Origin: an uncultured Pelagibacteraceae bacterium
GTDB lineage: Bacteria > Pseudomonadota > Alphaproteobacteria > Pelagibacterales > Pelagibacteraceae
Reading direction: 5' to 3'
Length of the DNA: 64,000 bases
NCBI GenBank assembly: GCA_902634455.1
Contig: CACPKQ010000005.1
Span: forward strand, 302 to 64,301
Part shown: positions 1 to 64,000 of the stretch, piece by piece
How the letters are laid out: every line of letters starts with the position of its first letter
Numbering within the stretch: position 1 is the stretch's first letter
Position numbers and translations under genes: made by a program
The notes under the pieces: model-generated
The model's database searches: none
The model's input: the letters and a program-made list of their open reading frames with translations, nothing else
What the model was told of the DNA's origin: nothing

Positions 1-1529
1 TCAAGTTTGTTTTCTGCCGTTTCAATGCATTTAGGCCACTCAGAAAGTTTTCTTAATATTTTAATTTCAGCATCAGAATAAATAAAATTAAATTTATTAA
101 TTTTTACATCATCATTAATTTTTCTATTAATATTTCTAAAAACTGAAGAAATTCTAGCGTAGCAGTATTGAACGTAATATAGTGGATTATCTTTTGTTTT
201 TTCTTTTACTTTATCAAAATCAAAATCCATTTCTGATTCATTGCTTCTGCTAAGCATAATAAATCTAGTTGCATCTTTACCGACTTCATTTACCAAATCT
301 TCTACTGTTATATAGTCACCTTTGCGTTTTGACATTTTAAAGGGTTGTCCATTTTTAATAAGTTTAACGAGTTGACTCACCTTACAAATAATTTTATTTT
401 TACTACCGGATAAAGCTTCTACTGCAGAGCTTATTCTTTTGATGTATCCTGAATGATCAGCACCGAGTATATTTATAAGAACATCAAAATTTCTATTTAA
501 CTTATTATTATGATAAGCAACATCTCCTGCAAAATAAGTCCAAGTTTTATCTTCTTTTTGCAAAGCTCTATCTTTATCATCACCAAAATCTGTAGATTTA
601 AATAATAATTGTTTTCTTTCAATCCACTTAGTTTTGTCTTCACCTTCAGGTGCTTTAATTTTACCTTCGTAAACAAAGTTATTATCTTTTAATTTTTTAA
701 TTACACTTTCAACTTCTTTGTTATTTACAATTTCTGTTTCTCTATAAAAATTATCATGTGATACACCAATATTTTTTAAATTAACTTTGACCATTTGTAA
801 CGATTCATCTACGGATAATTTTGTTAACAAGGGTGATATTTTATCGAAATTATCAAATTTTAAATTCTTATTATTTTTAATAATGTTTTTAGCAATATCT
901 ATTATGTAAACACCAGGATATAAATTAGCTTCATCTTTTGGAAAGGGTTCCTTAAAAATAATTTCTCTAATTCTTAAATATACAGATTTAATAAAGTGTA
1001 AAATTTGATTACCATAATCATTAACGTAATATTCTTTTGTAACTTTGTTATTATTAAATAGAAGAATATTTGATAAGACATCACCTAAGATAGCACCTCT
1101 ACAATGACCAACATGTAATGGTCCTGTTGGATTGGCTGAAACAAATTCTATAAGATAGTTTTTTTTTTTTGATTCATAATTTTTTCCAAAATTAATGTTA
1201 TTTTTGATTACTTCGTGCAAAAATTCATTCCAAAAAATACTTTTAAATTTAATATTTATAAAACCAGGTTTAACTATGGTTATATTTTCAATTTTATCAT
1301 CTTCTTTTTTAATTAACTCAATTAACTTTTTAGCAATAACATCAGGTGGTTTTTTATTAGCTTTTGATAAAAACATTGCAACATTGGTTGAAATGTCACA
1401 ATCAAATTTTGAAGGTGCTAAATCTACGTTAATTCCATCCAAATTTTCAGGAATTTCTATTAAATTGTTTTTATTTGCAGTGACAATTATTTTTTTAATT
1501 TTATCTAAATATAAATTGAAAATATTCAT
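1..1529 (-). CDS. argS: Arginyl-tRNA synthetase (partial; 3' end runs off window start)
   Basis: Hand translation from ATG at 1529 gives MNIFNLYLDK...IEFVSANPTGPLHVGHCRGA (HIGH motif)...KMSKRKG. It stays in frame through the T12 tract at 1159-1170. Confidence 0.95.
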   Translation of the reverse strand, partial: MNIFNLYLDKIKKIIVTANKNNLIEIPENLDGINVDLAPSKFDCDISTNVAMFLSKANKKPPDVIAKKLIELIKKEDDKIENITIVKPGFINIKFKSIFWNEFLHEVIKNNINFGKNYESKKKNYLIEFVSANPTGPLHVGHCRGAILGDVLSNILLFNNNKVTKEYYVNDYGNQILHFIKSVYLRIREIIFKEPFPKDEANLYPGVYIIDIAKNIIKNNKNLKFDNFDKISPLLTKLSVDESLQMVKVNLKNIGVSHDNFYRETEIVNNKEVESVIKKLKDNNFVYEGKIKAPEGEDKTKWIERKQLLFKSTDFGDDKDRALQKEDKTWTYFAGDVAYHNNKLNRNFDVLINILGADHSGYIKRISSAVEALSGSKNKIICKVSQLVKLIKNGQPFKMSKRKGDYITVEDLVNEVGKDATRFIMLSRSNESEMDFDFDKVKEKTKDNPLYYVQYCYARISSVFRNINRKINDDVKINKFNFIYSDAEIKILRKLSEWPKCIETAENKL

Positions 1530-2644
1530 TTAAGCTTTTTATATAGATTAATAGCATATCTGTCAGTCATTCCTGATATATAATCGGATATTGCTCTATA
1601 TTTATCTATTTTAATAAACTCCTTATTTATAAATTTTGAAGGTTTTTTTGATATTTTGTCAAAAAGTATTTTAATTATCTTTTCTCCTTTTTTATTTTTT
1701 AACATTACATTTTTATTTTTATACATTTTTAGCTTTAAAAAAAATTTAATTTCTTTTTCAATATCTACAAATTTGTTAGAAAATGTAACTAAATTACTTG
1801 AGCTATTGAATACATCATTGATTGTTTTAATTTTATAGTATTTGATTCTATAAATTGTGTTGTTAATTAAATCTTTAACCATTAAATTAATTGAATCTCT
1901 AATTATTTGATATATCAATACACTTTTCTTCTTTCCTTTTAATTTATTTTTGTATGATCTTAATATTTCATTAAAAAAATTAATTTCAGTTAACTCATTA
2001 AGATTAAATAACTTTGCATTTATGCCGTCTTGTATATCATGATTATTATAAGCTATATCATCAGACAAAGATGCTATTTGCGATTCTAAAGATGGAAATT
2101 TCTTAAAATTAATTTTTTCTTTTAAATTTTTTTCTCCAATAAGATTATTGAGTTTGCTAAGGTTTTTAATGGGTCCGTTATGTTTTAATAGACCATCTAT
2201 AGTTTCAATTGTAAGATTCAAACCTTTAAATCTTAAATATTTATTTTCAAGGAACATAATTATTCTTAAAGTTTGTAGATTGTGATCAAAACCTCCATGA
2301 TTAATCATACATTCATTTAATGCATCTTCTCCAGCATGTCCGAATGGTGTATGACCCATATCATGAGCTAAACTTAAAGTTTCAGCTAAATCATCATTTA
2401 GTTTTAAATATCTGCTAATGGTTCGAGCAATTTGCGCTACTTCCAAAGAGTGAGTAATTCTAGTTCTATAATGATCGCCTTCAGTATTAACAAATACCTG
2501 AGTTTTGTGTTTCAACCTTCGAAAAGAAGCACTATGAATAATTCTATCTCTATCTCTTTGAAAGGGAGTTCTGTAATAATTCAAAGGTTCCTCAAATAAT
2601 CTACCCTTGCTTTTAAATTGGCCTAATTTTGAATAGTTTTTCAT
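1526..2644 (-). CDS. dgt: dGTP triphosphohydrolase (HD family)
   Basis: FQRDRDRIIHSASFRRLKHKTQVF, RITHSLEV, AHDMGHTPFGHAGE and DYISGMTD motifs; conserved argS-dgt linkage. Confidence 0.95.
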   Translation of the reverse strand: MKNYSKLGQFKSKGRLFEEPLNYYRTPFQRDRDRIIHSASFRRLKHKTQVFVNTEGDHYRTRITHSLEVAQIARTISRYLKLNDDLAETLSLAHDMGHTPFGHAGEDALNECMINHGGFDHNLQTLRIIMFLENKYLRFKGLNLTIETIDGLLKHNGPIKNLSKLNNLIGEKNLKEKINFKKFPSLESQIASLSDDIAYNNHDIQDGINAKLFNLNELTEINFFNEILRSYKNKLKGKKKSVLIYQIIRDSINLMVKDLINNTIYRIKYYKIKTINDVFNSSSNLVTFSNKFVDIEKEIKFFLKLKMYKNKNVMLKNKKGEKIIKILFDKISKKPSKFINKEFIKIDKYRAISDYISGMTDRYAINLYKKLK

Positions 2645-2693
2645 CTTTAAACTTGGAAAATAAATATTATATTAGTAATAGCAGTGTTCAATA

Positions 2694-3011
2694 ATGATTA
2701 AAGAAATTAAATTTACAGATAAAGCTATAAAACAAATCAATAGTTTGTTGTCTACAAAAGACAAAGGGTCATTTTTTAGAATCGCTATTAAAGGTGGTGG
2801 TTGCTCTGGTTTTCAGTATGATTTCTCTTTTGACAAAAATGCACAAAAAGATGATCTAATTCATCAAAATATCTTAATTGATAAAGCTTCAGCAGATTTA
2901 CTGAAAGGTTCTGAGGTTGATTACGTAGAAGAATTAATAGGTAATTCATTTAAGATAAGTAACCCACAAACTAAATCTTCTTGTGGTTGTGGTGTATCTT
3001 TTTCTCTTTAA
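2694..3011 (+). CDS. erpA: A-type Fe-S carrier protein (HesB/IscA/ErpA)
   Basis: GGGCSGFQY and C-terminal SSCGCGVSF motifs. Confidence 0.9.
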   Translation: MIKEIKFTDKAIKQINSLLSTKDKGSFFRIAIKGGGCSGFQYDFSFDKNAQKDDLIHQNILIDKASADLLKGSEVDYVEELIGNSFKISNPQTKSSCGCGVSFSL

Positions 3012-3787
3012 TGTTAATTAGCTCGTGGAATGTAAATTCAGTTAGAGCAAGAATATTAAATATAACAGAATATCTTAAAAAATTTTCTCCCGATATTTTA
3101 ATGATTCAGGAAATTAAAACTGAAGATAAAAATTACCCTTATGAAGAAATAAAATCTTTAAATTATAATAGCTATGTATTTGGGCAAAAAGCATATAATG
3201 GTGTAGCAATTCTGTCTAAAGAAAAAATTTCAGATTTAAAAAATGATATTATCAATGATAAGAAAAAACAATCTAGAATAATAAAAGCTGAATTCGATTT
3301 TAAGAAAAAAAATATACAGTTAATAAATATCTATACACCAAATGGTAATCCAGTAGATACTGAAAAATATGATTATAAATTATATTGGCTCGATAGTTTT
3401 ATAAAAAATCTAAAACTTCTTTCAAAAAAAAATGAAAATATAATTATTGGAGGTGATTTTAATATAATACCTAGTGCTGAAGATGTTCATGATCCAAAAG
3501 GTTATGAAAATGATGCTTTGTATAGATTAGAAGTAAGAAAAAAATTACGAGAAATTATAAATATAGGTTTTAACGATAGTTATCGTTACATTCATCCTGA
3601 TAAAGAAGGTTATACATTTTGGGATTATACAAGTGGTGCTTGGCAAAAAAATAATGGAATGAGAATTGATCATTTTTTAGTTTCAAATTCTTTAATTAAC
3701 AATGTTAAAGATGTTAAAATAAATAAGTTTCCACGTGGTAGACAAAAACCTTCAGATCACACTCCTATTGAAATTGAATTAGCTTAA
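3011..3787 (+). CDS. xthA: Exodeoxyribonuclease III
   Basis: SWNVNS, QEIK, YNGVA, GDFN, RIDH and SDH motifs. True start is probably ATG 3011, overlapping the erpA stop. Confidence 0.95.
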   Translation: MLISSWNVNSVRARILNITEYLKKFSPDILMIQEIKTEDKNYPYEEIKSLNYNSYVFGQKAYNGVAILSKEKISDLKNDIINDKKKQSRIIKAEFDFKKKNIQLINIYTPNGNPVDTEKYDYKLYWLDSFIKNLKLLSKKNENIIIGGDFNIIPSAEDVHDPKGYENDALYRLEVRKKLREIINIGFNDSYRYIHPDKEGYTFWDYTSGAWQKNNGMRIDHFLVSNSLINNVKDVKINKFPRGRQKPSDHTPIEIELA

Positions 3788-4777
3788 AGATTTAATTTTA
3801 TTTACCAATTCTTCGTTTATATTTCTTGGACCCTTATCAAGTCTATTTTTATGTCTTCTCTCACCTGGTAGTCTGACACCGTCCATAGATTTCATTTTAT
3901 CAAAAAATTCATTAGAGTGTTTGTCCCAATCGTTTTCAGATAATTTATCAGGAGAAATAGCTAATATAAATTCGCCTCCACTTGGTGGTCCACCGTCATT
4001 ATTATCTTTGGCTGCTGTCTCGTAGCTAAAATTATCTCCAACTAATGATCCAGCTAATAATTCGACCATCATAGCTATAGCTGATCCTTTATAACCTCCA
4101 AAGGGTAGTAGAACTCCTCCATCAGCTATTTCACCTGGATCGGTAGTTTCTTTTCCATCTTTACTTAAACCTGTTCCTAAAGGAACTTTATGACCTTCTC
4201 TTTTTGCAACTTGAACCTCACCCATTGCCATAGACGCTGTAGCCATATCATAAACAACTGGAGTTTTTCCTTTTCTAGGCCAAGCAAATGAAATTGGGTT
4301 TGTCCCAAATAAAGATTTTTTTCCACCAGCAGGAGCAACCATCGGTTTATAAGATGTGCAAGCAAACGCGACAAGACCTTGCTCTGCTATCATTTCAGTT
4401 TCAGGCCACATAGCAGCCATGTGATGTGAATTATTTATAGCTAAAACAGCTATACCATTTTCTTTAGTAGCTTTTATTAGTTCTGGAATACCTTTATTTA
4501 AAACAACTGGAGCTAAGCAATTATTTCCTAAAACCTTAATTACACTTGGTGATATTTTTTTTATTTCAGGTTTACCTTTGCCATTAATTTTTCCACTTTT
4601 TAGACCTGACACATAAGCGGGCAATCTGAATAAACCGTGCGATAAAGAACCATCTCTTTCTGCTTTCATTATTAAATCTGAAAGAATTGACGCTGTTTCA
4701 TCATCACAGCCATTAGCTAACAAAGTTTTTTTAGCTAAATTAAATATTTCATCTAGGCTGAGAGAAATAGTTTTCAC
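3779..4777 (-). CDS. Ldh_2-family NAD(P)-dependent oxidoreductase (ComC/DpkA/AllD-like)
   Basis: AERDGSLSHGLFRL, GTNPISFAWP, DMATA, LLPFGGYKGS and RLPGER motifs; GTG start. Confidence 0.85.
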   Translation of the reverse strand: MKTISLSLDEIFNLAKKTLLANGCDDETASILSDLIMKAERDGSLSHGLFRLPAYVSGLKSGKINGKGKPEIKKISPSVIKVLGNNCLAPVVLNKGIPELIKATKENGIAVLAINNSHHMAAMWPETEMIAEQGLVAFACTSYKPMVAPAGGKKSLFGTNPISFAWPRKGKTPVVYDMATASMAMGEVQVAKREGHKVPLGTGLSKDGKETTDPGEIADGGVLLPFGGYKGSAIAMMVELLAGSLVGDNFSYETAAKDNNDGGPPSGGEFILAISPDKLSENDWDKHSNEFFDKMKSMDGVRLPGERRHKNRLDKGPRNINEELVNKIKSLS

Positions 4778-4792
4778 AGAAACTATTAAATA

Positions 4793-5194
4793 TTATCTGT
4801 GTTTTCTTTTCAAATCCTTTTTAAGATCTTCGTGATCACCTACTACGGTATGATATTTACTTTTGGTTACATATTTTTCTAAAAAAGGTACTGCAAGTAA
4901 AGGTAAAAATCCTCCAATGACAATACCAAATGCTGCACTTTTTAAATGAGGATCCGCTAAAGCAGCTATAAAATCAGCTATTATATGGGCTAAAACAATT
5001 CCAATAATTCCTGCGATTGCGCCATTTGATATTAATTTTAAAAAACGGTTTATACTCCAACCAGTATAAAAACCGACTAGGGGTATTAAAGTGTGTATAA
5101 ATCCAAAAGTCATACCTCTTAATACACTATGTTCTTCTATTAATTCTTCCATAAAATGAAGAAACTCGGGTAATTCATGTGCATGGCCTTCCAT
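4793..5194 (-). CDS. His-rich small membrane protein (about 3 TM), co-transcribed with zur; candidate Zn transporter
   Basis: 133-aa ORF with His/Glu-rich N-terminus (MEGHAHE...H...EEH) and three hydrophobic segments with intramembrane H/H/D. Its start overlaps the zur stop. Confidence 0.75.
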   Translation of the reverse strand: MEGHAHELPEFLHFMEELIEEHSVLRGMTFGFIHTLIPLVGFYTGWSINRFLKLISNGAIAGIIGIVLAHIIADFIAALADPHLKSAAFGIVIGGFLPLLAVPFLEKYVTKSKYHTVVGDHEDLKKDLKRKHR

Positions 5195-5559
5195 TAGTTA
5201 CATCCTTTGCAAGTTGTTAATACTTCCATTGAAAAATCTTTAAAATTATAATTTTTGATATTATTTTTCTTAAAAAAATTAGCGAATAGATTTGATTTTA
5301 ATTCTTCTGTATCACCACATTTTTTACATATAGCTATTGCAGTATTATGGTTATCATCATGTTTGTGATTACATAAAATGAAAGTTTTATTTTTGTTAGA
5401 TTTATGTATTCTGTCCTCTTTTATTAAGCTATCAAGAGCACGGTATACAGTCATTGGTTGAGTTTTTTTAATTTTTTGAAGTTTATTTAGAATATCGTAA
5501 GCAGTTAAATGACTACTTGATTTCTTAATAATATTAAAAACTATTTCTTTATTAACCAT
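5194..5559 (-). CDS. zur: Fur-family regulator, Zur subtype
   Basis: AYDIL, QPMTVYRAL, IHK, CxH, CKKCG and C-terminal CKGC; a Zur-like box sits at its own promoter. Confidence 0.85.
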   Translation of the reverse strand: MVNKEIVFNIIKKSSSHLTAYDILNKLQKIKKTQPMTVYRALDSLIKEDRIHKSNKNKTFILCNHKHDDNHNTAIAICKKCGDTEELKSNLFANFFKKNNIKNYNFKDFSMEVLTTCKGCN

Positions 5560-5578
5560 GTTATGTTATAACATAACA
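5559..5578. promoter_or_regulatory. Zur box (perfect 20-bp palindrome TGTTATGTTATAACATAACA)
   Basis: Exact inverted repeat. It contains the TGTTAT-n3-ATAACA core of proteobacterial Zur sites in two overlapping registers and covers the zur -10 and start codon. Confidence 0.85.
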
Positions 5579-5593
5579 ATATTTATATGTCAA
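5565..5593 (-). promoter_or_regulatory. Sigma70 promoter of a leaderless zur transcript
   Basis: Minus strand reads TTGACA (5593-5588), 17 bp, TATAAC (5570-5565). Predicted TSS is about at ATG 5559. Confidence 0.7.
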
Positions 5594-5599
5594 GTTTTT

Positions 5600-6031
5600 A
5601 TGAAAAATATTTTGTTTGTTTGTACTGGAAATTCACATAGAAGCATTATTGCAGAAGCTATAGTTAACAATAATTTTAATGACAAATTAAAGGCTTATAG
5701 CGCAGGTAGTAATCCAGCTGGAGTTGTGGATGGTGATGTAATTAAGTTTTTAAAAGCAAAAAACTATGATCTTAGGAATGTATCATCAAAAAATTTTGAT
5801 ATTTTTATTAATAGTGAAGTTAAAATGGATTATGTGATTACCGTATGTAATAGTGCAAATAAAGAATTCTGTCCTATTTGGCCTAAAAAAGATCAAATTA
5901 TTCACTGGGATATTGAAGATCCAATGACCAAACTCTTAAATTCTAACGAAGAAGAAAAAAAAATTATCGTTTCAAACACTTTTGATGTAATTAATGGAAA
6001 AATTAGAGAGTGGGTCAATATGACTGTATAA
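5600..6031 (+). CDS. arsC: Thioredoxin-type arsenate reductase / LMW-PTP family
   Basis: CTGNSHRS P-loop, SAGS, VITVC...CP resolving cysteines, HWDIEDP; likely start ATG 5600. Confidence 0.8.
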   Translation: MKNILFVCTGNSHRSIIAEAIVNNNFNDKLKAYSAGSNPAGVVDGDVIKFLKAKNYDLRNVSSKNFDIFINSEVKMDYVITVCNSANKEFCPIWPKKDQIIHWDIEDPMTKLLNSNEEEKKIIVSNTFDVINGKIREWVNMTV

Positions 6032-6188
6032 ATATATGGATATACATTTAAAATTTTATAAATCTATTAGAATCACCGATCAAAAAAAAAAAAAATCAAC
6101 TTTAGTCATAGATTAAATCATTACAAAATATTAAATGGGTCTTAGAACTATGATTCTAAATAAACAAAAAAAATTTATATAAGAAAAT

Positions 6189-7154
6189 ATGGAACTCTCA
6201 TTAATATATACCATAGTAGGATTTGGACTAGCAGGTTGGTCTGTTATTGGAAATGACTCTATTCAAACTTTAGGTACATTTATTGCCTCTAAACAAAAAT
6301 GGTTTAAATGGTATACACTTGCTGCTTCCGCATCATTTGTAATGATCTTAGCTCTTGCTTGGGGGTGGTATGCTTATGATGGTGATATTTCTTATGGGAG
6401 ATTAACGAGAATACCTTACCAAGAAATTCAATGGTATCATGCTGTTGCTCCAGGAATACTTTTGTTATTAACAAGAGTTGGTATTCCAGTTTCTACAACC
6501 TTCTTAGTGTTGTCTGCTTTTGCATCAACAGTTGTTTTAGAAAAAATGTTAATGAAAAGTGTTGTTGGTTACGGTTTGGCTGCTGTAGTTGCTTATATTT
6601 CTTGGATAACAATATCAAAATTTATTAATGAAAAGTTTGATGAAGTTGATGATAAATGGATTGGATTTTGGCGTAACTCTGTCTGGATTACCTCTGGTTG
6701 GTTATGGTGGGTTTGGTTATCACATGATGTTGCAAATATAGCAGTATATCTACCACGACAATTGAGCCCTACTCTCCTTATTACAGTAATGGCATACTTT
6801 ACAATTCTACTATTTTATATTTTTTATATTCATGGTGGACCTATTCAAAAAGTTGTTTTAGATAAAACTGGAACCAGATATGCAAGATCAGCCACAATTA
6901 TTAATGTAATCTATGCTGCGGTATTGTTTTACTTTAAAGAATTAAATGACCTTCCGATGTCAACCACTTGGGTATTTGTTGGATTACTATGTGGCCGAGA
7001 ATTAGCAATTTCGACTATGAATAAAGATTATAAATTTAAATATGTTTTCCCATTAATTGGAAAAGATTTTATTAAAATGATTTTCGGATTAAGCGTATCA
7101 GTCGGAATAGTGCTTGCTATTCACTATATAATAATTCCATATGGATTTTTTTAA
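6189..7154 (+). CDS. PiT-like (phosphate/sulfate) permease
   Basis: Polytopic; two internal repeats GNDSIQ...PVSTT and HDVAN...PMSTT resemble the PiT GxND/HD(V)AN and PxSTT signatures. Confidence 0.7.
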   Translation: MELSLIYTIVGFGLAGWSVIGNDSIQTLGTFIASKQKWFKWYTLAASASFVMILALAWGWYAYDGDISYGRLTRIPYQEIQWYHAVAPGILLLLTRVGIPVSTTFLVLSAFASTVVLEKMLMKSVVGYGLAAVVAYISWITISKFINEKFDEVDDKWIGFWRNSVWITSGWLWWVWLSHDVANIAVYLPRQLSPTLLITVMAYFTILLFYIFYIHGGPIQKVVLDKTGTRYARSATIINVIYAAVLFYFKELNDLPMSTTWVFVGLLCGRELAISTMNKDYKFKYVFPLIGKDFIKMIFGLSVSVGIVLAIHYIIIPYGFF

Positions 7155-8128
7155 TCAAGCAAAGTACCTAAGTGAAGAGATTTGTCATTAGCTTTTTCAT
7201 CTGACCAATTTGTTCTCCATATTTCAGAAGACCAATGCCCACAATTTACTGTTGGTCGTGAAAAACCTTCTAGTGGTTCTATTAATGGTTTAATTGTTAC
7301 ATCGTATTTTGGTACAGCAAAATATGGAAAAGAATAACGGTCTGTTCGACTTTTATTTATTACTCTATGTGGAGTAGACATTAATCTGCCTCCACTCCAT
7401 AATTCTAGCATATCACCAATATTTGCCACAAAAGTATTTTCACTTTCTTGTGGTGAAATCCATTTTCCATCCAATGTCTGAACCTCAAGTGCATTTGAGG
7501 AATCTGCTGCTATAATTGTTAAAGCATCAGTATCTTTATGAGGATGGAAACCATAAGCTTCATCATTAATTTTTTGTACCGGATAATGAAGTAAAGTCAT
7601 ATTAGTTAATGAAGGATAACTAAATTGATCAATTAATTCATTTTTTTTAAATCCTAGAGATTCTTCTAAAGCTCTTAAAAGAAGTGATGCTAATTTATCC
7701 ATTTCACTCCAATATTTTAAAATATTTGTTTTTGATTCAGGGACTTTTGACGGCCAAATGTTCGGGCCATGTAGTGAACATTTATAACATATAGGATCAT
7801 CAGCCGAAACTTCTGTATGTAATTTATAACCTTCATAGTGATCAGCTTTATAATCGGTGCCATTAGGAGTAAAAAAATCAAGAGGAATATAACCTCGATA
7901 ATTGTTTCGTGTTATCATTTCCTTTTTTTTTGTTAAATCATCAACATCAAAAATTTTTTTTACTGTGGAACGCATATTATTAACAATATCTGGATTTATT
8001 TCTGTAGCGGTTAAACTTACAAATCCAATTGATGAAAATGCATCATAAAGATCTTTAACAGTTTTATTTCTGACATCTTTATTTGTACTATTTAAAAGAC
8101 TTGCATCTATTAGAGGAATTTTATCCAC
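7151..8128 (-). CDS. 2-oxoglutarate/Fe(II) dioxygenase, IPNS-like
   Basis: IPLID N-terminus, RGY, HxD (HKD)...H (HRV) iron triad, RxS (RYS). Confidence 0.9.
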   Translation of the reverse strand: MDKIPLIDASLLNSTNKDVRNKTVKDLYDAFSSIGFVSLTATEINPDIVNNMRSTVKKIFDVDDLTKKKEMITRNNYRGYIPLDFFTPNGTDYKADHYEGYKLHTEVSADDPICYKCSLHGPNIWPSKVPESKTNILKYWSEMDKLASLLLRALEESLGFKKNELIDQFSYPSLTNMTLLHYPVQKINDEAYGFHPHKDTDALTIIAADSSNALEVQTLDGKWISPQESENTFVANIGDMLELWSGGRLMSTPHRVINKSRTDRYSFPYFAVPKYDVTIKPLIEPLEGFSRPTVNCGHWSSEIWRTNWSDEKANDKSLHLGTLLD

Positions 8129-8151
8129 AGTAAATAATTACCTTTAAAATT

Positions 8152-9516
8152 TTAATTAATTCTTACGTTTTGTTTTTTTAATTCTTTTTGTACGTCACTT
8201 AAATTAACATCTTTAAGATTTTTTTTGTTTTTTACAGATATAGCAGCAGCTATACCACCACCTTGACCGGTTACAACACAACAGGCCATATTTCTATTTG
8301 ATGCATGAGCTATTTTATCACCACCAATTGATCTACCTACTACAAGTAAATTAGAAATATTTTTTGGCATAAGAGATCTATATGGAATTTGCATATATCT
8401 ACCAGTTGTTGGTAAAATTAAAACTCCATATCCATCAATAAATTCTGGAAATATACCAATTGAATCCTCAAATCTTCCTTCGTTTCTCACATCCGACTCT
8501 TTCATATTATAATGTGCATCAATTTTTCGAGTATCTCTAATTCCAATTGTCATACCAAAATTTCTTAAACGAGCATTTGAACATCCTGGTGCAAACTTAC
8601 GTAAAGCTTTAATTGCTTGCATTGCTTCTTTACGCCCTTTCATTTCGAAGCGAGTTAAACTGTCTGGATCTGTTCCATCGCATCCTGCAAGATGGACTAA
8701 ATTCATATAAGTTAATTCTCCCGTATCATGCATTGCTCCCCATGTACCTGAGATAGTGTTTAAATCAGATTTTATAATTCCAGCTTGTATAGCTTTTTGA
8801 AATGGTGCTTTTAAAAATGGAGAAAACATTTTGTCTTCCTTGCCACTTGTTTCTACCTCCCATTCTCCTGATGCCCAATCACTATAAGTTTGTGGGTTGT
8901 CTTTAACTTCTTGCATAAATTTCTTTTTATCTACACCAGATAAATGAAACATCACGCTTGCAGCTATCATTTTTTCAACAGCTGTTTTATTAATTGGTGC
9001 CCCAGAGCGATACGCAACATCAGCATCCCCTGTTGCATCAATGATAACTTTTCCCATTATTGCTTCTCTACCAGCTTTGGATTCAACAATGATACCCTTT
9101 ATGGTACTTCCCTCTATTATAGGTGAAACAAAAAAACGATGTAACATTGGTGTTACACCAGAATCTTCAACTAAAGTATCTGCAACTAATTTAAATCTTT
9201 CACTATCAAGCTCGTAACTTGTTGATTGGCTTTCTGGTACAGCAGCATCCATTGATTTAGCTCGTTCTTCAAATTCAAAAGCAATTCCACCAGCTTCGAT
9301 TGTTTTTTCATGTCTATACCAGGCAAAACCTTCAACTCCTACTGCTGTAATATTACCGCCAAAACATCCAAATCTTTCAACAAGAACAACTTTTACGCCT
9401 GTTCTAGCAGCTGCTAATGCGGCTGCTAATCCACCTGGACCAGATCCAACAACTAAAACATCAGTTTCAGTAATTATTTCAATTTTTCTTGAAGGCTCCT
9501 CTATAAATTTTTTCAT
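8152..9516 (-). CDS. FAD-dependent oxidoreductase (FAD_oxidored family)
   Basis: DVLVVGSGPGG dinucleotide fold, IDATGDADVA, GIRDTR, QIPYRSLMP, NLLVVGRSI. Confidence 0.85.
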   Translation of the reverse strand: MKKFIEEPSRKIEIITETDVLVVGSGPGGLAAALAAARTGVKVVLVERFGCFGGNITAVGVEGFAWYRHEKTIEAGGIAFEFEERAKSMDAAVPESQSTSYELDSERFKLVADTLVEDSGVTPMLHRFFVSPIIEGSTIKGIIVESKAGREAIMGKVIIDATGDADVAYRSGAPINKTAVEKMIAASVMFHLSGVDKKKFMQEVKDNPQTYSDWASGEWEVETSGKEDKMFSPFLKAPFQKAIQAGIIKSDLNTISGTWGAMHDTGELTYMNLVHLAGCDGTDPDSLTRFEMKGRKEAMQAIKALRKFAPGCSNARLRNFGMTIGIRDTRKIDAHYNMKESDVRNEGRFEDSIGIFPEFIDGYGVLILPTTGRYMQIPYRSLMPKNISNLLVVGRSIGGDKIAHASNRNMACCVVTGQGGGIAAAISVKNKKNLKDVNLSDVQKELKKQNVRIN

Positions 9517-9521
9517 GAACT

Positions 9522-10514
9522 TTATTTACAATTAACGCAGCATTGATCTACCCAATGATTAGGTGTTACTTCAATTAAACCCATTTCTATATTTCCTTCT
9601 TTACAGTCATGTGTGGGATTAGGACAACGCGTTCTAAAAACACATCCTGAAGGGGGATTCATAGCGCTTGGAATTTCACCAGTAAGTTCAATTGCTTTAG
9701 ATTGTTTTTCTGGATCTATGGAAGGAATAGATGACAATAAAGCCTTTGTATAAGAGTGTTTAGGATTTTTAAACAATTCTTTTGAAGATGCTATCTCAAC
9801 TATATGTCCAAGATACATTACAGCAACCACATCACAAACGTGAGCCACTACACTTAAGTCGTGACTTATAAAAAGATAAGTTAAGTTCAATTCTTTTCTC
9901 AATGACTTTAATAAATTTAGTATATCTGCTTGAATAGACACATCTAACGCCGCAACACTTTCATCTGCTACAATAAATTTAGGGCTGCTCACCAGAGCTC
10001 GTGCGATAGATATTCTTTGACGTTGACCACCAGAAAAAGCGTGTGGAAATCTTCTTAAATGTTCAAGGTTTAATCTGCATTTTGAAGCTATTTCTCTTAC
10101 CCGTTCATCAGTTTCTTCTTTAGATTTAGTAATTTTCATTACTTCCAAAGGTTCAGCAATAATGTCTCTAACGGTCATTCGCGGACTTAAAGCAGCATAA
10201 GGATCTTGAAAAATTAATTGTGCTTTTTTTCTATATTCTTTTAATTCTTGCTTAGAAATTTTTGTTAAATCAAAGTCTTTATTATCATCGTGAAATATAA
10301 CATTTCCAGAACTAATTTTATTTGCGCCGAGTATTGCTCTTCCAAGTGTTGTTTTGCCAGAACCAGATTCTCCTACTAAACCAAAAAAAGATCCCTTTTT
10401 TATTTTAATATTTATATTTTGAACTGCATGAATTTTTTGTTTTTTTGCTAGAAAATTTTCTTGATAGTCAAATTCAACAGATAAATTGTTTACAGAAATT
10501 AGATCATTATTCAT
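9522..10514 (-). CDS. ABC ATP-binding protein, OppF/DppF type
   Basis: GESGSGKT, FSGGQRQR, DE, Cys-rich oligo_HPY C-terminus. Confidence 0.92.
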   Translation of the reverse strand: MNNDLISVNNLSVEFDYQENFLAKKQKIHAVQNINIKIKKGSFFGLVGESGSGKTTLGRAILGANKISSGNVIFHDDNKDFDLTKISKQELKEYRKKAQLIFQDPYAALSPRMTVRDIIAEPLEVMKITKSKEETDERVREIASKCRLNLEHLRRFPHAFSGGQRQRISIARALVSSPKFIVADESVAALDVSIQADILNLLKSLRKELNLTYLFISHDLSVVAHVCDVVAVMYLGHIVEIASSKELFKNPKHSYTKALLSSIPSIDPEKQSKAIELTGEIPSAMNPPSGCVFRTRCPNPTHDCKEGNIEMGLIEVTPNHWVDQCCVNCK

Positions 10515-10520
10515 AATAAA

Positions 10521-11501
10521 TTACCCACAATTCACACAACATTTATCTACCCAGTGTCCCGGTTTTACTTCAATTAATCCCATTGGTGTTTTACCTTCTT
10601 TACATTCATGAGTAGGATTTGGACATCTTGTACGAAAAACACAATTTGAAGGTCTTTCCAACGGACTAGGGATATTTCCAGGAATAGGTTTTAATGGTGC
10701 ATCAAGATTATTAACATCTGGAAGAGCAGCAATTAATCCTTTAGTATATGGGTGTTTAGGGTTTTTTAAAATTTCATTAACTGGTCCCTTTTCAACTATG
10801 CACCCTAAATACATAACAGCAATTTGATCAGCAGTTTGGGCAATGACAGCTAAATCATGGGTAATAAAAATTACGCCCATTTTATATTCTTTAATAATGT
10901 CTTTCATTAGCTTCAAAACTTGTGCTTGAATAGTAACATCTAAGGCAGTTGTTGGTTCATCTGCTAATAATAATTTTGGCATGGTTGATAAAGCCATTGC
11001 AATCATGGCTCTCTGTCTCATTCCTCCCGATAATTCAAAAGCATATTGATTAAATCTTTTTTCTGTATCAGTTATTCCAACCCTTGTTAACATGTCTAAA
11101 GAAATAGATTTTGCTTCTTCCTTTTTAATATTTTTATGTAACAACAATTGCTCGACCATCTGATCACCTATTTTAATAGCAGGCGCAAAACTGGCCATTG
11201 GCTCCTGAAATATCATCGAAACTTTACCACCTCGAATTTTTTTTAAATCTTCCTTAGATGTAAATTTTATTACATTTTCACCATCTATAATTATCTCTGC
11301 ATCTTCGTTATAAATTGTATTACCTGGATTAAGTTGCATTATTGCTTTTGCAGTAACTGATTTTCCAGATCCAGACTCTCCAACAATTCCAAGGACCTCT
11401 CCTTGATTTACTGACAATGAAACATTTTCAACTGCTGTAATTCTACCTTCATCAGTATCAAATTTAACATCTAGATTTTTTATTTTTAATAATTCTTCCA
11501 T
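10521..11501 (-). CDS. ABC ATP-binding protein, OppD/DppD type
   Basis: GESGSGKS, LSGGMRQR, DEPTTALD, HPYT, Cys-rich tail. Confidence 0.92.
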   Translation of the reverse strand: MEELLKIKNLDVKFDTDEGRITAVENVSLSVNQGEVLGIVGESGSGKSVTAKAIMQLNPGNTIYNEDAEIIIDGENVIKFTSKEDLKKIRGGKVSMIFQEPMASFAPAIKIGDQMVEQLLLHKNIKKEEAKSISLDMLTRVGITDTEKRFNQYAFELSGGMRQRAMIAMALSTMPKLLLADEPTTALDVTIQAQVLKLMKDIIKEYKMGVIFITHDLAVIAQTADQIAVMYLGCIVEKGPVNEILKNPKHPYTKGLIAALPDVNNLDAPLKPIPGNIPSPLERPSNCVFRTRCPNPTHECKEGKTPMGLIEVKPGHWVDKCCVNCG

Positions 11502-11504
11502 ATT

Positions 11505-12695
11505 TTATTTATTTGTAATTTTATGAGGATCTGCTGCATCTCTTAGTCCGTCTCCAACAAAGACAAAAGATAATATTAGTACAACTAAAAATATTACAGG
11601 AATAAAGTACCATTGATAATTTAGAAGAACATCAGCAGCTGTTGCATTTTGTAATAATACACCTAATGAGTTAACTGGCTCTCTTAATCCCAAACCGATA
11701 AAACTAAGAGCTGTTTCTGCTAAAAGCATGTAAGGAAAGCTTATAACCAAATCAACTATTATGTAGCTTGTAAAGCTAGGTAAAAGATGTCGTCCAATAA
11801 TATGTGATGATGAAGCTCCACAAAGTTGAGCTGCAAGTACATATTCTTGACTTCTTTCAGCCAATAAATGTGTTCGTACTCTTCTAGCAAGTGTTGGCCA
11901 ATTAATTAACCCTAATAGACATGAGATAAAGAAAAACCTTAACTCTGAACTCCATTCGAGTGGAGCAAAAGCTGCCAAACACATAAACAAAGGTATGGGG
12001 GGTACTGTTCTAACCGCATCGGTAAACATTTGTAAAACACCATCAATCCATCCACCATAATAACCCGAGATACCTCCAATAATTAAAGAAAGGATAAATG
12101 ATATAAAAACACCTAAAGTTCCAACAGCTAAAGAAATGTATATGGCAGCTAAAGTTCTTCCAAATATATCTTTACCGGCCTTGTCGGTACCAAATAAATG
12201 AATACCACCTTTATCCATGCCAAACAAATGCCTATTCATTTTAAAACCAGGCACTTTAAAATCTAAGGCTTCACCTGGTAAATTTATACTGAAATCAAAG
12301 ACTCTGTACTCCCAGCTCTTAACAAAAAAATGCACATACCGCCTTTTCTCTCTATCTTCTTTGTAAACCCATCTAAAATTTGTTTCAGCACTTCTAAATT
12401 TTGTTTGTGTATAAAGAAAAGGTCTAAACGAAAAACCATTTTCATCCCAAAATTTAGGAATTTGTGGTGCGCCATTTTCATATTGTTTATCACGTCCTGC
12501 TATAGTTGGATTGTATGGAGATAAGAAATCTGAAAATAAACCTAAAAAAATTAAAAATATTAAAACAGAGCCAGCTATTTTTGCTGATTTATTTTTAAAA
12601 AAACGTCCTCTAACTAACTGTGCTTGAGTAGCAGTAAAGTAAGCTTCTTTTTTCTTTGAAGCAATTTCTATATTTTTTGTTGTACTAGCTTCCAC
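11505..12695 (-). CDS. ABC permease, OppC/DppC type
   Basis: HLFGTDKAGKDIF, EYVLAAQLCGA (EAA loop), ETALSFIGLG, GDGLRDAADP. Confidence 0.92.
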   Translation of the reverse strand: MEASTTKNIEIASKKKEAYFTATQAQLVRGRFFKNKSAKIAGSVLIFLIFLGLFSDFLSPYNPTIAGRDKQYENGAPQIPKFWDENGFSFRPFLYTQTKFRSAETNFRWVYKEDREKRRYVHFFVKSWEYRVFDFSINLPGEALDFKVPGFKMNRHLFGMDKGGIHLFGTDKAGKDIFGRTLAAIYISLAVGTLGVFISFILSLIIGGISGYYGGWIDGVLQMFTDAVRTVPPIPLFMCLAAFAPLEWSSELRFFFISCLLGLINWPTLARRVRTHLLAERSQEYVLAAQLCGASSSHIIGRHLLPSFTSYIIVDLVISFPYMLLAETALSFIGLGLREPVNSLGVLLQNATAADVLLNYQWYFIPVIFLVVLILSFVFVGDGLRDAADPHKITNK

Positions 12696-13698
12696 CCATT
12701 ACTCCCTTACGAACCCTTGGATCCATTATTGCTAAAATCACATCTGTAACAAAATTTACAAAAACAATTGTAGCTGTTAGCAAAAATATAATAGCACCAG
12801 CTAATTGTTGATCATTTGAACGTGCCAATGCTTCGATTAATAAAGCTCCAGCCTCGGTTAATATTAAAATAAGTGCAACTATAGGAAGTGCACTAAAAAT
12901 TCTATTTAAATCAAATCCGATAGAATTAATAACGGGTCCTAGTGAATGCTTGGCAGGATAACGCCACAACAAAGACATTCCAGAAATACCTCTGGCTCTT
13001 GCTGCCATTACATACAGTTTATCATTTTCATCGAGCATTAAAGCTCTTACTGTTTGAAGAGCAAAAGCGGTTGCATTCCAACCTAAAACAAATATCGGCA
13101 ACCATGCTCTACTTAAAAAATCTTTAACTCTATCTGCAGACCAAGGAACGTTTTCATATTCTTCAGAAAATAAACCTGTCATTGTGTCTCCGTAAAAATA
13201 AGTCATAAAAAGCATAATACAGAGAGCGACCAAAAAATTAGGTAAGGCAATACCTAAATAACTTATAAATTTTAATGACTCGTCAACAACCTTATATTTG
13301 GTCGTGGCCGAAATTATTCCGACCGGTATAGCTATTAAATATGATAAAAGTAATGCGGTTATTGATATAATTAAAGATAAGGAAAACCGTCCACTTAAAA
13401 GTTCATTAATATTCATTCTTAAAATACAACTGTTGCCAAATTCTCCTTTAAAAGCAATGTCAGTTACCCATTTACCGTATCTATATAAAAAAGGTTTATC
13501 TAGACCCAATCGAACTTTTTCAGCTTCAATGTCTTCGTAAGTAATTTGGGAACCTTGTGTGTTTTTAAAAGCTAAATACCTTTCAGCGCAAGTACCGGGA
13601 ACAAGCTCCATTAATGAAAAAACTATAAAACAAACAATCAATAATGTGATAATTGCTAAGAAAAATCTTGTTAATGTAAATTGTATAAAATTAATCAT
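12685..13698 (-). CDS. ABC permease, OppB/DppB type
   Basis: LGLDKP, LPNF, YVMAARARG, C-terminal DPRVR. Confidence 0.92.
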   Translation of the reverse strand: MINFIQFTLTRFFLAIITLLIVCFIVFSLMELVPGTCAERYLAFKNTQGSQITYEDIEAEKVRLGLDKPFLYRYGKWVTDIAFKGEFGNSCILRMNINELLSGRFSLSLIISITALLLSYLIAIPVGIISATTKYKVVDESLKFISYLGIALPNFLVALCIMLFMTYFYGDTMTGLFSEEYENVPWSADRVKDFLSRAWLPIFVLGWNATAFALQTVRALMLDENDKLYVMAARARGISGMSLLWRYPAKHSLGPVINSIGFDLNRIFSALPIVALILILTEAGALLIEALARSNDQQLAGAIIFLLTATIVFVNFVTDVILAIMDPRVRKGVMGGS

Positions 13699-13749
13699 AC
13701 TTATCCATTATTAATGTAACTTAAATTATAGATTAACTAAAAAAAAAAT

Positions 13750-13777
13750 AAAAGCGGCAATTTTCATTGCCGCTTTT
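13750..13777 (-). terminator. Rho-independent terminator/attenuator between the SBP and permease genes
   Basis: AAAAGCGGCAA-ttttca-TTGCCGCTTTT hairpin followed by a T-run on the minus strand. Confidence 0.8.
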
Positions 13778-13809
13778 TAAATTATATATTTTTACTAAAC
13801 TTAACCTAA

Positions 13810-15873
13810 TTACCTTTTAGCATCTGCTAACCACCATTGTGGAGCAAGATACGGATAAGTTCTGTAATACTCATAAGAAACAGTTTGGAAATCTGCAAAA
13901 TTTCTCAAAGCATCTCTGTGGTATGCTGGGAAAGGAGCTTTAACTGTTCCTATAAACAGTGAACTCTCAGTCAATATTTTTGCTATTTTAGCACCCCATT
14001 TATTTGACTCAGGAGTACCTGCTTCATATGACTGGAACTTGTCAATTCCTTCCATTGAGTCGTAAACCCATTTTGGAGGTTTAACACCTTCAGCACCATT
14101 ACTATCAACATAAGCAGCCCACTCTAAACCTTGAGTATGGTTAAAATAGTTACCAAACGGAGGTTTGAAAGTTTCTGGGTCTCCTAAAACGATAGCTAAA
14201 GGTTGACCTTTATCCCAAACGTGTACATCAAGTTTATTTGCTGCTTGAGAGCCTCTGTATTCATCAGGAGTAACTTCTTTGAAAGCAGTTTTAATTCCTA
14301 CTTCACTCCAATGTCTTGCAACAAGTTCAACTTCAACACCACCAATTCCTTGAGTAGCGTAATCAATGTTGATTGCTAAAGGAGCTCCACTAGGAAGATC
14401 TCTAAAGCCATCACCATTAGCATCTTTAACTCCTACTTCATCAAGCCAAGCTTTTGCTTGAGCTGGATCGTATTGAGTCATGTATGTTTTTAACGCTGGA
14501 TCAACAAAGTCAGGCGCTGGTGAGAAACCAACAAACTGTTCTACAGTACCCATTCCATAATAAGCAACTTCATTTATCTCATTACGATTGATCGCAACAG
14601 ACATTGCTTGACGGAATTTTTTGTTACCGTAAACAGATCTTTTTTCCTCATCAGGATGATTAACGTTAAAGCTGAATAAAGCAGCTCCACATCCAGGTTT
14701 AATTTGAACATTATACTTACCTTTATCTTTTCCATCTAATAATTGAGGAACAGATTCAAGCTGAACAGATTGAGCTTTGTAGTCAACTTCTCCATTAACA
14801 AGTTTTAAAATTCTTATTTCTTTTTCGTTAATGTATCTCTCATTCTGGTAGTCAACATAAGGTAATTGGTTTCCTGCAGTATCAACCATATGGAAATATG
14901 GATTAGCCGCATACACCCTTCCTTCAGTAGTATCTTCTATTGTCATAAAAGCTTCCAAAGATGGGTAAGCTGCATATGGTAGATTTTTTACTAACGTAGG
15001 ATTTGCCAACATAGGTGTTGGTGTATCAGTCCAACCTGAGTTTCCATAATAAGCTTTTAAAGCATCATAACCATCTTTAAATCCAAGTTTCTGAGCATTT
15101 GCATCAGCTTTTGAATCTAATTTTGGATGAAATTGTTTTAGGAAATGTTCAGGAATGAAAGCTTGATTGTATGACCAAGCTATTGTAGCTAAAAATCCTG
15201 GCATTGGAGCCGGAAGATTAAATCTAACTTCTTGATCATTCACCACATCTACAGTTGCTGGTTTTCCACCAATTAGCAAGTAAGGATAAGGTTTCTCTCT
15301 TATCTTTGGATCCATCATCATATCTTCATACCAAAACTCAACGTCTCTTGCTGTAAAAGGTTCTCCATTTGACCATTTGTGACCTTTTCTTAAATAAAAA
15401 GTAAGTTGCGTAAAATCACTATTCCATTTGTAATCTTTTGCAACGTTAGGAACGATAGTTGATAAGTCGTCATCAAAACGAACTAGGTTTACATGACGTG
15501 TTGATAACATGTCAGATGTTCCTGCTTCAGTTGCGTTAGATAAAAACTTAAGTGTTCCACCGTATTTACCAATAGAATCATATGGTACAACTACTAAAGG
15601 CTCTTTTGGAAGACGACTTTTAACGCCTTTCAATTTAGAATTTCCTTGAATTGTATCATTGATACTTTTGATATTAGGATTTTCAGAAAATTTCATTTTG
15701 CAGCCTGCTGCCTTTTCATATTCTGAAAGTTCGTATTGTTGTGGATATTTCCCTCCAGCGACACCTTTGGTATCTTTCATTGTGATACCTGTGCAATCTG
15801 CAGCAAAAGAACTCGTGCTAAAGCCTGCAACTAGAAAAGAAAATGCAACAATTTTCACTAATAATTTCTTCAT
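13810..15873 (-). CDS. Family-5 (Opp/Dpp-like) solute-binding protein, subgroup often associated with oligosaccharides
   Basis: Signal peptide MKKLLVK...SFA-A, RLPKEPLVVVP...GKYGGTL, LRKGHKWSNGEPFTARDV, GNQLPYVD; AAGGAG RBS before ATG 15873. Confidence 0.9.
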   Translation of the reverse strand: MKKLLVKIVAFSFLVAGFSTSSFAADCTGITMKDTKGVAGGKYPQQYELSEYEKAAGCKMKFSENPNIKSINDTIQGNSKLKGVKSRLPKEPLVVVPYDSIGKYGGTLKFLSNATEAGTSDMLSTRHVNLVRFDDDLSTIVPNVAKDYKWNSDFTQLTFYLRKGHKWSNGEPFTARDVEFWYEDMMMDPKIREKPYPYLLIGGKPATVDVVNDQEVRFNLPAPMPGFLATIAWSYNQAFIPEHFLKQFHPKLDSKADANAQKLGFKDGYDALKAYYGNSGWTDTPTPMLANPTLVKNLPYAAYPSLEAFMTIEDTTEGRVYAANPYFHMVDTAGNQLPYVDYQNERYINEKEIRILKLVNGEVDYKAQSVQLESVPQLLDGKDKGKYNVQIKPGCGAALFSFNVNHPDEEKRSVYGNKKFRQAMSVAINRNEINEVAYYGMGTVEQFVGFSPAPDFVDPALKTYMTQYDPAQAKAWLDEVGVKDANGDGFRDLPSGAPLAINIDYATQGIGGVEVELVARHWSEVGIKTAFKEVTPDEYRGSQAANKLDVHVWDKGQPLAIVLGDPETFKPPFGNYFNHTQGLEWAAYVDSNGAEGVKPPKWVYDSMEGIDKFQSYEAGTPESNKWGAKIAKILTESSLFIGTVKAPFPAYHRDALRNFADFQTVSYEYYRTYPYLAPQWWLADAKR

Positions 15874-15996
15874 TATTGTCTCCTTATTGTTATTCTTTAA
15901 AACGATATTTAATTTCAATTTTGAGCAAAAGTAAACGTGAGTTAAAATTAATTTCAATCTATAATTGCAATGGTTGACTTAAAAGTATAATTTTTA

Positions 15997-17400
15997 TTAA
16001 TTTTTTTCAACCTGTCGTTTAAAGTCAAATATTTCAATACCTAGTAATTTTAATTGATTATTAACCACATATAAAAAAATTATTAATGACAAGTAATTAA
16101 TGGTCAAAATTCCAAACCATAATCCTTGTAAATCATAGTTTAAATAAAAACATAAAAACCAAAATATAATAGAAGCACCCAAAACTTCTTTAAAAAAACT
16201 AATAAAAGTTGTGTATATAGGTTTTTTAAGACCTTGCATTAATGAAATCGAAATTTGTAAAGCTGTAAATGCAGGGATAAATAATGCTGAAATTTTAAGG
16301 TAATAAGATCCAATTTGAATAACATTTATATCATCTGTAAATATTTTCATTAAAAGATTAGATCCAAAAAAAATGACAAAACCCCCTATTATCATCATAA
16401 TCAAACCATATTTCATACAAACTAAATAACTTTCTTTAATACGATCATATTTCATTGCACCAAAATTCTGACCAGTTAAAGAAAGACAAGCAAAATGCAA
16501 ACCAATTGCTGGTAATAAAATTATTTGCTCTATACGAAGGGCAATTCCATAAGCAGCTACTGAACTGCTGCTTGTATCTTGTGTTGGAAAAAAGGACGCA
16601 AAAAAAGTAATAATAAAAAAACCTGATGCAATACATAATGTATTTAATGATGCTGGAAATGCTTGTGTGATAATGTCTTTTTGATATTTAAATTTTGGAA
16701 TAAAATCATCGAAAGAAATATCTTCAAAGTAATTAGTAATTTTTTTTAATCTATAAAAAACATAAATTGTAGCAATAAATTCTGCTATAATAGTTGCGTA
16801 AGCAATTCCTTTAATACCCATAGGAGGAATTGGTCCAAAACCATAAATAAGGAGTGGATCTAAAACTAAATTTACAAAAAAACCAATTATAAAAACATTA
16901 GCGTAAGTTTTTGTATCACCAACTGCATTTAAACCAGCTGTAGGAGTAGAATCTAAGATAATGAAAGTACATCCCCAAAAAATAATATTCATATATTGTA
17001 CTGCAAAATTAAAATATTCACCTTCTGCACTTAAAAGTTTAAATAAGTATGGAATTGACAAAAGACCAATTATCATAATTACAATGGAAGCTATGACGGA
17101 AAAACTAATTGTCTGTAATAAATATTTTTTTGCCAGCTGTTTGTTTCCTGAACCTTCGGCATTAGCAATTAATGCAGTTGCACCTTCACGGGTTCCACGA
17201 GAAATTGTAATAATCATCATATACATTGGAAAAGATATAGTAATGGCTGCTACTGCTATAGAACTTATTTTTGAAGCAAAATAAGTGTCAACCACATTAA
17301 ACATTGTATGAAAAAAAAATCCAACACTCACTGGTACTGCCATTTTTATAGCCAACTTTGAAATTGAGTCTTCTGTAAGGTTTAATTTTTGATTTTTCAT
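15997..17400 (-). CDS. MATE-family transporter
   Basis: FNVVDTYF, LDPLLI, MGIKGIAYAT, GQNFGA; about 12 TM; likely start ATG 17400. Confidence 0.88.
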   Translation of the reverse strand: MKNQKLNLTEDSISKLAIKMAVPVSVGFFFHTMFNVVDTYFASKISSIAVAAITISFPMYMMIITISRGTREGATALIANAEGSGNKQLAKKYLLQTISFSVIASIVIMIIGLLSIPYLFKLLSAEGEYFNFAVQYMNIIFWGCTFIILDSTPTAGLNAVGDTKTYANVFIIGFFVNLVLDPLLIYGFGPIPPMGIKGIAYATIIAEFIATIYVFYRLKKITNYFEDISFDDFIPKFKYQKDIITQAFPASLNTLCIASGFFIITFFASFFPTQDTSSSSVAAYGIALRIEQIILLPAIGLHFACLSLTGQNFGAMKYDRIKESYLVCMKYGLIMMIIGGFVIFFGSNLLMKIFTDDINVIQIGSYYLKISALFIPAFTALQISISLMQGLKKPIYTTFISFFKEVLGASIIFWFLCFYLNYDLQGLWFGILTINYLSLIIFLYVVNNQLKLLGIEIFDFKRQVEKN

Positions 17401-17483
17401 TAGATTTTTTAATAGATTATACTTTTTCAAACATATTACTATGCAAACATTAATTTTTGATTTAATTTTATTATTATTTAAAG

Positions 17484-19019
17484 ATGAAAAAATCAGTTTT
17501 ATTTATTTGTGCTGACCAATGGAGGTGGGATTGTTTTGGTTTTATGGGACATAAACATGCTCATACACCCACTATTGACAAATTAGCTTCTAGAAGTACC
17601 GCTTTTACAAAACATTTCACAAATATAATTCCTTGTGGACCCTCAAGGGCAACGATGTTAACTGGTCTATACCCTTTTATTCATCGTTCAGTTGTTAATG
17701 GTGCTCCATTAGATGAACGTTTTACAAATATTGCTTTAGAAGTAAAAAAACTTGGATACGACCCTACTCTTTATGGGTACACAGATACTTCGTATGATCC
17801 TCGTAAATTAGATAAAAATGATCCTCGTCTTTTTACTTATGAATCTCCTATGCCAGGTTTTAATCCTGTTTGCCATTTGCCTAGTGGAAATCCTGAACCG
17901 TGGGCTTCTTATTTAGAAGAAAAAGGTATTAAGGTAAAAAAACCAACTGATTTATATATATGTCCAGAAGCAAATTATGAAGAAGGATTTGCATATAAAG
18001 CATGGAAAATTCCTACAGAACTTTCTGATACTTCGTTCTTAGCAGATAGAGCTGCTGAAGATTTAAGAAATTTAAAAAAACCTTTTTTTATGCATGTATC
18101 TTTTTTAAAGCCTCACCCACCTTATTGTGTATCTGACCCTTGGCATAGTTTGATTGATCCTACAAAATTGGAAAATGACATTTTAGATGAAAATTGTGAT
18201 TATAGAAATAAACTTCATCCTTTAGCAGAAAAAATTGTTGAATGTTTTGAAGTCAAAGGCAATAAAACTCCAGAAATAAATTACAAAAATCTAACAAAAA
18301 AAGATATAGCAAGAATACAAGCAGTTTATTTAGGTATGTGTGCTGAAGTAGATTTTAACATTAAAAAAATATTAAAAGCCCTTGATGATAACGGGCAATC
18401 AGATAATACAATGATAATTTTTACTAGCGATCACGGAGAGATGCTTGGTCAACACAAAATGTTTGGAAAAAAAGGTTGGTGGGATCAATCTTACCGTATA
18501 CCTTTAATTGTTTACACACCAAATTGTAAACCTCAAATGTTGAATGAAATGACAGAATCAGTTGACCTTTTGCCAACTATTATTGATTGGTTAGGAGGTG
18601 AAATACCTATAGATTGTAACGGAAGATCTTTAATCTCAAATATTGAAAGTGGAAAACCAAATTTACCAAATAGAGACTACGTAATTTTTGAATGGGATTT
18701 TAGAGATCTATACCTAAATAAAAATTCAAAAAAATTAACTTTAGCTCCTGAGGAGTGTAATTTATCAGTAATAAGAACTGATGAATGGAAATATGTTCAT
18801 TTTCCAGCTTTTGAACCTTTGTTATATAATATTAAAAATGACCCAAATGAAAAAGTAAATTTAGCTACAAATTCAAAATATGATAAAATTAAAAGTGAAA
18901 TGCTAAGCAAACTTTTAAGTCATCGTATTAGACATTCTGAACGTCAAATGACAAACACAAAATTAACTTCAGAAGGACCAAAGATATTAAATGGTCCATC
19001 GATAAGACAAATAGTATAA
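17484..19019 (+). CDS. pehA: Phosphonate monoester hydrolase / phosphodiesterase (alkaline phosphatase superfamily, formylglycine-type)
   Basis: DQWR, PCGPSRATMLTGLY, HRSVVNGAPLD, GYDPTLYGYT, DPR...NDPR, PHPP, SDHGEMLG, WKYVHF. These match the PMH subfamily pattern better than arylsulfatases. No signal peptide. Confidence 0.8.
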   Translation: MKKSVLFICADQWRWDCFGFMGHKHAHTPTIDKLASRSTAFTKHFTNIIPCGPSRATMLTGLYPFIHRSVVNGAPLDERFTNIALEVKKLGYDPTLYGYTDTSYDPRKLDKNDPRLFTYESPMPGFNPVCHLPSGNPEPWASYLEEKGIKVKKPTDLYICPEANYEEGFAYKAWKIPTELSDTSFLADRAAEDLRNLKKPFFMHVSFLKPHPPYCVSDPWHSLIDPTKLENDILDENCDYRNKLHPLAEKIVECFEVKGNKTPEINYKNLTKKDIARIQAVYLGMCAEVDFNIKKILKALDDNGQSDNTMIIFTSDHGEMLGQHKMFGKKGWWDQSYRIPLIVYTPNCKPQMLNEMTESVDLLPTIIDWLGGEIPIDCNGRSLISNIESGKPNLPNRDYVIFEWDFRDLYLNKNSKKLTLAPEECNLSVIRTDEWKYVHFPAFEPLLYNIKNDPNEKVNLATNSKYDKIKSEMLSKLLSHRIRHSERQMTNTKLTSEGPKILNGPSIRQIV

Positions 19020-19024
19020 AATAT

Positions 19025-20074
19025 ATGCTTACTACAGTTATTGGTGCATATCCTAAACCTAAATACCTTAAACTTCCTGATTGGTTTAATGCTGATGGTG
19101 GTACTGATACACAATATCCAACGAAAGATTATCATGATGCAATTAAAGAAATGGGAATTGAAGCTGAAAATATATTTCAAAAAGCAACTGAAGAAGTAAT
19201 TAGAGACCAAATAGAATGTGGAATTGATATTATAACTGATGGCGAGGTACGTAGAGAAAATTATATCCACTATCATTGCCGCCATTTGGATGGAATCGAT
19301 TTTAATAAGTTGACCAAAAAAGTAGCAAGAACAGGAAATTATGAATGTTGGTTGCCTACTATAACAGGAACTGTAAAAGCTAAAGAAGCTTTTTTGGTGA
19401 GGGAATGGCAGTTAGCACAAAAAATGTCTTCTAAACCCGTAAAAATAACTATACCAGGTCCAATGACTATAACTGATACAATATCTAATGAATTTTATAA
19501 TTCTCCAAAAAAAATGGGAGAAGATTTAGCTGAAGCTATAAAAGTTGAAATAAATAGACTGGCTGAAGCAGGTTGCAAATATATTCAAGTTGATGAACCT
19601 TTGTTTGCTAGAAAACCAAAAGAAGCTATTGAATATGGAATTAAAAATCTTGAAAAATGTTTTGAAGGAATAGTGAATAAAAAAATAGATAAAATTACAC
19701 ACATATGTTGCGGTTACCCTGATAAATTAGATGCTGTTAATTACCCTAAAGCTCCACTTAATTCGTATCACGAAATTGCTAAAATGCTAGACAATTCAAT
19801 TGTAGACTCAATTTCAATAGAAGATGCTCATAGATACAACGATTTAAATTTGTTAAGTAAATATAAAAATAAAAAAATAATTTTCGGTGTTTTAAAAATT
19901 GCTAGTAGTAAAACTGATTCTGAAGAAGATATTTATAATAGAGTTAAAGAAGCACTTAACCATATAGATAAAGAAAGGCTTATACTAGCTCCTGATTGTG
20001 GACTTGGTCACTTACCAAGAGAACTTTCTAAAAAAAAATTAAAAATAATGTCGGAAGTGGCAAATAAATTTTAA
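19025..20074 (+). CDS. Single-domain ('core') MetE-like Zn-dependent thiol alkyltransferase
   Basis: TTVIGAYPKP, DGEVRRENY, PGPMT, IQVDEP, HxC (HICC), E, PDCGL zinc ligands; no N-terminal MetE barrel. Confidence 0.8.
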   Translation: MLTTVIGAYPKPKYLKLPDWFNADGGTDTQYPTKDYHDAIKEMGIEAENIFQKATEEVIRDQIECGIDIITDGEVRRENYIHYHCRHLDGIDFNKLTKKVARTGNYECWLPTITGTVKAKEAFLVREWQLAQKMSSKPVKITIPGPMTITDTISNEFYNSPKKMGEDLAEAIKVEINRLAEAGCKYIQVDEPLFARKPKEAIEYGIKNLEKCFEGIVNKKIDKITHICCGYPDKLDAVNYPKAPLNSYHEIAKMLDNSIVDSISIEDAHRYNDLNLLSKYKNKKIIFGVLKIASSKTDSEEDIYNRVKEALNHIDKERLILAPDCGLGHLPRELSKKKLKIMSEVANKF

Positions 20075-20151
20075 ATTATTTTGTCACGGTACTTATTTAT
20101 TTAATGGTTTTTATTGCAGATGTTTATTAACTGATATATAGAATGTGTTTT

Positions 20152-21393
20152 ATGTCAAAAATTGATAAAATTTCTGTTAATGGAAAATCATACAAATGGC
20201 CTACAAAACCAGCTGTTGTTATTTGTTTAGATGGAAGCGAGCCAGGACCAAAAGGTTATATTGATACTGCAATTAGAATGGATTGTATGCCTTTCATGAA
20301 ATCAATGTTAAGTAAATCAACTTATGAAATTGGTAAATGTGCAATGCCAAGCTTCACAAATGTGAATAATATGTCAATTGTTACTGGAACAACTCCAGAT
20401 GTGCATGGTATATGTGGTAACTTCTTTTTTAATCCAGATGATGGAAAAGAAACATTGATGAATGATGACTCTTTTTTACGTGTTTCAACAATTTTTGAAG
20501 CTTTTGAAAATGCCGGTGCGAAAATAGCAATAATTACAGCAAAAGAAAAACTAAGAAAATTATTAGGAAAAAATCTTAAAAAAGCTATTTGTTTCTCATC
20601 TGAAAAAGCAGACACAGCAAACTTAAAAGAAAATAGAATAGAAAATGTTTTAGATTTAGTAAAAAAACCTCTACCAGAAGTTTATAGCTCAGATTTGTCA
20701 GAATTTATTTTTGCTGCTGCAGTAGAAATTATTAAAAAAGAGAAGATTGATTTAATTTATCTATCAACAACTGATTATATTCAACACAAATCTGCTCCTG
20801 GAGGCAAATTAGCTAATAATTTTTATCATATGCTTGATGGTTACCTGTCTAAATTTTATGACTTAGGTTGTGAAATATCTTTAACCGCAGATCATGGAAT
20901 GAAGGGCAAGACGAACGAAGATGGTTCTTTAAATTTAATCTATATACAAGACGAACTAGATAAAAAATTTGGTAAAGATGAATGTAATGTTGTTTGTACT
21001 ATCACAGACCCTTATGTTGTTCATCATGGGGCTTTGGGTGGTTTTGTGACAATATACCTAAAAAATAAAGCTAAAATTGATGATGTTATAAACTATATCA
21101 AAACAATAAAAGGTGTTGAGCTGGTTCTGAATAAAAAAGATAGTGTTAAAAAGTTGAATCAACCAGAGGATAGAATTGGTGATATTGTTGTTACATCGAA
21201 TGAAAATTTTGCAATTGGTAAAAAAAAGAGTGATCATGATTTAAGTCAATTAAAAGAACCATTAAGAACTCATGGTGGCCTTGGAGAAACAGATATACCT
21301 ATTTTTATATCAAAAAAAATCGATGCTAGCTACAAATCAAAAGGTGTCTTAAAGAATTACGATATATTTGATTTAGCCTTAAATTATGGATAA
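20152..21393 (+). CDS. phnA: Phosphonoacetate hydrolase
   Basis: ICLDG, MPSFTNVNNMSIVTG, HGICGNFF, YLSTTDYIQHK, TADHGM, DPYVVHHGALG, LRTHGG. Confidence 0.93.
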   Translation: MSKIDKISVNGKSYKWPTKPAVVICLDGSEPGPKGYIDTAIRMDCMPFMKSMLSKSTYEIGKCAMPSFTNVNNMSIVTGTTPDVHGICGNFFFNPDDGKETLMNDDSFLRVSTIFEAFENAGAKIAIITAKEKLRKLLGKNLKKAICFSSEKADTANLKENRIENVLDLVKKPLPEVYSSDLSEFIFAAAVEIIKKEKIDLIYLSTTDYIQHKSAPGGKLANNFYHMLDGYLSKFYDLGCEISLTADHGMKGKTNEDGSLNLIYIQDELDKKFGKDECNVVCTITDPYVVHHGALGGFVTIYLKNKAKIDDVINYIKTIKGVELVLNKKDSVKKLNQPEDRIGDIVVTSNENFAIGKKKSDHDLSQLKEPLRTHGGLGETDIPIFISKKIDASYKSKGVLKNYDIFDLALNYG

Positions 21394-22828
21394 AAAAATT
21401 TTTAAGGTTAAAGGGACCTATGTAAATGGTCAGTGGCTTAACTCAAAAGATAGATACGATATTTATAACCCATCTAATGGTGAAAAATTATCCGACGTAC
21501 CTATATCAGATAAAAAAGAACTTGAATTAGCAGTAGACTCTGCAAAAAAAGCTCAGCTAATCTGGTCAAAAACTTCTTTAATTGAAAGAGCTAACGCTTT
21601 AGAAAAGTTAGCAAAAAAAATACTAGAAAAAGAGGAAGAGTTTGCTTTAATTGACACTTACGATTCAGGTAATGCTTTAACTGGGATGAGAAAAGATGTT
21701 AAGGAAACAGTAAATAACATAAGATATTTTTGTGGATTGGTAAGAGAAGTTAAAGGCGAAACTTTTTCCATGGAAAAAAACCACTTAAATTTTACACGTT
21801 ATCAACCTTATGGTGTCGTACTTAAAATCAATCCTTTTAATCACCCTTTTAGATTTTGCGTTGAAAAAATTGCTGCACCTTTATTAATGGGGAATTCTCT
21901 GATAATCAAAAATTCTGAACAAGCACCAATTTCCTCTTTGAGATTTTGTGAACTGTTAGAAAATATATTTCCAAAAGGTTTGATAAACGTTGTAACAGGA
22001 GGTCCAGATAACGGAAAATTTTTAGTTGAACATCCAGATATCAAAAGAATAGCTGTAATAGGATCTGTTAATACTGGAATAGCTGTTGCAAAATCTGCTG
22101 CCCCTCTTCTCAAAAATATATCTTTAGAGTTAGGTGGTAAAAATCCAATTATTGTTTTTGATGACGCTGATCCAGATTTTGCAGCAAGTTTAGCTATAAA
22201 AGGTATGAACCTAAGCAGACAAGGACAGTCATGTAGTTCTACTTCTCGTGTTCTTATAAATAAAAAAGTTAAAGAAAAATTCCTTAAATCACTTGTAGAA
22301 AAAGCAAAAAGTATTCCTGTTGGATTGCCGTGGATTGAGACAAATGAAATAGGTCCGATCGTATCGAAAAAACAATTTGAAGGAGTCATGAACTATATTA
22401 AATCTGGCATTGAACAAGGTGCAAAATTACTTTTAGGAGGAGATCAAAATAAATCAGATGATCTTAAAAACGGTTTTTTTATAAATCCTACTATTTTCTG
22501 TGATGTTAAACCTGATATGAAAATAGCAAAGGAAGAAATTTTTGGACCAGTTATATCCGTTATTGACTGGGATGATTATGATGAGATGGTAAAAATTGCT
22601 AATTCAACTAAGTATGGATTAACAACTATGATTGTAACTAACTCTTTATCTAATGCCATGAAAACTGCTGAAGATGTAGAGGTTGGATATGTTTGGGTAA
22701 ACACATCGGGCAGATATTCTGGTGCACAATATGGTGGTTGGAAACTTAGCGGTATTGGTGTTGAAGAATGCTTTGATGAAATGAAAGGTTACGCAAGACT
22801 TAAAAATATTAATATGAAATGGAATTAA
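21386..22828 (+). CDS. NAD-dependent aldehyde dehydrogenase; putative phosphonoacetaldehyde dehydrogenase (PhnY role)
   Basis: PFNHP, LELGGKNP, GQSC catalytic Cys, EEIFGPV; start overlaps phnA. Confidence 0.8.
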   Translation: MDKKIFKVKGTYVNGQWLNSKDRYDIYNPSNGEKLSDVPISDKKELELAVDSAKKAQLIWSKTSLIERANALEKLAKKILEKEEEFALIDTYDSGNALTGMRKDVKETVNNIRYFCGLVREVKGETFSMEKNHLNFTRYQPYGVVLKINPFNHPFRFCVEKIAAPLLMGNSLIIKNSEQAPISSLRFCELLENIFPKGLINVVTGGPDNGKFLVEHPDIKRIAVIGSVNTGIAVAKSAAPLLKNISLELGGKNPIIVFDDADPDFAASLAIKGMNLSRQGQSCSSTSRVLINKKVKEKFLKSLVEKAKSIPVGLPWIETNEIGPIVSKKQFEGVMNYIKSGIEQGAKLLLGGDQNKSDDLKNGFFINPTIFCDVKPDMKIAKEEIFGPVISVIDWDDYDEMVKIANSTKYGLTTMIVTNSLSNAMKTAEDVEVGYVWVNTSGRYSGAQYGGWKLSGIGVEECFDEMKGYARLKNINMKWN

Positions 22829-22979
22829 ATTTTTAATTATATAATCCCTAAAAATTATTTTTGGTAAAAAAATGCTTAAAATAAAAAAAAAATTAAAATT
22901 ATGTTTGAAGGAAAAATTAAATCTTAAATAAAATTTTTTTCTTGAATTTCTGAAATAAAACTGTATCAAAACTCTAATT

Positions 22980-23180
22980 ATGGCAAAAAGAAATTTTAAA
23001 TCAAAAAAAATTAAGAAATCTTATAAAGAAGAAAATTACGAAGAATTATCACCAATTAGAAGACTTGAAAGAAAACTTGATAGAGTAAATCATATTATGG
23101 AACTAATTCGTACAATTGTTCCTATAATGTTGTTGGCATTAAATTGTATAATTTTAGCAAAAATATTTAATCTGATTTAA
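22980..23180 (+). CDS. Small protein with basic N-terminus, short coiled coil and one C-terminal TM helix
   Basis: 66-aa ORF filling the ALDH-phnW gap; hydrophobic tail IVPIMLLALNCIILAKIFNLI. Confidence 0.6.
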   Translation: MAKRNFKSKKIKKSYKEENYEELSPIRRLERKLDRVNHIMELIRTIVPIMLLALNCIILAKIFNLI

Positions 23181-23201
23181 TATTAGTCCTATATAAAAAA
23201 A

Positions 23202-24302
23202 ATGGATAAAAAACTGCTTACACCAGGTCCCCTTACAACTTCTGATTCAACAAAAAAAGCTATGCTTCATGACTGGGGTTCACGTGATGTTAAGTTCATA
23301 GATTTAAACAAAAAAATTCGTGAAACTCTAGTTGACCTAATTAATGGTCAAAATGTTTTTGAATGCGTTCCAATGCAAGGAAGTGGAACATTTTCTGTTG
23401 AAGCAATGATAGGGTCTTTAACAAACAAAAAATCAAAAATATTAATTTTAATTAATGGTGCTTATGGTCAACGGATGAAAAAAATATGTTCTTATATGTC
23501 TAGAAATTTTATTACATATGATGTTGCCGAACATGAAATTCATGATATTAACAAAATTCAAAATCTAATTAATGAAAATAAAGATCTGACACACATATTT
23601 TCCGTTTACTGTGAAACAACGTCAGGAATTTTAAACCCAATACAATCGATTTCGGAATTAGCCAAAAAAAATAATATATCCTTTTTTATTGATGCAATGA
23701 GTGCTTTTGGAGCTTTGCCCTTAGATGTAAAAAAAACATATTTTGATGCTGTTGCCGCTTCTTCAAATAAATGTTTAGAAGGAGTTCCTGGAGTTGGATT
23801 TATATTAGTAAGAAAATCTGTTCTTCAGACTTCTAAAAATAATTCTCATTCTCTTAGCTTAGATTTGTATGATCAATGGGAATCTATGGAAAAAAATGCA
23901 CAATGGAGATTTACACCTCCAACTCATGTTTTGGCTGCATTCAATCAAGCTTTAACGGAACACCAAAATGAAGGTGGAACAAAAGGTAGGTATCAACGTT
24001 ATAATAAAAATTGTAAAATAATTTGTGATGGTATGGCAAAAATAGGTTTTAAACAGCTTCTATCAAATGAATTACAAGCACCTATTATTATTACATTTTT
24101 ACAACCAAAAGTTCCAAATTTCGATTTCAAAAAGTTTTATAATTCATTAAGTGACAAAGGTTTCTTAATTTATCCTGGAAAACTTACTGTTGCTGATACT
24201 TTTAGAATTGGTTGTATAGGACATTTAAATGAAAAGGATATGAAAGACGCTATTATTGCTGTAGAAAATACATTAAAGGATCTTAACATAAAATTAAGTT
24301 AA
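23202..24302 (+). CDS. phnW: 2-aminoethylphosphonate:pyruvate transaminase
   Basis: LLTPGPLTTS, DWGSRD, QGSGT, CETTSG, DAMSAFG, SSNKCLEGVPG (PLP Lys), QWRFTPPTH, IYPGKLT. Confidence 0.95.
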   Translation: MDKKLLTPGPLTTSDSTKKAMLHDWGSRDVKFIDLNKKIRETLVDLINGQNVFECVPMQGSGTFSVEAMIGSLTNKKSKILILINGAYGQRMKKICSYMSRNFITYDVAEHEIHDINKIQNLINENKDLTHIFSVYCETTSGILNPIQSISELAKKNNISFFIDAMSAFGALPLDVKKTYFDAVAASSNKCLEGVPGVGFILVRKSVLQTSKNNSHSLSLDLYDQWESMEKNAQWRFTPPTHVLAAFNQALTEHQNEGGTKGRYQRYNKNCKIICDGMAKIGFKQLLSNELQAPIIITFLQPKVPNFDFKKFYNSLSDKGFLIYPGKLTVADTFRIGCIGHLNEKDMKDAIIAVENTLKDLNIKLS

Positions 24303-24306
24303 AGAA

Positions 24307-24945
24307 ATGACGGCTACATTTGAAATTCCTTTAGTTAGAGCAACAAATGATAATCTAAAAGGATATGGTAATTTAGTTAATAATTTTGATGATTGTCAAA
24401 TCCAAATTACACAATGGCCGAAACAAGGTTGGCGTGAGATTGATCCTGGTACTGGTGATGAAGGTGGCATAACAGAAGGATCTTTTGAAGTTTGGTGGGA
24501 TAAAAATATTTTATATGGAAAAAATAATGCTGTACCTCATAAAAATATAAACAATTATGAAAAAGATGATGTATATCTTTTGGGTTATAGTTACCATCCT
24601 AGCGAAAAAAATACTAAACAGAATACTGAAGTAATTGAAGACATATATTTATGGCATGCAAATTATCACCCTGATGGAGGCCAGCTTTTTTTCCCTCAAG
24701 AAAAAAAACCATTTGTTTGTGCTTTAGCATTACCAGGTGATGACGTAAAACCAGAAAATTTCAAAGCATTTTATTTTGATGGATCAATGGGTTTATATAT
24801 TCACCCGTATGTATGGCACGATGCTGTATTTCCTATAAATAAAACAGCAACTTTTAGAGGCAAACAAGGAAAAGTGCATGCGCGTGTGAGTATTGATTTT
24901 TCTAAAGAATTTAATGGATATTTAAAATTTAAAACTAAAATTTAA
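24307..24945 (+). CDS. Ureidoglycolate lyase (AllA)-like cupin
   Basis: NYHPDGGQLFFP, ALALPGDD, GLYIHPYVWH metal-cupin pattern. Confidence 0.6.
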   Translation: MTATFEIPLVRATNDNLKGYGNLVNNFDDCQIQITQWPKQGWREIDPGTGDEGGITEGSFEVWWDKNILYGKNNAVPHKNINNYEKDDVYLLGYSYHPSEKNTKQNTEVIEDIYLWHANYHPDGGQLFFPQEKKPFVCALALPGDDVKPENFKAFYFDGSMGLYIHPYVWHDAVFPINKTATFRGKQGKVHARVSIDFSKEFNGYLKFKTKI

Positions 24946-24949
24946 ATAA

Positions 24950-26155
24950 CTAATTTATTCTTCCATATATATCCTTATATCTTACTATATCAGTTTCTTT
25001 TAATATAGATCCTGTCTGAACCTCGATGATTTTTACAAGTTTTTTATAATTATTTTCAATCCTATGCACTGCTCCTTGTGGAATAAATACTGATTCACTA
25101 GTCTTTTTTAAATATTTATTTTTATTAATTGTAATTAGTGGTTTGCCTTGTGTTATCATCCAGTGCTCAGATCTATGATGATGTTTTTGAAGGCTTATAG
25201 AAGATTTTGAATTAACAGTTAGTTCTTTTACTAAAAAGTTTTTACCTTCAAATAAATTAACATATTTACCCCAAGGTCTGTAATAAATATTTTTTTTCTT
25301 AAAGTACTTAGATTTATTTTTATGATATATTTTAGATATTTCTCTCCAGCTACCTAAGTCAGACCAAGGTATATCTAATTTAATAGCATTAATTTTCTTT
25401 GTTTTTTCAAGGATTCCATAATCAAAAGATTTTTCTACTGATTTATTAAAAAATTTTTTGTTTAAATAATAGGTGTTATTTTTATATTTTGCCTTATTAA
25501 CTGCTTTTAAACAGTTTTTGTATGTTTTGTTTTGATATTTTTGAAAATTATTAATTATAGAGTCTTTTCTTAAATAAAACATTCCAGAGTTCCAATAACC
25601 ATTATTTTTAATAACCAATTTAGCTTTATTCAAATTGGGTTTTTCGATAAATTTAGTAACTTTGTTTATATTTTTTTTAATCTTTTTTGTTAAAAAATAA
25701 CCATATTCACTAGAAGGATTTGTTGGCTTAATTCCAAATATAAATATATTTTGACTATCTAAATTAGTTTTATTTTTTTTTATAGCTGTATTTAAAATAT
25801 GAGATTTTTCAATTAAATGATCGGCAGCAAAATACATCAAAGGTTGGTTTAAAGGTATATCTTTAATTAAAGCTGAAGATAATATTGCAGGGGCGGTATT
25901 TTTTTTTGCTGGTTCTAGGACTATTTTATATTTCTTAACTTTGTTTTTTTTAAGAGATTTTCTTACATCTTTTAAATATTTTAAGTTAGTACTTATTATT
26001 GGATAATCAAAAAAAGGTTTTTTAATTCTTTCTAGTGTTTTTTGAATTAATGACCAGCCACCAAAATCAATAAATTGCTTAGCTTGATGGTTTTTTTGTT
26101 TAGGCCAAAGTCTTGTTCCAGCACCTCCGCAAAGAATAACAGGTCTTATTTTCAT
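24950..26155 (-). CDS. manC: Mannose-1-phosphate guanylyltransferase / phosphomannose isomerase
   Basis: PVILCGGAGTRLWP, EPAKKNTAPA, FIEKP, WSDLGSW, cupin RPWG...SLQKHHHRSEHW. Confidence 0.92.
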   Translation of the reverse strand: MKIRPVILCGGAGTRLWPKQKNHQAKQFIDFGGWSLIQKTLERIKKPFFDYPIISTNLKYLKDVRKSLKKNKVKKYKIVLEPAKKNTAPAILSSALIKDIPLNQPLMYFAADHLIEKSHILNTAIKKNKTNLDSQNIFIFGIKPTNPSSEYGYFLTKKIKKNINKVTKFIEKPNLNKAKLVIKNNGYWNSGMFYLRKDSIINNFQKYQNKTYKNCLKAVNKAKYKNNTYYLNKKFFNKSVEKSFDYGILEKTKKINAIKLDIPWSDLGSWREISKIYHKNKSKYFKKKNIYYRPWGKYVNLFEGKNFLVKELTVNSKSSISLQKHHHRSEHWMITQGKPLITINKNKYLKKTSESVFIPQGAVHRIENNYKKLVKIIEVQTGSILKETDIVRYKDIYGRIN

Positions 26156-27873
26156 TAAATATCTGCGTAAACTCTTACTTCATTTTTACCACCTGGATGC
26201 GTGGGTGCTCCTAAATAAGCTGGCCCAACAGTTTGAGCATACTTCCAAAGTGTACCGTTACCAAAGTTTATTTTTTTTGGCTTCCATTTCTTTTTTCTCT
26301 TCGCTAGTTCTTTTTTCGACAAACGAACATGGATAGTTCCTTTTTTAGCATCCAGATCAATTACATCACCATTTTTAAGTAAAGCTATTGGTCCACCAAC
26401 TGATGCCTCTGGGCCAACATGTCCTATACAAAATCCTCTTGTAGCTCCAGAAAATCTTCCGTCTGTTATAAGAGCAACTTTTTCACCTTTTCCTTGACCA
26501 TATATAGCGCCAGTCGTTTGTAACATTTCTCTCATACCAGGTCCTCCTTTGGGTCCTTCATATCTAATAATAATGATGTCACCATCTTTATATCTTTTTT
26601 TTTTAACTGCTTTATATGCAGATTCTTCAGTATCAAAACATCTTGCCTTTCCTGTGAACTGTAGTTTTTTTAAACCAGCAATTTTTACAATAGCGCCTTC
26701 AGGAGCTAAATTTCCTTTTAAGCCGACTACGCCACCATCTTTAGATAAAGGGTTATTATATTTACGCATAACTTTTTGTTTTAAATTAAATTTAACTTTT
26801 TTTAAATTTTGTCTCATAGTTTTTCCAGTTACAGTCATGCAATTACCATGGATATAGCCTCCATCCATAAGTGTCTTAAGTAACATTGGTACCCCACCTG
26901 CTTTCCACATATCTTTAGCTACATATTTTCCACCAGGTTTTAAATCAGCAAGATAAGGTGTTTTTTTAAATATTTTAGCAACATCCATTAAATCAAATTT
27001 AATTCCTATTTCGTTTGCTAAAGCTGGTAAATGAAGTGCAGCATTTGTTGATCCACCAGTAGCAGCTACTATTGTCGCTGCATTTTCTAATGATTTTTTT
27101 GTAACTATATCTCTTGGTCTTATATTTTTTTTTAGTAAATTCATCACAGCTTTTCCACTTTGCAAAGCATATTTATCTCTTTGTTCATATGGAGCTGGGG
27201 TTCCTGCTGAATAAGGTAATGCTAAACCAATAGCCTCAGAAACACATGCCATAGTGTTTGCAGTAAATTGACCTCCGCAAGCACCGGCACTTGGACAAGC
27301 TTTAAGTTCGAGTTTTCTTAATGCGTGTTCTGACATTTTACCTGATGAATATTTTCCAACACCTTCAAAAACATCAACAACAGTTACATCTTTTCCATTA
27401 AATCTGCCTGGTAATATAGATCCACCATAAATAAAAACACTTGGCACATTTAATCTAACCATTGCCATCATTAAACCTGGTAAAGATTTATCACAACCCG
27501 CAACACCAACTAAAGCATCATAACAATGCCCTCTAACAGTTAATTCAGTTGAGTCCGCTATTATATCTCTCGAAATTAATGATGATTTCATTCCTTCGTG
27601 TCCCATTGCTATTCCATCAGTAACAGTAATGGTGCAGAATTCTCTCGGTGTTCCGCCTGAACTTTTTACACCTTTTTTAACAGATTGTGCTTGTCGCATT
27701 AAAGCTATATTACAAGGAGCAGCTTCATTCCAGGTTGAAACTACACCAACAAAGGGTTTGGCTACATCTTTTTCTGTTAAATTCATTGCATAATAAAATG
27801 ATCTTTGTGGTGCTTTATCTGGACCTAGTGATGTATGTCTGCTGGGTAATTTTTTTTTATTAAATATAGGCAT
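26155..27873 (-). CDS. ilvD: Dihydroxy-acid dehydratase
   Basis: [41 protein letters not shown]. Confidence 0.96.
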
Positions 27874-30500
27874 TATAAGTTTTTTACAGTAAGTGATATT
27901 TTTATTATATCTTTTTTTAAATTATTATAATTATTTTTTTCTTGTTCAACAATATGTTTTGGAGCACGTTTAACAAAATCCTTATTTTTCAATCTTGATT
28001 GAATTTTTTCCATATCAATTTGATATTTTTTTTGTTTATTTATTAAATTTTGTTTAATCAAATTTAAATCTATATTTTCCTCAAAATACAGCTTAAATAC
28101 TTCGCCTTTAATAACAAGGGAAGCAGAGGGTTTTTTTACATCTTTATTATAAAAGTTGTTTACTCTTCCAAGTTTTTTTAAAACAACATCATTTTTTTTA
28201 AAAAAAACTTTATTTTTTTTATTAATTTTGCTTAAGGATATATCAATATATGAACCAGGGCTTATACTTAATTCATTTTTAAAAGATCTAATTTGAGAAA
28301 TAATATGTATTATATTTTCTACATCTTTATAATCTTTATCTATTTTAAATTTACCGGTAGGCCAGTTTTTTAACATTAAAAAATCTCTGTTTGAATTGTC
28401 TAGTTTATTTTTTAACCATATTTCTTCACTAATAAAAGGGATAAAGGGATGTGTTAATATCAATATTTCTTTAAAAATATAGCTAGCCATTACTTTCACT
28501 TCTTTAATGTTTTTTTTATTGTCAGAATACAATATGGTTTTTGAAAGCTCTAAATACCAATCACAATAAGAATGCCAAACAAAATGATATATATTTTTTG
28601 ATGCTTCATCAAAACGATACTCTTTTATATTTTTTTCTACTATTTTTTTTGTTTTTATGAGTTCAGAATAAATCCACTTATTTATATTAATTTTAGATTT
28701 TGGGGATTGTTTTAAATTAGTAAATTTACAATTATTATGAGTTAAAAAATTATTAGCATTCCATAATTTATTTAAAAAATTTCTATAACCTTTGACTCTA
28801 TCTTCAGATAATTTTACATCTCTTCCTGGAGATGCCATTGACAATAATGTAAATCTAAGAGCATCAGCACTATATTTTTTAATTAAATCGAGAGGGTCAA
28901 TAACATTGCCTTTAGATTTTGACATTTTTTGTCCTTTTTCATCTCTGACTAATGCATGTACATAAATATCTTTGAAAGGTTCTTTGTTAATAAATTCCAT
29001 TCCAAACATCATCATTCTTGCTACCCAGAAAAAAATAATGTCAAAGCCAGTTACTAGAACTGATGTTGGATAAAACTTCTTCATGTATTCTTTTTTATCT
29101 GGCCATCCAAGTGTAGCAAATGCCCAAAGTCCAGATGAGAACCAAGTATCAAGAACATCAGGATCTCTAACTAACTGTACTTCTTTTTTATAATATTTTT
29201 TTGAAATTTTTTTAGCTTCGTTTTCATTTATGGCTACAAAAATTTTTTTATCTGGTCCATACCATGCAGGAATTTGATGACCCCACCACAATTGTCTCGA
29301 TATACACCATGGTTCTATATTGTTCATCCATTGAAAATATGTTTTTGACCAATTTTTTGGAAAAAAATTTGTTTTTTTTTGTTTTACAATTTTTTTAGCT
29401 TTAGCAGAAAGTTTTTTAGCGTCAGCAAACCATTGTTCAGTTAAAAAAGGTTCTATTATAGAATTAGATCTATCACCATAAGGAACTTTATTTTTAATAT
29501 TTTCTTCTTTAACCAATAAACCTTTTACTGACAAATCATTTAGAATTTTTTTTCTAGCTTCAAATCTGTCTAAACCAACATAATCATTTGGAGCATTTTC
29601 ATTAATTTTACCATCTTCAGTTAAAATGTTTATTATTTTAAGTTTATTTCTAATACCCACTTCATAATCATTAAAATCATGTGCAGGTGTAATTTTTACA
29701 GCACCTGTTCCTTGATCTGGATCCGCATATTCATCAGTAATAATTTTAATTAACCTGCCTACCAGAGGTAAATTTACATAATCTCCCACTATAGATTTGT
29801 ATCTTTTATCTTTTGAATTTACTGCTACAGCAGTATCTCCCAACATTGTTTCAGGTCTTGTGGTTGCTATAATTATAAATTTATTACTTTTATCTATAGG
29901 ATATTTTATATGATAAAGTTTTGAGTTTACCTCTCTTTGGTCAACTTCAAGATCTGATATAGCTGTTTTTAATTTTGTATCCCAATTAACCAATTTTTTT
30001 GATTTAAAAATTATTTTTTTTTTATGAAGATCTACAAAAACTTTTAATACGCATTTAGATAAATTTTCGTCCATTGTAAAAGCATTTCTTGACCAATCAC
30101 ATGAGCAACCCAATTTTTTTAATTGGTTAATTATTATATCGCCATACTCATTTTTCCACTTCCAAACTTTTTCAACAAACTTTTCACGTCCAATTTTATT
30201 TTTTTCAATACCTTCATCTTTAAGTTTTTTTTCAACTAAAGCTTGAGTTGCAATTCCTGCATGATCAGTTCCTGGTTGCCATAAAGTCTCATAACTATTC
30301 ATCCTGTGGTATCTGGTTAACAAGTCTTGTATGGAGTTGTTTAAAGCATGCCCCATGTGTAAACTTCCGGTAACATTTGGTGGTGGTATTACTATAGAAA
30401 ATTTTTTTTTATTTTTTTTTGGTTTAAATAGGTTGTTTTTTTGCCAATATGAATAGATTCTATTCTCAACTTCAAAATGATTATATTTATCAGAACTCAT
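27873..30500 (-). CDS. valS: Valyl-tRNA synthetase
   Basis: [40 protein letters not shown]. Confidence 0.97.
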
Positions 30501-30625
30501 TGCAACATTTAGTTTATAAATTAATCATTCGAATACACAATAATGAATTTAAAGCGAAAATTGATAGACTAATTAAAAAAATCAATTATATAAACAATTG
30601 TTAGATCAGATTATTATAGATTTGT

Positions 30626-30699
30626 GGCAACGTGGCGGAATGGTTACGCAGAGGATTGCAAATCCTTGTATCCGAGTTCGATTCTCGGCGTTGCCTCCA
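30626..30699 (+). tRNA. tRNA-Cys (GCA)
   Basis: GGCAACG/CGTTGCC acceptor stem, GAGGA-TTGCAAA-TCCTT anticodon arm, GTTCGA T-loop, encoded CCA. Confidence 0.95.
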
Positions 30700-30749
30700 A
30701 AAAAAGTAGTTGTTTTAGATAAAAAAAAAAGTAAGTTCTCAATCTATAT

Positions 30750-30825
30750 TCCTCGGTAGCTCAGTTGGTAGAGCAGTTGACTGTTAATCAATTGGTCGCA
30801 GGTTCGAGTCCTGCCCGAGGAGCCA
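30750..30825 (+). tRNA. tRNA-Asn (GTT)
   Basis: TCCTCGG/CCGAGGA acceptor stem, GTTGA-CTGTTAA-TCAAT anticodon arm, GTTCGAG, CCA. Confidence 0.96.
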
Positions 30826-30829
30826 AAAA

Positions 30830-31201
30830 TTACATAGCCTTTGCTATACCTTGTACAACAGATTGTATACTTTTATTAAATTTAATTTTTTGATCGGATG
30901 ATAATTCTGAATATAACTTAACTAAAAAATTATAGTTTACATTCATGTGTCCTTCTTTAGATCTCTCAATATTTATTAGATATTCGGAAAAATCTTCAAA
31001 AAAATAATTTATCGGAACTTTTAGATAGTTTGATAGCTGTAATAATCTAATCGAACTAACTCCATTTGTACCTTTTTCATACTTTTGAATTTGTTGAAAT
31101 GTAACATTAATAGCTTTAGCTACTTTTGTTTGTGTTAAACCTAGCGCTAATCTTCTTAGCTTAAGTTTGTTTCCCAGATGTTTGTTAAAATTTTCTTCCA
31201 T
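30830..31201 (-). CDS. XRE-family HTH transcriptional regulator
   Basis: GLTQTKVA...VTFQQIQKYEKGTN, a pattern typical of alphaproteobacterial XRE proteins; GAGGGG RBS. Confidence 0.88.
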   Translation of the reverse strand: MEENFNKHLGNKLKLRRLALGLTQTKVAKAINVTFQQIQKYEKGTNGVSSIRLLQLSNYLKVPINYFFEDFSEYLINIERSKEGHMNVNYNFLVKLYSELSSDQKIKFNKSIQSVVQGIAKAM

Positions 31202-31347
31202 TAAGACCCCTCTTAAAAAAACAAATTCAAGCCTATATGAGAATGAATTGCAACCCCTAAAATATTTTTTTTTTGGTCTAAATAGTCCTTGACATATATA
31301 TAAAACAACTAAAATTATTGTAGATTTATATAAATAAATTAGAATTA

Positions 31348-32082
31348 TTATAAAATTTGACTCAAAAAAAGCTTAGTTCTATCGCTTTTGGGGCTTGCAA
31401 AAAACTCTTTTGTTTCAGCTCTTTCGACGATCATACCTTCATCCATAAATATTACTTCGTCGGCTACTTCTTTAGCAAAACCCATTTCATGAGTAACCAC
31501 TATCATTGTCATTCCTGCTTTAGCTAAATTAACCATAGCATCAAGAACTTCTTTAATCATTTCAGGGTCTAAAGCCGAAGTAGGTTCGTCAAACAACATA
31601 ATTTTAGGCTGCATACATAAGGCTCTTGCTATAGCACATCTTTGTTGTTGTCCGCCTGATAATTGTCCAGGAAATTTATTAGCCTGATCATCAATTTGAA
31701 CTTGCTTCAATTGTTTTAAAGCTAATTCTTCAGCTTCTTTTTTTGGCATTTTCTTTACCCAAATTGGAGCCAGCGTACAATTATCAAGTATTGATAAATG
31801 AGGAAATAGATTAAATTGTTGAAACACCATTCCAACATTTGCTCTAATACTTTCTATATCTTTAGTATCTTCAGTTAATTCATTGCCATCAACAATTATT
31901 TTTCCTTTTTGGTGCTCCTCTAAACGGTTAATACATCTAATCAAAGTTGATTTTCCTGATCCAGACGGTCCACAAACAACAATTTTTTTATTTGCTTCAA
32001 CCTCTAAATTAATGTCTTTTAAAACTTGAAAATCACCAAACCATTTGTTCATATTTTCAATCTTAATTATCGAATTAGACAT
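31348..32082 (-). CDS. aapP: General L-amino acid ABC ATP-binding protein
   Basis: [28 protein letters not shown]. Confidence 0.93.
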
Positions 32083-32090
32083 TGTTTAAT

Positions 32091-33533
32091 TTATCTTTCT
32101 GTTTTGTATTTTAATTCTAAATTATAACTATATTTACTCATTGCATAACAAATTATCCAGAAAATAATTGCTGCAAAAACATATCCTTCCATAGCATAAC
32201 CTAACCATTCAGGGTTAGTTTTTGCCAAATTTAGCATTCCAACAAGTTCTAATAATCCAACAACAAATATTAAAGGCGTATCTTTAACTAGTGCTAAAAA
32301 TGTATTTGCTATTCCGGGAATTACTAATTTTAAAGCTTGAGGTAAAATTACTAAAATATGCATTTTCCAATAATCCATTCCAAGAGATTTTGCTGCATCA
32401 TATTGACCTCTTGGTAGTGCCTGTAGGCCACCTCTTATAACTTCAGCAACATATGCAGCTTCGAATAAAGAAATGGCAATAATAACTCTTACTAATTTAT
32501 CCATAAAAAAATCTTCAGGCAAAAACATTGGAAACATTACTGAAGACATAAATAAAACTGTTATTAATGGAACTCCTCTCCAAAATTCAATAAATCCTAT
32601 TGAAATGTATCTTATTGTTGGCATTTCAGATCTTCTTCCTAGAGCTAAAAACATTCCAACTGGAAAACAGAAAATTAAGCAAAAAAATGAAACAATAAAA
32701 GTTAGAGAAAGACCTCCCCACGCACCTGTTTCGACCCAATTTAATCCATTTAATTTTCCTAAATCTATAGATTCCTCGTAAAAGAAAAAGTATTTCAAAG
32801 ATATATATAAGATTATTGGTATCAATAAAAAATACCAAGTTTTAAATTTTTTAGGAATAAAAAAACCAATTATTAATGAAATAGAAAAAGCTATTATTCC
32901 ATAAGAAAATTCAAAAAATACAGGACCACCTGAAATAAAAAAGAATATAAATAAAAAAGCTATAAATGGATAAATGACAACATAATACAATGTTAAATAT
33001 TTTTTTAATTTTTCTGTAGCAAAATAACCAACTGAACCTAGGGCTAATAAAGAAATAAATGATAAATTAATTCTCCATTGTTCCGCATTTGGATACATTC
33101 CATAAATAAATCTTCTTAACCAAATTTTAATGTAAGTCCAGCAAGCACCTGTGCCTGTACAAGCATCTTTGGTATCACCTGTGATATTAGCATCTAAAAT
33201 AAACCAGCTCATTACAGGAGGTATTGATTTTATAACAACAAAAATAATTATAAGACTTAAGAAAGCATTAAAATTATTTGTATTAATATTTTTATTAAGT
33301 AAATCTAAACTCTTGATACCTGAAAATTCAATTCTAATTAAATATAAACCAAATAGACCTAATACCAATGGTAAGATAAAACTTATAAAATTAGGTAAAA
33401 AAGAAGTTATATTTATTGCAAAAAAAGAATTTAAAAAAACGTCTAATGTACTTATAAAAAACAAGAATGAACCTGTGTAAATATATTTATAAAGATTGCT
33501 TGAATCTGGTTTTAGTAAATTAAATTTATTCAT
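32091..33533 (-). CDS. aapM: General L-amino acid ABC permease
   Basis: GACW, YP..EQWR, WGGL, RGVPLI, AEVIRGGLQ. Confidence 0.9.
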   Translation of the reverse strand: MNKFNLLKPDSSNLYKYIYTGSFLFFISTLDVFLNSFFAINITSFLPNFISFILPLVLGLFGLYLIRIEFSGIKSLDLLNKNINTNNFNAFLSLIIIFVVIKSIPPVMSWFILDANITGDTKDACTGTGACWTYIKIWLRRFIYGMYPNAEQWRINLSFISLLALGSVGYFATEKLKKYLTLYYVVIYPFIAFLFIFFFISGGPVFFEFSYGIIAFSISLIIGFFIPKKFKTWYFLLIPIILYISLKYFFFYEESIDLGKLNGLNWVETGAWGGLSLTFIVSFFCLIFCFPVGMFLALGRRSEMPTIRYISIGFIEFWRGVPLITVLFMSSVMFPMFLPEDFFMDKLVRVIIAISLFEAAYVAEVIRGGLQALPRGQYDAAKSLGMDYWKMHILVILPQALKLVIPGIANTFLALVKDTPLIFVVGLLELVGMLNLAKTNPEWLGYAMEGYVFAAIIFWIICYAMSKYSYNLELKYKTER

Positions 33534-34684
33534 TATTTTTCTTTTATTGCTATTGATTTATTGTACCAATTCATCAAAACTGAAATTGACAAACTGATTG
33601 ATAAATATGTTAACATCGTAATTGAAACTATTTCTATAGCTCTGCCAGTTTGCATTAATGCTGTACCTGCAAAAACTAAAACTATATCTGGATAAGCTAT
33701 TGCAGCAGCTAGAGAAGAATTTTTAGTTAAATTTAAATATTGGTTTGTTGTAGGTGGAATAATAATTCTTAATGCTTGAGGCATTACTACTAATTTTAAA
33801 ATTTGATTAGGTGTTAGGCCAATTGATGCTGCAGCCTCTTTTTGTCCTTTGCTAATACCTTGAATTCCTGCTCTTACACATTCAGCAATAAATGTAGCAG
33901 TATATAAACCTAGAGCAAGAGTTAAGGCTATAAGCTCAGGAGGTATACCAAGGCCTCCTTCGTATATATAAGATGTGTTTGATATTTGTTTTAATAACGG
34001 TATTGAAAAATCTAACGAAACTCCACCAATTAGAAAAGTTAATAAAGGTAAAATTATAAATAGACATACTGAAATAAAAAAAACTGGTAATTGTTTTCCT
34101 TCATTTTCTTGCAATTTTCTTGCATAATTTTTAATTACTAAAACTGAAACTATTGCAGCAATTATTGAATAAAAAAATATATCTAAATTTTCCCATACAA
34201 ATTTAGGTACAAACAATCCTTTAATTGTCAGAAAAAAAACACCAAACATTGAATCAGCATCTTGAGGCAAAGGAAGAGCTCTTAAAGCTGCAAAATACCA
34301 AAAAAATATTTGAAGTAATAAAGGTATATTTCTAAAAAATTCTACATACCAAGCTGCAGCTTTTTCTATTAAATAATTAGGTGAAAGACGTGCTATTCCA
34401 ATTATAATTCCAAGTATTGTTGATAATATAATTCCTATAAAGGCAACCAAAAGTGTATTCAATAAACCAACAAGATATGCTCTAGCATAAGAATGTGATC
34501 CATCATATTCGATCAATGAAAACTGAACATCAAAAGAAGACTCTTGAGTTAAAAAACCAAAACCAAACTCAATACCCCTGTTTTCCATGTTAACTTGGGC
34601 ATTAAATGTAAAAAAACCAAAAACTATAATTACAACTAATAATGTAAGTAGCTGAGGTACTAGTTTTTTAAGCTTAAAATTCAT
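33533..34684 (-). CDS. aapQ: General L-amino acid ABC permease
   Basis: GLLNT, RNIPLLLQ, AECVRAGI, YLNLTKNSSL. Confidence 0.92.
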   Translation of the reverse strand: MNFKLKKLVPQLLTLLVVIIVFGFFTFNAQVNMENRGIEFGFGFLTQESSFDVQFSLIEYDGSHSYARAYLVGLLNTLLVAFIGIILSTILGIIIGIARLSPNYLIEKAAAWYVEFFRNIPLLLQIFFWYFAALRALPLPQDADSMFGVFFLTIKGLFVPKFVWENLDIFFYSIIAAIVSVLVIKNYARKLQENEGKQLPVFFISVCLFIILPLLTFLIGGVSLDFSIPLLKQISNTSYIYEGGLGIPPELIALTLALGLYTATFIAECVRAGIQGISKGQKEAAASIGLTPNQILKLVVMPQALRIIIPPTTNQYLNLTKNSSLAAAIAYPDIVLVFAGTALMQTGRAIEIVSITMLTYLSISLSISVLMNWYNKSIAIKEK

Positions 34685-34708
34685 AAATTAAAAAAGAAAG
34701 ATACTAAA

Positions 34709-34738
34709 AAAAAGGGCTAGAAAAATCTAGCCCTTTTT
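34709..34738 (-). terminator. Rho-independent terminator/attenuator after aapJ
   Basis: AAAAAGGGCTAGA-aaaa-TCTAGCCCTTTTT hairpin with T-run. Confidence 0.8.
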
Positions 34739-34757
34739 AAAGTTTATTAGATAAAAA

Positions 34758-35798
34758 TTATCTTGCAGGTGGTACGTAAAGAATTCCGCCTCTAGTCCAT
34801 AATTCATTTGGACCTCTATCAGGCAAAATACCTGTGTCTGCTATATTTCTCTTATAGCTTTCACCGTAGTTACCAACTTGTTTGATAATTCTTAAACTCC
34901 AATCGTTATCTAAACCGAATGCTGCACCTAATTCACCCTCAGCACCAACTAATCTCTTGATTGCTGGGTTGTCAGATGATTTCATTGAGTCTGCATTTCC
35001 AGAATTAACACCATATTCTTCTGCTTCGATCATTACGTTTAAAGACCATCTTACGATATCTTCCCAAACAGAATCACCTTGTCTAACAACAGGGCCTAAT
35101 GGCTCTTTTGAAATAGTTTCAGGTAAAACTATATGATCGTCTGGAGCACTCAATTTAATTCTTTGAGCAGCTAAACCAGATTTATCAGTAGTGTAAGTAT
35201 CGCATCTTCCAGCATCATATGCTGCAACAACTTCATCAGCTTTTTCGAAAGTTACTGGCTCGTAAGAGATTCCTTTTGAATTAAAAAAGTCTCTCATGTT
35301 AAGCTCAGTTGTTGTTCCAAGGTTAGTACATGCAGAAATTCCATCTTTAAAATCATTCACAGATGTATATCCTGAATTTTTTCTAACCATGAAGCCTTGA
35401 CCGTCATAGAAGTTTACTCCTACGAAAGTAAGACCAATGTCAGCATCTCTAGAAAGTGTCCATGTTGTGTTTCTTGATAAGATATCAATCTCACCAGAAG
35501 TTAGAGCTGTAAATCTTTCTTTAGCACTTAGTGGAGTGAATTTTACTTTATTCGCATCACCTAGTACCGCAGCAGCAACTGCTCTACAAACATCAACGTC
35601 TACACCAGTCCAATTTCCAGATGCATCAGCATTAGAAAATCCTGGAAGACCTTGAGAAACACCACATCTTACAAAACCTTTTTTCTGAGTGTTTTTAAGC
35701 GTTTTTGATTTCTTCGCAGCCATAGCTTCTGTAGTAAAGGTAAATAGAACAGCAAGCATAGCTATTAAAGAAGTCAATTGTTTTATTAATTTAAACAT
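34758..35798 (-). CDS. aapJ: General L-amino acid ABC solute-binding protein
   Basis: CGVSQGLPGFS, RFTALTSGEIDILSRNTTWT, FYDGQGF, ISKEPLGP, VGNYGE. Confidence 0.95.
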   Translation of the reverse strand: MFKLIKQLTSLIAMLAVLFTFTTEAMAAKKSKTLKNTQKKGFVRCGVSQGLPGFSNADASGNWTGVDVDVCRAVAAAVLGDANKVKFTPLSAKERFTALTSGEIDILSRNTTWTLSRDADIGLTFVGVNFYDGQGFMVRKNSGYTSVNDFKDGISACTNLGTTTELNMRDFFNSKGISYEPVTFEKADEVVAAYDAGRCDTYTTDKSGLAAQRIKLSAPDDHIVLPETISKEPLGPVVRQGDSVWEDIVRWSLNVMIEAEEYGVNSGNADSMKSSDNPAIKRLVGAEGELGAAFGLDNDWSLRIIKQVGNYGESYKRNIADTGILPDRGPNELWTRGGILYVPPAR

Positions 35799-35935
35799 TA
35801 TTTCTTCCTCTTGTTTGTTTATTTATTTGTTAACAAATAATTCAAAAACTAATTTGAATTTCTATAAGTAAAGCAGAAAGTAATAAATGCATCAATGGTA
35901 AATTAATCGCACTAGTTAATGCTTATTAGATGCTA

Positions 35936-36012
35936 TGGCGCGCCCTGAAGGATTCGAACCTCCGACCCACGGTTTAGAAAACCGTTGCTCTATCCAGCTG
36001 AGCTAAGGGCGC
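35936..36012 (-). tRNA. tRNA-Arg (TCT)
   Basis: Reverse complement reads GCGCCCTTAGCTCAGCTGGATAGAGC ACGGT-TTTCTAA-ACCGT ...GTTCGAATCC...GGGCGCGCCA. Confidence 0.95.
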
Positions 36013-36037
36013 GTAACACTATACTTATAATAGAAAA

Positions 36038-37444
36038 TTAATTTTTAAAAAGAAATTTTTTACCGATAATTAAAAGTGTTATAAGTTCAACTCTGCCGAT
36101 AATCATAAAAGTTATCAATATAAGTTTGGCCTGAATTGTTAAATTAACAAAATTAATATCAGCAACACTGTACATAGATGAATTCACTGTGTTCATTAAA
36201 GTTAAAATACCAAGTTTAAAAGAATTTTCAAAATTAATATCACTCAAAGTAAGCAAAGATGAGACAACAAAAAGAGATATAACAAAAACTAAAATTGATA
36301 GAAAATATTTATTTATGTCATTCAGCTCAACATTAGAACCAGAAAAAATAAATTTGTTAGTGTAGACATGTTTTGGTTTCGAATAAGATAAAATTTCATT
36401 TATTGAAAATTTAATTAGACTATAAATTTTTAAAAACCTTATACCTGAACTGGTGGAATAAAAAGAACCACCAATAATAACAAGTATTAAAAAAATAAAA
36501 TGTAAATTATTAGGTGTATTATTTAAGGAAAAACCAATATTTGAAATACTGCTGACTATTGAAAAAAAAATTGCTGTAAAATTATTGTCATAATTAAAAA
36601 AAATAAAAAAAATAAAAATAATAAATATTAAATAAAGAAAAAGATAAAAATCCTCAGTAAAAAAATTTAAACTTTTATTTTTAATAAAAATTAAATTATA
36701 AGATAGAAATAAACTAAAAAAAGAAATAAGCATTAAAATTGAAAAAGTTATTTGTTTAGTATCTGAATTTAATATTGTAGCAATATTATTTGTTGGCATG
36801 AAGCCTCCTGATGAAATAATGGTCATAGACAAATTTAAAGCATCAAAAATTCTTAAATCAATTAAATTTAAAACTATGAATAAAAATAATGTTAATGATG
36901 TATAAAGAATTAATATTTTAAAAGATTGTTTTAATATTTCACTTGTATTAAATGATATAAAATTTGTAAGAGATTTTTTTAAACTGTTATCAAAAATATC
37001 AATTAATAAAACAATTGAAAAAAGGAAATAAATACCACCAATCCACTGTGAGGTCGATCTCCATAAAATTAAACTTTTATCAATATGTTTTACATTTTCA
37101 AATATTGTGAAACCTGTTGATGTAAAACCCGAGATAGACTCAAAATAAGCATCTAATAGTGAAATATTATTAATGCTTAAATAAAATGGTATAGAAATAA
37201 TTATTGGTATAGCAATATAACCAACAATCATTGTTAATATTTTTTCGTAATTAGTTATTTTAATTTCAGTTTTTTTTGGAATAAAAAAAACTACACCAAA
37301 CAATAGTGAAATAAATAAAGTGTATAAGTAGCTATCAATATTTAAATATAGATTAAAATAATAAGAATAAATAATATTTATAAATGATAATCCAGATATT
37401 AATAAAAAAAAAACTCCTAAAAAGTTTAAACTAAATCTGTTCAT
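36038..37444 (-). CDS. trkH: Trk K+ uptake membrane subunit (divergent)
   Basis: FESISGFTSTG, WIGG, SSGGF, IIGG..STSSGIR, IGRVE; downstream of trkA. Confidence 0.85.
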   Translation of the reverse strand: MNRFSLNFLGVFFLLISGLSFINIIYSYYFNLYLNIDSYLYTLFISLLFGVVFFIPKKTEIKITNYEKILTMIVGYIAIPIIISIPFYLSINNISLLDAYFESISGFTSTGFTIFENVKHIDKSLILWRSTSQWIGGIYFLFSIVLLIDIFDNSLKKSLTNFISFNTSEILKQSFKILILYTSLTLFLFIVLNLIDLRIFDALNLSMTIISSGGFMPTNNIATILNSDTKQITFSILMLISFFSLFLSYNLIFIKNKSLNFFTEDFYLFLYLIFIIFIFFIFFNYDNNFTAIFFSIVSSISNIGFSLNNTPNNLHFIFLILVIIGGSFYSTSSGIRFLKIYSLIKFSINEILSYSKPKHVYTNKFIFSGSNVELNDINKYFLSILVFVISLFVVSSLLTLSDINFENSFKLGILTLMNTVNSSMYSVADINFVNLTIQAKLILITFMIIGRVELITLLIIGKKFLFKN

Positions 37445-37448
37445 ACTT

Positions 37449-38822
37449 TTAAATTGAACTTATTCTAAACATATTTTCTACTACAGGAAGTTTGTCTCTT
37501 TTAGCAAGAAATACTATTACATCATCTTTTTTAAATACATAATTTGATCTAGGAATAATAATTTCCTCTTTTCGTAAAACTGCTCCAATTCTAATTTCAT
37601 CGGGTAAGTCACTGTTTTTAAGTTCTTTATTTATTAATTCCGATGTCTCAATTATTTCAGCTTCTATAACTTCATATTCACCATCTAGGATTGAGTAGGC
37701 ATTTTCTATTGTTCCTTTGTGAACATGTTTTAGAATGCTAGAAACTGTAGTCATTCTTGGATCAATTAAATCGTCAATATTTAATGAAGTTTGTAGTAAT
37801 GAATAATTTGGTTTATTTGTTAAAGCCATTGTTCTTTTATTCTTAGAAAATTTTTCAACTAAAACACTTACCATTAAATTGTCCTCATCATCATTTGTTA
37901 GAGCAATTACAGTTTCAACTTCTTCCAAATTAACTTCTGATAATATGGACTCGTCTAAACCATCTCCATTAACAACCAAGGTATTATTTAACTCATTAGC
38001 AATAAATTCTGCTCTATCTTTATTTTTTTCAATAATTTTTATTCGTGCATCTTCAAATGTTTGTTCAATATTTTTTGCTAAATTAAATCCAACGTTACCG
38101 CCACCGATAATTAAAATTTTATTTGAAATTTTTTCATTATGACCAAAAGCACTAAGGGTTTCTTTCATTTGTAGTGAATTAATAGTTACATAAGCTTTAT
38201 CATTTTTTTTCATTACATCAGTTTTTTTCATAAATAAAAATTTACCATCTCTAATAACTCCTAAAATATTTGCATTTAATTTAGGAAATTTTTTTGTTAA
38301 ATCATTAAGTTTTATTCCTATTAAAGGGCATTTTTTATCAACTAAAATTTCTAAAAGTCGAATCTTATTTTGAGCAAAGGGAACATTGTCAATTGCACCA
38401 GGTGCTTCAAGTTTTCTTTGAATTGATTTTGCAATTTCAAGTTCTGGAGAAATAATAACATCTATGGGTAAATTTTCTTTATTATAGACCTTAGAAAATT
38501 TTGGATTTAAATAATCCTGAGATCTTATTCTGGCTATTTTTTTTGTTATATTAAATACAGTATATGCTATTTGGCATATTAACATATTTATTTCATCATT
38601 TTTTGTAACAGCTATAATCATGTCGGCATTTGAAGCATCAGCTTTTTCAAGGATTAATGGATATGTTGCTTTTCCAACTATTGCTTTAACATCTAATGAA
38701 TCATTGATTTTTTTAATATCTTCACTTGATTGATCTATAACAGTTATAGAATGATTTTGTTCAGATAATAATTTTGCAATAGTGAAACCTACGGTTCCTG
38801 CTCCACATATGATTATATTCAT
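37449..38822 (-). CDS. trkA: Trk K+ uptake NAD-binding subunit
   Basis: Two RCK domains (IICGAGTVG; IIGGGNVG), TNDDEDN. Confidence 0.95.
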   Translation of the reverse strand: MNIIICGAGTVGFTIAKLLSEQNHSITVIDQSSEDIKKINDSLDVKAIVGKATYPLILEKADASNADMIIAVTKNDEINMLICQIAYTVFNITKKIARIRSQDYLNPKFSKVYNKENLPIDVIISPELEIAKSIQRKLEAPGAIDNVPFAQNKIRLLEILVDKKCPLIGIKLNDLTKKFPKLNANILGVIRDGKFLFMKKTDVMKKNDKAYVTINSLQMKETLSAFGHNEKISNKILIIGGGNVGFNLAKNIEQTFEDARIKIIEKNKDRAEFIANELNNTLVVNGDGLDESILSEVNLEEVETVIALTNDDEDNLMVSVLVEKFSKNKRTMALTNKPNYSLLQTSLNIDDLIDPRMTTVSSILKHVHKGTIENAYSILDGEYEVIEAEIIETSELINKELKNSDLPDEIRIGAVLRKEEIIIPRSNYVFKKDDVIVFLAKRDKLPVVENMFRISSI

Positions 38823-40178
38823 TTAATTAAAATCTTTAACTCCAAGTTGCTTTAATTTTCGATGTAGAGCTGATCTTTCCATGCCTACAAATTTGGCTGT
38901 TTTAGAAATATTACCTCCAAATTTGTTCAATTGGGTAGTTAAATATTCTTTTTCAAAATTTTCTCTAGCTTCTCTTAGTGGAACAGAAAGTGTATCTTCA
39001 ACCGAAAAATTGTCATTCTCATTTTTTGATAATGACTCTTTAATAATACTAACTATTTTATTTTCATCACCTTTTTGAGATAATATTGCAACTCTTTCCA
39101 CCAAGTTTCTAAGTTCTCTAACATTGCCAGGCCAAGTATAGTTCATTAGATAGTTATTATCTTTTATTTCAAATGGTTTAAAATTATAATTTTTACAAAT
39201 ATTTTTAAGAAAATAATTTGCTAATAAAGGAATATCTTCAATTCTTTTAGATAATGGATCTAAACTTATATTAAAAACATTTAACCTATGAAACAAATCT
39301 TCTCTAAAATTACCATTTTTTATTTCTTTTTTAATATCTTTGCTTGTAGAACAAATAATTCTTACATCAACTTTTATATCATGGTTTCCATTTAATCTTT
39401 TAAATTTTTGATCAACAATTATTCTTAAAATTTTTGACTGTGTTTCTAAAGGTATTTCAGTTACTTCATCTATTAACAAAATTCCTTTAGAAGATTTTTC
39501 TAAAGCGCCATATAAAATAGATCCATCTTTTTTTTCTTCTCCAAATAGTTCTAATTCATATTTATTTGTATCTAAAAGTGCACCATTAATTATTATAAAT
39601 GGTCCATGATTTCTTTTAGAGTTTTTATGTATTTTTCTAGCTATCAGTTCTTTTCCAGATCCAGTTGGTCCTGTAATTAATATTCTACTTTCAGAAGAAG
39701 AAAGTTTTAAAATTTGTTCACGAACAGACGTTATATTTTGACTTTTTCCAATAATTTCATAAGTATGAAATAATTTATTTTGTAAATTTTTGTTTTCACT
39801 TTTTAAAGAATAATTTTCTACAGCTCTTTTTATAAAATTCATTAACCTTTCTTTGTCGAAAGGTTTTTGGATAAATTCAAATGCACCAGATTTAAGTGAT
39901 TTAATTGCCATTTCTATATTTGCATGACCAGATATGACAATAACTGGAATATCTTTATTTTTTTTTTTAATATGGTTAAGTAATTCTATTCCATCATTAT
40001 CTCCTTTGTCTAATTTAACATCTATGATGGCAACATCAGGCAATTTTTTATCGATTTCAATTAAAGCTTGATTAAAATTTGCGGCCAAACGTGTTTTATA
40101 TCCTTCTTCTGATATTAGTTCGTTTAATATTGAACGAATATCTGCATTATCATCTATAATTAATATTTCTGTTATCAT
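38823..40178 (-). CDS. ntrX: NtrX response regulator (REC-AAA+-Fis)
   Basis: IIDD, ISGHANIE, GPTGSGKE, FREDLFHRL, WPGNVREL, GMERSALHRKLK. Confidence 0.93.
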   Translation of the reverse strand: MITEILIIDDNADIRSILNELISEEGYKTRLAANFNQALIEIDKKLPDVAIIDVKLDKGDNDGIELLNHIKKKNKDIPVIVISGHANIEMAIKSLKSGAFEFIQKPFDKERLMNFIKRAVENYSLKSENKNLQNKLFHTYEIIGKSQNITSVREQILKLSSSESRILITGPTGSGKELIARKIHKNSKRNHGPFIIINGALLDTNKYELELFGEEKKDGSILYGALEKSSKGILLIDEVTEIPLETQSKILRIIVDQKFKRLNGNHDIKVDVRIICSTSKDIKKEIKNGNFREDLFHRLNVFNISLDPLSKRIEDIPLLANYFLKNICKNYNFKPFEIKDNNYLMNYTWPGNVRELRNLVERVAILSQKGDENKIVSIIKESLSKNENDNFSVEDTLSVPLREARENFEKEYLTTQLNKFGGNISKTAKFVGMERSALHRKLKQLGVKDFN

Positions 40179-41952
40179 TATTTTATTGGCAAGTTTATTT
40201 GTACTTTTGCTCCAACTTTTATTGAATTAAATTTTATTGAACCATTGTGATCATTAATAATTTTGTTTACAATTGATAATCCCAGTCCTGATCCTTTTTG
40301 TTTTGTTGTATAGTATGGCCTTATTAATTCTTTTATTTGTTGGTCACGAAAGCCAACACCATTATCACTAATTTCAATTACTATATAGTCACTTCTTCTT
40401 ATAATTTCTATATCAATTATTTTATCAAAAATCTTTATTTTTTGGGCTTTTTCTCTAATACTTTCAATTGAATTTTTTATTAAATTTAAAATTACTCTGC
40501 TTATTTGCTCATAATCGCAAATTATTTTTATATTTTTATATTTTTTTAAATCAAAGTTTATTTTTATAGTTGTATCTATTTTTTGTAATAAAACTATATT
40601 CGAATTAATTAGTTCAACTATATCATTTTCTCTAAATAATGGTTTAGGCATTCTTGCAAAATCAGAAAATTCATTTACCAAGTTTTCAATTTGTTTTATT
40701 TGAGTTAAAATTGTTTTTAAATTATTTTTATATTTTTCTTTATCTGTTGAATCTATATAGTTAAGATATTTTGATTTTAAATTGTCTATTGTTAATTGAA
40801 TAGGTGTTAAAGGGTTTTTTATTTCATGAGCTAATTTTCTAGCTATACTTTCCCATGCCTCGTGCCTTTCAGAAATAATAAGTTTCTCTTGTTGTAATTT
40901 TAACTTTTCAATCATCGCATTAAAATTTTTATTTAAAATTTCCATTTCTTTATCAGTTTTAATTTCTGGTACTTTGGAATTGAGATTACCTTTACCTATT
41001 TCAGACGAAGCAATAATTAAATTATTTATAGAAATAAAAAATCTTGAGGAAAATCTAATAGCTATTGTAATTGCTAAAAATAATAATAATGCAACTATTA
41101 TAATATAAATTACTGCAAAAGATATTTTTATACCTAAGTTTTGATTTTCAACAGTATAGTAAAAATTAATAGCTTGTTCGGACTCGGTCAAATATTTAGA
41201 AATACTTTCGTCAATAAATTTTATTATATATAAGTATATATCATCAAATGCAGTCATTTTAATAACTGCCGCAGATCTATTCTGATATGCGTTAATTATT
41301 TTTAATGGTCTTTCATCATTTAAAACCATTTCTAAAGCCTTTTTTTCTATTGGAACAAATTTGCTATTAGATGATGAAAGAATAATGTTTCCCTTACCAT
41401 CAATTAAATGAATTTGATCAATATTTCTAACTAACCTTTGGGTATTCAAAATTCTTTTAAATGAATCTTTGTTTTTTTTAAAAATATTTGCTGATTTATT
41501 CAAATCAAATGAAATTAAAATTATATCAGATTCAATTTTATTCCTTTTTTCTTCAACATAATTTTTAGCAATTTCATATGAATTATTTACAGCTGTAGTA
41601 ATTTTCTCATCAAAATATTTTTCTATGGCAAAAGAAAATAAAAATAATGAAAAAATAGAAATTAAAATAGATGGAATTAATGTAAAAAGTGAAAAAAAAT
41701 AATATACTTTCTATTAGCTACGGAACCACTCACATTAAGGTTATTTTTAAATGAATTTTTTATTTCAATAAAAATCATTGAAAAAAAGATTAGTAGTAAA
41801 ATCGCATTAATTATTAAAAGTGTTTGTAAATTTTCTTCATTCAATTGAACAATACTTTTATCAATAAAAGTTAAAAAGGTTATAAAACCCGTTGAAAGAG
41901 TGATAAAAAAAATTATTGTTATAAATAAGTTTCTTTTTAAAAAAGTTAACAT
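40178..41952 (-). CDS. ntrY: NtrY sensor histidine kinase, split by a -1 frameshift in an A8 tract (41692-41699)
   Basis: ORFs 41677-41952 and 40178-41503 join into one frame (…YIIFFSLFTLIPSIL…) if one T is added. HAMP, AHEIKNPLTP, DNGVG, TTK.KGSGLGL present. Confidence 0.85.
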
Positions 41953-41987
41953 AAATTAAAATTATATAAAAAAATTAAAATAAACAC

Positions 41988-43106
41988 ATGTATAATTATT
42001 TCATTTTATTAGCAGCTGGAAGCGGAAAACGATTTAATTCAAATATACCAAAACAATACACATTTTATAAGCAAAAAAATTTGCTACTTCATTCAATAGA
42101 TAAAGCTATTAAATCACGTTTATTTAAGAGGGTAATATTAGTTATTAATAAAAGACATAAAAAATATACTAAAAATCTAAAAAAAAAAGAAATTAGAATA
42201 ATATATGGTGGATTCGAAAGATTTGATTCAACATTTAATGCTTTAAATTATATTAAAAAAAAAAGTCCCAAAAATATATTTATTCACGATGCTTCTCGTC
42301 CTAACTTTTCTTTAAAACTATTAAATAGAATAAATAAACAAATGAACAAAAATAATGCAGTAATTCCTGCTTTAAAGCCTAATGATTCGGTAAAGTTTAT
42401 AAATAAAAAAAATAATTTTAATCTTGATAGAAATAAAATTTTATTAACACAAACTCCACAAGCTTTTAAATTTAAAATACTTTATAAACTATTTAAAAAA
42501 AGATCTAAATTCATAACTGATGACGCATCTCTATTTATTGATAATAATTTTAAAGTAAAATTTATTGAAGGTGAAAAAAATAACCTAAAAATTACAAATA
42601 AATTAGATATAAAAAAAAATATTCAAAGAACAAATTATGGTATTGGTTTTGATATTCATCGTTTAGAAAATAATAGAAAACTTTACTTAGGTGGAATAAA
42701 AATTCCGTATCATTTGGGGCTAAAAGGTCATTCTGATGGAGATGTTATTATTCATGCACTAATCGACAGCATATTGGGAGCATGTAAATTAAAGGACATT
42801 GGTACTTTATTTTCTAATAAAAAAAAAAAATATAAAAATATTAGATCTTCAAAAATGTTAATTAAAGTTTTAAATCTAATTAATCAAAAGGGATTTTATA
42901 TTAATAATATTGATATTAATGTAATTACTGAACGACCTAAAATTAGCAAATATAGAAATAAAATAATCGATTCTATTTCAAAACTTTGTAATATTAATAA
43001 AAATCAAATTAACATCAAGGGTAAAACTTCAGAAAAATTAGGTTTGATAGGAAAAGAAAAAGCTATAGCATGTGAAGTAATAGCTTCTGTTATAAAATAT
43101 GCTTAA
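41988..43106 (+). CDS. ispDF: Bifunctional IspD/IspF
   Basis: LAAGSGKRF..PKQY, IHDASRP, QTPQ, TDDAS; GFDIH, GHSDGDV. Confidence 0.93.
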   Translation: MYNYFILLAAGSGKRFNSNIPKQYTFYKQKNLLLHSIDKAIKSRLFKRVILVINKRHKKYTKNLKKKEIRIIYGGFERFDSTFNALNYIKKKSPKNIFIHDASRPNFSLKLLNRINKQMNKNNAVIPALKPNDSVKFINKKNNFNLDRNKILLTQTPQAFKFKILYKLFKKRSKFITDDASLFIDNNFKVKFIEGEKNNLKITNKLDIKKNIQRTNYGIGFDIHRLENNRKLYLGGIKIPYHLGLKGHSDGDVIIHALIDSILGACKLKDIGTLFSNKKKKYKNIRSSKMLIKVLNLINQKGFYINNIDINVITERPKISKYRNKIIDSISKLCNINKNQINIKGKTSEKLGLIGKEKAIACEVIASVIKYA

Positions 43107-43593
43107 CAAAATTAATTTTCTTTTTGTAACATTTTTTGGAATCGGAAAAATTAAAAAGATACCTGGAAGTGTAGCATCGTTAGTCACGACATTATTTCTA
43201 TTTTTTTTATTTCATTTTTTAAATGTTTCGCCAAATATTATTTTAATTTCGATTATTATAATTTTTTTCATATCAATCTATGCAATAAATATTTTTATAA
43301 AGGACCTTGACAATAAAGATCCAAAAGAAATTGTTATTGATGAATTTATTGGACAGTCAATTCCTATATGTCTTTACGAAATTGCACATGAAGGATTAAA
43401 GGAAACTAATCAGGTATTAACCTTTTATTTTATTATGTTTATCCTGTTTAGAATTTTTGACATCGTTAAGCCTTTCCCTGTAAGTTATTATGACAAAAAC
43501 TTTAAGAACAGTTTTGGTGTAATTATGGATGACGTTTGTGCTGGTTTATATGTTGTAGCTGTTTTTGTTTTGTATATGGTGATTACTTCATGA
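43099..43593 (+). CDS. pgpA: Phosphatidylglycerophosphatase A
   Basis: PGS, DPKEIVIDEFIG, FRIFDIVKP, GVIMDD. Confidence 0.92.
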   Translation: MLNKINFLFVTFFGIGKIKKIPGSVASLVTTLFLFFLFHFLNVSPNIILISIIIIFFISIYAINIFIKDLDNKDPKEIVIDEFIGQSIPICLYEIAHEGLKETNQVLTFYFIMFILFRIFDIVKPFPVSYYDKNFKNSFGVIMDDVCAGLYVVAVFVLYMVITS

Positions 43594-44063
43594 AAAAACT
43601 TTCTCAAAAAATAGTTAAGTTATTAGGAAAAAAAAGATTAAAAATATCTTTTGTAGAATCTTGTACTGGTGGTTTACTTTCGAGTTCAATAACTTCCATA
43701 AGTGGTTCTTCCAAAGTTTTTACTTTTGGATTAGTTACATATTCAAATCAAACAAAAATGAATATTCTTAAAGTCCCTAGAAAGACAATAGTTAAATATG
43801 GTGCTGTAAGTTACGAAACTTGTTTATCTATGGTTAAAAATTTAAATAAAATTAGCAAAACTAATATTTCGATTTCAATAACGGGCGTTGCTGGGCCTAA
43901 AGGTGGAACTAAACAAAAACCTGTTGGTTTAGTATATATAGGTATAAAAAAAGGCAGCAAAACTTTAGTTAAAAAATACCTATTTAAAAATAAGAAAAGA
44001 AACTCAATTCAGAGATCTACAGTTAATAAAACTTTAAATTTAATTTTAAGTTTTGCTAAATAA
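43590..44063 (+). CDS. cinA: CinA C-terminal domain / NMN deamidase
   Basis: ESCTGG, GSS, YSN, GAVS, ITGVAGP.GG, PVGLV; ATG 43590 overlaps the pgpA stop. Confidence 0.88.
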   Translation: MKKLSQKIVKLLGKKRLKISFVESCTGGLLSSSITSISGSSKVFTFGLVTYSNQTKMNILKVPRKTIVKYGAVSYETCLSMVKNLNKISKTNISISITGVAGPKGGTKQKPVGLVYIGIKKGSKTLVKKYLFKNKKRNSIQRSTVNKTLNLILSFAK

Positions 44064-44495
44064 GTCCTCTGCCCTTTTTTCAAAAGCATCAGCAATTTTA
44101 TCTAAACCAAATTGAAATGATTTGGTCATAATTATATTTAAAAAATCATTTTTTAATTCAAAATCAACCTCAAAAGAAACTTCTGTAATTTTATTTACTT
44201 CTCGAAAATACCACTTATTCTCTAAGTGTTTTAATGGTCCATCAAGATTAGTTACATAAATAAAATCTTCTTTTTTGTTATACTTAACATCACTTTTATA
44301 AGTATCTTTAAACGGACCTTTTCCAATGGTAAGATCTGCTACCATTAATAATAAATCACCATTTTCTTTTTCTTCATAAACTTTGGCATCTAAGCAAAAA
44401 GGAACAAACTCAGGATATTTTTCTACATCAAGAACTAAATCAATTAACTGATCTTTTTTACACTTTATCGATCTTTTAACTGATGCTTTGGGCAT
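44046..44495 (-). CDS. RatA/Coq10 START-domain protein
   Basis: [30 protein letters not shown]. Confidence 0.88.
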
Positions 44496-45414
44496 TAGTT
44501 TGTTTTATTCTATTTTTTTGAAGTGCAGCAAAATCTTCATCAGCATGATAAGAGGATCTTGTAAGAGGTGAAGATGAAACTAATAAAAAACCTTTTGACT
44601 CTGCAATGGTTTTTAAATCCTGAAACTCATCTGGAGCGTAATACCTTTCTAAAGGATGATGTTTGTTAGAAGGCTGTAGGTATTGTCCTATCGTTAAAAA
44701 ATCAACTTCAGCAGATCTTAGGTCATCCATAACTTGAATGACTTCATTTATGTTTTCACCTAATCCAACCATTAATCCGGATTTAGTAAAAATATTTTTA
44801 TCAATTCTTTTTGCATTTTTCAAAAGTTCGATTGAATTAAAATATCTAGACCCAGGTCTAACTTGTCTATAAAGTCCAGGAACAGTTTCAATATTATGAT
44901 TAAAAACATCAGGTTGGGCCTCAATAACTTTTTTAAAAGAATCTCCTTTTCTTAAAAAATCAGGTGTTAAAACTTCTATAGTCGTTAATGGATTGATTTT
45001 TCGTGTTTCTTTTATAACTTCGTAAAAATGATTTGCTCCTCCATCATCAAGATCATCTCTATCAACTGAAGTTATTACCGCATGTCTTAAATTTAATTTT
45101 TTAACAGCTTTTGCTATTTTTAATGGTTCAAAAAGATCAAGAGGTTTTGGTTTACCAGTTATTACATCACAAAATGCACATGCCCTAGTACAAGTGTCTC
45201 CCATGATTAAAAAGGTTGCATGCCTTTTGCTCCAACATTCAGTAATATTTGGACAGTTAGCTTCTTGGCAAACAGTTTTTAGTTTAAATTGATTAACTAT
45301 ACTTTTTGTTAAAAAAAACTCCTGACTATTTGTTAGTTTAGATCTAATCCACTTAGGTTTTTTTTTTATTGGATTGATAGGTTTGTTAATTTTTTCAGGG
45401 TGTCTAATTTTCAT
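44476..45414 (-). CDS. lipA: Lipoyl synthase
   Basis: [26 protein letters not shown]. Confidence 0.96.
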
Positions 45415-45706
45415 TTTGTTTAATTATATAAATTGTTTCTCCTTCTTTACTAAATAAAAATTTTTGCCTTATAAGTGTTTCAATATAATCAAGATCTAAA
45501 TTTTCACCCAAAAGTGCATTTTTAGACTCAATATCTGCAATTTTATTAGTTAAGTCTTTTTTTTGTTTTTTTAAATTGTCTAAATTGTCTTTTTTTACGA
45601 AGTATGAAATTAGTCCACGCTCTCCATCTAGTAAGTTGAAAAAAAAGTATAGAAAAAGAAATGTAATTATTAGAATAAAATAATTTTTTTTAATTTTAGC
45701 AAACAC
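45404..45706 (-). CDS. ftsB: Septum formation initiator FtsB/DivIC
   Basis: N-terminal TM, GERG, coiled coil, DLDYIE...GE; follows eno. Confidence 0.8.
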
Positions 45707-46965
45707 TATGGTATTTTATTCATTTTTGATGATTTTCCTAGCTGCTCTTCTATCCTTATTAATTGATTATATTTAGCTACTCTTTCTGAGCGTGACAAAG
45801 ATCCTGTTTTGATTTGATTTGAGTTTGTTCCGACGGCTAAATCAGATATGAAAGTATCCTCACTGTCACCAGATCTGTGAGAAACGACAGTGTTAAATCC
45901 GATTAAATGAGCAAATTTAATAACTTCAAGTGTCTCGGTAACAGTACCTATTTGATTTAATTTAATAAGAATTGAATTTGCAGAGTTATTTAAAAATCCC
46001 ACTTTTAATCTTTCTAAATTAGTAACAAAAAGATCATCTCCAATAACTTGGATTTTTTTATCTATAGTTTTTTTAAATTGATTCCACGAATACCAGTCAT
46101 TTTCAGAAAAGGGATCTTCGATTGATTTAATTTTATATCTTTTAATTATTTTCTTATAATAAATTATTGTTTTTTTAACTGAAATTAAATTTTTCGAATG
46201 AATAGAGTATTTTTTATTTTTATAAAGTTCGTTAGCCGCAACATCCAAACAAATAGAGATATCTTTACCGTTTATAAATCCAGATTTTTTAATAGCACTT
46301 TCTATAAATCTTAAAGCATCTTCATTTTTTTTTATCATAGGTGCAAAACCGCCTTCATCACCTACAGATGTTGATAAATGGTTGGTTTTTAATATTTTTT
46401 TTAAATTTTGAATTACTAAATAACACATTCTTAAAGCTTCAGAAAAATTTTTAGCTTTATCGGGTCTGATCATGAACTCTTGTATTCTTAAATCGTTGTT
46501 TGCATGAACACCTCCATTAATAATATTCATTAAAGGAAAAGGTAATCTATAGTTTTTTTTAACTAAAAAAGTTTTAAATAAAGGTATTTTTCTAATTTTA
46601 GCAGATAGTTTTTTTACAGCTATTGAAACTGGAAGAATACTATTTGATCCTAAATTTTTCTTTTGTTTAGATCCGTCTAGTTTAATCATTATATAATCAA
46701 TTTTTGACTGATTATGAACATTTTGATTTTTTAATTTTTTTGAAATTTTATTATTAATTAAATTGACTGCTTTAAATACACTTTTTCCTAAATATTTTTT
46801 ATTACTCAAATCTCTTTTTTCATAAGCTTCATAAGTTCCAGTAGAAGCACCTGATGGGCAAATTGCACTTGCGCTAAGATTATTTGAAAAAACTTCTGCT
46901 TCAATTGTTGGATTTCCTCTGCTATCAAAGATTTGACGTGCTATAATCTTTGTTATTTTGCTCAT
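45706..46965 (-). CDS. eno: Enolase
   Basis: DSRGNPT, PSGASTG, GDEGGF, GDDL, SHRSG, QIKTG. Confidence 0.96.
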   Translation of the reverse strand: MSKITKIIARQIFDSRGNPTIEAEVFSNNLSASAICPSGASTGTYEAYEKRDLSNKKYLGKSVFKAVNLINNKISKKLKNQNVHNQSKIDYIMIKLDGSKQKKNLGSNSILPVSIAVKKLSAKIRKIPLFKTFLVKKNYRLPFPLMNIINGGVHANNDLRIQEFMIRPDKAKNFSEALRMCYLVIQNLKKILKTNHLSTSVGDEGGFAPMIKKNEDALRFIESAIKKSGFINGKDISICLDVAANELYKNKKYSIHSKNLISVKKTIIYYKKIIKRYKIKSIEDPFSENDWYSWNQFKKTIDKKIQVIGDDLFVTNLERLKVGFLNNSANSILIKLNQIGTVTETLEVIKFAHLIGFNTVVSHRSGDSEDTFISDLAVGTNSNQIKTGSLSRSERVAKYNQLIRIEEQLGKSSKMNKIP

Positions 46966-46968
46966 CAA

Positions 46969-47793
46969 TTATTTTTTAATTAAATTATCTATCTCAACTA
47001 TTTTTTTTATTAAATCTTCTAGTTTATTTAAAGGAACCATATTTGGTCCGTCAGACGGAGCGTTATCAGGGTCTTGATGAGTTTCTAAAAAAACTGCTGC
47101 TACGCCAACAGCTACAGCTGCTCTTGTTAAGTATTCAACAAACTCTCTTTGACCACCACTTTTTTCACCTAATCCTCCAGGTTGTTGAACGGAGTGTGTT
47201 CCATCAAATACAACAGGGTAACCGTTTTTTGCCATTATTGGTATTGATCTCATATCGGAGACCAAAGTGTTGTAACCAAAGCTTGCACCTCTTTCTGTAA
47301 CTAAAATTTGATTATTTCCTGAATCCGAAATTTTTTTAGTAACATTAACCATATCCCATGGTGCTAAAAATTGACCTTTTTTAACATTGATAATTTTTTC
47401 TGTTTTTGCTGCAGCAATTAACAAATCAGTTTGCCTACATAAAAAAGCAGGTATTTGTAGAATATCAACATGATTTGAAACTATTGAACATTGTTCTGCA
47501 TTATGAATATCTGTGAGTACTGGAACATTTAGTTCTTTTTTTATTTTATCAAAAACTGGCAGTGAGTTTTCTAAACCTGCTCCTCTTTTTCCCTTAAGGC
47601 TCGTTCTATTTGCTTTATCAAATGATGTTTTGTAAATAAAACCTATTTTATGCTTATTGGTTATTTCTTTGATTTTTCCAGCCATATCCATTGCATGTTG
47701 CTCTGTTTCTAGCTGACAAGGGCCTGCTATCAGACAAATTTTTCTATTGTTAGATATTTTAATATTGTTGCAATTAATTGTTATATTTTCCAT
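46969..47793 (-). CDS. kdsA: KDO-8-phosphate synthase
   Basis: IAGPC, DKANRTS, QIPAFLCRQTDL, KKGQF, HSVQQPG, SDGP. Confidence 0.96.
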   Translation of the reverse strand: MENITINCNNIKISNNRKICLIAGPCQLETEQHAMDMAGKIKEITNKHKIGFIYKTSFDKANRTSLKGKRGAGLENSLPVFDKIKKELNVPVLTDIHNAEQCSIVSNHVDILQIPAFLCRQTDLLIAAAKTEKIINVKKGQFLAPWDMVNVTKKISDSGNNQILVTERGASFGYNTLVSDMRSIPIMAKNGYPVVFDGTHSVQQPGGLGEKSGGQREFVEYLTRAAVAVGVAAVFLETHQDPDNAPSDGPNMVPLNKLEDLIKKIVEIDNLIKK

Positions 47794-49406
47794 CAATAAT
47801 GTTTTGCTGCCTTGATAAATGAAAAGAATAAAGGATGAGGTGACAAAGGTCTAGATTTAAATTCTGGATGAAATTGAACGCCAACAAACCATGGGTGATT
47901 TTTAAGTTCAATAATTTCAGGCAGTTTATTATCTGGAGAAATCCCTGAAAAAATCATACCTTTTTTTTCAAATTGATCTTTTAAATTATTATTCACTTCG
48001 TATCTATGTCTATGTCTTTCTTCTATAGTATTTGATCTATAAATTTTTTTTATCAATGAATTGTGTTTTAATTTAGCCTTGTATAAACCTAGCCTCATAG
48101 TGCCTCCTAAATCTACATTTGTACCTTTCATAATCTTTCCATTTTGATTCCATTCATGAATTAAACCTATGACTGGATAGCAGCTCTTGTTTAGTTCAGT
48201 TGATCCAGCCTTTTTAATTTTTAAGACATTTTTTGCAAATTCAATAACTGCCATTTGCATACCAAAACAAATACCTAAAAAGGGAATTTTTTTTTTCCTT
48301 GCATAATTTATCGCAGCAATCTTTCCTTCTGTTCCTCTTTTTCCAAAGCCGCCTGGAATTAAAATTCCAGATACATTTTTTAATATTTTAGAGATTTTTG
48401 TAGATTTTAAATTATCAGATTCAACTCTAATCAAATTTACTTTTATATTATTTTTTATTCCACCGTGAATTAACGCTTCATCTAAAGATTTATATGCGTC
48501 TTTTAAATTTACATATTTACCAATTATAGCAATATTTACTGATTTTTTATTTTTAAGTACAATTTTAGTAATTTTTTTCCATGGAAGTAAATTTACCTTT
48601 TTTTTTGGTTTAATTTTAAAATATCTTAATACTTGTTTATCAAGTTTTTCTTTGTAAAAACTTATTGGAGCCTCATAAATTGTTCTTACATCGACAGTTT
48701 CTATTACGTTATCAATTGGTACATTACAAAAAAGCGAAATCTTTTTTCTTTGTTCGTATGGTATAGATTGCTGAGATCTACAAATAACTATATCAGGTTG
48801 GATACCAATGCTTCTTAATTCTTTAACAGAGTGCTGTGTTGGTTTAGTTTTAATTTCATCAGAAGATTTTAGGAAAGGAACCAAAGTTAAATGAATAAAC
48901 AAAGTTTTATTTCTTCCTAGATCATTTGAAAATTGCCTTATTGCTTCTAAAAATGGTAAACTTTCAATATCACCGACGGTGCCACCTATTTCACAAATAA
49001 CAAAATCTTCATTAGTAATATCATTTTTTATAAATCCTTTTATGCGATCAGTAATGTGTGGTATTACCTGTACGGTTTTTCCTAAATAATTTCCTTTACG
49101 TTCTTTTTTAATTACATCACTATAAATTCTACCAGTAGTTATATTATCTGATTGTTTAGCATCAATATTTGTAAATCTTTCATAGTGTCCAAGATCAAGA
49201 TCTGTTTCAGCTCCATCATTAGTGACAAAAACTTCACCGTGTTGAAAGGGACTCATTGTACCAGGATCAACATTCAAATATGGATCCATTTTCCTAACTC
49301 TAACTTTAAAACCCTGCGATTTTAATAGATATGCTAAAGATGCCGAAGACAAACCTTTACCGAGAGAAGAAACCACGCCGCCAGTGACAAAAATATAACG
49401 CGCCAT
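47793..49406 (-). CDS. pyrG: CTP synthase
   Basis: GGVVSSLGKG, KTKPTQHSV, GICFGMQ, RHRHRYE, QFHPE. Confidence 0.97.
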   Translation of the reverse strand: MARYIFVTGGVVSSLGKGLSSASLAYLLKSQGFKVRVRKMDPYLNVDPGTMSPFQHGEVFVTNDGAETDLDLGHYERFTNIDAKQSDNITTGRIYSDVIKKERKGNYLGKTVQVIPHITDRIKGFIKNDITNEDFVICEIGGTVGDIESLPFLEAIRQFSNDLGRNKTLFIHLTLVPFLKSSDEIKTKPTQHSVKELRSIGIQPDIVICRSQQSIPYEQRKKISLFCNVPIDNVIETVDVRTIYEAPISFYKEKLDKQVLRYFKIKPKKKVNLLPWKKITKIVLKNKKSVNIAIIGKYVNLKDAYKSLDEALIHGGIKNNIKVNLIRVESDNLKSTKISKILKNVSGILIPGGFGKRGTEGKIAAINYARKKKIPFLGICFGMQMAVIEFAKNVLKIKKAGSTELNKSCYPVIGLIHEWNQNGKIMKGTNVDLGGTMRLGLYKAKLKHNSLIKKIYRSNTIEERHRHRYEVNNNLKDQFEKKGMIFSGISPDNKLPEIIELKNHPWFVGVQFHPEFKSRPLSPHPLFFSFIKAAKHY

Positions 49407-49446
49407 GGAATTACGTTATAACTATTTAATCGTAAAATGAAAAGGA

Positions 49447-49749
49447 TTAATTATTATTTTCAGGAATTAGTGGTGTGTCATCTGTATTTTCTTCGATTTT
49501 ATCAAGAACAGATGATGTAGGTGTCAATTCTCCTCTAGAAATTATCGTTAGTCCAAGACTGCAAACTATAAATAATGCTGCTACGATAGCTGTTGCTTTT
49601 GTAAAAAAATTTCCTGCTGATCTAGAAAACATGAAGTTTTCTTGAGAAACACCAATTCCTAAAGCTCCACCTTCAGATTTTTGAAATAAAACCAAAATCA
49701 CCAGTATTATTGCAAGAATTATATTAATTCCAAGAAGAATATTTTCCAT
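49447..49749 (-). CDS. secG: Preprotein translocase subunit SecG
   Basis: LFQKSEGGALG, two TMs; tpiA-secG-pyrG synteny. Confidence 0.9.
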   Translation of the reverse strand: MENILLGINIILAIILVILVLFQKSEGGALGIGVSQENFMFSRSAGNFFTKATAIVAALFIVCSLGLTIISRGELTPTSSVLDKIEENTDDTPLIPENNN

Positions 49750-49754
49750 GTGCT

Positions 49755-50507
49755 TTAATTAATAGTTTTTTTTATGATATCAATAAAATTTTTTGAATTA
49801 AGAGAAGCACCACCAATTAAAAAGCCATTTATTGAACTGATTTTTTTTAAAGTTACTATATTTTGACTATTGACAGAACCACCATATAGCACTTTTGCAT
49901 TATTAACTTTATAATTTTTTCTTATAATTTGTTTTATTTTCCTAACCTGTTTATCTAATTCATTGATTTTAGGTATGATTCCTGTGCCGATTGACCAAAC
50001 AGGCTCGTAAGCAAAAAAGATATTTTTTATATTACCGATTTTAGTTAAACCATTTTTAATTTGGTAGTTTAAAACTTTATTAGTTTTTTTGCTTCTCTTC
50101 TCTTTTAAAGTTTCACCAAAACAAAAAATTACTTTTAAATTAGCTTTAAGAGCAGATTTAATTTTAAGATTAATAGATTTGTTTGTATCACCAATGCTTC
50201 TAATTTCTGAATGACCTATAATAACAAATTTTGATCCAATATTTTTTATCATATTGGCATTTACAGAACCTGTAAAAGATCCAAATTTCTTTTTAAAATG
50301 ACAATTTTGTGCACCAATATCTATTTTTGTTTTTTTTGTTTTTTCAACAAAATGACTAATCAAAGTATATGGTGGACAATAAACTATTTTTGCATTTTTA
50401 TATTTTGATTTTTTAGATAACTTAATTACATTTTTAATAGAATTCACAGAATTTAAGCTTCCATGCATTTTCCAATTTGCAACAAAATATGTTTTATTGT
50501 TTGTCAT
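49755..50507 (-). CDS. tpiA: Triosephosphate isomerase
   Basis: ANWKM, IGHSE, AYEPVWSIGTG, LYGGSV, LIGGASL. Confidence 0.95.
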   Translation of the reverse strand: MTNNKTYFVANWKMHGSLNSVNSIKNVIKLSKKSKYKNAKIVYCPPYTLISHFVEKTKKTKIDIGAQNCHFKKKFGSFTGSVNANMIKNIGSKFVIIGHSEIRSIGDTNKSINLKIKSALKANLKVIFCFGETLKEKRSKKTNKVLNYQIKNGLTKIGNIKNIFFAYEPVWSIGTGIIPKINELDKQVRKIKQIIRKNYKVNNAKVLYGGSVNSQNIVTLKKISSINGFLIGGASLNSKNFIDIIKKTIN

Positions 50508-50565
50508 TAGTAAAAATTTAATTTATAGGTTTGTTTTTTATAGATCAATAAATTAAACTTTTAAT

Positions 50566-51996
50566 ATGTTAAGTAAATTAAGAAATTTTTCTACAACCAA
50601 ATTAGCTGGGGTATTTGTATTTATTATAGCAATACCTTTTGTTTTTTGGGGAATGGGGGGAGTTTTTAGTAGTGGTAATACAAATAGTATAGCAAAAATA
50701 AATAACTACAATGTTTCAACTAAAGATTTTATTAATTACATAAATGAAACAGAAATTAGTGAAGAATACATTAAAGAAAACATAAATAATAACATTCTTG
50801 AAGAGCTATTAACTGAATTAATAAGTAATAAATTAGTTGATCTAGAAACTAAAAATTTAAATATAATAATTACTGAAAAAAATTTAGCAACAATAATTAG
50901 AGCTAACAAAAATTTTCAGGATGAACAAAAGAAATTTTCAAGAATTAAGTATGAAAAATTTTTATTAGAAAATAATTTAAATGTAGTTTCATTTGAAAAT
51001 AAAATTAAAAAAAATTTTCTTAAAAGAAAACTTTTTACATATATAGCTGGTGGAATTAAAGCACCATACTTTATAACAAATAATACATTCAAAAATGAAA
51101 ATAAATTAATAACTTTATCTTATGTAAATCTAGATAATTTTTATAAAAAAAAAGAAAATTTTAGTAATATTGAAATTGATAGTTATATAAATGAAAATGA
51201 AGAAAGTTTAAAAAAAGAAATAATAGACTTTAAATATGTAAAAATTACACCAGAAAATTTAGTGCAAGAAACTGAATACACAAACAATTTTTTTGCTAAA
51301 ATTGACGAAATAGAAAATCAAATTTTAAATGGCTATAACATTGAACAGGTTGCTAATAATTTCAAATTAAAGCTAGATGAGATAGATAATTTTACAATTA
51401 ATACAACAAATCAAGATTTAGTATTAAAAGAAATTTATAAAAAGAGAAATGAAAACAAAATTCAAATTATTGAAAAGAAAGATTATTTTTTATTATACGA
51501 AATAAATAATTTAAAAAAAATATTACCAAAAAAAACGAATGTAAAATTTATTGAAACAGTTAAAGATGAACTATTTAAAAAAAATAAAGCTAAATATAAT
51601 TCTGACTTGCTATACAAAATTCAAAATAAAGAATTTACTATCAAAGATTTTAATCAATTAGTAAAAAATGATGAATTTGTTAAATTAGCATATTTAGAAA
51701 ATGTAAATGATGAAAATTTATTTACATTGGATTCAATGAAATTAATTTATTCATTGCCAAAAAGAAGTTTTTTACTAGTAGCAGATGAAGCAAAAAATAT
51801 TTACCTAGCAAAAATTGATGAAATTTATGAAAAAGACATTTTAAAAGGTAGAAAAGATTTTTTATCTTATAACGATAAGGCCAATAACATAATCAAAGAA
51901 AATTTATATTCATCATTTAATTATTTAATGAATGATAAATATAAGATAAATGTCAATCAAAGAACTTTAGATAGAGTTAAGAATTATTTTCAATAA
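50566..51996 (+). CDS. SurA_N/PpiD-like periplasmic chaperone
   Basis: N-terminal TM with FVFWG followed by a SurA_N-like region; tpiA-ppiD-trpE synteny. Confidence 0.75.
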   Translation: MLSKLRNFSTTKLAGVFVFIIAIPFVFWGMGGVFSSGNTNSIAKINNYNVSTKDFINYINETEISEEYIKENINNNILEELLTELISNKLVDLETKNLNIIITEKNLATIIRANKNFQDEQKKFSRIKYEKFLLENNLNVVSFENKIKKNFLKRKLFTYIAGGIKAPYFITNNTFKNENKLITLSYVNLDNFYKKKENFSNIEIDSYINENEESLKKEIIDFKYVKITPENLVQETEYTNNFFAKIDEIENQILNGYNIEQVANNFKLKLDEIDNFTINTTNQDLVLKEIYKKRNENKIQIIEKKDYFLLYEINNLKKILPKKTNVKFIETVKDELFKKNKAKYNSDLLYKIQNKEFTIKDFNQLVKNDEFVKLAYLENVNDENLFTLDSMKLIYSLPKRSFLLVADEAKNIYLAKIDEIYEKDILKGRKDFLSYNDKANNIIKENLYSSFNYLMNDKYKINVNQRTLDRVKNYFQ

Positions 51997-53453
51997 TGTT
52001 AAATATAAGTTTGAAGAAATTTAAACTTCTTCACCAAAAAAAACAAAACCAAATAATTTTTTATTCAATAAAATCTTCTGGTGAAAAAGAAATAGTAAAT
52101 CTAATAAATAATTTTTTAGCAGAAAAAAATAGTTTTGTTTTTGAATCTGTTGAAAAAGGAATTATAAAAGGAAGATATACTATTTTTGGAAAAAATCCTG
52201 ATAGAATATGGGAATTTAATAATAACAAATGTTATTACTATAGTGATACTAAAATAAAAAAAAAAATTAAAGGAAATCCAAAGAAGATTATAGAAAAAAT
52301 TATCGAACAATTTAAATTTAAAATACCTAAATCTCTGCCTCCTATAAGCTCAATATTATCAGGTTATTTTTCATACGATATAATAAGATACATCGAAAAA
52401 ATTCCAAATTCATGTACAGATGACTTAAATATTCCTGATGCAAGATTAATTAGACCTCGCAATCTTGTAATACATGATAATTTAAAAAAAGAAATTTATT
52501 TTATAATAAATTGCTTTGCTGATGAGAAAATCAATAATTATTATAAAAAATTTGTTAAAATTAAAAAAGAAATTGAAAGTTTAATTTTTTTATCTACGTA
52601 TAGTTCAATTTCTGAAAATACAAAAAAATTAAATAAAATTAATATTAAATCTAATATTTCCAAAAAAAAATTTTTATCAAATGTAAATAAAGCAAAAAAA
52701 TACATTAAAATTGGAGATATTTTTCAGGTTGTGTTAAGTCAAAGATTTGAAGCAAAATTGATTAAAAACCCAATAGAAATATATAAAAAATTAAGGATAA
52801 ATAATCCATCTCCATTTATGTATTTTTTTAATTTTGATGATTTTCAAATAATAGGTGCAAGTCCAGAAATACTTGTAAGATTAAGAAATAACAAAATAAC
52901 AATAAGACCTATTGCTGGAACAAGACCTAGGGGTAAAAATAAAAAAGAAGATAAATTTTATGAAAAAGACTTGCTAAAAGATAAAAAGGAACTTTCTGAA
53001 CATTTAATGCTTCTTGACTTAGGAAGAAATGATACAGGAAAAGTTTCAAAAATTAATTCTGTCAAAGTTACTGAAAAATTTGTTATTGAAAGATATTCTC
53101 ATGTTATGCATATAGTTTCTAATGTTGTGGGTGATTTTAATAAAAAATTCTCTAAATTTGATACATTGCTTTCAGGATTTCCAGCCGGAACTGTTTCTGG
53201 TGCACCTAAAATAAGGGCTATGGAAATTATCGATGAATTAGAAAATACTAAAAGAAAAGTATATGCTGGGGGAATAGGATATTTTTCTGCAAATGGTGAT
53301 TTTGATACATGTATCGCTTTAAGAACAGCGGTTTCGAAAAAAAACAAATTTTACGTTCAAGCTGGAGCAGGTATTGTAGCCGATAGTAAACCTTCCAATG
53401 AATATAAGGAAACAATTAATAAAGCTAAAGCTTTATTAAAGTCTCTGGAATAA
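51996..53453 (+). CDS. trpE: Anthranilate synthase component I
   Basis: GDIFQVVLSQ, NPSPFM, PIAGT, EHLMLLDLGRND, PAGTVSGAPK. Confidence 0.95.
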   Translation: MLNISLKKFKLLHQKKQNQIIFYSIKSSGEKEIVNLINNFLAEKNSFVFESVEKGIIKGRYTIFGKNPDRIWEFNNNKCYYYSDTKIKKKIKGNPKKIIEKIIEQFKFKIPKSLPPISSILSGYFSYDIIRYIEKIPNSCTDDLNIPDARLIRPRNLVIHDNLKKEIYFIINCFADEKINNYYKKFVKIKKEIESLIFLSTYSSISENTKKLNKINIKSNISKKKFLSNVNKAKKYIKIGDIFQVVLSQRFEAKLIKNPIEIYKKLRINNPSPFMYFFNFDDFQIIGASPEILVRLRNNKITIRPIAGTRPRGKNKKEDKFYEKDLLKDKKELSEHLMLLDLGRNDTGKVSKINSVKVTEKFVIERYSHVMHIVSNVVGDFNKKFSKFDTLLSGFPAGTVSGAPKIRAMEIIDELENTKRKVYAGGIGYFSANGDFDTCIALRTAVSKKNKFYVQAGAGIVADSKPSNEYKETINKAKALLKSLE

Positions 53454-53455
53454 AT

Positions 53456-54028
53456 ATGAAAATATTACTAATTGATAATTATGATAGTTTTACATTTAAC
53501 CTGTACCACTATCTTTCATCTCTGAAAGTAAATGTTGATGTATTTAGAAATGATAAAATAAATCATAAAGAAATTATTAAAAAGAAGTACAATAAAATTG
53601 TAATATCTCCAGGCCCAGGTAACCCAAATCAATCGGGAAATTGTTTAAAAATTGTAAAAAAATTATATAAAAAAATTCCAATTCTTGGTGTTTGTTTGGG
53701 TCATCAAATAATTGGTCAAGTATTTGGATCTAAAATTGTTCAAGCAAATAAATTAATGCATGGAAAAACTAGTATTATAAAATCATTTAAAACCGGGGTT
53801 TTGAAAAATTTGCCAGCAAAATTTGAAGCAACAAGATATCATAGTTTGATTATAGATAGAAAAACTTTATCAAAAAATCTTGAAATCACAGCTCAAACAA
53901 AAGATGGTATAATTATGGGAATTAAACATAAAAAATATAATGTCCATGGTGTTCAATTTCATCCTGAAAGTATAAAAACAAAAGTTGGAATTATAATATT
54001 AAAAAACTTTATTAATTTAAAATACTGA
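53456..54028 (+). CDS. trpG: Anthranilate synthase component II
   Basis: IDNYDSFT, SPGPG, GVCLGHQ, RYHSL, QFHPES. Confidence 0.95.
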   Translation: MKILLIDNYDSFTFNLYHYLSSLKVNVDVFRNDKINHKEIIKKKYNKIVISPGPGNPNQSGNCLKIVKKLYKKIPILGVCLGHQIIGQVFGSKIVQANKLMHGKTSIIKSFKTGVLKNLPAKFEATRYHSLIIDRKTLSKNLEITAQTKDGIIMGIKHKKYNVHGVQFHPESIKTKVGIIILKNFINLKY

Positions 54029-55020
54029 TGAAAAAAATAATAGAAAAGCTCAAAAACAAACATGATCTATCTTTTGAAGAAAGTAAATTAGCCTTTGAAA
54101 TACTGATGGATGGTAAAGCTACTGATGATGAGATATTTGACTTTCTTACTTCTCTTTCATTAAAAGGCGAGGTATCTGAGGAAATTGCTGGTGGTGTTTA
54201 TGTTCTACGAAATAAATCTAAAAGAGTAAATGTTAATGATTGTGTTGATACATGTGGCACTGGTGGTGATGGTAAAAACACATTAAATATATCAACAGCT
54301 TCGGCTTTATTACTAGCTAGTATGGGAATAAAAGTGGCGAAACATGGAAACAAAGCCGTTTCCTCTAAATGTGGTTCTGGAGATGTGTTGGAAGCATTAA
54401 ATATTAAAATTAATTTAGAACCAAAAGAAATAGAGGAACAAATAAATAAAAATAATTTTGGTTTTATGTTTGCCCCAAATTATCATAGTGCAATGAAATA
54501 TGTGGGTCCTACAAGAAAAAAAATTGGAAAAAGAACAATATTCAATATGATAGGTCCATTAAGCAGCCCTGCGCTTGTTAAACGACAAGTGGTTGGTGTT
54601 TTTGATAAAAAATTACTTACAACTTTTGCAAATGCACTTAAAAATTTAAATATTAATTTTGCTTGGATAGTAAGCAGCGATGATGGCTTAGATGAAATTT
54701 CACCTTACGATAAAACTAATATTGTTCAACTAAAAAATGGTGAAATAAGTAAAATTACAATTAATCCAAATGAATTAAATATACAAGCAGATAAATTTGA
54801 AAATTTATTAGGCGATGATGCCGAATATAATGCAAACAAAATGATTAATGTATTTAAAGGAGAAGATAATGATTTTTCAAAAGCTATTTGTTTAAATGCT
54901 GCAGCTGGACTTATTGTTTCAGAAAAATATTTAAAATTTATCGATGCTTATAATAGTACAAGAAAACATATATTAACTGGAAAAACATTTGAACATTTAA
55001 AAAAAATCCAAAATGTCTGA
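54028..55020 (+). CDS. trpD: Anthranilate phosphoribosyltransferase
   Basis: DTCGTGGDG, NIST, KHGN, DGLDE. Confidence 0.96.
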   Translation: MKKIIEKLKNKHDLSFEESKLAFEILMDGKATDDEIFDFLTSLSLKGEVSEEIAGGVYVLRNKSKRVNVNDCVDTCGTGGDGKNTLNISTASALLLASMGIKVAKHGNKAVSSKCGSGDVLEALNIKINLEPKEIEEQINKNNFGFMFAPNYHSAMKYVGPTRKKIGKRTIFNMIGPLSSPALVKRQVVGVFDKKLLTTFANALKNLNINFAWIVSSDDGLDEISPYDKTNIVQLKNGEISKITINPNELNIQADKFENLLGDDAEYNANKMINVFKGEDNDFSKAICLNAAAGLIVSEKYLKFIDAYNSTRKHILTGKTFEHLKKIQNV

Positions 55021-55804
55021 AAATATACTTGAAAAAATAATTAAAAAAAAAATAGAAAAAATTGATAAATTAAAAAAAAATATAACAATAAAATCGTTGA
55101 AAGAAAAAATTGAGCAAAATGATACTTTCATTAATTTTAAAGATAAAATTAGCAATAATATTATTAATAATAAAATCTCTATAATTGCTGAAATTAAAAA
55201 AGCCAGTCCTTCGGCTGGAATTATAATTAAAGATTATGATCCAGTAAACATTGCTCAAATATATAATGATAGAAAAGCCACTTGTTTGTCTGTACTAACT
55301 GAAGAAGATTTTTTCTTGGGTAATTTAATTCATATAAGTAAAATTAAACAAAAAATTAAACTTCCAATTTTGTGTAAAGATTTTTTTGTTGATGTATTTC
55401 AGATACATCTTGCTAAAAGCTATGGCGCTGATGCAATTTTAATTATCCTTGCTGGGGTATCAGATAAATTAGCCAACTTATTATACGAAGAAGCTGTAAA
55501 ATTAAATATGTCTGTAATTATTGAGGTTCATACTGTTGAAGAAGCTAAAAGAGCGCTCAGATTTAAAGATGCACTAATAGGGATTAATAATAGAAATCTT
55601 AAAACTCTTAAAACTGAACTAAATACAACTTATAATATCCACGATATTTTAGTGAATCATCCATGCCCTTTAATTTCAGAAAGTGGAATTAAAACAAAAG
55701 AAGAACTATTGGAAATAAATAATAAAACTAAAATTAAAACTTTTTTAATCGGTGAATCATTATTAAAAAATCTTAACAGCAATTCTATTTTTTCAGTTTT
55801 ATAG
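55013..55804 (+). CDS. trpC: Indole-3-glycerol-phosphate synthase
   Basis: IAEIKKASPS, SVLTE, KDF, GINNRNL, SESGI. Confidence 0.96.
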   Translation: MSENILEKIIKKKIEKIDKLKKNITIKSLKEKIEQNDTFINFKDKISNNIINNKISIIAEIKKASPSAGIIIKDYDPVNIAQIYNDRKATCLSVLTEEDFFLGNLIHISKIKQKIKLPILCKDFFVDVFQIHLAKSYGADAILIILAGVSDKLANLLYEEAVKLNMSVIIEVHTVEEAKRALRFKDALIGINNRNLKTLKTELNTTYNIHDILVNHPCPLISESGIKTKEELLEINNKTKIKTFLIGESLLKNLNSNSIFSVL

Positions 55805-55853
55805 TTAAATAAACCTTAATTTTAAAGGATTTTAAGCTATTGCTCTATTATAA

Positions 55854-55890
55854 GAACTTTTGTAGAACAGATTCTGTACGATATTTGTTC
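55854..55890. promoter_or_regulatory. Two alphaproteobacterial SOS (LexA) boxes
   Basis: GAAC-N7-GAAC at 55854-55868 and GTAC-N7-GTTC at 55876-55890. The first overlaps a TTGCTC-17-TAGAAC promoter (55840-55868). Confidence 0.8.
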
Positions 55891-55891
55891 T

Positions 55892-56572
55892 ATGCTAACT
55901 AAAAAACAAAAAAACCTGCTGTTGTTTATTAACAAAAAGTTAAGATCTTCGGGTATTTCTCCATCTTATGAAGAAATGAAAACTTCATTAAATCTTAAAT
56001 CAAAATCAGGAATTCATAGGCTTATTGGTGCATTAGAGTTCAGAGGTTTTATAAGAAAATTACCTCATAAAGCTAGAGCTCTTGAAGTTATTAAGCTTCC
56101 TGAAACAGCTTCAGCAAATGATATTTATAATAACTTTTCACCAAGTGTAATTAAAGGTGGTTTGGATGAAAGTAACTCAAAAAATAAAGGACCTGAAGTT
56201 CCTGTGTTGGGAAGTATTGCTGCAGGAACTCCTATTGAAGCAATTCAAAATGAAGTTTCGAGAATACCTCTTCCAGAAAATATTGAAAAAAATGGTGAAT
56301 ACTTTGGTCTAAAAGTTACAGGAGATTCAATGATTGAAGCAGGAATCAATGATGGTGATACAGTGATTATAAAAAAAACTGATACCGCAGATAATGGAAA
56401 AATAGTTGTTGCCCTTATTGACAATCATGAAGCCATGCTAAAAAGAATCAGAAGAAAAGGTAAAACTGTTGCTTTAGAAAGCGCAAATAAAAACTTTGAA
56501 ACTAAAATTTTTGGGCCAGATAGAGTAAAAGTTCAAGGTGTGTTAATATCTTTATATAGAAACTTCAACTAA
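55892..56572 (+). CDS. lexA: SOS repressor LexA
   Basis: PSYEEM, SKSGIHRL, IAAG cleavage site, GDSM catalytic Ser, catalytic Lys in MLKR. Confidence 0.96.
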   Translation: MLTKKQKNLLLFINKKLRSSGISPSYEEMKTSLNLKSKSGIHRLIGALEFRGFIRKLPHKARALEVIKLPETASANDIYNNFSPSVIKGGLDESNSKNKGPEVPVLGSIAAGTPIEAIQNEVSRIPLPENIEKNGEYFGLKVTGDSMIEAGINDGDTVIIKKTDTADNGKIVVALIDNHEAMLKRIRRKGKTVALESANKNFETKIFGPDRVKVQGVLISLYRNFN

Positions 56573-56591
56573 AATAGTCTAAAAAATATCT

Positions 56592-57992
56592 ATGAAAAAA
56601 GTTGCAACTCGTTTTGCACCTTCACCTACAGGCCCTTTACACATAGGTGGGGTTAGAACGGCTCTATTTAATTGGTTATATTCAAAAAATAAAAAAGGAT
56701 CTTTTTATTTAAGAATTGAAGATACTGATAAAGAAAGATCAAAAGATAAATACAAGGAACAAATTGTAAAATCTCTTAAATGGATTGGTGTTGAAAATGA
56801 TGGAGATGAATATATTCAATCAAAAAAAATCAATGATCATATAAAAGTTGCTAACGAATTACTAAAAAATGGTCATGCATATAAATGTTATTGTTCAAGT
56901 GATGAAATAGAAGAACAAAAACAGAGAGCAAAACAAAAAAAAATTCCATATATTTATGATAGAAAATGGAGAAATAAAAATGAATCAGAAGCTCCAAAAG
57001 ATTCCAAACCGACTATAAGATTCAAAAGTAAAATAAATGGAAACACCATACTAAAAGATTTAGTGCAAGGAGATGTCCAAATAGATAATAATACTATCGA
57101 AGATTTTATAATTTTAAGAAATGACGGATCGCCAACTTATAATTTATCTGCTTCGGTTGATGACCATCTAATGAATATTACTCATATTATTAGAGGTGAT
57201 GATCATAAAATTAATACATTTAAACAAATGCAAATTTATATAGCTATGAAATGGGAACTGCCATCTTTTGCCCATATACCTTTAATCCATACAACTGAGG
57301 GAAAAAAGCTATCAAAAAGAGATAAAGCCTCTACATTAGATGATTATTCTAAAATTGGCATTATGTCAGATGCACTTAGAAACTATCTTTTAAGATTGGG
57401 CTGGTCTTATAAAGATAAAGAAATATTTACCCTAAATGAAAGTATAAAATATTTTAATTTAGAAGGTATTGGTAAATCTCCTTCTAAACTAGATATGAGT
57501 AGAATTTTATCAATGAATGAACACTATATTAAAAATATTGATGAAAATCATTTGTTCAATCAACTAACTGAGTACTGCAAATTATATAAAAGTGAAATTA
57601 AGTCAGATAAAAAAGAAAAGATCAAAAAATCTCTTCCCTTCTTAAAAAATAAAGCAAAAACCCTAGAAGATATATTTAATAATGGTCAATATATAATGGT
57701 AGATAATGTTAATTTTAATCAGGAAGATATAAAATTGATTGATGATAAAGCCAAAAAAGTTATTTCTGATTTCAATACAAAATTTAGTCACGTAAACAAA
57801 CTAAGCAAAGAAACATTAGAACCAATAGTAAATGAGCTAATTAAATCAAATGATACAAATTTTAAAGGTGTTGGTCAGCCATTAAGAATAGCATTAACGG
57901 GTTCAAAATTTGGACCTGGTATATATGATATAATTATTTCACTTGGAAAAGATGAAGTGAGAAAAAGATTAACCAATAAGAAACTTAGTTAA
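56592..57992 (+). CDS. gltX: Glutamyl-tRNA synthetase
   Basis: RFAPSPTG.LHIGG, RIEDTD, IRGDDH, KLSKR. Confidence 0.96.
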   Translation: MKKVATRFAPSPTGPLHIGGVRTALFNWLYSKNKKGSFYLRIEDTDKERSKDKYKEQIVKSLKWIGVENDGDEYIQSKKINDHIKVANELLKNGHAYKCYCSSDEIEEQKQRAKQKKIPYIYDRKWRNKNESEAPKDSKPTIRFKSKINGNTILKDLVQGDVQIDNNTIEDFIILRNDGSPTYNLSASVDDHLMNITHIIRGDDHKINTFKQMQIYIAMKWELPSFAHIPLIHTTEGKKLSKRDKASTLDDYSKIGIMSDALRNYLLRLGWSYKDKEIFTLNESIKYFNLEGIGKSPSKLDMSRILSMNEHYIKNIDENHLFNQLTEYCKLYKSEIKSDKKEKIKKSLPFLKNKAKTLEDIFNNGQYIMVDNVNFNQEDIKLIDDKAKKVISDFNTKFSHVNKLSKETLEPIVNELIKSNDTNFKGVGQPLRIALTGSKFGPGIYDIIISLGKDEVRKRLTNKKLS

Positions 57993-59105
57993 TACTGAAG
58001 AAGCTTCATCAGAAGATGAAGTTTTTGATCTGATTTTAGTTAAAGTTTCCTCACAATCATTAATTTGTTTTTTCATTAATTCTGGATTTTTTAAAAAATA
58101 AACAACAGAATTGTAAATCTCTTTAGCATTACACTCTTTTTGTATTAATTCTGGAATTATTTCTTTGTTATTAATAATATTAATGATGTTAGCAAATTTT
58201 ATTTTTACCAACATTTTGACAATCAAAAAATTTAAAAAATTCATTTTATAGATAATTATAGAGGGAACTTTTGCATTACAGATTTCAAGAGAAACTGTAC
58301 CAGATTTAGAAACTGCAAAAGTAGATTTATTTAGTATTTGTTTTTTTATATTTTCATCAGAAATAACTTCGACATTTTTTAAATTCACATAATTAATCTT
58401 TTCGCTAATTAAATTCTTATTCTCATCAGTTGCATGAAATACAAAAGTTAAATTATCAAATTTTGTATTCATCATATTTATAAAATCAATTAATATAGGT
58501 AAAAGTAAATTTACTTCGGATGATCTACTACCAGAAAAAAGAGAAATAATTTTTTTATCATTTGATATGATGCTAGATAGATCTATCTTGTCTTTAGTTT
58601 CGTGCTCTAATAATGGATGTCCGACAAAAGTATTTGGAATATTTTCTTTATCAAAATATTTTTTTTCAAAATCAAATAATAATAAAATATGATCTAAGAA
58701 TTTTTTAAACTTTTTAACCCTTCCCTCTCTCCAAATCCAAACTTGAGGTGCTACATAATGAATAGTCTTGATCTCATTGTTTAATTTTTTTACTTTTTCA
58801 GCAACTCTTAAAGTAAAATCTGGACTATCTACACTAAATAAAATATCTGGATTAAATTTTATTATCTCTTCTACAGTTTTATTTATTTTATTCTTTATTT
58901 TAAAAATATTTAAAAAAACAGTTGTAAAGCCAATGTAGGTAATTTCTTTAAGATCAAAAATAGATTTTATTCCTAATGAATCTAAATGTGTTCCACCAAC
59001 ACAAGAATACTCAATATTTGGATTATTTTTTTGGAGTTTAGATATGACTTTAGAAGCAAGTTTATCTCCAGAAGGTTCGCCAGTTAATATAAAAATCTTT
59101 TTCAT
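57969..59105 (-). CDS. lpxB: Lipid A disaccharide synthase
   Basis: GEPSGD, DSPDF, YVAPQVW.WR, FVGHP, GSR, SGT. Confidence 0.94.
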   Translation of the reverse strand: MKKIFILTGEPSGDKLASKVISKLQKNNPNIEYSCVGGTHLDSLGIKSIFDLKEITYIGFTTVFLNIFKIKNKINKTVEEIIKFNPDILFSVDSPDFTLRVAEKVKKLNNEIKTIHYVAPQVWIWREGRVKKFKKFLDHILLLFDFEKKYFDKENIPNTFVGHPLLEHETKDKIDLSSIISNDKKIISLFSGSRSSEVNLLLPILIDFINMMNTKFDNLTFVFHATDENKNLISEKINYVNLKNVEVISDENIKKQILNKSTFAVSKSGTVSLEICNAKVPSIIIYKMNFLNFLIVKMLVKIKFANIINIINNKEIIPELIQKECNAKEIYNSVVYFLKNPELMKKQINDCEETLTKIRSKTSSSDEASSVLTKFLIG

Positions 59106-59896
59106 TTTACTGAGATAAACATTTTATTTTTATTAGCAAATTTAATACATTTGTTTTTATCTAAAAAAACATGTTGTTTATTTTTTATAACAATACCCTT
59201 TAACCCAGCACTCTTACTTTGTTTTATGGTTTTCAATCCAATTGTTGGAAGATCTACTCTTAAGTCTTGTTTCTTTTTTGGAAACTTAACTAAAACTCCC
59301 TGATTTCTAAACTTTTTGCTTCTACTTTTTTCGAGCATTTTCTTGGTTCCACCTTTTCCTTCTATAGAAACAACTTTTTTATTTCTAACTACAACTCCTT
59401 GACTAAAATTGTACTGTCTTAAATTAGCTAATATTTTAATTGCTTTTTTAATATCTAATTGATCTTGTTTGTTGGGTTTGGTATTTGAATAATTGCCTTT
59501 TTTTAATGAAAGCTCTGGATTAAATTTTAATGAAGTTTCAGTTTTTATTTTGTTTTGAGATAATATTTTAATTATTTCATTAAGTATTGCTGCATCTCCG
59601 AGTTTAGATGCTTTGATTATTCTTGGGATATAATAAATACCTTTAAAATCTAATTTTAATTTAGAAAAATTAGGTTTATCTACTTTTCCAGCAAATAAGA
59701 CTTTTTTACAGTTATTTTCTCTTAAAATATTAATAATTTTACCAAACTGTCCTATGGAAACCGAATAAGATTTTTTATCTTGTTTAAATTTCTTTAATTT
59801 TGACAAATCAATTATTAAATATTTTATTTTTCTTTTTTTAACAGTTTTAAGAATTTCATTTGGAAAATCAGTATCACCAAAAATTAATCCTATCAT
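59102..59896 (-). CDS. lpxI: UDP-2,3-diacylglucosamine pyrophosphatase LpxI
   Basis: GD..IL, QGVVV, IEG..GT, QDLRVDLPTIG; between lpxA and lpxB. Confidence 0.88.
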   Translation of the reverse strand: MIGLIFGDTDFPNEILKTVKKRKIKYLIIDLSKLKKFKQDKKSYSVSIGQFGKIINILRENNCKKVLFAGKVDKPNFSKLKLDFKGIYYIPRIIKASKLGDAAILNEIIKILSQNKIKTETSLKFNPELSLKKGNYSNTKPNKQDQLDIKKAIKILANLRQYNFSQGVVVRNKKVVSIEGKGGTKKMLEKSRSKKFRNQGVLVKFPKKKQDLRVDLPTIGLKTIKQSKSAGLKGIVIKNKQHVFLDKNKCIKFANKNKMFISVK

Positions 59897-59897
59897 C

Positions 59898-60674
59898 TTA
59901 AGAAAATGGTGTGCAAATAGATCTTTTTTTATCTTTTGTTATAAAATCAATTACATTTTTAACTAATGGATTTTCTTGAAATGAGCCATTTAATTTAGTT
60001 ATATTTTCATTAATATTTTTTGTAGCAAAAATCTCCTTATAAGCCTCGCTCAAGCCTAAAATATCTTTATTTTCAAATTTGGCTCTTCTTAAGCCTATTA
60101 AATTTAACCCTTGTAATAAATTTCTATTTCCTGTTGATAATCCATAAGGAATTACATCATGTAATACTCCTGTCATTCCACCAATCATGGCCATCTTACC
60201 AATTCTTGTGAATTGTTGGACTGCAGAGTTTCCTCCTATTACAACATTATCTTCAATAATTGCATGGCCACCTAAAGGAACATTGTTAGCAATTATTACA
60301 TTGTTTCCTACCTGACAATCATGAGCGATATGTGATGAAATCATAAATAAACAATTATTTCCAATAACTGTTTTGCCACCACCACCAACTGTTCCTGGAT
60401 TAATTGTTACGTATTCTCTGATCTTATTATTATCTCCAATTATCAGATTAGTTGGCTCTCCAGCATATTTTAAATCTTGTGGATCGTTAATAGAAACAAA
60501 GGGGTATATCTTATTCCCTTTACCAATTTTAACATTTCCAGAAATATTTACATGTGATTTAATAACGGTGTTTTCACCAACCTCAACATTGGGGCCTATT
60601 ACGCAATAAGGACCTACTTGAACATTTTTATCTAATTTTGCCTTTGAATCAATGATTGCAGTTTTGTCTATCAT
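59898..60674 (-). CDS. lpxA: UDP-GlcNAc acyltransferase
   Basis: Hexapeptide repeats, PQDLKY, IRE, HIAHDC. Confidence 0.95.
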   Translation of the reverse strand: MIDKTAIIDSKAKLDKNVQVGPYCVIGPNVEVGENTVIKSHVNISGNVKIGKGNKIYPFVSINDPQDLKYAGEPTNLIIGDNNKIREYVTINPGTVGGGGKTVIGNNCLFMISSHIAHDCQVGNNVIIANNVPLGGHAIIEDNVVIGGNSAVQQFTRIGKMAMIGGMTGVLHDVIPYGLSTGNRNLLQGLNLIGLRRAKFENKDILGLSEAYKEIFATKNINENITKLNGSFQENPLVKNVIDFITKDKKRSICTPFS

Positions 60675-61651
60675 CTATTGTCTTTTATAAATTCTCTTAA
60701 ATTTTTAGCTGGATATCCCATGACTTTGGTATTGTCAGGTATATTATTTATAACGCCACTACCACCTCCTATTTGGACATTATTTCCAACTTTTAAATGA
60801 CCTGAAACACCAGCCTGGCCACCAATCATAACATTATTACCTAAAGTAGAGCTTCCTGCGAAACCAACTTGACCAGCAATAATACAATTGTCTCCAATTT
60901 TATTATTATGAGCAATATGTACTTGATTATCTAAATATGTATTTTTACCGATTATCGTATTTGATAACGAACCTCTATCTATTGTAGAACCACATCCAAT
61001 TTCACAATTCTCATTTATTATAACAATTCCTATATGGGGATATCTTATATTTTTTTTCTGATTTGGAAAAAAACCAAAACCCTTTTTACCTATAACACAT
61101 CCATCTAAAATATTTACGTCATCTTTAACAATTGTATTTCTTATAATTACATTAGAACCAATTGAACAATTGGCACCAATAACTACATTTTTTTCAATAA
61201 TTGTATTATGACCAATTAAACAATTTCTTCCTATTTTAACATTGCTGCCTATTAAAACATTTTTTCCAAATTTTACTTTTTTCTTGAAAGATGTTTTAGA
61301 AATATCTTTTGCAGAGTCATCAAAATCGTCAACAATTGATTTTGGATAAAATTCTTTTGTAATTTTTGCCATTGCTAATAATACATTTTTAACAATAATT
61401 TTCTTACACGAACTCGGTAAAAATTGAGAAAGATTATCTAAGGTAATACAGTAAGATGCTTTTGTTTTCGATGCTAATTCAGAATAATTTTTTGAATGAA
61501 AAAAAGTTAAATCCTTATCAGTAGCAGTCATTAAATCTGAAACATTATAAATTTTATCTTTTTTAAAATTTTCTTTGTTTTCAATATCAGTTTTGCTTAG
61601 TAATTTTTCTATATTAAAAGGACCAACATTTTTAAAAAAAGGATTTAACAT
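60671..61651 (-). CDS. lpxD: UDP-3-O-acyl-glucosamine N-acyltransferase
   Basis: Hexapeptide repeats, GFGF, TIDRG, DNQVHIAHN, GYPA. Confidence 0.94.
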   Translation of the reverse strand: MLNPFFKNVGPFNIEKLLSKTDIENKENFKKDKIYNVSDLMTATDKDLTFFHSKNYSELASKTKASYCITLDNLSQFLPSSCKKIIVKNVLLAMAKITKEFYPKSIVDDFDDSAKDISKTSFKKKVKFGKNVLIGSNVKIGRNCLIGHNTIIEKNVVIGANCSIGSNVIIRNTIVKDDVNILDGCVIGKKGFGFFPNQKKNIRYPHIGIVIINENCEIGCGSTIDRGSLSNTIIGKNTYLDNQVHIAHNNKIGDNCIIAGQVGFAGSSTLGNNVMIGGQAGVSGHLKVGNNVQIGGGSGVINNIPDNTKVMGYPAKNLREFIKDNR

Positions 61652-61705
61652 AAAAGAATATCTATCAAAAGTTTCGATATTCTTTGTATCAACTATTATT
61701 ACTAA

Positions 61706-62155
61706 TTATTTTCTGTCTACTATTGTGGCCGACCACTGAGCATCTGCCATTTTTTTTCCCTCTACAAAGGCTTCTCCCTTATATTTCCATACTTTTCCAT
61801 GAGATCTGATGGCTTCAATATTTAATTCTAGTTTGCTATCTGGTACTACAGGATTCCTAAACCTTGCTTTTTCAACACTCATTAAGAAAACTAGTTTATT
61901 TTCATATACAGATTTATCAATACCAGCCGCTGTAAGAGCGGCAGCTGCTTGTCCAAAAGCTTCAACAATTAATACTCCTGGCATAATAGGTTGGCCTGGA
62001 AAATGACCTTGAACAAAAAAACTATCTTTTTTAACATTTACTATAGCAGTTGCTGATAGTAGTTTTTTTATATTTATTAATTCATCGATCAAAAGCATAG
62101 GTTCACGATGTGGTAATAGTTTTCTTATTTGTTCTTTGTTTAGAAAATCAGTCAT
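61706..62155 (-). CDS. fabZ: 3-hydroxyacyl-ACP dehydratase
   Basis: LPHREPMLLID, GHFPGQPIMPGVLIVEA. Confidence 0.95.
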   Translation of the reverse strand: MTDFLNKEQIRKLLPHREPMLLIDELINIKKLLSATAIVNVKKDSFFVQGHFPGQPIMPGVLIVEAFGQAAAALTAAGIDKSVYENKLVFLMSVEKARFRNPVVPDSKLELNIEAIRSHGKVWKYKGEAFVEGKKMADAQWSATIVDRK

Positions 62156-62679
62156 TAATTGAATTTAATTTCAGTTATTTCTTTATCTACAATCTTTAAT
62201 AAATCTTCTGTTTTATTAAGTTCAGACTTACCAATAACAATATTTTTTTTTTGCAAAAAAATAGATATAGAATTTTCATTCGAATATTTAATTAATAAAG
62301 GTTTTATAGCTTTAAATAATAATTCAGAAACTTGAATTTTTTTTTTATTAAAATTATTTATTCTTTTATTTTTTTCTTGATTATAAATTGTAACTTCTTC
62401 ACGTAGTTTTTTTAATTTACTTTCTAATTCAGAATTATCCAAAATGTTTCTTTGAGAAATAATTTTTAATTCTTGATTTTTAAAGTCTTCTTCTTTTTGC
62501 TTAAAGTAATTTTGATTTTCTAATGAAATTTTATTTAAATTTTCAGTTAATTTTTTTCCTGCAATAGAATTATTAAATATTAATTCCATATCTATGTAAG
62601 CTATTTTAGTTTCAGCCTTAAGGTTATTATTAGTAAATAATAAAGAACAAAAAAAAACAATAGTAATTAAATTTTTCAT
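62155..62679 (-). CDS. skp: Skp/OmpH periplasmic chaperone
   Basis: Signal peptide, KIAYID, long coiled coil; downstream of bamA. Confidence 0.85.
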   Translation of the reverse strand: MKNLITIVFFCSLLFTNNNLKAETKIAYIDMELIFNNSIAGKKLTENLNKISLENQNYFKQKEEDFKNQELKIISQRNILDNSELESKLKKLREEVTIYNQEKNKRINNFNKKKIQVSELLFKAIKPLLIKYSNENSISIFLQKKNIVIGKSELNKTEDLLKIVDKEITEIKFN

Positions 62680-64000
62680 TAAAAAGTTGTTCCAAGATTA
62701 AATCTAAATTCTTCAGTAACATCAGTGCTATTTTTAGTTAAAGGTGCTGCGAATGAAAAATTTAATGGTCCGACTGGAGTAAACCAGTCTATAGTAATAC
62801 CTGTTGAAGTCCTTATTTTAGATGAATCATCTATACTACTGCTGTAATCAATACCCCATACATTTGCCGCATCTAAAAAAAATTTAAAATCTGCATTTTG
62901 AAAATTAGATAAAATGAATGGCAAGTCTGTTGAAAGATTTAATGCTGCTGCATAATTACCTCCAACAAAATCAGCACCGTCAACTGGTCCAATTTTTCCG
63001 GGAACAAAACCTCTAAGCTTATTTGGAGATAGGAAACTTCTTTTAGAAATTCTTACATCTTTATCTGTAATGGAGTTAACTGTTTGAATATAAAAACTCA
63101 ATCTACCAACCATTTCGTCAACAAATTCTGTATAATTAGTATATTCAAAAGTATTAATAAGAGACCCGTCATCTGTTAGCAAAGGTAAAGTTTGTGCAAA
63201 ATATGTTCTGTATCCATCTGTTGTTTTATATTTTTGGTCTCTATTATCTAACACAAACGAATAAGGTATTGTAACTTCAAAAGATTCGCCACTTTGTTTT
63301 TGTAATGCACTAGAGGCTTTGTCAGTTGTTTTTAAATCTTCTTGATAAATTGAAAAAGAAGGGCTTACAAAAAGTTTGTCATATTGTTCAAAACTAGTAC
63401 CAAGTTTAAAACCGTATTTTGTAGTTTCGTATCCAAAATCATCCAGATTGTTTTCATTTGAGCTTTCTATTCTAAGAAAAACCACATTATCAGTATTTTT
63501 GTAATTTGGGTTAGTAATATCCAATAATCCTTTAACACCATCTGTACTTAATGATAAATTTGCATTTAATCCAATTCCACGACCTAAATAATTTTTTTCT
63601 CTTACACCAAAAGAAATTGAATTACTGACTGTACCTACTCCAGCTCCAGCAGAAATTTCTCCTGTAGGTTTTTCTTCAACTTCTATGTTTAAATGTTTAA
63701 AATTTTTTGAAGAACCTTTTTCAATAGTTGATTTTACTTCTTTAAATATTTGTAAAGATTTAAGATTGTTTAAAGATTTATTTGATAAAATTTCATTATA
63801 AGGATCACCTTCATCTATAAGCAGAGAATTTCTTATTACTTCTTCTCTTGTATAACTATTTCCAAAAACATTTATTTTTTCAACATAAAGCTTTTCAGAC
63901 TCATCAACATTAATACTAAAATTTATTTTGTTTCCAACTATTTCTTCAGATATTTTAGCATTAATAAATTGATATTCTTTTTGTAAAGCTATTTTATCAA
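62679..64000 (-). CDS. bamA: Outer-membrane protein assembly factor BamA (partial; 5' end beyond window)
   Basis: Frame open to the window edge: GNSYTREEVIR (POTRA), EKPTG, NYLGRG, LRGF, TPVGPL, C-terminal GTTF. Confidence 0.95.
   Translation of the reverse strand, partial: DKIALQKEYQFINAKISEEIVGNKINFSINVDESEKLYVEKINVFGNSYTREEVIRNSLLIDEGDPYNEILSNKSLNNLKSLQIFKEVKSTIEKGSSKNFKHLNIEVEEKPTGEISAGAGVGTVSNSISFGVREKNYLGRGIGLNANLSLSTDGVKGLLDITNPNYKNTDNVVFLRIESSNENNLDDFGYETTKYGFKLGTSFEQYDKLFVSPSFSIYQEDLKTTDKASSALQKQSGESFEVTIPYSFVLDNRDQKYKTTDGYRTYFAQTLPLLTDDGSLINTFEYTNYTEFVDEMVGRLSFYIQTVNSITDKDVRISKRSFLSPNKLRGFVPGKIGPVDGADFVGGNYAAALNLSTDLPFILSNFQNADFKFFLDAANVWGIDYSSSIDDSSKIRTSTGITIDWFTPVGPLNFSFAAPLTKNSTDVTEEFRFNLGTTF

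Follow-up and report, generated by a model that had tools for sequence, protein, structure and literature searches.

A Zur-linked three-helix membrane protein of SAR11 bacteria, a diverged relative of TMEM65, as candidate zinc importer in place of ZnuABC

Introduction

What a Zur-type regulator controls when no ZnuABC transporter is encoded beside it is the question raised by a short locus from an uncultured Pelagibacteraceae bacterium. The window analysed here, one strand of a 64,000 nucleotide stretch of DNA (GCA_902634455.1, CACPKQ010000005.1:302-64301), contains a zur gene that is followed by the gene of a small membrane protein, called X below. The SAR11 bacteria are among the most abundant organisms of the ocean. 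A survey of their metal transporters detected ZnuABC in only half of the genomes and ZIP transporters in none, leaving the zinc supply of the ZnuABC-free half unexplained (PMC4771312). An X-like protein is not mentioned in that survey, and no description of X was found in the literature on SAR11 zinc and Zur, on bacterial TMEM65 homologues or on DUF2453. The computational analysis described here indicates that X probably imports Zn2+ without ATP and under Zur repression, in place of ZnuABC.

Results

Organization of the zur-X unit

The features of the locus are listed below, with positions counted from the first letter of the window.

5194-5559, minus strand: zur, Fur-family regulator of 121 amino acids with two CxxC pairs (PF01475, E 3.7e-9)
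4793-5194, minus strand: X, three-helix membrane protein of 133 amino acids, His-substituted, TMEM65 family, candidate Zn2+ importer
5203-5208, minus strand: Shine-Dalgarno-like AAAGGA for X within the 3' end of zur, read from the sequence
5560-5577, unstranded: putative Zur box, perfect 18-bp palindrome GTTATGTTATAACATAAC, directly ahead of the zur ATG
5565-5570, minus strand: -10 element TATAAC, within the Zur box and 5 nt ahead of the ATG, read from the sequence
5588-5593, minus strand: -35 element TTGACA, with a 17-nt spacer to the -10 element, read from the sequence

Base 5194 ends the zur stop codon TAA (5196-5194) and begins the ATG of X (5194-5192), and the AAAGGA sequence lies 8 nt ahead of the X start. 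This confirms the stop/start overlap described in the sequence-only reading of the window, which had also noted that znuABC does not follow zur; none is present at the locus. As predicted from this layout, zur and X are a two-gene, translationally coupled unit. A gene for a malate/L-lactate-dehydrogenase-type protein (Ldh_2) lies 15 nt past X on the same strand, and no terminator-like site was seen between positions 4700 and 5700.

X is not a chance open reading frame, because 2513 homologues were found (E<=1e-3), 281 X loci were located in species-representative genomes and 46 columns are invariant among 28 orthologues with identities down to 54%. The records of its close relatives are those of Pelagibacter or Pelagibacterales (SAR11), and include the cultured strains HIMB4, HIMB058, HIMB1483, HIMB1509, HIMB1517, HIMB1611 and HIMB1695.

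The regulator and its operator

The top NCBIfam match of the zur product was Zur (E 7e-16), although the score falls short of the equivalog cut-off of the model. Among solved structures the best match was E. coli Zur (4MTD, E 2.5e-11), while Fur was matched at only E 6e-4. The genome contains two other Fur-family genes, whose products score 137 and 70 bits with the FUR profile compared to 36 bits for zur. By sequence similarity the regulator is closest to Zur among the Fur-family proteins.

The GTTATGTTATAACATAAC palindrome occurs once in the genome, even with up to three mismatches allowed, and is identical in 16 of 18 positions to GATATGTTATAACATATC, the Zur box predicted by Panina et al. 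for the Rhodobacter group of the alphaproteobacteria (quoted in PMC2706843). The other zur-X loci represent several genera; their box is unchanged or almost unchanged, is surrounded by unrelated DNA and is placed 0-5 nt ahead of the start codon. The TTGACA element is found at equal spacing in most of the orthologous loci; the TATAAC element was left out by the promoter consensus scan, which demanded a T at position 6. The geometry of the box is that of a predicted repressor operator. As the -10 element is inside the box and 5 nt before the ATG, the zur mRNA would be leaderless or near-leaderless, and the position of the operator over the -10 element implies repression at plentiful zinc. The Zur control proposed in the sequence-only reading thus holds as a prediction from an invariant operator of alphaproteobacterial type that overlaps the -10 element.

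A different kind of box is found upstream of SAR11 znu genes. The znuA/znuC intergenic regions L043:10178-10258 and L044:6767-6839 contain a pair of gamma-type Zur boxes in tandem, TGTTATATTATAACA or GTTATAATATAAC. The znu boxes are gamma-type with a central spacer, whereas the zur-X boxes are of the 9+9 alpha-type. Two Zur lineages with two predicted types of operator coexist in the Pelagibacterales.

On the other side of the box an arsC/LMW-phosphatase-like reading frame occupies 5558-6031 of the plus strand, with ATG 5558 as its listed start. Its orthologues begin at MKNILFVCTGNS, corresponding to ATG 5600 in the window, which is 40 nt from the zur ATG and has the Zur box 23-40 nt upstream; the box might also act on this divergent gene. 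Further along the plus strand, positions 6189-7154 encode a multi-pass membrane protein of 321 amino acids whose sole family match was PHO4 at E 0.12. This protein adjoins zur in several other X genomes (L001, L011, L012 and L024).

Sequence and predicted topology of X

The features of X are as follows; all are on the minus strand, and the helix boundaries are those of the AlphaFold2 (AF2) model.

5156-5185, minus strand: N-terminal His cluster H4-x-H6...H13, predicted periplasmic
5063-5128, minus strand: TM1, residues 23-44
5093-5095, minus strand: H34, invariant, replaces the family Asp in TM1
4955-5020, minus strand: TM2, residues 59-80
4985-4987, minus strand: H70, invariant, replaces the family Asn in TM2
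4973-4975, minus strand: D74 in TM2, conserved superfamily-wide
4868-4942, minus strand: TM3, residues 85-109, with the Gly-rich face GI-x-x-GG-x-x-PL
4826-4852, minus strand: tail motif H115-x-V-V-G-D120-H121-[ED]-D123, conserved, predicted cytoplasmic

The 133-residue protein, the helices and the histidines quoted in the sequence-only reading are all present, and the AF2 model contains three helices. The mean pLDDT of the model was 75.6 (101-row alignment), rising to 86-96 in the TM2/TM3 core. H34 and H70 are each at position 12 of a 22-residue helix, placing them mid-membrane, with D74 one turn further along TM2. Residues H4, H34, H70, D74, D81-P82, H115, D120, H121 and D123 were invariant in all 28 orthologues carrying the His substitutions (H-type), as was the WSINR loop, so that the conservation expected of the intramembrane histidines was found for both H34 and H70. 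Of the N-terminal cluster H4 alone is invariant, and the cluster is not kept in deeper clades.

Most close orthologues of X are 154 amino acids long and have a 21-residue N-terminal extension relative to the window protein. The extension resembles a signal peptide, with a KK pair, a hydrophobic core and a cleavable-looking V-R-A / A-E-G-H sequence; cleavage would give a mature protein with the H-x-H...H start of the window protein. Together with a first loop and a tail that are rich in Lys and Arg, this signal-peptide-like extension argues for a predicted topology with the N-terminus in the periplasm and the C-terminus in the cytoplasm.

Relationship of X to the TMEM65 family

An exhaustive phmmer search of 1.84 billion cluster representatives gave just 160 relatives of X. 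The near relatives are SAR11-like, and the search also reaches three-helix proteins of a second type, here called DN-type. These far relatives share 29-44% identity with X, are approximately 90 amino acids long and carry the motifs FG-x-x-DN, GN-x-x-SD and GI-x-x-GC-LIP in helices 1, 2 and 3 respectively. The DN plus N-x-x-SD combination was present in 102 of 109 DN-type proteins; 49 of 73 DN-type relatives matched the TMEM65 family profile PF10507 at E<=0.01, and two of ten scanned singly passed its cut-off. No PF10507 match (gathering score 25 bits) was obtained for X at E<=1 or for the 28 H-type orthologues at E<=0.1.

Alignment of a profile of the 28 H-type orthologues with a profile of 13 DN-type proteins using hhalign gave a probability of 99.6% and an E value of 4e-24 over 90 columns. 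In the alignment H34 falls on Asp and T35 on Asn in TM1, and H70, A73 and D74 of TM2 fall on Asn, Ser and Asp respectively; residues G27, G31, G45, G65, D74, D81, G90 and G94 are invariant in both types. The DN and N-x-x-SD motifs of the family are therefore His-Thr and His-x-x-Ala-Asp in X, with the last Asp alone retained, and the three-helix core of the family is present in the AF2 model. Judged from these alignments, X belongs by descent to the TMEM65 superfamily, of which it is a divergent member. In a quick maximum-likelihood tree the H-type proteins formed one clade (SH-aLRT 100) on a long stem of 2.39 changes per site, which fits a His form that arose once.

Many of the DN-type relatives are of marine metagenome origin. 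One of them, the 92-residue TMEM65-like P0331, has its gene on marine phage-like contigs (L051:6001-6279, L052:1927-2205 and L053:1416-1694) among small genes and near terminase, prim-pol and DNA methylase genes. Phages may thus carry a putative small cation transporter of the TMEM65 family; a scan of viral contigs found no H-type X. A further subgroup, the DQ-type (P0240 of 287 amino acids, P0237, P0242 and P0245), has an added N-terminal helix and long C-terminal extensions, with one member fused to ankyrin repeats.

Comparison with other families and folds

No NCBIfam model matched X, and the only Pfam matches were two marginal ones, to MntP and ZIP. The MntP profile (PF02659) gave 24.6 bits compared to a cut-off of 24.4, a marginal pass; all 28 orthologues matched it weakly, with scores below that of the window protein (19.8 bits, for example). 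Membership of the MntP family was rejected, the hhalign alignment with E. coli MntP being limited to one helix of 27 columns at a probability of 31.6%. The ZIP profile (PF02535) gave 22.3 bits compared to a cut-off of 35.1, over positions 17-102 of 323, and 12 of the 28 orthologues matched it weakly. ZIP membership was also rejected, the score being below the cut-off and X having three helices instead of eight.

Comparison of the X sequence with solved structures gave chance matches only (E>0.2). When the AF2 monomer was compared with the PDB using Foldseek no match was obtained at E<=0.001; the top rows were PsaL of photosystem I, a resemblance that was set aside as a generic three-helix match. 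In a wider structural search PsaL scored Z 8.1 and VIT1 (6iu4_A) Z 7.3, both within the background range for helical proteins. VIT1/CCC1 (PDB 6IU4) ranked eighth with an rmsd of 3.7 over 83 residues and 18% identity at that background-range Z, and no sequence-level link between X and VIT1/CCC1 was found. The sequence-only reading had compared the helices with a joint TMEM65/VIT-like pattern; the TMEM65 half is borne out by the motifs and by hhalign, while the VIT half is a possible fold link at a background-range Z. Predictions of a dimer from two copies of X and two Zn ions scored 0.38, 0.34 and 0.45, on both sides of the mark of 0.42, and the importer reading does not lean on them in either direction.

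Distribution of X and ZnuABC

The distribution of X was examined in 301 Pelagibacterales genomes, with ZnuA defined as a PF01297 match over the cut-off. X was present in 36 genomes, ZnuA in 241 (a count that takes in one unpublished genome, G111, used for no other result) and both in none, although these complementary counts overstate the number of separate events because related genomes are not independent. X was therefore found in 36 of the 60 genomes without ZnuA, and in approximately one in eight SAR11 species. Five genera are mixed, with X/ZnuA counts of 19/172 in the 200 genomes of g1, 4/2 in the 6 of g2, 1/1 in the 3 of g4, 2/17 in the 21 of g5 and 1/3 in the 5 of g9, and within these genera too no genome contained both.

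ZnuA (PF01297) was not found in the genome of the window, which is 81% complete, and its sole ZIP-like match is X itself, under the family cut-off. Five X genomes that are 99-100% complete contained no ZnuB (PF00950) and no ZIP besides X. Of five genomes checked that have neither X nor ZnuA, four also lack the third Fur-family gene. One of the five, G143, was missed by the ZnuA profile and is Znu-type, with znuC-znuB-zur beside Ldh_2.

The zur gene adjoins X in 34 of the 36 X-carrying genomes; in 33 it precedes X in the same orientation, and in one the two genes are divergently arranged with the box between them. The pair alone is conserved, with neighbouring genes that differ among lineages. 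G019 and G136, two genomes of one genus, carry an intact X with all invariant residues (L049:2992-3369 and L050:2992-3372); zur is not found beside X in either, and the box is missing from both genomes altogether. In G019 (L049) X comes after the gene of a 418-residue membrane protein. That these two genomes keep X without zur or box counts against the importer reading.

In several genera zur-X and the znu genes occupy the same chromosomal slot. The order in the window, which belongs to genus g1, is xthA, Ldh_2, X, zur, arsC-like; in G121 it is xthA, znuA / znuC znuB zur, arsC-like, and in G143 it is znuC, znuB, zur, Ldh_2, xthA. In genus g2, zur-X of G001 lies between genes for proteins of 175 and 354 amino acids, and G021 has zur-znuB-znuC / znuA at this point, with flanking proteins that are 84-99% identical. 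In genus g5, one and the same interval between two conserved genes differs between G117, with X, and G123, with Znu. Each of the three genera thus shows the swap at a different chromosomal position, and the proteins on either side are 65-99% identical.

The Zur proteins beside X and beside Znu are just 33-36% identical, and the X gene tree is incongruent with the genus labels: copies from g5 and g7 fall inside g1, and a single copy from g1 clusters with those of g2 (the incongruent copies are L017, L020, L028 and L029). This suggests, on the gene tree, that SAR11 lineages exchanged the zur-X cassette laterally, and taken with the differing box types it appears that whole regulator-plus-transporter cassettes were exchanged.

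Three proposals of the sequence-only reading are touched by these distributions. The linkage of zur with homologues of X recurs in 34 of 36 genomes. A zinc-uptake role is favoured, as a prediction from sequence, by the complementarity with ZnuABC and by replacement at the same locus. A role of X in serving the PhnA and MetE-like enzymes encoded nearby was not upheld, since zur-X recurs in several unrelated gene contexts.

Discussion

Proposed function and mechanism

The broader reading, towards which we lean slightly, is that X represents a new class: an ATP-independent bacterial zinc importer of approximately 130 residues and three helices with the TMEM65 fold, changed from Ca2+/Na+ to Zn2+ by two His residues, the smallest dedicated metal importer known, exchanged as a cassette and marking the ion site of TMEM65. 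Purified TMEM65 is reportedly a homodimer that catalyses Na+/Ca2+ exchange in liposomes, extruding Ca2+ against Na+ entry (PMC13254257). It was initially proposed as a regulator of NCLX and not as a carrier. Because TMEM65 extrudes its divalent ion, the inward direction of X is not predicted by the family. This weighs against the importer reading, as do the lack of a PF10507 match for X, the poor conservation of the N-terminal His cluster in deeper clades and the 81% completeness of the window's genome.

For X itself we infer the zinc substrate, the inward direction, the oligomeric state and the energy coupling, and uptake would proceed as follows. Zn-loaded Zur would sit on the 18-bp operator over the -10 element and block the promoter; when zinc is scarce zur and X would be de-repressed as one leaderless coupled mRNA. 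X would be an inner-membrane protein with a periplasmic N-terminus and a cytoplasmic Lys-rich tail, and an oligomer, by analogy with TMEM65 perhaps a parallel homodimer. The exchange of Asp and Asn for His would give each protomer a mid-membrane His/His/Asp set typical of Zn2+ and not of Ca2+/Na+, through which Zn2+ would pass from periplasm to cytoplasm without ATP. In many members the N-terminal His cluster may help to capture the ion, and the H-x4-D-H-[ED]-D motif of the cytoplasmic tail would receive it. The presence of Thr and Ala where other members have Asn and Ser suggests loss of the family's Na+ sites, and the driving force would then be the membrane potential and a steep gradient of free zinc.

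Alternative functions

X could instead be a Zur-regulated accessory protein that does not transport: it might buffer or chaperone zinc, modulate Zur as a sensor or assist another transporter as its partner. X has only three helices, the regulator role first proposed for TMEM65 is a precedent, and metal binding could be all that the conserved His/Asp motifs in the soluble ends of X do. This is nevertheless unlikely, as invariant polar residues in the middle of TM1 and TM2 are costly unless they line an ion path, no other importer was found in the complete X genomes with the ZnuA, ZnuB and ZIP profiles, and reconstituted TMEM65 reportedly transports alone.

Import of another divalent metal, or of a broader range (Mn2+, Fe2+, Co2+, Ni2+, Cd2+), under a regulator that senses that metal is quite improbable. 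The weak MntP match of all 28 orthologues and the weak ZIP match of 12 would accommodate it, as would the score of the regulator under the NCBIfam Zur cut-off; ZIP transporters carry several metals, and Co, Ni and Fe are also bound by His/Asp sites. Zinc is preferred because the palindrome is a Zur-box-type operator, the solved structure most similar to the regulator is that of Zur rather than Fur, it is specifically znuABC-zur that is found instead of zur-X at the shared loci, and the two further Fur-family regulators could cover Fe and Mn.

Very improbable is a TMEM65-like exporter or antiporter of zinc or another cation, moving a divalent ion out against Na+ or H+ entering from sea water: TMEM65 itself works outward, and the His-containing sites of cation-diffusion-facilitator exporters couple Zn2+ to H+ antiport, but an operator overlapping the -10 element would repress X at plentiful zinc, the opposite of what an exporter needs, X occurs only where no zinc importer was found and occupies the importer slot, and the Asn and Ser ligands for Na+/Ca2+ are Thr and Ala in X.

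Significance

If X is the importer proposed here, it would fill the ZnuA gap in most of the ZnuA-free genomes searched (36 of 60) with a zinc importer of approximately one seventh the coding size of ZnuABC, a case of genome streamlining in which a pump gives way to a mini-carrier. The DN-type and H-type proteins would then form a natural selectivity-switch series for the TMEM65 family, whose mechanism and link to human disease are under active study, and the substitutions in X would mark ion-site residues of human TMEM65. The presence of X in the cultured strains HIMB4, HIMB058 and HIMB1483 makes this reading directly testable.

Comparison with known systems

The closest known system by descent is the TMEM65 family (PF10507, formerly DUF2453), comprising mitochondrial TMEM65 and the DN-type prokaryotic and phage proteins of approximately 90 residues. 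Its three-helix core is in the same helix-by-helix register as X; the His-bearing N-terminus, the H-x4-DH[ED]D tail, which is not found in DN-type relatives, and the predicted Zur control belong to X only, and the predicted substrate (Zn2+) and direction (inward) of X differ from those of TMEM65. MntP has in common with X the helix motif G-x-x-FG-x-x-[E/H]-T-L-x-P-L-I-G, in which H34 is opposite the Glu of MntP TM2, but MntP is a Mn2+ exporter with six helices in two repeats compared to the three helices of X. ZIP transporters, including ZupT, are secondary, ATP-independent zinc importers with intramembrane His/Asp/Glu ligands; they have eight helices and a metal site on TM4 and TM5. ZnuABC shares with X a Zur-type regulator and, in sister genomes, the chromosomal slot, and the two are mutually exclusive. 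They are unrelated in sequence and structure, ZnuABC being three proteins that include a binding protein and an ATPase and X a single protein of 133 amino acids; their roles are presumed to be equal.

Follow-up and report, generated by a model that had tools for sequence, protein, structure and literature searches.

A Pelagibacteraceae accessory island joins an Opp-type importer and a PMH-family hydrolase to aminoethylphosphonate genes: a candidate import-and-cleave route for esterified phosphonates

In the Ugp/GlpQ-UgpQ system an ABC importer takes up a phosphodiester and a cytoplasmic diesterase cuts it, in the service of phosphorus scavenging. The characterised phosphonate monoester hydrolases (PMHs) are not known to have an assigned natural substrate, and none is named in the literature searched. 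The substrates described for these enzymes are phosphonate monoesters and phosphodiesters, according to a passage of PMC5649143 that cites Dotson 1996 and Jonas 2008. The agrocinopine (acc) operon of Agrobacterium Ti plasmids comprises an importer (AccA-E), the phosphodiesterase AccF, the phosphatase AccG and AccR; its family-5 solute-binding protein (SBP), AccA, takes in a sugar phosphodiester, which AccF then cuts inside the cell (PMC4526662, PMC7356202). For 2-aminoethylphosphonate (AEP), conversion to acetate and Pi by PhnW-PhnY-PhnA is an established route (PMC13576164, PMC8316502). Neither reviews nor context surveys of AEP clusters list a partner of the PMH or sulfatase type, and no paper describing an import-and-cleave system for phosphonate esters was found in the literature searched.

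Here we analysed a 64,000-nucleotide stretch (the window) of a Pelagibacteraceae genome that is 81% complete. Window positions ~6032-24949 form a replacement island in a flexible locus of this Pelagibacter genome, since three genomes of the same genus carry a different segment of 8-10.5 kb where the whole block sits. The fifteen genes that the original prediction had placed on its two arms were all confirmed in position by ORF calls, Pfam and NCBIfam, and the assignment to SAR11 holds because relatives carry the label Pelagibacteraceae. PMH genes were found in none of 300 other sampled Pelagibacterales genomes and PhnA in five of the 300; together with the replacement of the block, this indicates that two rare units landed together. 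The block is a mosaic accessory island joining a proposed import-and-cleave unit to a phosphonate-consuming unit.

The import arm lies on the minus strand. Its periplasmic family-5 SBP (SBP_bac_5, PF00496, 181 bits; 13810..15873) was initially listed as an ORF reaching 15957; the family assignment stands, but the true start is Met29 of that ORF (window 15873), giving a protein of 687 aa with a Sec signal peptide ending at SFA/ADC. The closest solved proteins are 5IPW, SPH1118 (7VER, a pectin-oligosaccharide binder), 6EPY (alpha-galactoside) and 1ZTY (chitin-oligosaccharide), so that the nearest solved relatives are oligosaccharide binders and not peptide binders; by sequence, the protein is assigned to the oligosaccharide/sugar-derivative branch of family 5, and it is the only family-5 SBP in the genome. 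A terminator-like hairpin with a 12-bp stem and a T run (13750..13777, minus strand) directly 3' of the SBP gene is likely an attenuator giving surplus SBP transcript. The other transporter genes encode an OppB-like permease (12685..13698; BPD_transp_1_N and BPD_transp_1), an OppC-like permease (11505..12695; OppC_N and BPD_transp_1) and OppD-like (10521..11501) and OppF-like (9522..10514) ATPases, both with ABC_tran and oligo_HPY domains, the latter being 85-95% identical in related loci. Five bp past this ATPase gene starts that of an FAD-dependent oxidoreductase (FAD_oxidored, PF12831, 301 bits; 8152..9516), whose match to solved structures is limited to the FAD-binding motif and whose copies in loci L002 and L083, also after the ATPase, are 94% identical. 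The last gene of the arm encodes a 2OG-Fe(II) oxygenase of the IPNS or 'iron-ascorbate oxidoreductase' type (7151..8128; PF03171, 69 bits; PF14226, 67 bits), with an EFE-like enzyme, 9OVH, as its closest solved structure (E 1.6e-39). Between the SBP and PMH genes, still on the minus strand, lies a MATE efflux protein gene (MatE, PF01554, 166 bits; 15997..17430), whose true start may be downstream because relatives align from residue 19. MATE is loosely conserved with the module (L001, L002, L003, L006, L083-L085, L095-L097), and EamA replaces it in the other low-GC order (L005 and relatives).

The first gene on the plus strand (17484..19019) encodes a cytoplasmic formylglycine hydrolase of the PehA/PMH family with a sulfatase fold. 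It was previously labelled a PMH, and the label survives with a qualification: its closest solved structures are PMHs (4UPH, 2VQR and 2W8S, E 1e-102 to 1e-109, against about 1e-51 to 1e-53 for the arylsulfatases 4UPI and 4UPL), and its 475 bits on the PehA equivalog model NF045661 fall below the cut-off of 900. The formylglycine motif CGPSR is kept; neither FGE nor anSME was found in the 81% complete genome. The predicted lack of a signal peptide is borne out, because the alignment begins at residue 2. In the phylogeny the protein falls within a marine low-GC PMH clade (support 100/100), and phn-linked PMHs occupy two separate, fully supported clades. Judged by sequence, it is of the phosphonate monoester/phosphodiester hydrolase type. 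Five bp past its gene begins that of a core MetE-like Zn alkyltransferase, which has the catalytic barrel only (Meth_synt_2, PF01717, 141 bits; 19025..20074, plus strand) and is the only PF01717 protein of the genome. It is closest to MesD among solved structures (3RPD, E 7.5e-44), keeps the homocysteine-binding motifs DGE and DEP, and belongs to a clade that elsewhere adjoins TmpA/TmpB-like and betaine-forming genes; its probable activity is the methylation of homocysteine from a betaine-type, non-folate donor. The accessory redox and methyl enzymes had been proposed to serve the pathway, and the genomic context speaks for core-MetE and adds nothing for the FAD enzyme and the 2OG oxygenase.

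The genes that follow, all on the plus strand, belong to AEP catabolism. PhnA, phosphonoacetate hydrolase (20143..21393), scores 494 bits on TIGR02335 (cut-off 407.55), and its gene overlaps by 8 bp that of an aldehyde dehydrogenase (ALDH; PF00171, 486 bits; 21386..22828) whose best models are betaine-aldehyde dehydrogenases (BADH). With 249 bits on the PhnY model, against a cut-off of 636, the ALDH was rejected as a PhnY orthologue, and no canonical PhnY or PhnX was found in the genome; it is a probable phosphonoacetaldehyde dehydrogenase, non-orthologous to PhnY. Other SAR11 genomes carry the PhnA-ALDH pair (83-88% identical) with a Phn_Fe-ADH-like gene and PhnCDE. PhnW, the AEP:pyruvate transaminase (23202..24302; NF010006, 522 bits, cut-off 296; TIGR02326, 471 bits, cut-off 401), is always directly preceded in SAR11 islands by the gene of a 66-aa protein that has a basic N-terminus and a single TM helix at its C-terminus (22980..23180, ORF call), 89-94% identical in L002, L083, L084 and L085. 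The island ends with a ureidoglycolate-lyase-like cupin (PF04115, 37 bits; Atlas family Ureidogly_lyase; 24307..24945) with five invariant histidines. In SAR11 as in the second low-GC order it consistently accompanies PhnW, with copies 58-84% identical adjoining PhnW in L002, L084 and L035-L037. The region had been described as devoid of AepX/PhnS/PhnD-type transporters, and no such SBP was found in it; the genome does hold one PhnD-type SBP elsewhere (contig C6).

The importer and the hydrolase travel together in other genomes. They are divergent or co-directional neighbours in loci L001-L016; the ABC importer of this SBP clade lies beside a PehA-like hydrolase in nine of the 13 alphaproteobacterial genomes of the class sample that hold the clade, and the pairing recurs in 28 of 80 metagenome loci. 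Where both flanks were good, seven of 15 metagenome loci had the pair and eight lacked a nearby PMH. The linkage is kept while SBP identity ranges from 36 to 97% and GC content from 0.29 to 0.71, and there is good support for regarding the importer and the leaderless PMH as a single conserved functional unit. Several relatives of the unit include an IMPase-like phosphatase and DeoR-type regulators.

Phn genes lie within or adjoin the operon of this transporter clade in at least six different gene orders, and all linked PhnW, PhnX, PhnY and PhnA proteins score above curated cut-offs. The clearest case is plasmid pSC52_2, where a single one-strand operon runs SBP (44% identical)-permeases-ATPases-PhnW-PhnX-PehA-like, with gaps of <=23 bp after the ATPases and no other transporter. 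In G607/L059 the genes for Na/Pi-PhoU, PehA-like, PhnW, PhnA, PhnY and Fe-ADH run divergently from the ABC operon, and in L133 PhnY-PhnA-PhnW is divergent from PehA-SBP-ABC. The ABC genes are followed by PhnW-PhnA-PhnY in L131; PhnX adjoins the operon in L118, as do PhnW-PhnA-PhnY and core-MetE in L100; and L158/L160 read PhnY-PhnW-ABC-IMPase-PMH. The association of the two arms put forward in the original prediction is therefore found elsewhere, and it is well supported that the unit recurs beside true AEP-catabolic genes in independent lineages with differing gene sets and orders. By our own rough estimate, a phn cluster would adjoin a given locus by chance in ~0.1-0.2% of genomes; the observed six of 80 loci is far above this, and the majority of SBP-clade loci are without phn genes. 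Among recombinant SAR11 variants the junction is kept (L002, L085, L086, L083/L084), even in L086, whose PMH allele is only 57% identical and PhnA 97%, and so are the coreMetE-PhnA and coreMetE-tm-PhnW junctions. The importer-PMH module is also common, in 72 of 187 genomes, in a second low-GC order that is probably AEGEAN-169; it lies there ~190 kb away from, but on one contig with, a PhnA/PhnY/PhnW locus (G352, G324, G394, G389). There, phn genes accompany the module in 69 of 72 genomes, against 64 of 115 without it, an association confounded by kinship and completeness.

With moderate confidence, we favour an acc-operon-like system that imports esters of the 2-aminoethyl-phosph(on)ate type, which the PMH cleaves in the cytoplasm, the product being passed here to PhnW, the BADH-like ALDH and PhnA. 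The large SBP would pass a small anionic ester to the Opp-type importer, and the leaderless hydrolase would cut its P-O-C bond, the direction of cleavage being deduced. The most likely ligands would be esters of an alcohol, in all probability a sugar or a polyol, with a head group such as AEP or an N-methylated form of it, or else phosphoethanolamine or phosphocholine, which are isosteric; the oligosaccharide-binding relatives of the SBP and the aldose 1-epimerase at the end of the AEGEAN-like operon speak for this reading. PhnW would then convert AEP to phosphonoacetaldehyde, the ALDH would oxidise this to phosphonoacetate, and PhnA would release acetate and phosphate. Core-MetE is tightly coupled to the PMH; its probable role is to methylate homocysteine to methionine, the donor being a quaternary-ammonium head group or a betaine derived from it. 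The MATE pump may expel the unused part of the ester. Roles for the FAD enzyme, the 2OG oxygenase, the cupin and the 66-aa protein are presumptive. The recurrence of PMH and importer with phn genes in unrelated marine bacteria points to an undescribed harvesting of esterified phosphonates; if true, this would also give PMH a native role.

The main rival, which we regard as possible though rather unlikely, is that importer, PMH and core-MetE handle only phosphate diesters with choline- or ethanolamine-type head groups (glycerophosphocholine, glycerophosphoethanolamine, sugar-phosphocholine), PhnW/ALDH/PhnA being an independent AEP route in a shared flexible locus and free AEP entering through another transporter. 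PMHs are good phosphodiesterases (PMC5649143), and the clade of core-MetE has ties to betaine-forming pathways. At several SBP-clade loci there are genes for a HisN/IMPase-like phosphatase, a GS-like enzyme, Fe-ADH, ALDH and an FGase-like enzyme, a combination consistent with phosphate diesters whose head group is of the ethanolamine type. The phosphatase and ethanolamine-type genes border the unit in R. conchae, L138/L140, L120 and L066-L069, which makes phosphate diesters at least as likely as phosphonate esters. Further, ~190 kb separates the modules in the order that has them most often, the PhnD-type SBP could bring in free phosphonate, the region is a replacement island, and flexible loci of SAR11 may collect phosphorus-scavenging genes without substrate coupling. 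Against this stand the phn genes in at least six gene orders, among them the single operon of pSC52_2, the core-MetE junctions kept across recombinant variants, and the SAR11 islands themselves, in which no phosphomonoesterase for a phosphate head group was found. The original proposal of phosphonate-ester import is thus upheld in part, for the importer-PMH unit and its recurrence beside AEP genes, and weakened by the distant modules and by phosphate diesters being at least as likely as substrates.

Two other readings take the neighbourhood as coincidental. A sulfatase-fold protein with a formylglycine motif, an SBP from the oligosaccharide branch and the aldose 1-epimerase (GalM) that ends the AEGEAN-like operon would suit a true sulfatase acting in the cytoplasm on an imported sulfated, possibly O-methylated, sugar or oligosaccharide that is then used; we consider this improbable, given a similarity to solved PMHs about 50 orders of magnitude above that to related arylsulfatases, phosphorus-related neighbours in other lineages (Na/Pi-PhoU, PhnW/X/Y/A, IMPase-like phosphatase) and no recurrent glycoside hydrolase or sulfate-handling gene. 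That the transporter simply imports oligopeptides, dipeptides or opines, its neighbours being unrelated passengers of a hypervariable region, is hardly credible: its Opp/Dpp-type components (oligo_HPY, OppC_N) and a weak NCBIfam best match, Opp4A, suggest it, but the closest solved SBPs bind sugars, PMH linkage persists across the full range of SBP identity and GC content, no peptidase recurs, and this sole family-5 SBP sits in a genome type normally without Opp systems.

Compared with known systems, core-MetE shares with the core methionine synthases MesA-D a single MetE barrel, the Zn site and the DGE/DEP motifs (Price et al. 2021, PMC7857596). It is about 35% identical to MesD and lacks the MesX partner, and its clade differs from MesA-D in its genomic partners, namely PMH/ABC units and TmpA/TmpB-like, carnitine and choline oxidation genes, which suggest a betaine-type donor; betaine-homocysteine methyltransferase falls in a different Pfam family (PF02574). 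By curated cut-offs, PhnW and PhnA truly belong to the hydrolytic AEP pathway, whereas the ALDH is BADH-like, the known transporters AepXVW, AepP, AepSTU, PhnSTUV and PhnCDE are all absent from the cluster, and PMH, core-MetE, cupin, TM protein, FAD enzyme and 2OG oxygenase are attached. The hydrolase resembles RlPMH (pRL90232, 2VQR) and BcPMH/PehA (2W8S) in fold, formylglycine motif and cytoplasmic location (about 37% identity, E about 1e-103) but scores below the PehA cut-off, in a separate marine clade. Directly after the characterised R. leguminosarum pehA come the genes of an SBP of family-5 size and of two ATPases and two permeases, much as an importer lies near the PMH here, although the Rhizobium SBP is a distant relative. 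The Ugp system takes up a phosphodiester for cytoplasmic cleavage, but with a family-1 SBP, a GDPD esterase and no link to phosphonate or methyl metabolism. The precedent for the import-then-cleave logic is the acc operon, with its family-5 (cluster C) SBP, Opp-type importer and cytoplasmic ester cleavage; the IMPase-like phosphatase and DeoR-type regulators of the unit's relatives presumably parallel AccG and AccR. The SBP is not an AccA orthologue, because the solved proteins closest to it are 5IPW and SPH1118, and the window lacks a regulator or phosphatase. In place of the GDPD-type AccF, the esterase here is a formylglycine PehA/PMH of the alkaline-phosphatase superfamily, and its downstream genes are those of AEP catabolism and core-MetE.

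An ORF map combined with Pfam and NCBIfam scans found, at the coordinates given, every gene named in the original prediction, which had proposed ABC import and cytoplasmic de-esterification of phosphonate esters feeding a PhnW/ALDH/PhnA route; the start of the solute-binding protein (SBP), the aldehyde dehydrogenase (ALDH) and the hydrolase score needed correction. The region is AT-rich (~29-35% GC) and divided into two divergent arms. In the direction of transcription, the minus-strand arm opens with a MATE gene (15997-17430) and continues with the family-5 SBP, whose start codon corresponds to Met29 (window 15873) of the ORF as listed and which has a signal peptide, and, 3′ of it, two permeases and then two Opp-type ATPases. 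An FAD oxidoreductase (8152-9516, PF12831) and an IPNS-type 2OG oxygenase (7151-8128) lie on the same strand, and solved-structure searches with these two gave no informative relatives and no substrate clue. The plus-strand arm comprises a sulfatase-fold hydrolase (phosphonate monoester hydrolase, PMH; 17484-19019), a single-barrel MetE-like protein of 349 aa, here core-MetE (19025-20074), PhnA (20143-21393), the ALDH (21386-22828), whose first 8 bp lie within phnA, a single-helix transmembrane protein of 66 aa (22980-23180), PhnW (23202-24302) and a Ureidogly_lyase-like cupin (24307-24945). The 66-aa protein, with a basic N-terminus and its helix at the C-terminus, has no family match and is 89-94% conserved directly 5′ of phnW in every SAR11 island variant. 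Also within the island, a 321-aa ORF on the plus strand (6189-7154), for which Pfam and NCBIfam gave no match, is convergent with the 2OG oxygenase gene and overlaps its end. A promoter and terminator scan of 7000-25200 returned fewer promoter-like sites than in shuffles and, as the sole convincing terminator-like site of the cluster, a strong hairpin with a T run on the minus strand (13750-13777), between the end of the SBP gene and the permease genes; inspection by eye of the two short intergenic regions showed no evident Pho-box-like repeat.

The genome assembly spans 1.09 Mb and is 81% complete, and the relatives of the locus are labelled Pelagibacteraceae. In three complete genomes of the same genus, the flanks on the two sides, IlvD-ManC and the zur-side genes (window 1526-6031), are kept and enclose a different segment of 8-10.5 kb; window ~6032-24949 is accordingly a replacement island at a flexible locus. 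Among 300 other sampled genomes of the order, PMH was found in none and PhnA in five, and none of the 200 belonging to the same genus carried PhnA. The window's SBP is the only family-5 SBP of its genome and core-MetE the only PF01717 gene; PhnX and a canonical PhnY were not found in this 81% complete assembly, and one PhnD-type SBP is encoded on another contig. On contig C9 of the same genome (G000 C9:4657-15962), a GMC oxidase, an HD-domain protein (37-47% to TmpB-like/PhnZ-like proteins), a BKACE and a TauD/GBBH-like dioxygenase lie close together, possibly as a quaternary-amine or trimethyl-AEP cluster (AEP, 2-aminoethylphosphonate).

The hydrolase keeps CGPSR, the C-x-P-x-R formylglycine motif of the PMH clade, and scores 475.2 bits against NF045661, the PehA phosphoric/sulfuric ester hydrolase equivalog, below the cut-off of 900; judged by its sequence, it is a member of the PMH family in the wider sense and not a PehA equivalog. 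Its relatives align from residue 2, and the enzyme is therefore predicted to be cytoplasmic, in line with the lack of a signal peptide originally claimed for it.

Searching for this PMH with one genome per species and fetching 10-kb flanks yielded 15 full-length and 2 partial close relatives; in those with flanks, PMH and the same ABC operon are divergently transcribed, at SBP identities of 40-97%. The module is present in 72 of 187 genomes of a second, low-GC order, single-cell genomes of 1-1.6 Mb labelled only 'Alphaproteobacteria' that probably represent AEGEAN-169/HIMB59. There the operon reads SBP-permease-permease-ATPase-ATPase-EamA-aldose 1-epimerase, divergent from PMH-coreMetE, and the genes for PhnA, a true PhnY, the cupin and PhnW are clustered elsewhere, ~190 kb off on the same contig where placeable; the two arms are therefore not one operon everywhere. 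Genome-level co-occurrence of PMH and PhnA in this order (69/72 vs 64/115) is confounded by kinship and completeness and was given no weight. FGE was not found in the second-order carriers G696 (96% complete), G302, G303 and G352, and the window's genome (81% complete) has no PF03781 match for FGE and a best anSME match of 27 bits vs a cut-off of 349.

Within a class-wide sample of 400 alphaproteobacterial genomes, the SBP clade had 13 further carriers (36-78% identity), nine of them with a PehA-like gene in the same locus. A metagenome scan with the SBP alignment retrieved 80 loci, which contain a PMH/PehA-like gene in 28 cases, a core-MetE homologue in 13, phn genes in 6, GalM in 5, and an ethanolamine-type set and an IMPase-like phosphatase in 4 each. 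Where at least 3 kb upstream and at least 2.5 kb downstream were available, PMH was present in 7 of 15 loci, so that about half of the well-flanked SBP-clade loci have no PMH nearby; four of the PMH-less loci (L060, L124, L136 and L149) share no common neighbour theme, their neighbours being UxaA-type dehydratase, glutathione synthase, MscS and EAL/GGDEF genes. On a Rhizobium leguminosarum plasmid (L025; NZ_CP071404.1, 13526-20744), a characterised-type pehA has an AraC regulator upstream and, immediately downstream, genes for a family-5-size SBP, two ATPases and two permeases, a context of which our literature searches found no mention; since this SBP is a distant family-5 relative (E 1e-4 pairwise), the case is taken as a parallel and not as orthology. 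We consider it very probable that importer and PMH form a functional unit for phospho(no)esters.

Surveying gene neighbourhoods, as had been suggested together with the original prediction, showed that PMH, an importer of this SBP clade and phn genes recur together in independent lineages. A tblastn search of the PLSDB plasmids with the SBP gave two clear orthologues (51% and 44%; next best ~31%). On the Rhodobacteraceae plasmid pSC52_2, one co-directional operon encodes the SBP, two permeases, two ATPases, PhnW (547 bits), PhnX (332 bits vs a cut-off of 220) and a PehA-like hydrolase with 32% identity to the window's PMH, CGPSR kept and 333 bits on the PehA model. In Ruegeria conchae, the transporter orthologue is followed by genes for DeoR, EamA, Fe-ADH, ALDH, glutamine-synthetase-like, N-formylglutamate-amidohydrolase-like and HisN/IMPase-like phosphatase proteins, and the locus has a divergent PehA-like gene (37% identity). 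In G607, one of the class-sample carriers of the SBP clade, the ABC operon is divergent from Na/Pi-PhoU, PehA-like, PhnW, PhnA, PhnY and Fe-ADH genes, its phn genes all exceeding the curated cut-offs. The phn genes of the metagenome loci also lie above curated cut-offs, in differing gene orders: PhnY-PhnA-PhnW divergent from PehA-SBP-ABC (L133), ethanolamine-type genes followed by the ABC operon and then PhnW-PhnA-PhnY (L131), PhnY-PhnW-ABC-IMPase-PMH (L158/L160), PhnX adjoining the ABC operon (L118), and PhnW-PhnA-PhnY with core-MetE adjoining it (L100). In the PMH tree, the window's enzyme falls in a marine low-GC clade (100/100 support), and the phn-linked enzymes of strain SC52 and G607 share a separate 100/100 clade with those of R. 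conchae and R. pomeroyi; phn-linked PMHs lie in two clades, and the association therefore arose or persisted in at least two PMH lineages.

Among the SAR11 variants of the island, L002 and L085 correspond to the window. L083/L084 show FAD-ABC-MATE divergent from PMH (91%)-coreMetE-tm-PhnW-cupin, followed by ManC-IlvD, without PhnA and ALDH, and L086 has an AEGEAN-type SBP (76%) and PMH (57%), then coreMetE (79%) and a PhnA 97% identical to that of the window. Recombinant island versions thus occur among close core-MetE relatives, and the junctions of the right arm persist through recombination. The PMH alleles (window 17484-19019; L002:8626-10155; L086:3694-5211; L083:8462-9991) share 57-91% identity within SAR11 islands whose neighbours are 85-97% identical, a pattern suggestive of swapped alleles or of diversifying selection acting on the esterase.

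PhnA scores 494.4 bits on TIGR02335 (cut-off 407.55) over residues 10-414 of 416, and PhnW exceeds both of its cut-offs (521.9 bits vs 296 for NF010006 and 471.2 vs 400.8 for TIGR02326). The ALDH reaches 249 bits on the PhnY model TIGR03250, below the cut-off of 635.65, and its best models are those of BADH (419 and 413 bits); the true PhnY proteins of loci L035, L059, L100 and L133 score 724-791 bits. From its 8-bp overlap with phnA and from the PhnA-ALDH pair in other SAR11 genomes, we infer that it works like PhnY. SAR11 genomes with PhnA and without PMH carry the same pair, 83-88% identical (L033 at G021:C1:882000-901900, and L038), adjoining a Phn_Fe-ADH-like gene, EamA, LysR, PHO4, PhoU_div and PhnCDE. 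These loci resemble the recently described 2-hydroxyethylphosphonate route (PMC13576164), which in SAR11 would use an ALDH not orthologous to PhnY, and the occurrence of the pair in them lends support to a phosphonoacetaldehyde dehydrogenase function of the BADH-like ALDH.

Five histidines of the AllA-like cupin are invariant, and only in SAR11 and the second order does it constantly accompany PhnW, lying 3′ of it (window 24307-24945; L035:11169-11798; L084:9448-10086); it is absent from the phn loci of the other lineages compared. An AlphaFold2 model built on a six-sequence alignment had a mean pLDDT of 38, too low to be usable. Because PhnA and ALDH are missing from L083/L084, the cupin is the sole candidate there for phosphonoacetaldehyde handling. 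The PhnW-cupin locus of the second order is flanked (L035:12970-16470) by an HD-domain protein, a DSP/PTP-type phosphatase and two homocysteine S-methyltransferase (PF02574) genes.

Core-MetE consists of the catalytic barrel only, with 113 bits vs 930 on the two-barrel MetE model TIGR01371, and its homocysteine-binding DGE and DEP motifs align with 3RPD. Its N-terminal motif is IGAYP, where MetE would have a serine. No MesX-like (DUF1852) gene lies next to the window's core-MetE. Members of the clade (46-54% identity) were found in 17 of the 400 alphaproteobacterial genomes sampled, and 4 of 10 loci examined (L081:9018-16685; L080:7451-10250; L074:8719-10325; L076:7863-12052) adjoin GBBH/TauD-type dioxygenases, with or without TmpA/TmpB-type HD-domain proteins; L081 also has a carnitine dehydrogenase and BKACE, and a GMC oxidase and ALDH, and another family-5 importer is present in three of the four. 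Carnitine, choline-type and TmpA/TmpB-type pathways end in glycine betaine. Work by Rajakovich et al. from 2019 reportedly supports this. With glycine betaine as the end product of the neighbouring pathways, the most economical guess is that homocysteine receives its methyl group from a betaine-type donor, and there are hints that the core-MetE homologues are an unrecognised family of betaine-type homocysteine methyltransferases.

Considering the chemistry of the substrate, the nearest solved relatives of the SBP are 5IPW, then binders of pectin oligosaccharides (SPH1118), alpha-galactosides and chitin oligosaccharides, and these sugar-binding relatives, together with GalM in the AEGEAN-like operon, suggest that the alcohol part is a sugar or polyol. 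Peptide transport was considered too, 5IPW having been deposited as a putative oligopeptide binder; the matches of the SBP to the peptide-binding DppA and OppA have E-values of 1e-9 or weaker, and this reading was ranked low. In a survey of SAR11 SBPs (PMC11485210), no mention of binding proteins of the oligopeptide, Opp or family-5 type was found, and the window's SBP is apparently not covered there. A sulfatase reading of the hydrolase also ranked low: the arylsulfatases 4UPL (1.3e-53) and 4UPI (8.6e-51) are far more remote from it than the solved PMHs 4UPH (7.7e-109), 2VQR (1.5e-105) and 2W8S (2.2e-102).

All accessory genes that accompany the unit would have two-carbon amino head groups, or the phosphorus of these, as their target: for PhnW/X/Y/A this is AEP, the HisN-like phosphatase of relatives could act on an amino-alcohol phosphate, and the set of GS-like, Fe-ADH, ALDH and amidohydrolase genes resembles, going by family names, gamma-glutamylation routes for amino alcohols. 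The best-fitting substrate family would be R-O-P(O2)-[O]-CH2CH2-N(H/CH3)3+, from which PMH would free the head-group phosph(on)ate, leaving the freed group to lineage-specific genes. Characterised PMHs hydrolyse phosphonate monoesters and phosphodiesters (PMC5649143), and substrates that are phosphate diesters only would fit such an activity; we judge this unlikely. In the SAR11 islands the phosphonate version is favoured because PhnW, with or without ALDH-PhnA, is present and no phosphomonoesterase is. For the window's island, we lean somewhat towards AEP-type phosphonate esters as the physiological substrate.

On this phosphonate reading, the dedicated family-5 ABC importer would take up small esters shed from phosphonolipids, phosphonoglycans or dissolved organic matter (DOM), the cytoplasmic PMH would set the phosphonate free, and core-MetE would collect the N-methyls of the head group into methionine. 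The AllA-like cupin and the 66-aa protein may provide further phosphonoacetaldehyde-handling steps, as in L084, which has no PhnA and ALDH. In this way, and without C-P lyase, a streamlined cell would obtain P, N, acetate and methyl groups from a single imported molecule. That the island represents an undescribed, widespread marine import/PMH/core-MetE system for AEP-type esters, giving PMHs a native role, is a tentative proposal, which we hold with more doubt than conviction.

PMHs have long served as model enzymes in the study of catalytic promiscuity, and we know of no natural substrate for them; to our knowledge, the described AEP transporters and catabolic clusters all handle the free acid. 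Our literature searches found no description of a PMH/PehA partner in AEP clusters, an importer of esterified phosphonates or a native PMH substrate, and the freeing of phosphonates from high-molecular-weight DOM by a PEH was only postulated (Sosa et al., 2017). Of the high-molecular-weight dissolved organic phosphorus in the ocean, phosphonates account for about a fifth to a quarter, and most of them are present as glycan, lipid and protein esters (PMC8931226, PMC8316502, PMC5649143). If the proposal is true, importer and cytoplasmic esterase would fill the missing step from esterified phosphonates to the PhnW pathways and give PMHs a physiological context, touching on two open questions: what PMHs do natively and what becomes of esterified phosphonates in the sea. 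From the link to core-MetE, a methyl donor other than folate is suggested for methionine synthesis in bacteria that rely on reduced sulfur and on an economical use of methyl groups. Culturable carriers for direct testing are strain SC52, Ruegeria conchae and R. leguminosarum.

The component families and the logic of import followed by cleavage are already known. This logic mirrors the agrocinopine (acc) system of Agrobacterium Ti plasmids (PMC4526662, PMC7356202), with which the window's unit shares a family-5 SBP with an Opp-type ABC importer. The window encodes no AccF-type (GDPD) phosphodiesterase, AccG-type phosphatase or AccR-type regulator; IMPase-like and DeoR genes, as counterparts to AccG and AccR, occur only in relatives of the unit, and the position of the acc phosphodiesterase is taken in the window by a PMH-family esterase.

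What the first reader, a model, noticed from the sequence alone, without database searches (positions are those of the whole stretch)
19025..20074. Core MetE-like Zn enzyme wired between PMH and phnA: possible methyl salvage from N-methylated phosphonates
Seen: it starts 5 bp after the PMH stop, keeps the Zn ligands (HICC, E, PDCG), and lacks the N-terminal barrel and the WVQSYG folate-binding segment of MetE. Established: single-domain MetE relatives use non-folate alkyl donors, and the family includes epoxyalkane:CoM transferase. N-mono/di/trimethyl-AEP occur naturally, and PhnW needs a primary amine. Inference: it may transfer a methyl from a methylated phosphonate or released head group to homocysteine (BHMT-like), linking P scavenging to methionine synthesis. 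Less likely, it opens an epoxide phosphonate.
Basis: inference. Interest (0 to 1): 0.6.

Follow-up and report, generated by a model that had tools for sequence, protein, structure and literature searches.

The report
MetE-like methyltransferase tied to phosphonate catabolism
This is a real half-size relative of methionine synthase MetE from an uncharacterised, tightly conserved clade that sits repeatedly beside genes degrading methylated phosphonates and betaines, so it may make methionine using methyl groups from such compounds.

Summary
Window 19025-20074(+) encodes a 349-aa single-barrel MetE catalytic-domain protein, 5 bp after a PMH-like hydrolase. The Zn ligands H226/C228/E266/C325 are intact, and it has no N-terminal barrel or WVQSYG segment.

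It is not an ordinary methionine synthase. It falls below every NCBIfam cut-off. Its closest structure is MesD (3RPD, TM 0.86, 28% identity), but it belongs to a separate clade with its own signature. Neither MesX nor a B12-binding domain was found in its genome.

It lies in a 17.8-kb island (7143-24950) missing from 12/12 same-genus genomes. The phnA adjacency is rare: 0 of 80 representative loci. PMH adjacency is common (22 loci).

The link to phosphonates still recurs independently. Among 15 alphaproteobacterial genomes carrying the clade, 5 have tmpA or tmpA-like genes (trimethyl-AEP to glycine betaine + Pi) within 5.5 kb, three to four as tmpA-tmpB-coreMetE operons. One more has phnA. Dimethylglycine-dehydrogenase-like genes and ABC importers also recur.

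Best reading (about 45%): a folate-, corrinoid- and MesX-independent homocysteine S-methyltransferase that uses a quaternary-ammonium donor, glycine betaine or trimethyl-AEP. Nothing has been tested biochemically. Other first readers of this scan flagged the sulfatase plus MetE-like pair in other genomes.

The parts
19025..20074 (+). Core-MetE-like Zn thiol methyltransferase (P0001, 349 aa), the finding itself
   Evidence: PF01717 scores 141 bits. The AF2 model has pLDDT 93.4. Its best PDB match is MesD 3RPD at TM 0.86.
19700..19708 (+). Codons for Zn ligands His226 and Cys228 (HIC of HICCGYP)
   Evidence: Read. H226 and C228 are 100% conserved in 82 clade members.
19820..19822 (+). Codon for Zn ligand Glu266 (SIEDAH)
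19997..19999 (+). Codon for Zn ligand Cys325 (PDCG)
17484..19019 (+). PMH/PehA-like sulfatase-superfamily hydrolase with the CGPSR formylglycine motif. It lies 5 bp upstream and is probably co-transcribed.
   Evidence: NF045661 PehA scores 475 bits (cut-off 900) and PF00884 164 bits. The motif is read. The same pair occurs in 22 other loci.
20143..21393 (+). Phosphonoacetate hydrolase PhnA
   Evidence: TIGR02335 scores 494 bits, cut-off 408.
21386..22828 (+). Aldehyde dehydrogenase in the PhnY position. It overlaps the end of phnA by 8 nt.
   Evidence: PF00171 scores 485 bits. The best NCBIfam model is BADH at 419 bits (below cut-off). The PhnY model scores only 249 of 636.
22980..23180 (+). 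66-aa ORF with a C-terminal hydrophobic helix
   Evidence: A 66-aa gene sits at the same place in L006, L007 and L008.
23202..24302 (+). AEP:pyruvate transaminase PhnW
   Evidence: NF010006 scores 522 bits, cut-off 296.
24307..24945 (+). Cupin resembling ureidoglycolate lyase; last gene of the island
   Evidence: PF04115 scores 36.8 bits.
15997..17430 (-). MATE transporter, divergent from PMH
   Evidence: PF01554 scores 166 bits.
9522..15957 (-). Opp-type ABC importer: 715-aa family-5 binding protein (13810-15957), two permeases and two ATPases
   Evidence: PF00496 scores 181 bits. Orthologues at 73-97% identity lie beside the core-MetE gene in about 36 loci.
8152..9516 (-). FAD-dependent oxidoreductase (PF12831) at the end of the transporter operon
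   Evidence: No homologue was found in the other 100 loci.
7151..8128 (-). IPNS-like 2OG/Fe(II) oxygenase
   Evidence: PF03171 and PF14226.
7143..24950 (.). 17.8-kb genomic island that holds all of the above
   Evidence: Twelve of 12 same-genus genomes match window 1-7142 and 24,922-40,000 at 71-81% identity but not the stretch between. In G201 and G203 the two flanks lie 48 and about 410 bp apart.

Best explanation
P0001 is a Zn-dependent homocysteine S-methyltransferase, a 'core' methionine synthase. It belongs to a distinct, highly conserved clade that is sister to, but not part of, MesD.

**Proposed mechanism.** The Zn site (H226, C228, E266, C325) activates the homocysteine thiolate. Homocysteine is held by E74, D190 and Y231. 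The methyl group comes neither from methyl-folate (no N-terminal barrel, no WVQSYG segment), nor from a corrinoid protein, nor from a MesX-dependent route. It comes directly from a small quaternary-ammonium compound supplied by the neighbouring import and catabolic genes, as in BHMT but on a MetE fold.

**Likely donor.** Across the clade the best-supported donor is glycine betaine, the product of TmpA/TmpB acting on trimethyl-AEP. The dimethylglycine product would pass to the adjacent DMGDH-like enzymes. In this island the donor could instead be trimethyl-AEP or a related N-methylated aminoethyl compound. PMH would release it from an imported ester. Demethylation would then let the FAD oxidoreductase, PhnW, the aldehyde dehydrogenase and PhnA mineralise the phosphonate while methionine is regenerated.

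**Shown:** fold, ligands, clade identity and gene linkages. **Inferred:** the acceptor, the donor class and every pathway step.
For: **Enzyme**
- PF01717 scores 141 bits.
- The AF2 model (pLDDT 93.4) matches MesD 3RPD best (TM 0.86-0.88, rmsd 2.3 Å), then the MetE C-terminal barrels.
- Zn ligands and the homocysteine-binding residues E74, D190 and Y231 are 100% conserved in 82 clade members. Y231 corresponds to MesD Tyr226 as described in PMC7857596.

**Not folate, B12 or MesX**
- The protein is 349 aa and lacks the WVQSYG segment.
- No PF02310 or PF02965 hit was found in the own genome.
- MesX was not found in the own genome or in 5 complete genomes that carry an orthologue. The same search found MesX in 25 of 300 Pseudomonadota, with MesD next to it in the three loci fetched.

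**Separate clade**
- A 53-row clade with SH-aLRT 100 is separated from the MesD group.
- Identity to MesD is 28-29%.
- Clade-only invariant residues are D19-W20-F21, E78-N79-Y80, H82/H84/C85/R86, R196, C229 and D267/H269/R270.

**Context**
- TmpA scores above its NCBIfam cut-off, with TmpB or a Phn-HD oxygenase beside it, in L059, L080, L106 and L108. TmpA-like plus HD genes lie directly upstream on the same strand in L100 and L110, and a TmpA-like gene with a weak HD match in L105.
- That gives 5 of 15 clade-bearing genomes in an even sample of 400 Alphaproteobacteria. TmpA above cut-off is present in 5 of 15 genomes with the clade and 19 of 385 without it.
- DMGDH-like genes occur in 12 loci.
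- An MttB-family quaternary-amine methyltransferase lies directly upstream in L075.
- PhnA lies 1 kb downstream in L095.
- ABC importers are adjacent in most loci.

**Literature**
- TmpAB yields glycine betaine and Pi, and no route is known that feeds trimethyl-AEP into the hydrolytic pathway (PMC10574752, PMC10590968).
Against: - No biochemical or genetic data exist for any clade member. The donor is inferred from gene neighbourhoods only.
- The island has no tmpA/tmpB, so it does not itself produce glycine betaine. The genome already has two PF02574 (BHMT/MmuM-type) genes.
- Many loci, especially SAR11-like ones, are kin with conserved synteny, so the number of independent linkages is far smaller than the number of loci.
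- About half of the non-SAR11 loci show no informative neighbour.
- In Gammaproteobacteria the partners are an aminotransferase, a PotD-like importer and MMSDH, which do not obviously involve betaine.
- Three of five complete genomes with the gene lack the MetH activation domain, and all five lack full-length MetE. This fits a housekeeping synthase equally well.
- A SAM-methyltransferase domain is fused to one member (P0125) and encoded next to 10 others. The betaine model does not explain this.
Confidence: 0.45

Rival explanations
1. It is a general (housekeeping or back-up) folate-independent methionine synthase. Its methyl donor would be an unidentified endogenous metabolite or partner protein, as with MesD, and its position beside phosphonate or betaine genes would carry no functional meaning.
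For: - The Zn and homocysteine sites are intact.
- It is the only PF01717 gene in a genome without MetH.
- Of five complete genomes carrying an orthologue, three lack PF02965 and all five lack full-length MetE.
- Contexts are heterogeneous.
- The literature states that SAR11 lack MetE and MetH (PMC12478193).
Against: - The gene is rare: 0 of 35 other species in the window's own genus, 3 of 200 in its family and 15 of 400 in its class. It arrived here on an island. A core biosynthetic enzyme would not be expected to behave this way.
- In several unrelated lineages it lies inside operons with importers or with tmpAB.
- All five complete genomes also carry PF02574 proteins that could serve methionine synthesis.
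Confidence: 0.27
2. It is a corrinoid-dependent core methionine synthase, as reported for MesA and MesB. It would take the methyl group from methylcobalamin or from a corrinoid protein loaded by an MttB-type quaternary-amine methyltransferase.
For: - Characterised core MetE enzymes use methylcobalamin in vitro (PMC7857596).
- In L075 an MttB-family gene (PF06253, 375 bits) lies directly upstream of the orthologue.
Against: - No B12-binding domain (PF02310) was found in the own genome, while the control search hit 13 of 14 reference genomes. The genome is 81% complete.
- MttB is adjacent in only 1 of about 100 loci.
- Scores to the archaeal-type NCBIfam methionine synthase models are far below cut-off.
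Confidence: 0.05
3. It is not a homocysteine methyltransferase. It would be a Zn-thiolate alkyltransferase acting on another thiol or electrophile, for example epoxide opening as in epoxyalkane:CoM transferase, acting on a phosphonate epoxide or on a product of PMH.
For: - The MetE superfamily includes such enzymes (established knowledge).
- The carboxylate-binding Ser of MetE is Ala8 in this protein.
- Extra invariant His/Cys/Arg residues (H82, H84, C85, R86, C229, H269, R270) set the clade apart.
Against: [quoted passage not shown]
- The Ser/Ala position varies within the clade.
- No epoxide-forming or CoM-related genes were seen in any neighbourhood.
Confidence: 0.1

Closest known systems
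MesD (core methionine synthase of aerobic bacteria; PDB 3RPD; NCBIfam NF006589)
   Same: - It has a single (beta-alpha)8 barrel of about 340 aa.
- It has the same Zn ligands and the same homocysteine contacts, including the Tyr equivalent to MesD Tyr226.
- It is the best structural match (TM 0.86-0.88) and best PDB sequence match.
   Different: - Identity is only 28-29%.
- NF006589 scores 194 bits against a cut-off of 392.
- The two fall in separate, well-supported clades.
- No MesX partner was found in the own genome or in five complete genomes with orthologues, whereas MesX sits beside MesD in the control loci.
- The two have different invariant residues.
Canonical MetE (EC 2.1.1.14), C-terminal catalytic barrel
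   Same: They share the Pfam family PF01717, the Zn site H-x-C...E...C and the DGE and DEP motifs.
   Different: - This protein has no N-terminal barrel and no WVQSYG folate-contacting segment.
- TIGR01371 scores 113 bits against a cut-off of 930.
BHMT / MmuM / Bmt family (PF02574), betaine- or S-methylmethionine-homocysteine methyltransferases
   Same: [quoted passage not shown]
   Different: It is a different Pfam family and lineage. The genome has two PF02574 genes elsewhere. The analogy is inferred, not tested.
MetE-fusion of Phaeocystis antarctica and 'Mes-like' PGA1_c27430 of Phaeobacter inhibens
   Same: These are other MetE catalytic-domain-only proteins of marine organisms whose methyl donor is unknown (PMC10861871, PMC12366255).
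   Different: - MetE-fusion also carries PP-binding and CzcO oxidoreductase domains.
- The P. inhibens knockout showed no DMSP-related phenotype.
- Whether either belongs to this clade was not tested, because no sequence was on hand.
TmpA/TmpB pathway for trimethyl-AEP (Rajakovich et al. 2019, as summarised in PMC10574752)
   Same: tmpA and tmpB are the most informative recurrent neighbours of clade members. Their products are glycine betaine and phosphate.
   Different: The described pathway has two genes, and no MetE-like third gene was mentioned in the papers read. The window's island lacks tmpA/tmpB and carries the hydrolytic PhnW/ALDH/PhnA route instead.

Membership tests
MetE catalytic-domain superfamily (PF01717) | Pfam score above the gathering threshold | tested here: met
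   141.2 bits against a threshold of 21.
MetE catalytic-domain superfamily (PF01717) | Zn ligands His-x-Cys, Glu and Cys | tested here: met
   H226, C228, E266 and C325 are present. They are 99-100% conserved in 82 clade members.
MetE catalytic-domain superfamily (PF01717) | (beta-alpha)8 barrel fold | tested here: met
   The AF2 model has pLDDT 93.4. It matches 3RPD at TM 0.86 and MetE C-terminal barrels at 0.70-0.78.
Canonical MetE (methyl-folate dependent) | N-terminal barrel (PF08267) and a length of about 750 aa | tested here: not met
   The protein is 349 aa. PF08267 gives only a partial 25.4 bits, below the cut-off of 27. TIGR01371 scores 113 of 930.
Canonical MetE (methyl-folate dependent) | WVQSYG folate-contacting segment | tested here: not met
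   The aligned segment reads KVARTGNYE.
MesD | NCBIfam NF006589 equivalog score | tested here: not met
   194 bits against a cut-off of 392. A true MesD (P0228) scores 701.
MesD | MesX (DUF1852) partner gene | tested here: not met
   No hit in the own genome (81% complete) or in 5 complete genomes with orthologues. As a positive control, the search found MesX in 25 of 300 genomes, with MesD adjacent in the three loci fetched.
MesD | Tyr equivalent to MesD Tyr226 contacting the substrate carboxylate | tested here: met
   Y231 in HICCGYP aligns with the Y of HICYGYG in 3RPD. It is invariant in the clade.
MesD | Placement inside the MesD clade | tested here: not met
   The quick ML tree separates a 53-row clade (SH-aLRT 100) from a 13-row group that holds MesD. 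The careful tree search was not finished.
Corrinoid-dependent core methionine synthases (MesA/MesB/MesC type) | Score to the archaeal or anaerobe-type NCBIfam methionine synthase equivalogs | tested here: not met
   NF003317 scores 206 of 406, NF002119 131 of 258 and NF002272 66 of 399. Which of these models corresponds to MesA, B or C was not checked.
Corrinoid-dependent core methionine synthases (MesA/MesB/MesC type) | A corrinoid protein or B12-binding domain in the genome | tested here: not met
   PF02310 was not found in the own genome (81% complete). The control search hit 13 of 14 reference genomes.
BHMT/MmuM family (PF02574) | PF02574 domain | tested here: not met
   P0001 has no PF02574 hit. 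The resemblance is functional only.
Epoxyalkane:CoM transferase | Clustering with XecA/EtnE-type sequences and CoM or epoxide genes nearby | not tested
No such neighbours were seen.
Any homocysteine methyltransferase | Methionine formation from homocysteine with a defined donor | not testable with these tools
   This needs an enzyme assay or genetic complementation.

The most novel reading that the evidence does not exclude
The clade is a fifth family of folate-independent methionine synthases. It would be a MetE-fold analogue of BHMT that takes methyl groups directly from quaternary ammonium compounds, either glycine betaine released by TmpAB or trimethyl-AEP itself. It would act as the missing third step of trimethyl-AEP catabolism. 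In bacteria without B12, MetE or MetH it would couple phosphonate phosphorus scavenging to methionine regeneration.
Probability: 0.33. Interest if true: 0.8.

Novelty: new variant of a known kind. Interest (0 to 1): 0.64.

Why it matters
- **A new methyl-donor class.** Core methionine synthases are known in four families, and the methyl donor of the aerobic one (MesD) is still unknown. A fifth clade with its own invariant residues, no MesX, no corrinoid and repeated operon linkage to tmpA/tmpB and DMGDH-like genes would add a new donor class to the MetE fold.
- **A missing step in phosphonate catabolism.** It would give the trimethyl-AEP pathway a downstream step, or give the hydrolytic PhnW/PhnA route an entry for quaternary AEP. 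The paper read here reports no FAD enzyme acting on M3AEP and only the oxygenase route for its degradation (PMC10590968).
- **Methionine supply in marine bacteria.** It bears on how marine bacteria that lack MetE and MetH regenerate methionine.
- **Easy to test.** The proposal can be checked directly with one recombinant enzyme and a small panel of donors.

Tried and rejected
- **Conserved phn wiring.** I first tested whether the gene is a conserved part of a phn cluster. Eighty species-representative loci showed phnA in none and phnW in one, 8.5 kb away, so that form of the claim was rejected.
- **SAR11 anchor gene.** I then read the gene as a syntenic SAR11 'anchor' with phn genes inserted beside it. 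This was revised. The gene is absent from the other 35 species sampled in its own genus, and the whole 17.8-kb block is an island.
- **Taurine catabolism.** The aminotransferase/AlaDH/Xsc/Pta neighbours suggested taurine catabolism as the functional partner. This was left open, because it rests mostly on synteny within kin.
- **MesD membership.** Rejected.
- **Riboswitch control.** An Rfam scan of the window found only three tRNAs and no SAM or other riboswitch near the gene.
- **Promoter and terminator scan.** It gave no more sites than shuffled sequence.
- **The search for related loci.** The 36-sequence alignment had no conserved stretch to search with. A 12-sequence alignment worked.
- **Tree.** The careful ML tree did not finish in the time allowed, and the quick tree is reported.
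- **Transporter literature.** The SAR11 transporter paper (PMC11485210) had nothing on this family-5 binding protein.
- **Pocket geometry.** Model coordinates could not be inspected. The idea that W20, F21, Y80, Y83 and Y240 form an aromatic cage, and that R86, R196 and R270 bind an anionic group, is untested speculation.
Full report
**1. The observation**

Window 19025-20074(+) is an open frame of 349 aa. It starts 5 nt after the TAA of a 511-aa PMH/PehA-like hydrolase.

It matches the catalytic domain of cobalamin-independent methionine synthase (PF01717, 141 bits). The match to the N-terminal-barrel family is partial and sub-threshold. The Zn ligands can be read directly: H226 and C228 in HICCGYP, E266 in SIEDAH, C325 in PDCG. 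In the alignment to Candida Met6, the MetE segment GWVQSYGS corresponds to KVARTGNY.

Downstream lie PhnA, an aldehyde dehydrogenase, a 66-aa ORF, PhnW and a cupin. Upstream, on the other strand, lie a MATE transporter and an Opp-type ABC importer.

**2. What kind of MetE relative it is**

All NCBIfam methionine synthase models score far below their cut-offs. The best are NF003317 at 206 of 406 and NF006589 (the MesD type) at 194 of 392.

The nearest solved structure is 3RPD, which Price et al. identify as MesD (PMC7857596). An AlphaFold model built on 36 relatives is confident (pLDDT 93.4, pTM 0.92). It superposes best on 3RPD (TM 0.86-0.88, 28% identity), then on the C-terminal barrels of full-length MetE.

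[quoted passage not shown] These are E74, D190, and Y231 at the place of MesD Tyr226. The MetE serine is Ala8 here, but Ser and Ala alternate within the clade.

MesD needs MesX. MesX was not found in this genome (81% complete) or in five complete genomes that carry an orthologue. The same search found MesX in 25 of 300 Pseudomonadota, with MesD adjacent in the three loci fetched. Those MesD proteins are 28-29% identical to P0001.

A quick ML tree puts the window protein in a 53-row clade (SH-aLRT 100), apart from the group holding MesD. The careful search did not finish.

Across 82 clade members at 46-100% identity, many positions are invariant and differ from MesD. These include D19-W20-F21, E78-N79-Y80, H82/H84/C85/R86, R196, C229 and D267/H269/R270. 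Such uniformity suggests one shared function across the clade.

The genome has no B12-binding domain, no MetH and no other PF01717 gene. It does have two PF02574 (BHMT/MmuM-type) genes.

**3. Where the gene sits**

*Closest relatives.* Metagenomic relatives at 88-96% identity share the arrangement MATE | PMH - coreMetE. They vary downstream. L008 has phnA and the aldehyde dehydrogenase. L006 and L007 have only the 66-aa ORF, phnW and the cupin. L010 (71%) has no phn gene.

*Eighty species-representative loci.*

| Neighbour | Loci |
|---|---|
| PhnA within 10 kb | 0 |
| PhnW within 10 kb | 1 (L063, 8.5 kb away) |
| PMH-like gene directly upstream, same strand | 22 |
| PHP-like phosphoesterase in that slot | 7 |
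| Same Opp-type importer adjacent | about 36 |

*Rarity and the island.* In the window's own taxonomic family, true orthologues were found in 3 of 200 genomes, and in none of 35 other species of its genus. Twelve of 12 same-genus genomes align to window 1-7142 and to about 24,950 onward, but not to the 17.8 kb between. In two of them the flanks are 48 and about 410 bp apart. The gene therefore arrived here as part of an island running from the 2OG oxygenase at 7151 to the cupin ending at 24945.

**4. Recurrent partners in other lineages**

I clustered neighbouring ORFs and annotated them. This gave three patterns.

- **Other Pelagibacterales-like groups.** A PotD-like ABC importer lies divergent from the gene. 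Nearby are a class-III aminotransferase, alanine dehydrogenase, an Xsc-like ThDP enzyme, a DMGDH-like FAD/GcvT protein and a small SAM-methyltransferase.
- **Arenicellales and other Gammaproteobacteria.** The gene sits in a co-directional operon: aminotransferase, PotD-like importer, coreMetE, MMSDH.
- **Several Alphaproteobacteria.** TmpA and TmpB, the two oxygenases that convert trimethyl-AEP into glycine betaine and phosphate (PMC10574752), lie next to the gene.

To avoid choosing loci by eye, I drew 400 Alphaproteobacteria evenly. Fifteen carry the clade, and I fetched all 17 places. Five genomes have tmpA or a tmpA-like gene within 5.5 kb.

| Locus | Neighbour and score | Position |
|---|---|---|
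| L106 | TmpA 575 bits (cut-off 400), TmpB 253 | directly upstream, gaps of 30 and 45 bp |
| L108 | TmpA 526, TmpB 311 | 3.6-5.3 kb away |
| L100, L110 | TmpA-like plus an HD-domain oxygenase | directly upstream, same strand |
| L105 | TmpA-like plus a weak partial HD match | directly upstream, same strand |
| L095 | PhnA 564 bits | 1 kb downstream |

L059 and L080 from the first set add two more tmpAB cases.

In the same 400 genomes, TmpA above its cut-off is present in 5 of 15 genomes with the clade and in 19 of 385 without it. DMGDH-like genes lie in 12 loci. An MttB-family quaternary-amine methyltransferase lies directly upstream in L075.

**5. Interpretation**

The protein has everything needed to activate and bind homocysteine. 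It has nothing for folate, corrinoid or MesX. Its relatives keep turning up inside modules that import or produce quaternary ammonium compounds and that process their demethylated products.

The most economical reading is a BHMT-like reaction on a MetE fold: an onium methyl donor plus homocysteine gives methionine plus the demethylated amine.

Glycine betaine fits the tmpAB and DMGDH contexts best. For this island, which has the hydrolytic PhnW/ALDH/PhnA route and no tmpAB, trimethyl-AEP or another N-methylated aminoethyl compound released by PMH is an alternative. Zangelmi et al. note that no FAD enzyme acts on trimethyl-AEP and that the oxygenase route is the only one known (PMC10590968). 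A methyl transfer to homocysteine would fill that gap, and the island's FAD oxidoreductase could then act on the tertiary amine.

All of this is inference from context.

**6. Caveats and rivals**

- Many loci are kin, so independent events are few.
- About half of the non-SAR11 contexts are uninformative.
- The gammaproteobacterial operon points to beta-alanine-type chemistry.
- A SAM-methyltransferase domain is fused to one member and encoded beside others, and this remains unexplained.
- Three of five complete genomes with the gene lack the MetH activation domain and all five lack full-length MetE. A general methionine synthase with an unknown donor therefore remains a serious rival.
- The corrinoid and non-homocysteine readings are less likely.

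**7. Literature**

No paper read here characterises this clade.

- The 2025 PNAS paper says SAR11 lack MetE and MetH. It notes that core-MetE homologues exist in cosmopolitan marine bacteria and calls their function questionable (PMC12478193).
- A 'Mes-like' gene of Phaeobacter inhibens was deleted without a DMSP phenotype (PMC12366255).
- MetE-fusion proteins of algae have other added domains (PMC10861871).
- Other first readers in this scan flagged the sulfatase plus MetE-like pair in several other genomes. One search confirms that pair is widespread. None of those notes mentioned tmpAB.

**8. Verdict**

The feature is real and described correctly. It is a new variant within the core methionine synthases, not a member of MesD or canonical MetE. 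The phnA 'wiring' is incidental to one small lineage, but an independent and repeated link to trimethyl-AEP and betaine catabolism exists elsewhere in the clade.

Noticed in passing
window 7143-24950: The whole block, from the IPNS-like 2OG oxygenase to the cupin, is a 17.8-kb island absent from 12 of 12 same-genus genomes. In two of them the flanking genes are 48 and about 410 bp apart.
   Followed up: yes
window 17484-19019: The PMH-like hydrolase has an intact CGPSR formylglycine motif and no obvious signal peptide. No FGE-sulfatase family (PF03781) gene was found in the genome, which is 81% complete.
   Followed up: partly
window 21386-22828: The aldehyde dehydrogenase overlapping the end of phnA scores best to betaine-aldehyde dehydrogenase models (419 bits, below cut-off). 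It scores only 249 of 636 to the PhnY model, so it is probably a non-orthologous replacement of PhnY.
   Followed up: partly
P0125; L043-L050 about 1.2 kb downstream of the core-MetE gene; L095:2177-2902: A SAM-dependent methyltransferase domain is fused to the C-terminus of one clade member (625 aa). A 206-aa Methyltransf_11 gene lies next to 10 Pelagibacteraceae orthologues. A PCMT-type methyltransferase sits between the core-MetE gene and phnA in L095. These remain unexplained.
   Followed up: no
L054, L063, L064, L065, L083, L086, L089: Gammaproteobacteria (Arenicellales and others) carry a co-directional operon: class-III aminotransferase, PotD-like ABC importer, core-MetE, MMSDH (708 bits). 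Alanine dehydrogenase and panC are nearby. This suggests catabolism of a beta-alanine-type compound.
   Followed up: partly
L075:8237-9970: An MttB-superfamily (quaternary-amine methyltransferase type) gene lies 25 bp upstream of the core-MetE orthologue in a Rhodospirillales chromosome. A DMGDH-like gene lies downstream.
   Followed up: no
P0134, P0158, P0173, P0178 (alignment A1): A few clade members have lost the Zn-ligand Cys and His motifs (for example HIGRSRP and PDSG). They may be non-catalytic paralogues.
   Followed up: no
L002:7031-7939 and six to ten similar loci: In some relatives the slot between the family-5 binding protein and the core-MetE gene holds a 302-aa PHP-like phosphoesterase (HGHSxxSDG) instead of the PMH-like hydrolase. 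Two unrelated esterase families therefore alternate at the same position.
   Followed up: partly
G000 contig C9, about 14.9-16.0 kb and 6.3-6.8 kb: The window's genome has a gamma-butyrobetaine-hydroxylase/TmpA-like gene (282 bits, below cut-off) and an HD-domain TmpB-like gene. They lie 8 kb apart on another contig and are not paired.
   Followed up: no
window 13810-15957: The family-5 solute-binding protein is unusually long (715 aa, with about 165 extra N-terminal residues). Its orthologues next to the core-MetE gene are 678-687 aa. Its ligand is unknown.
   Followed up: no
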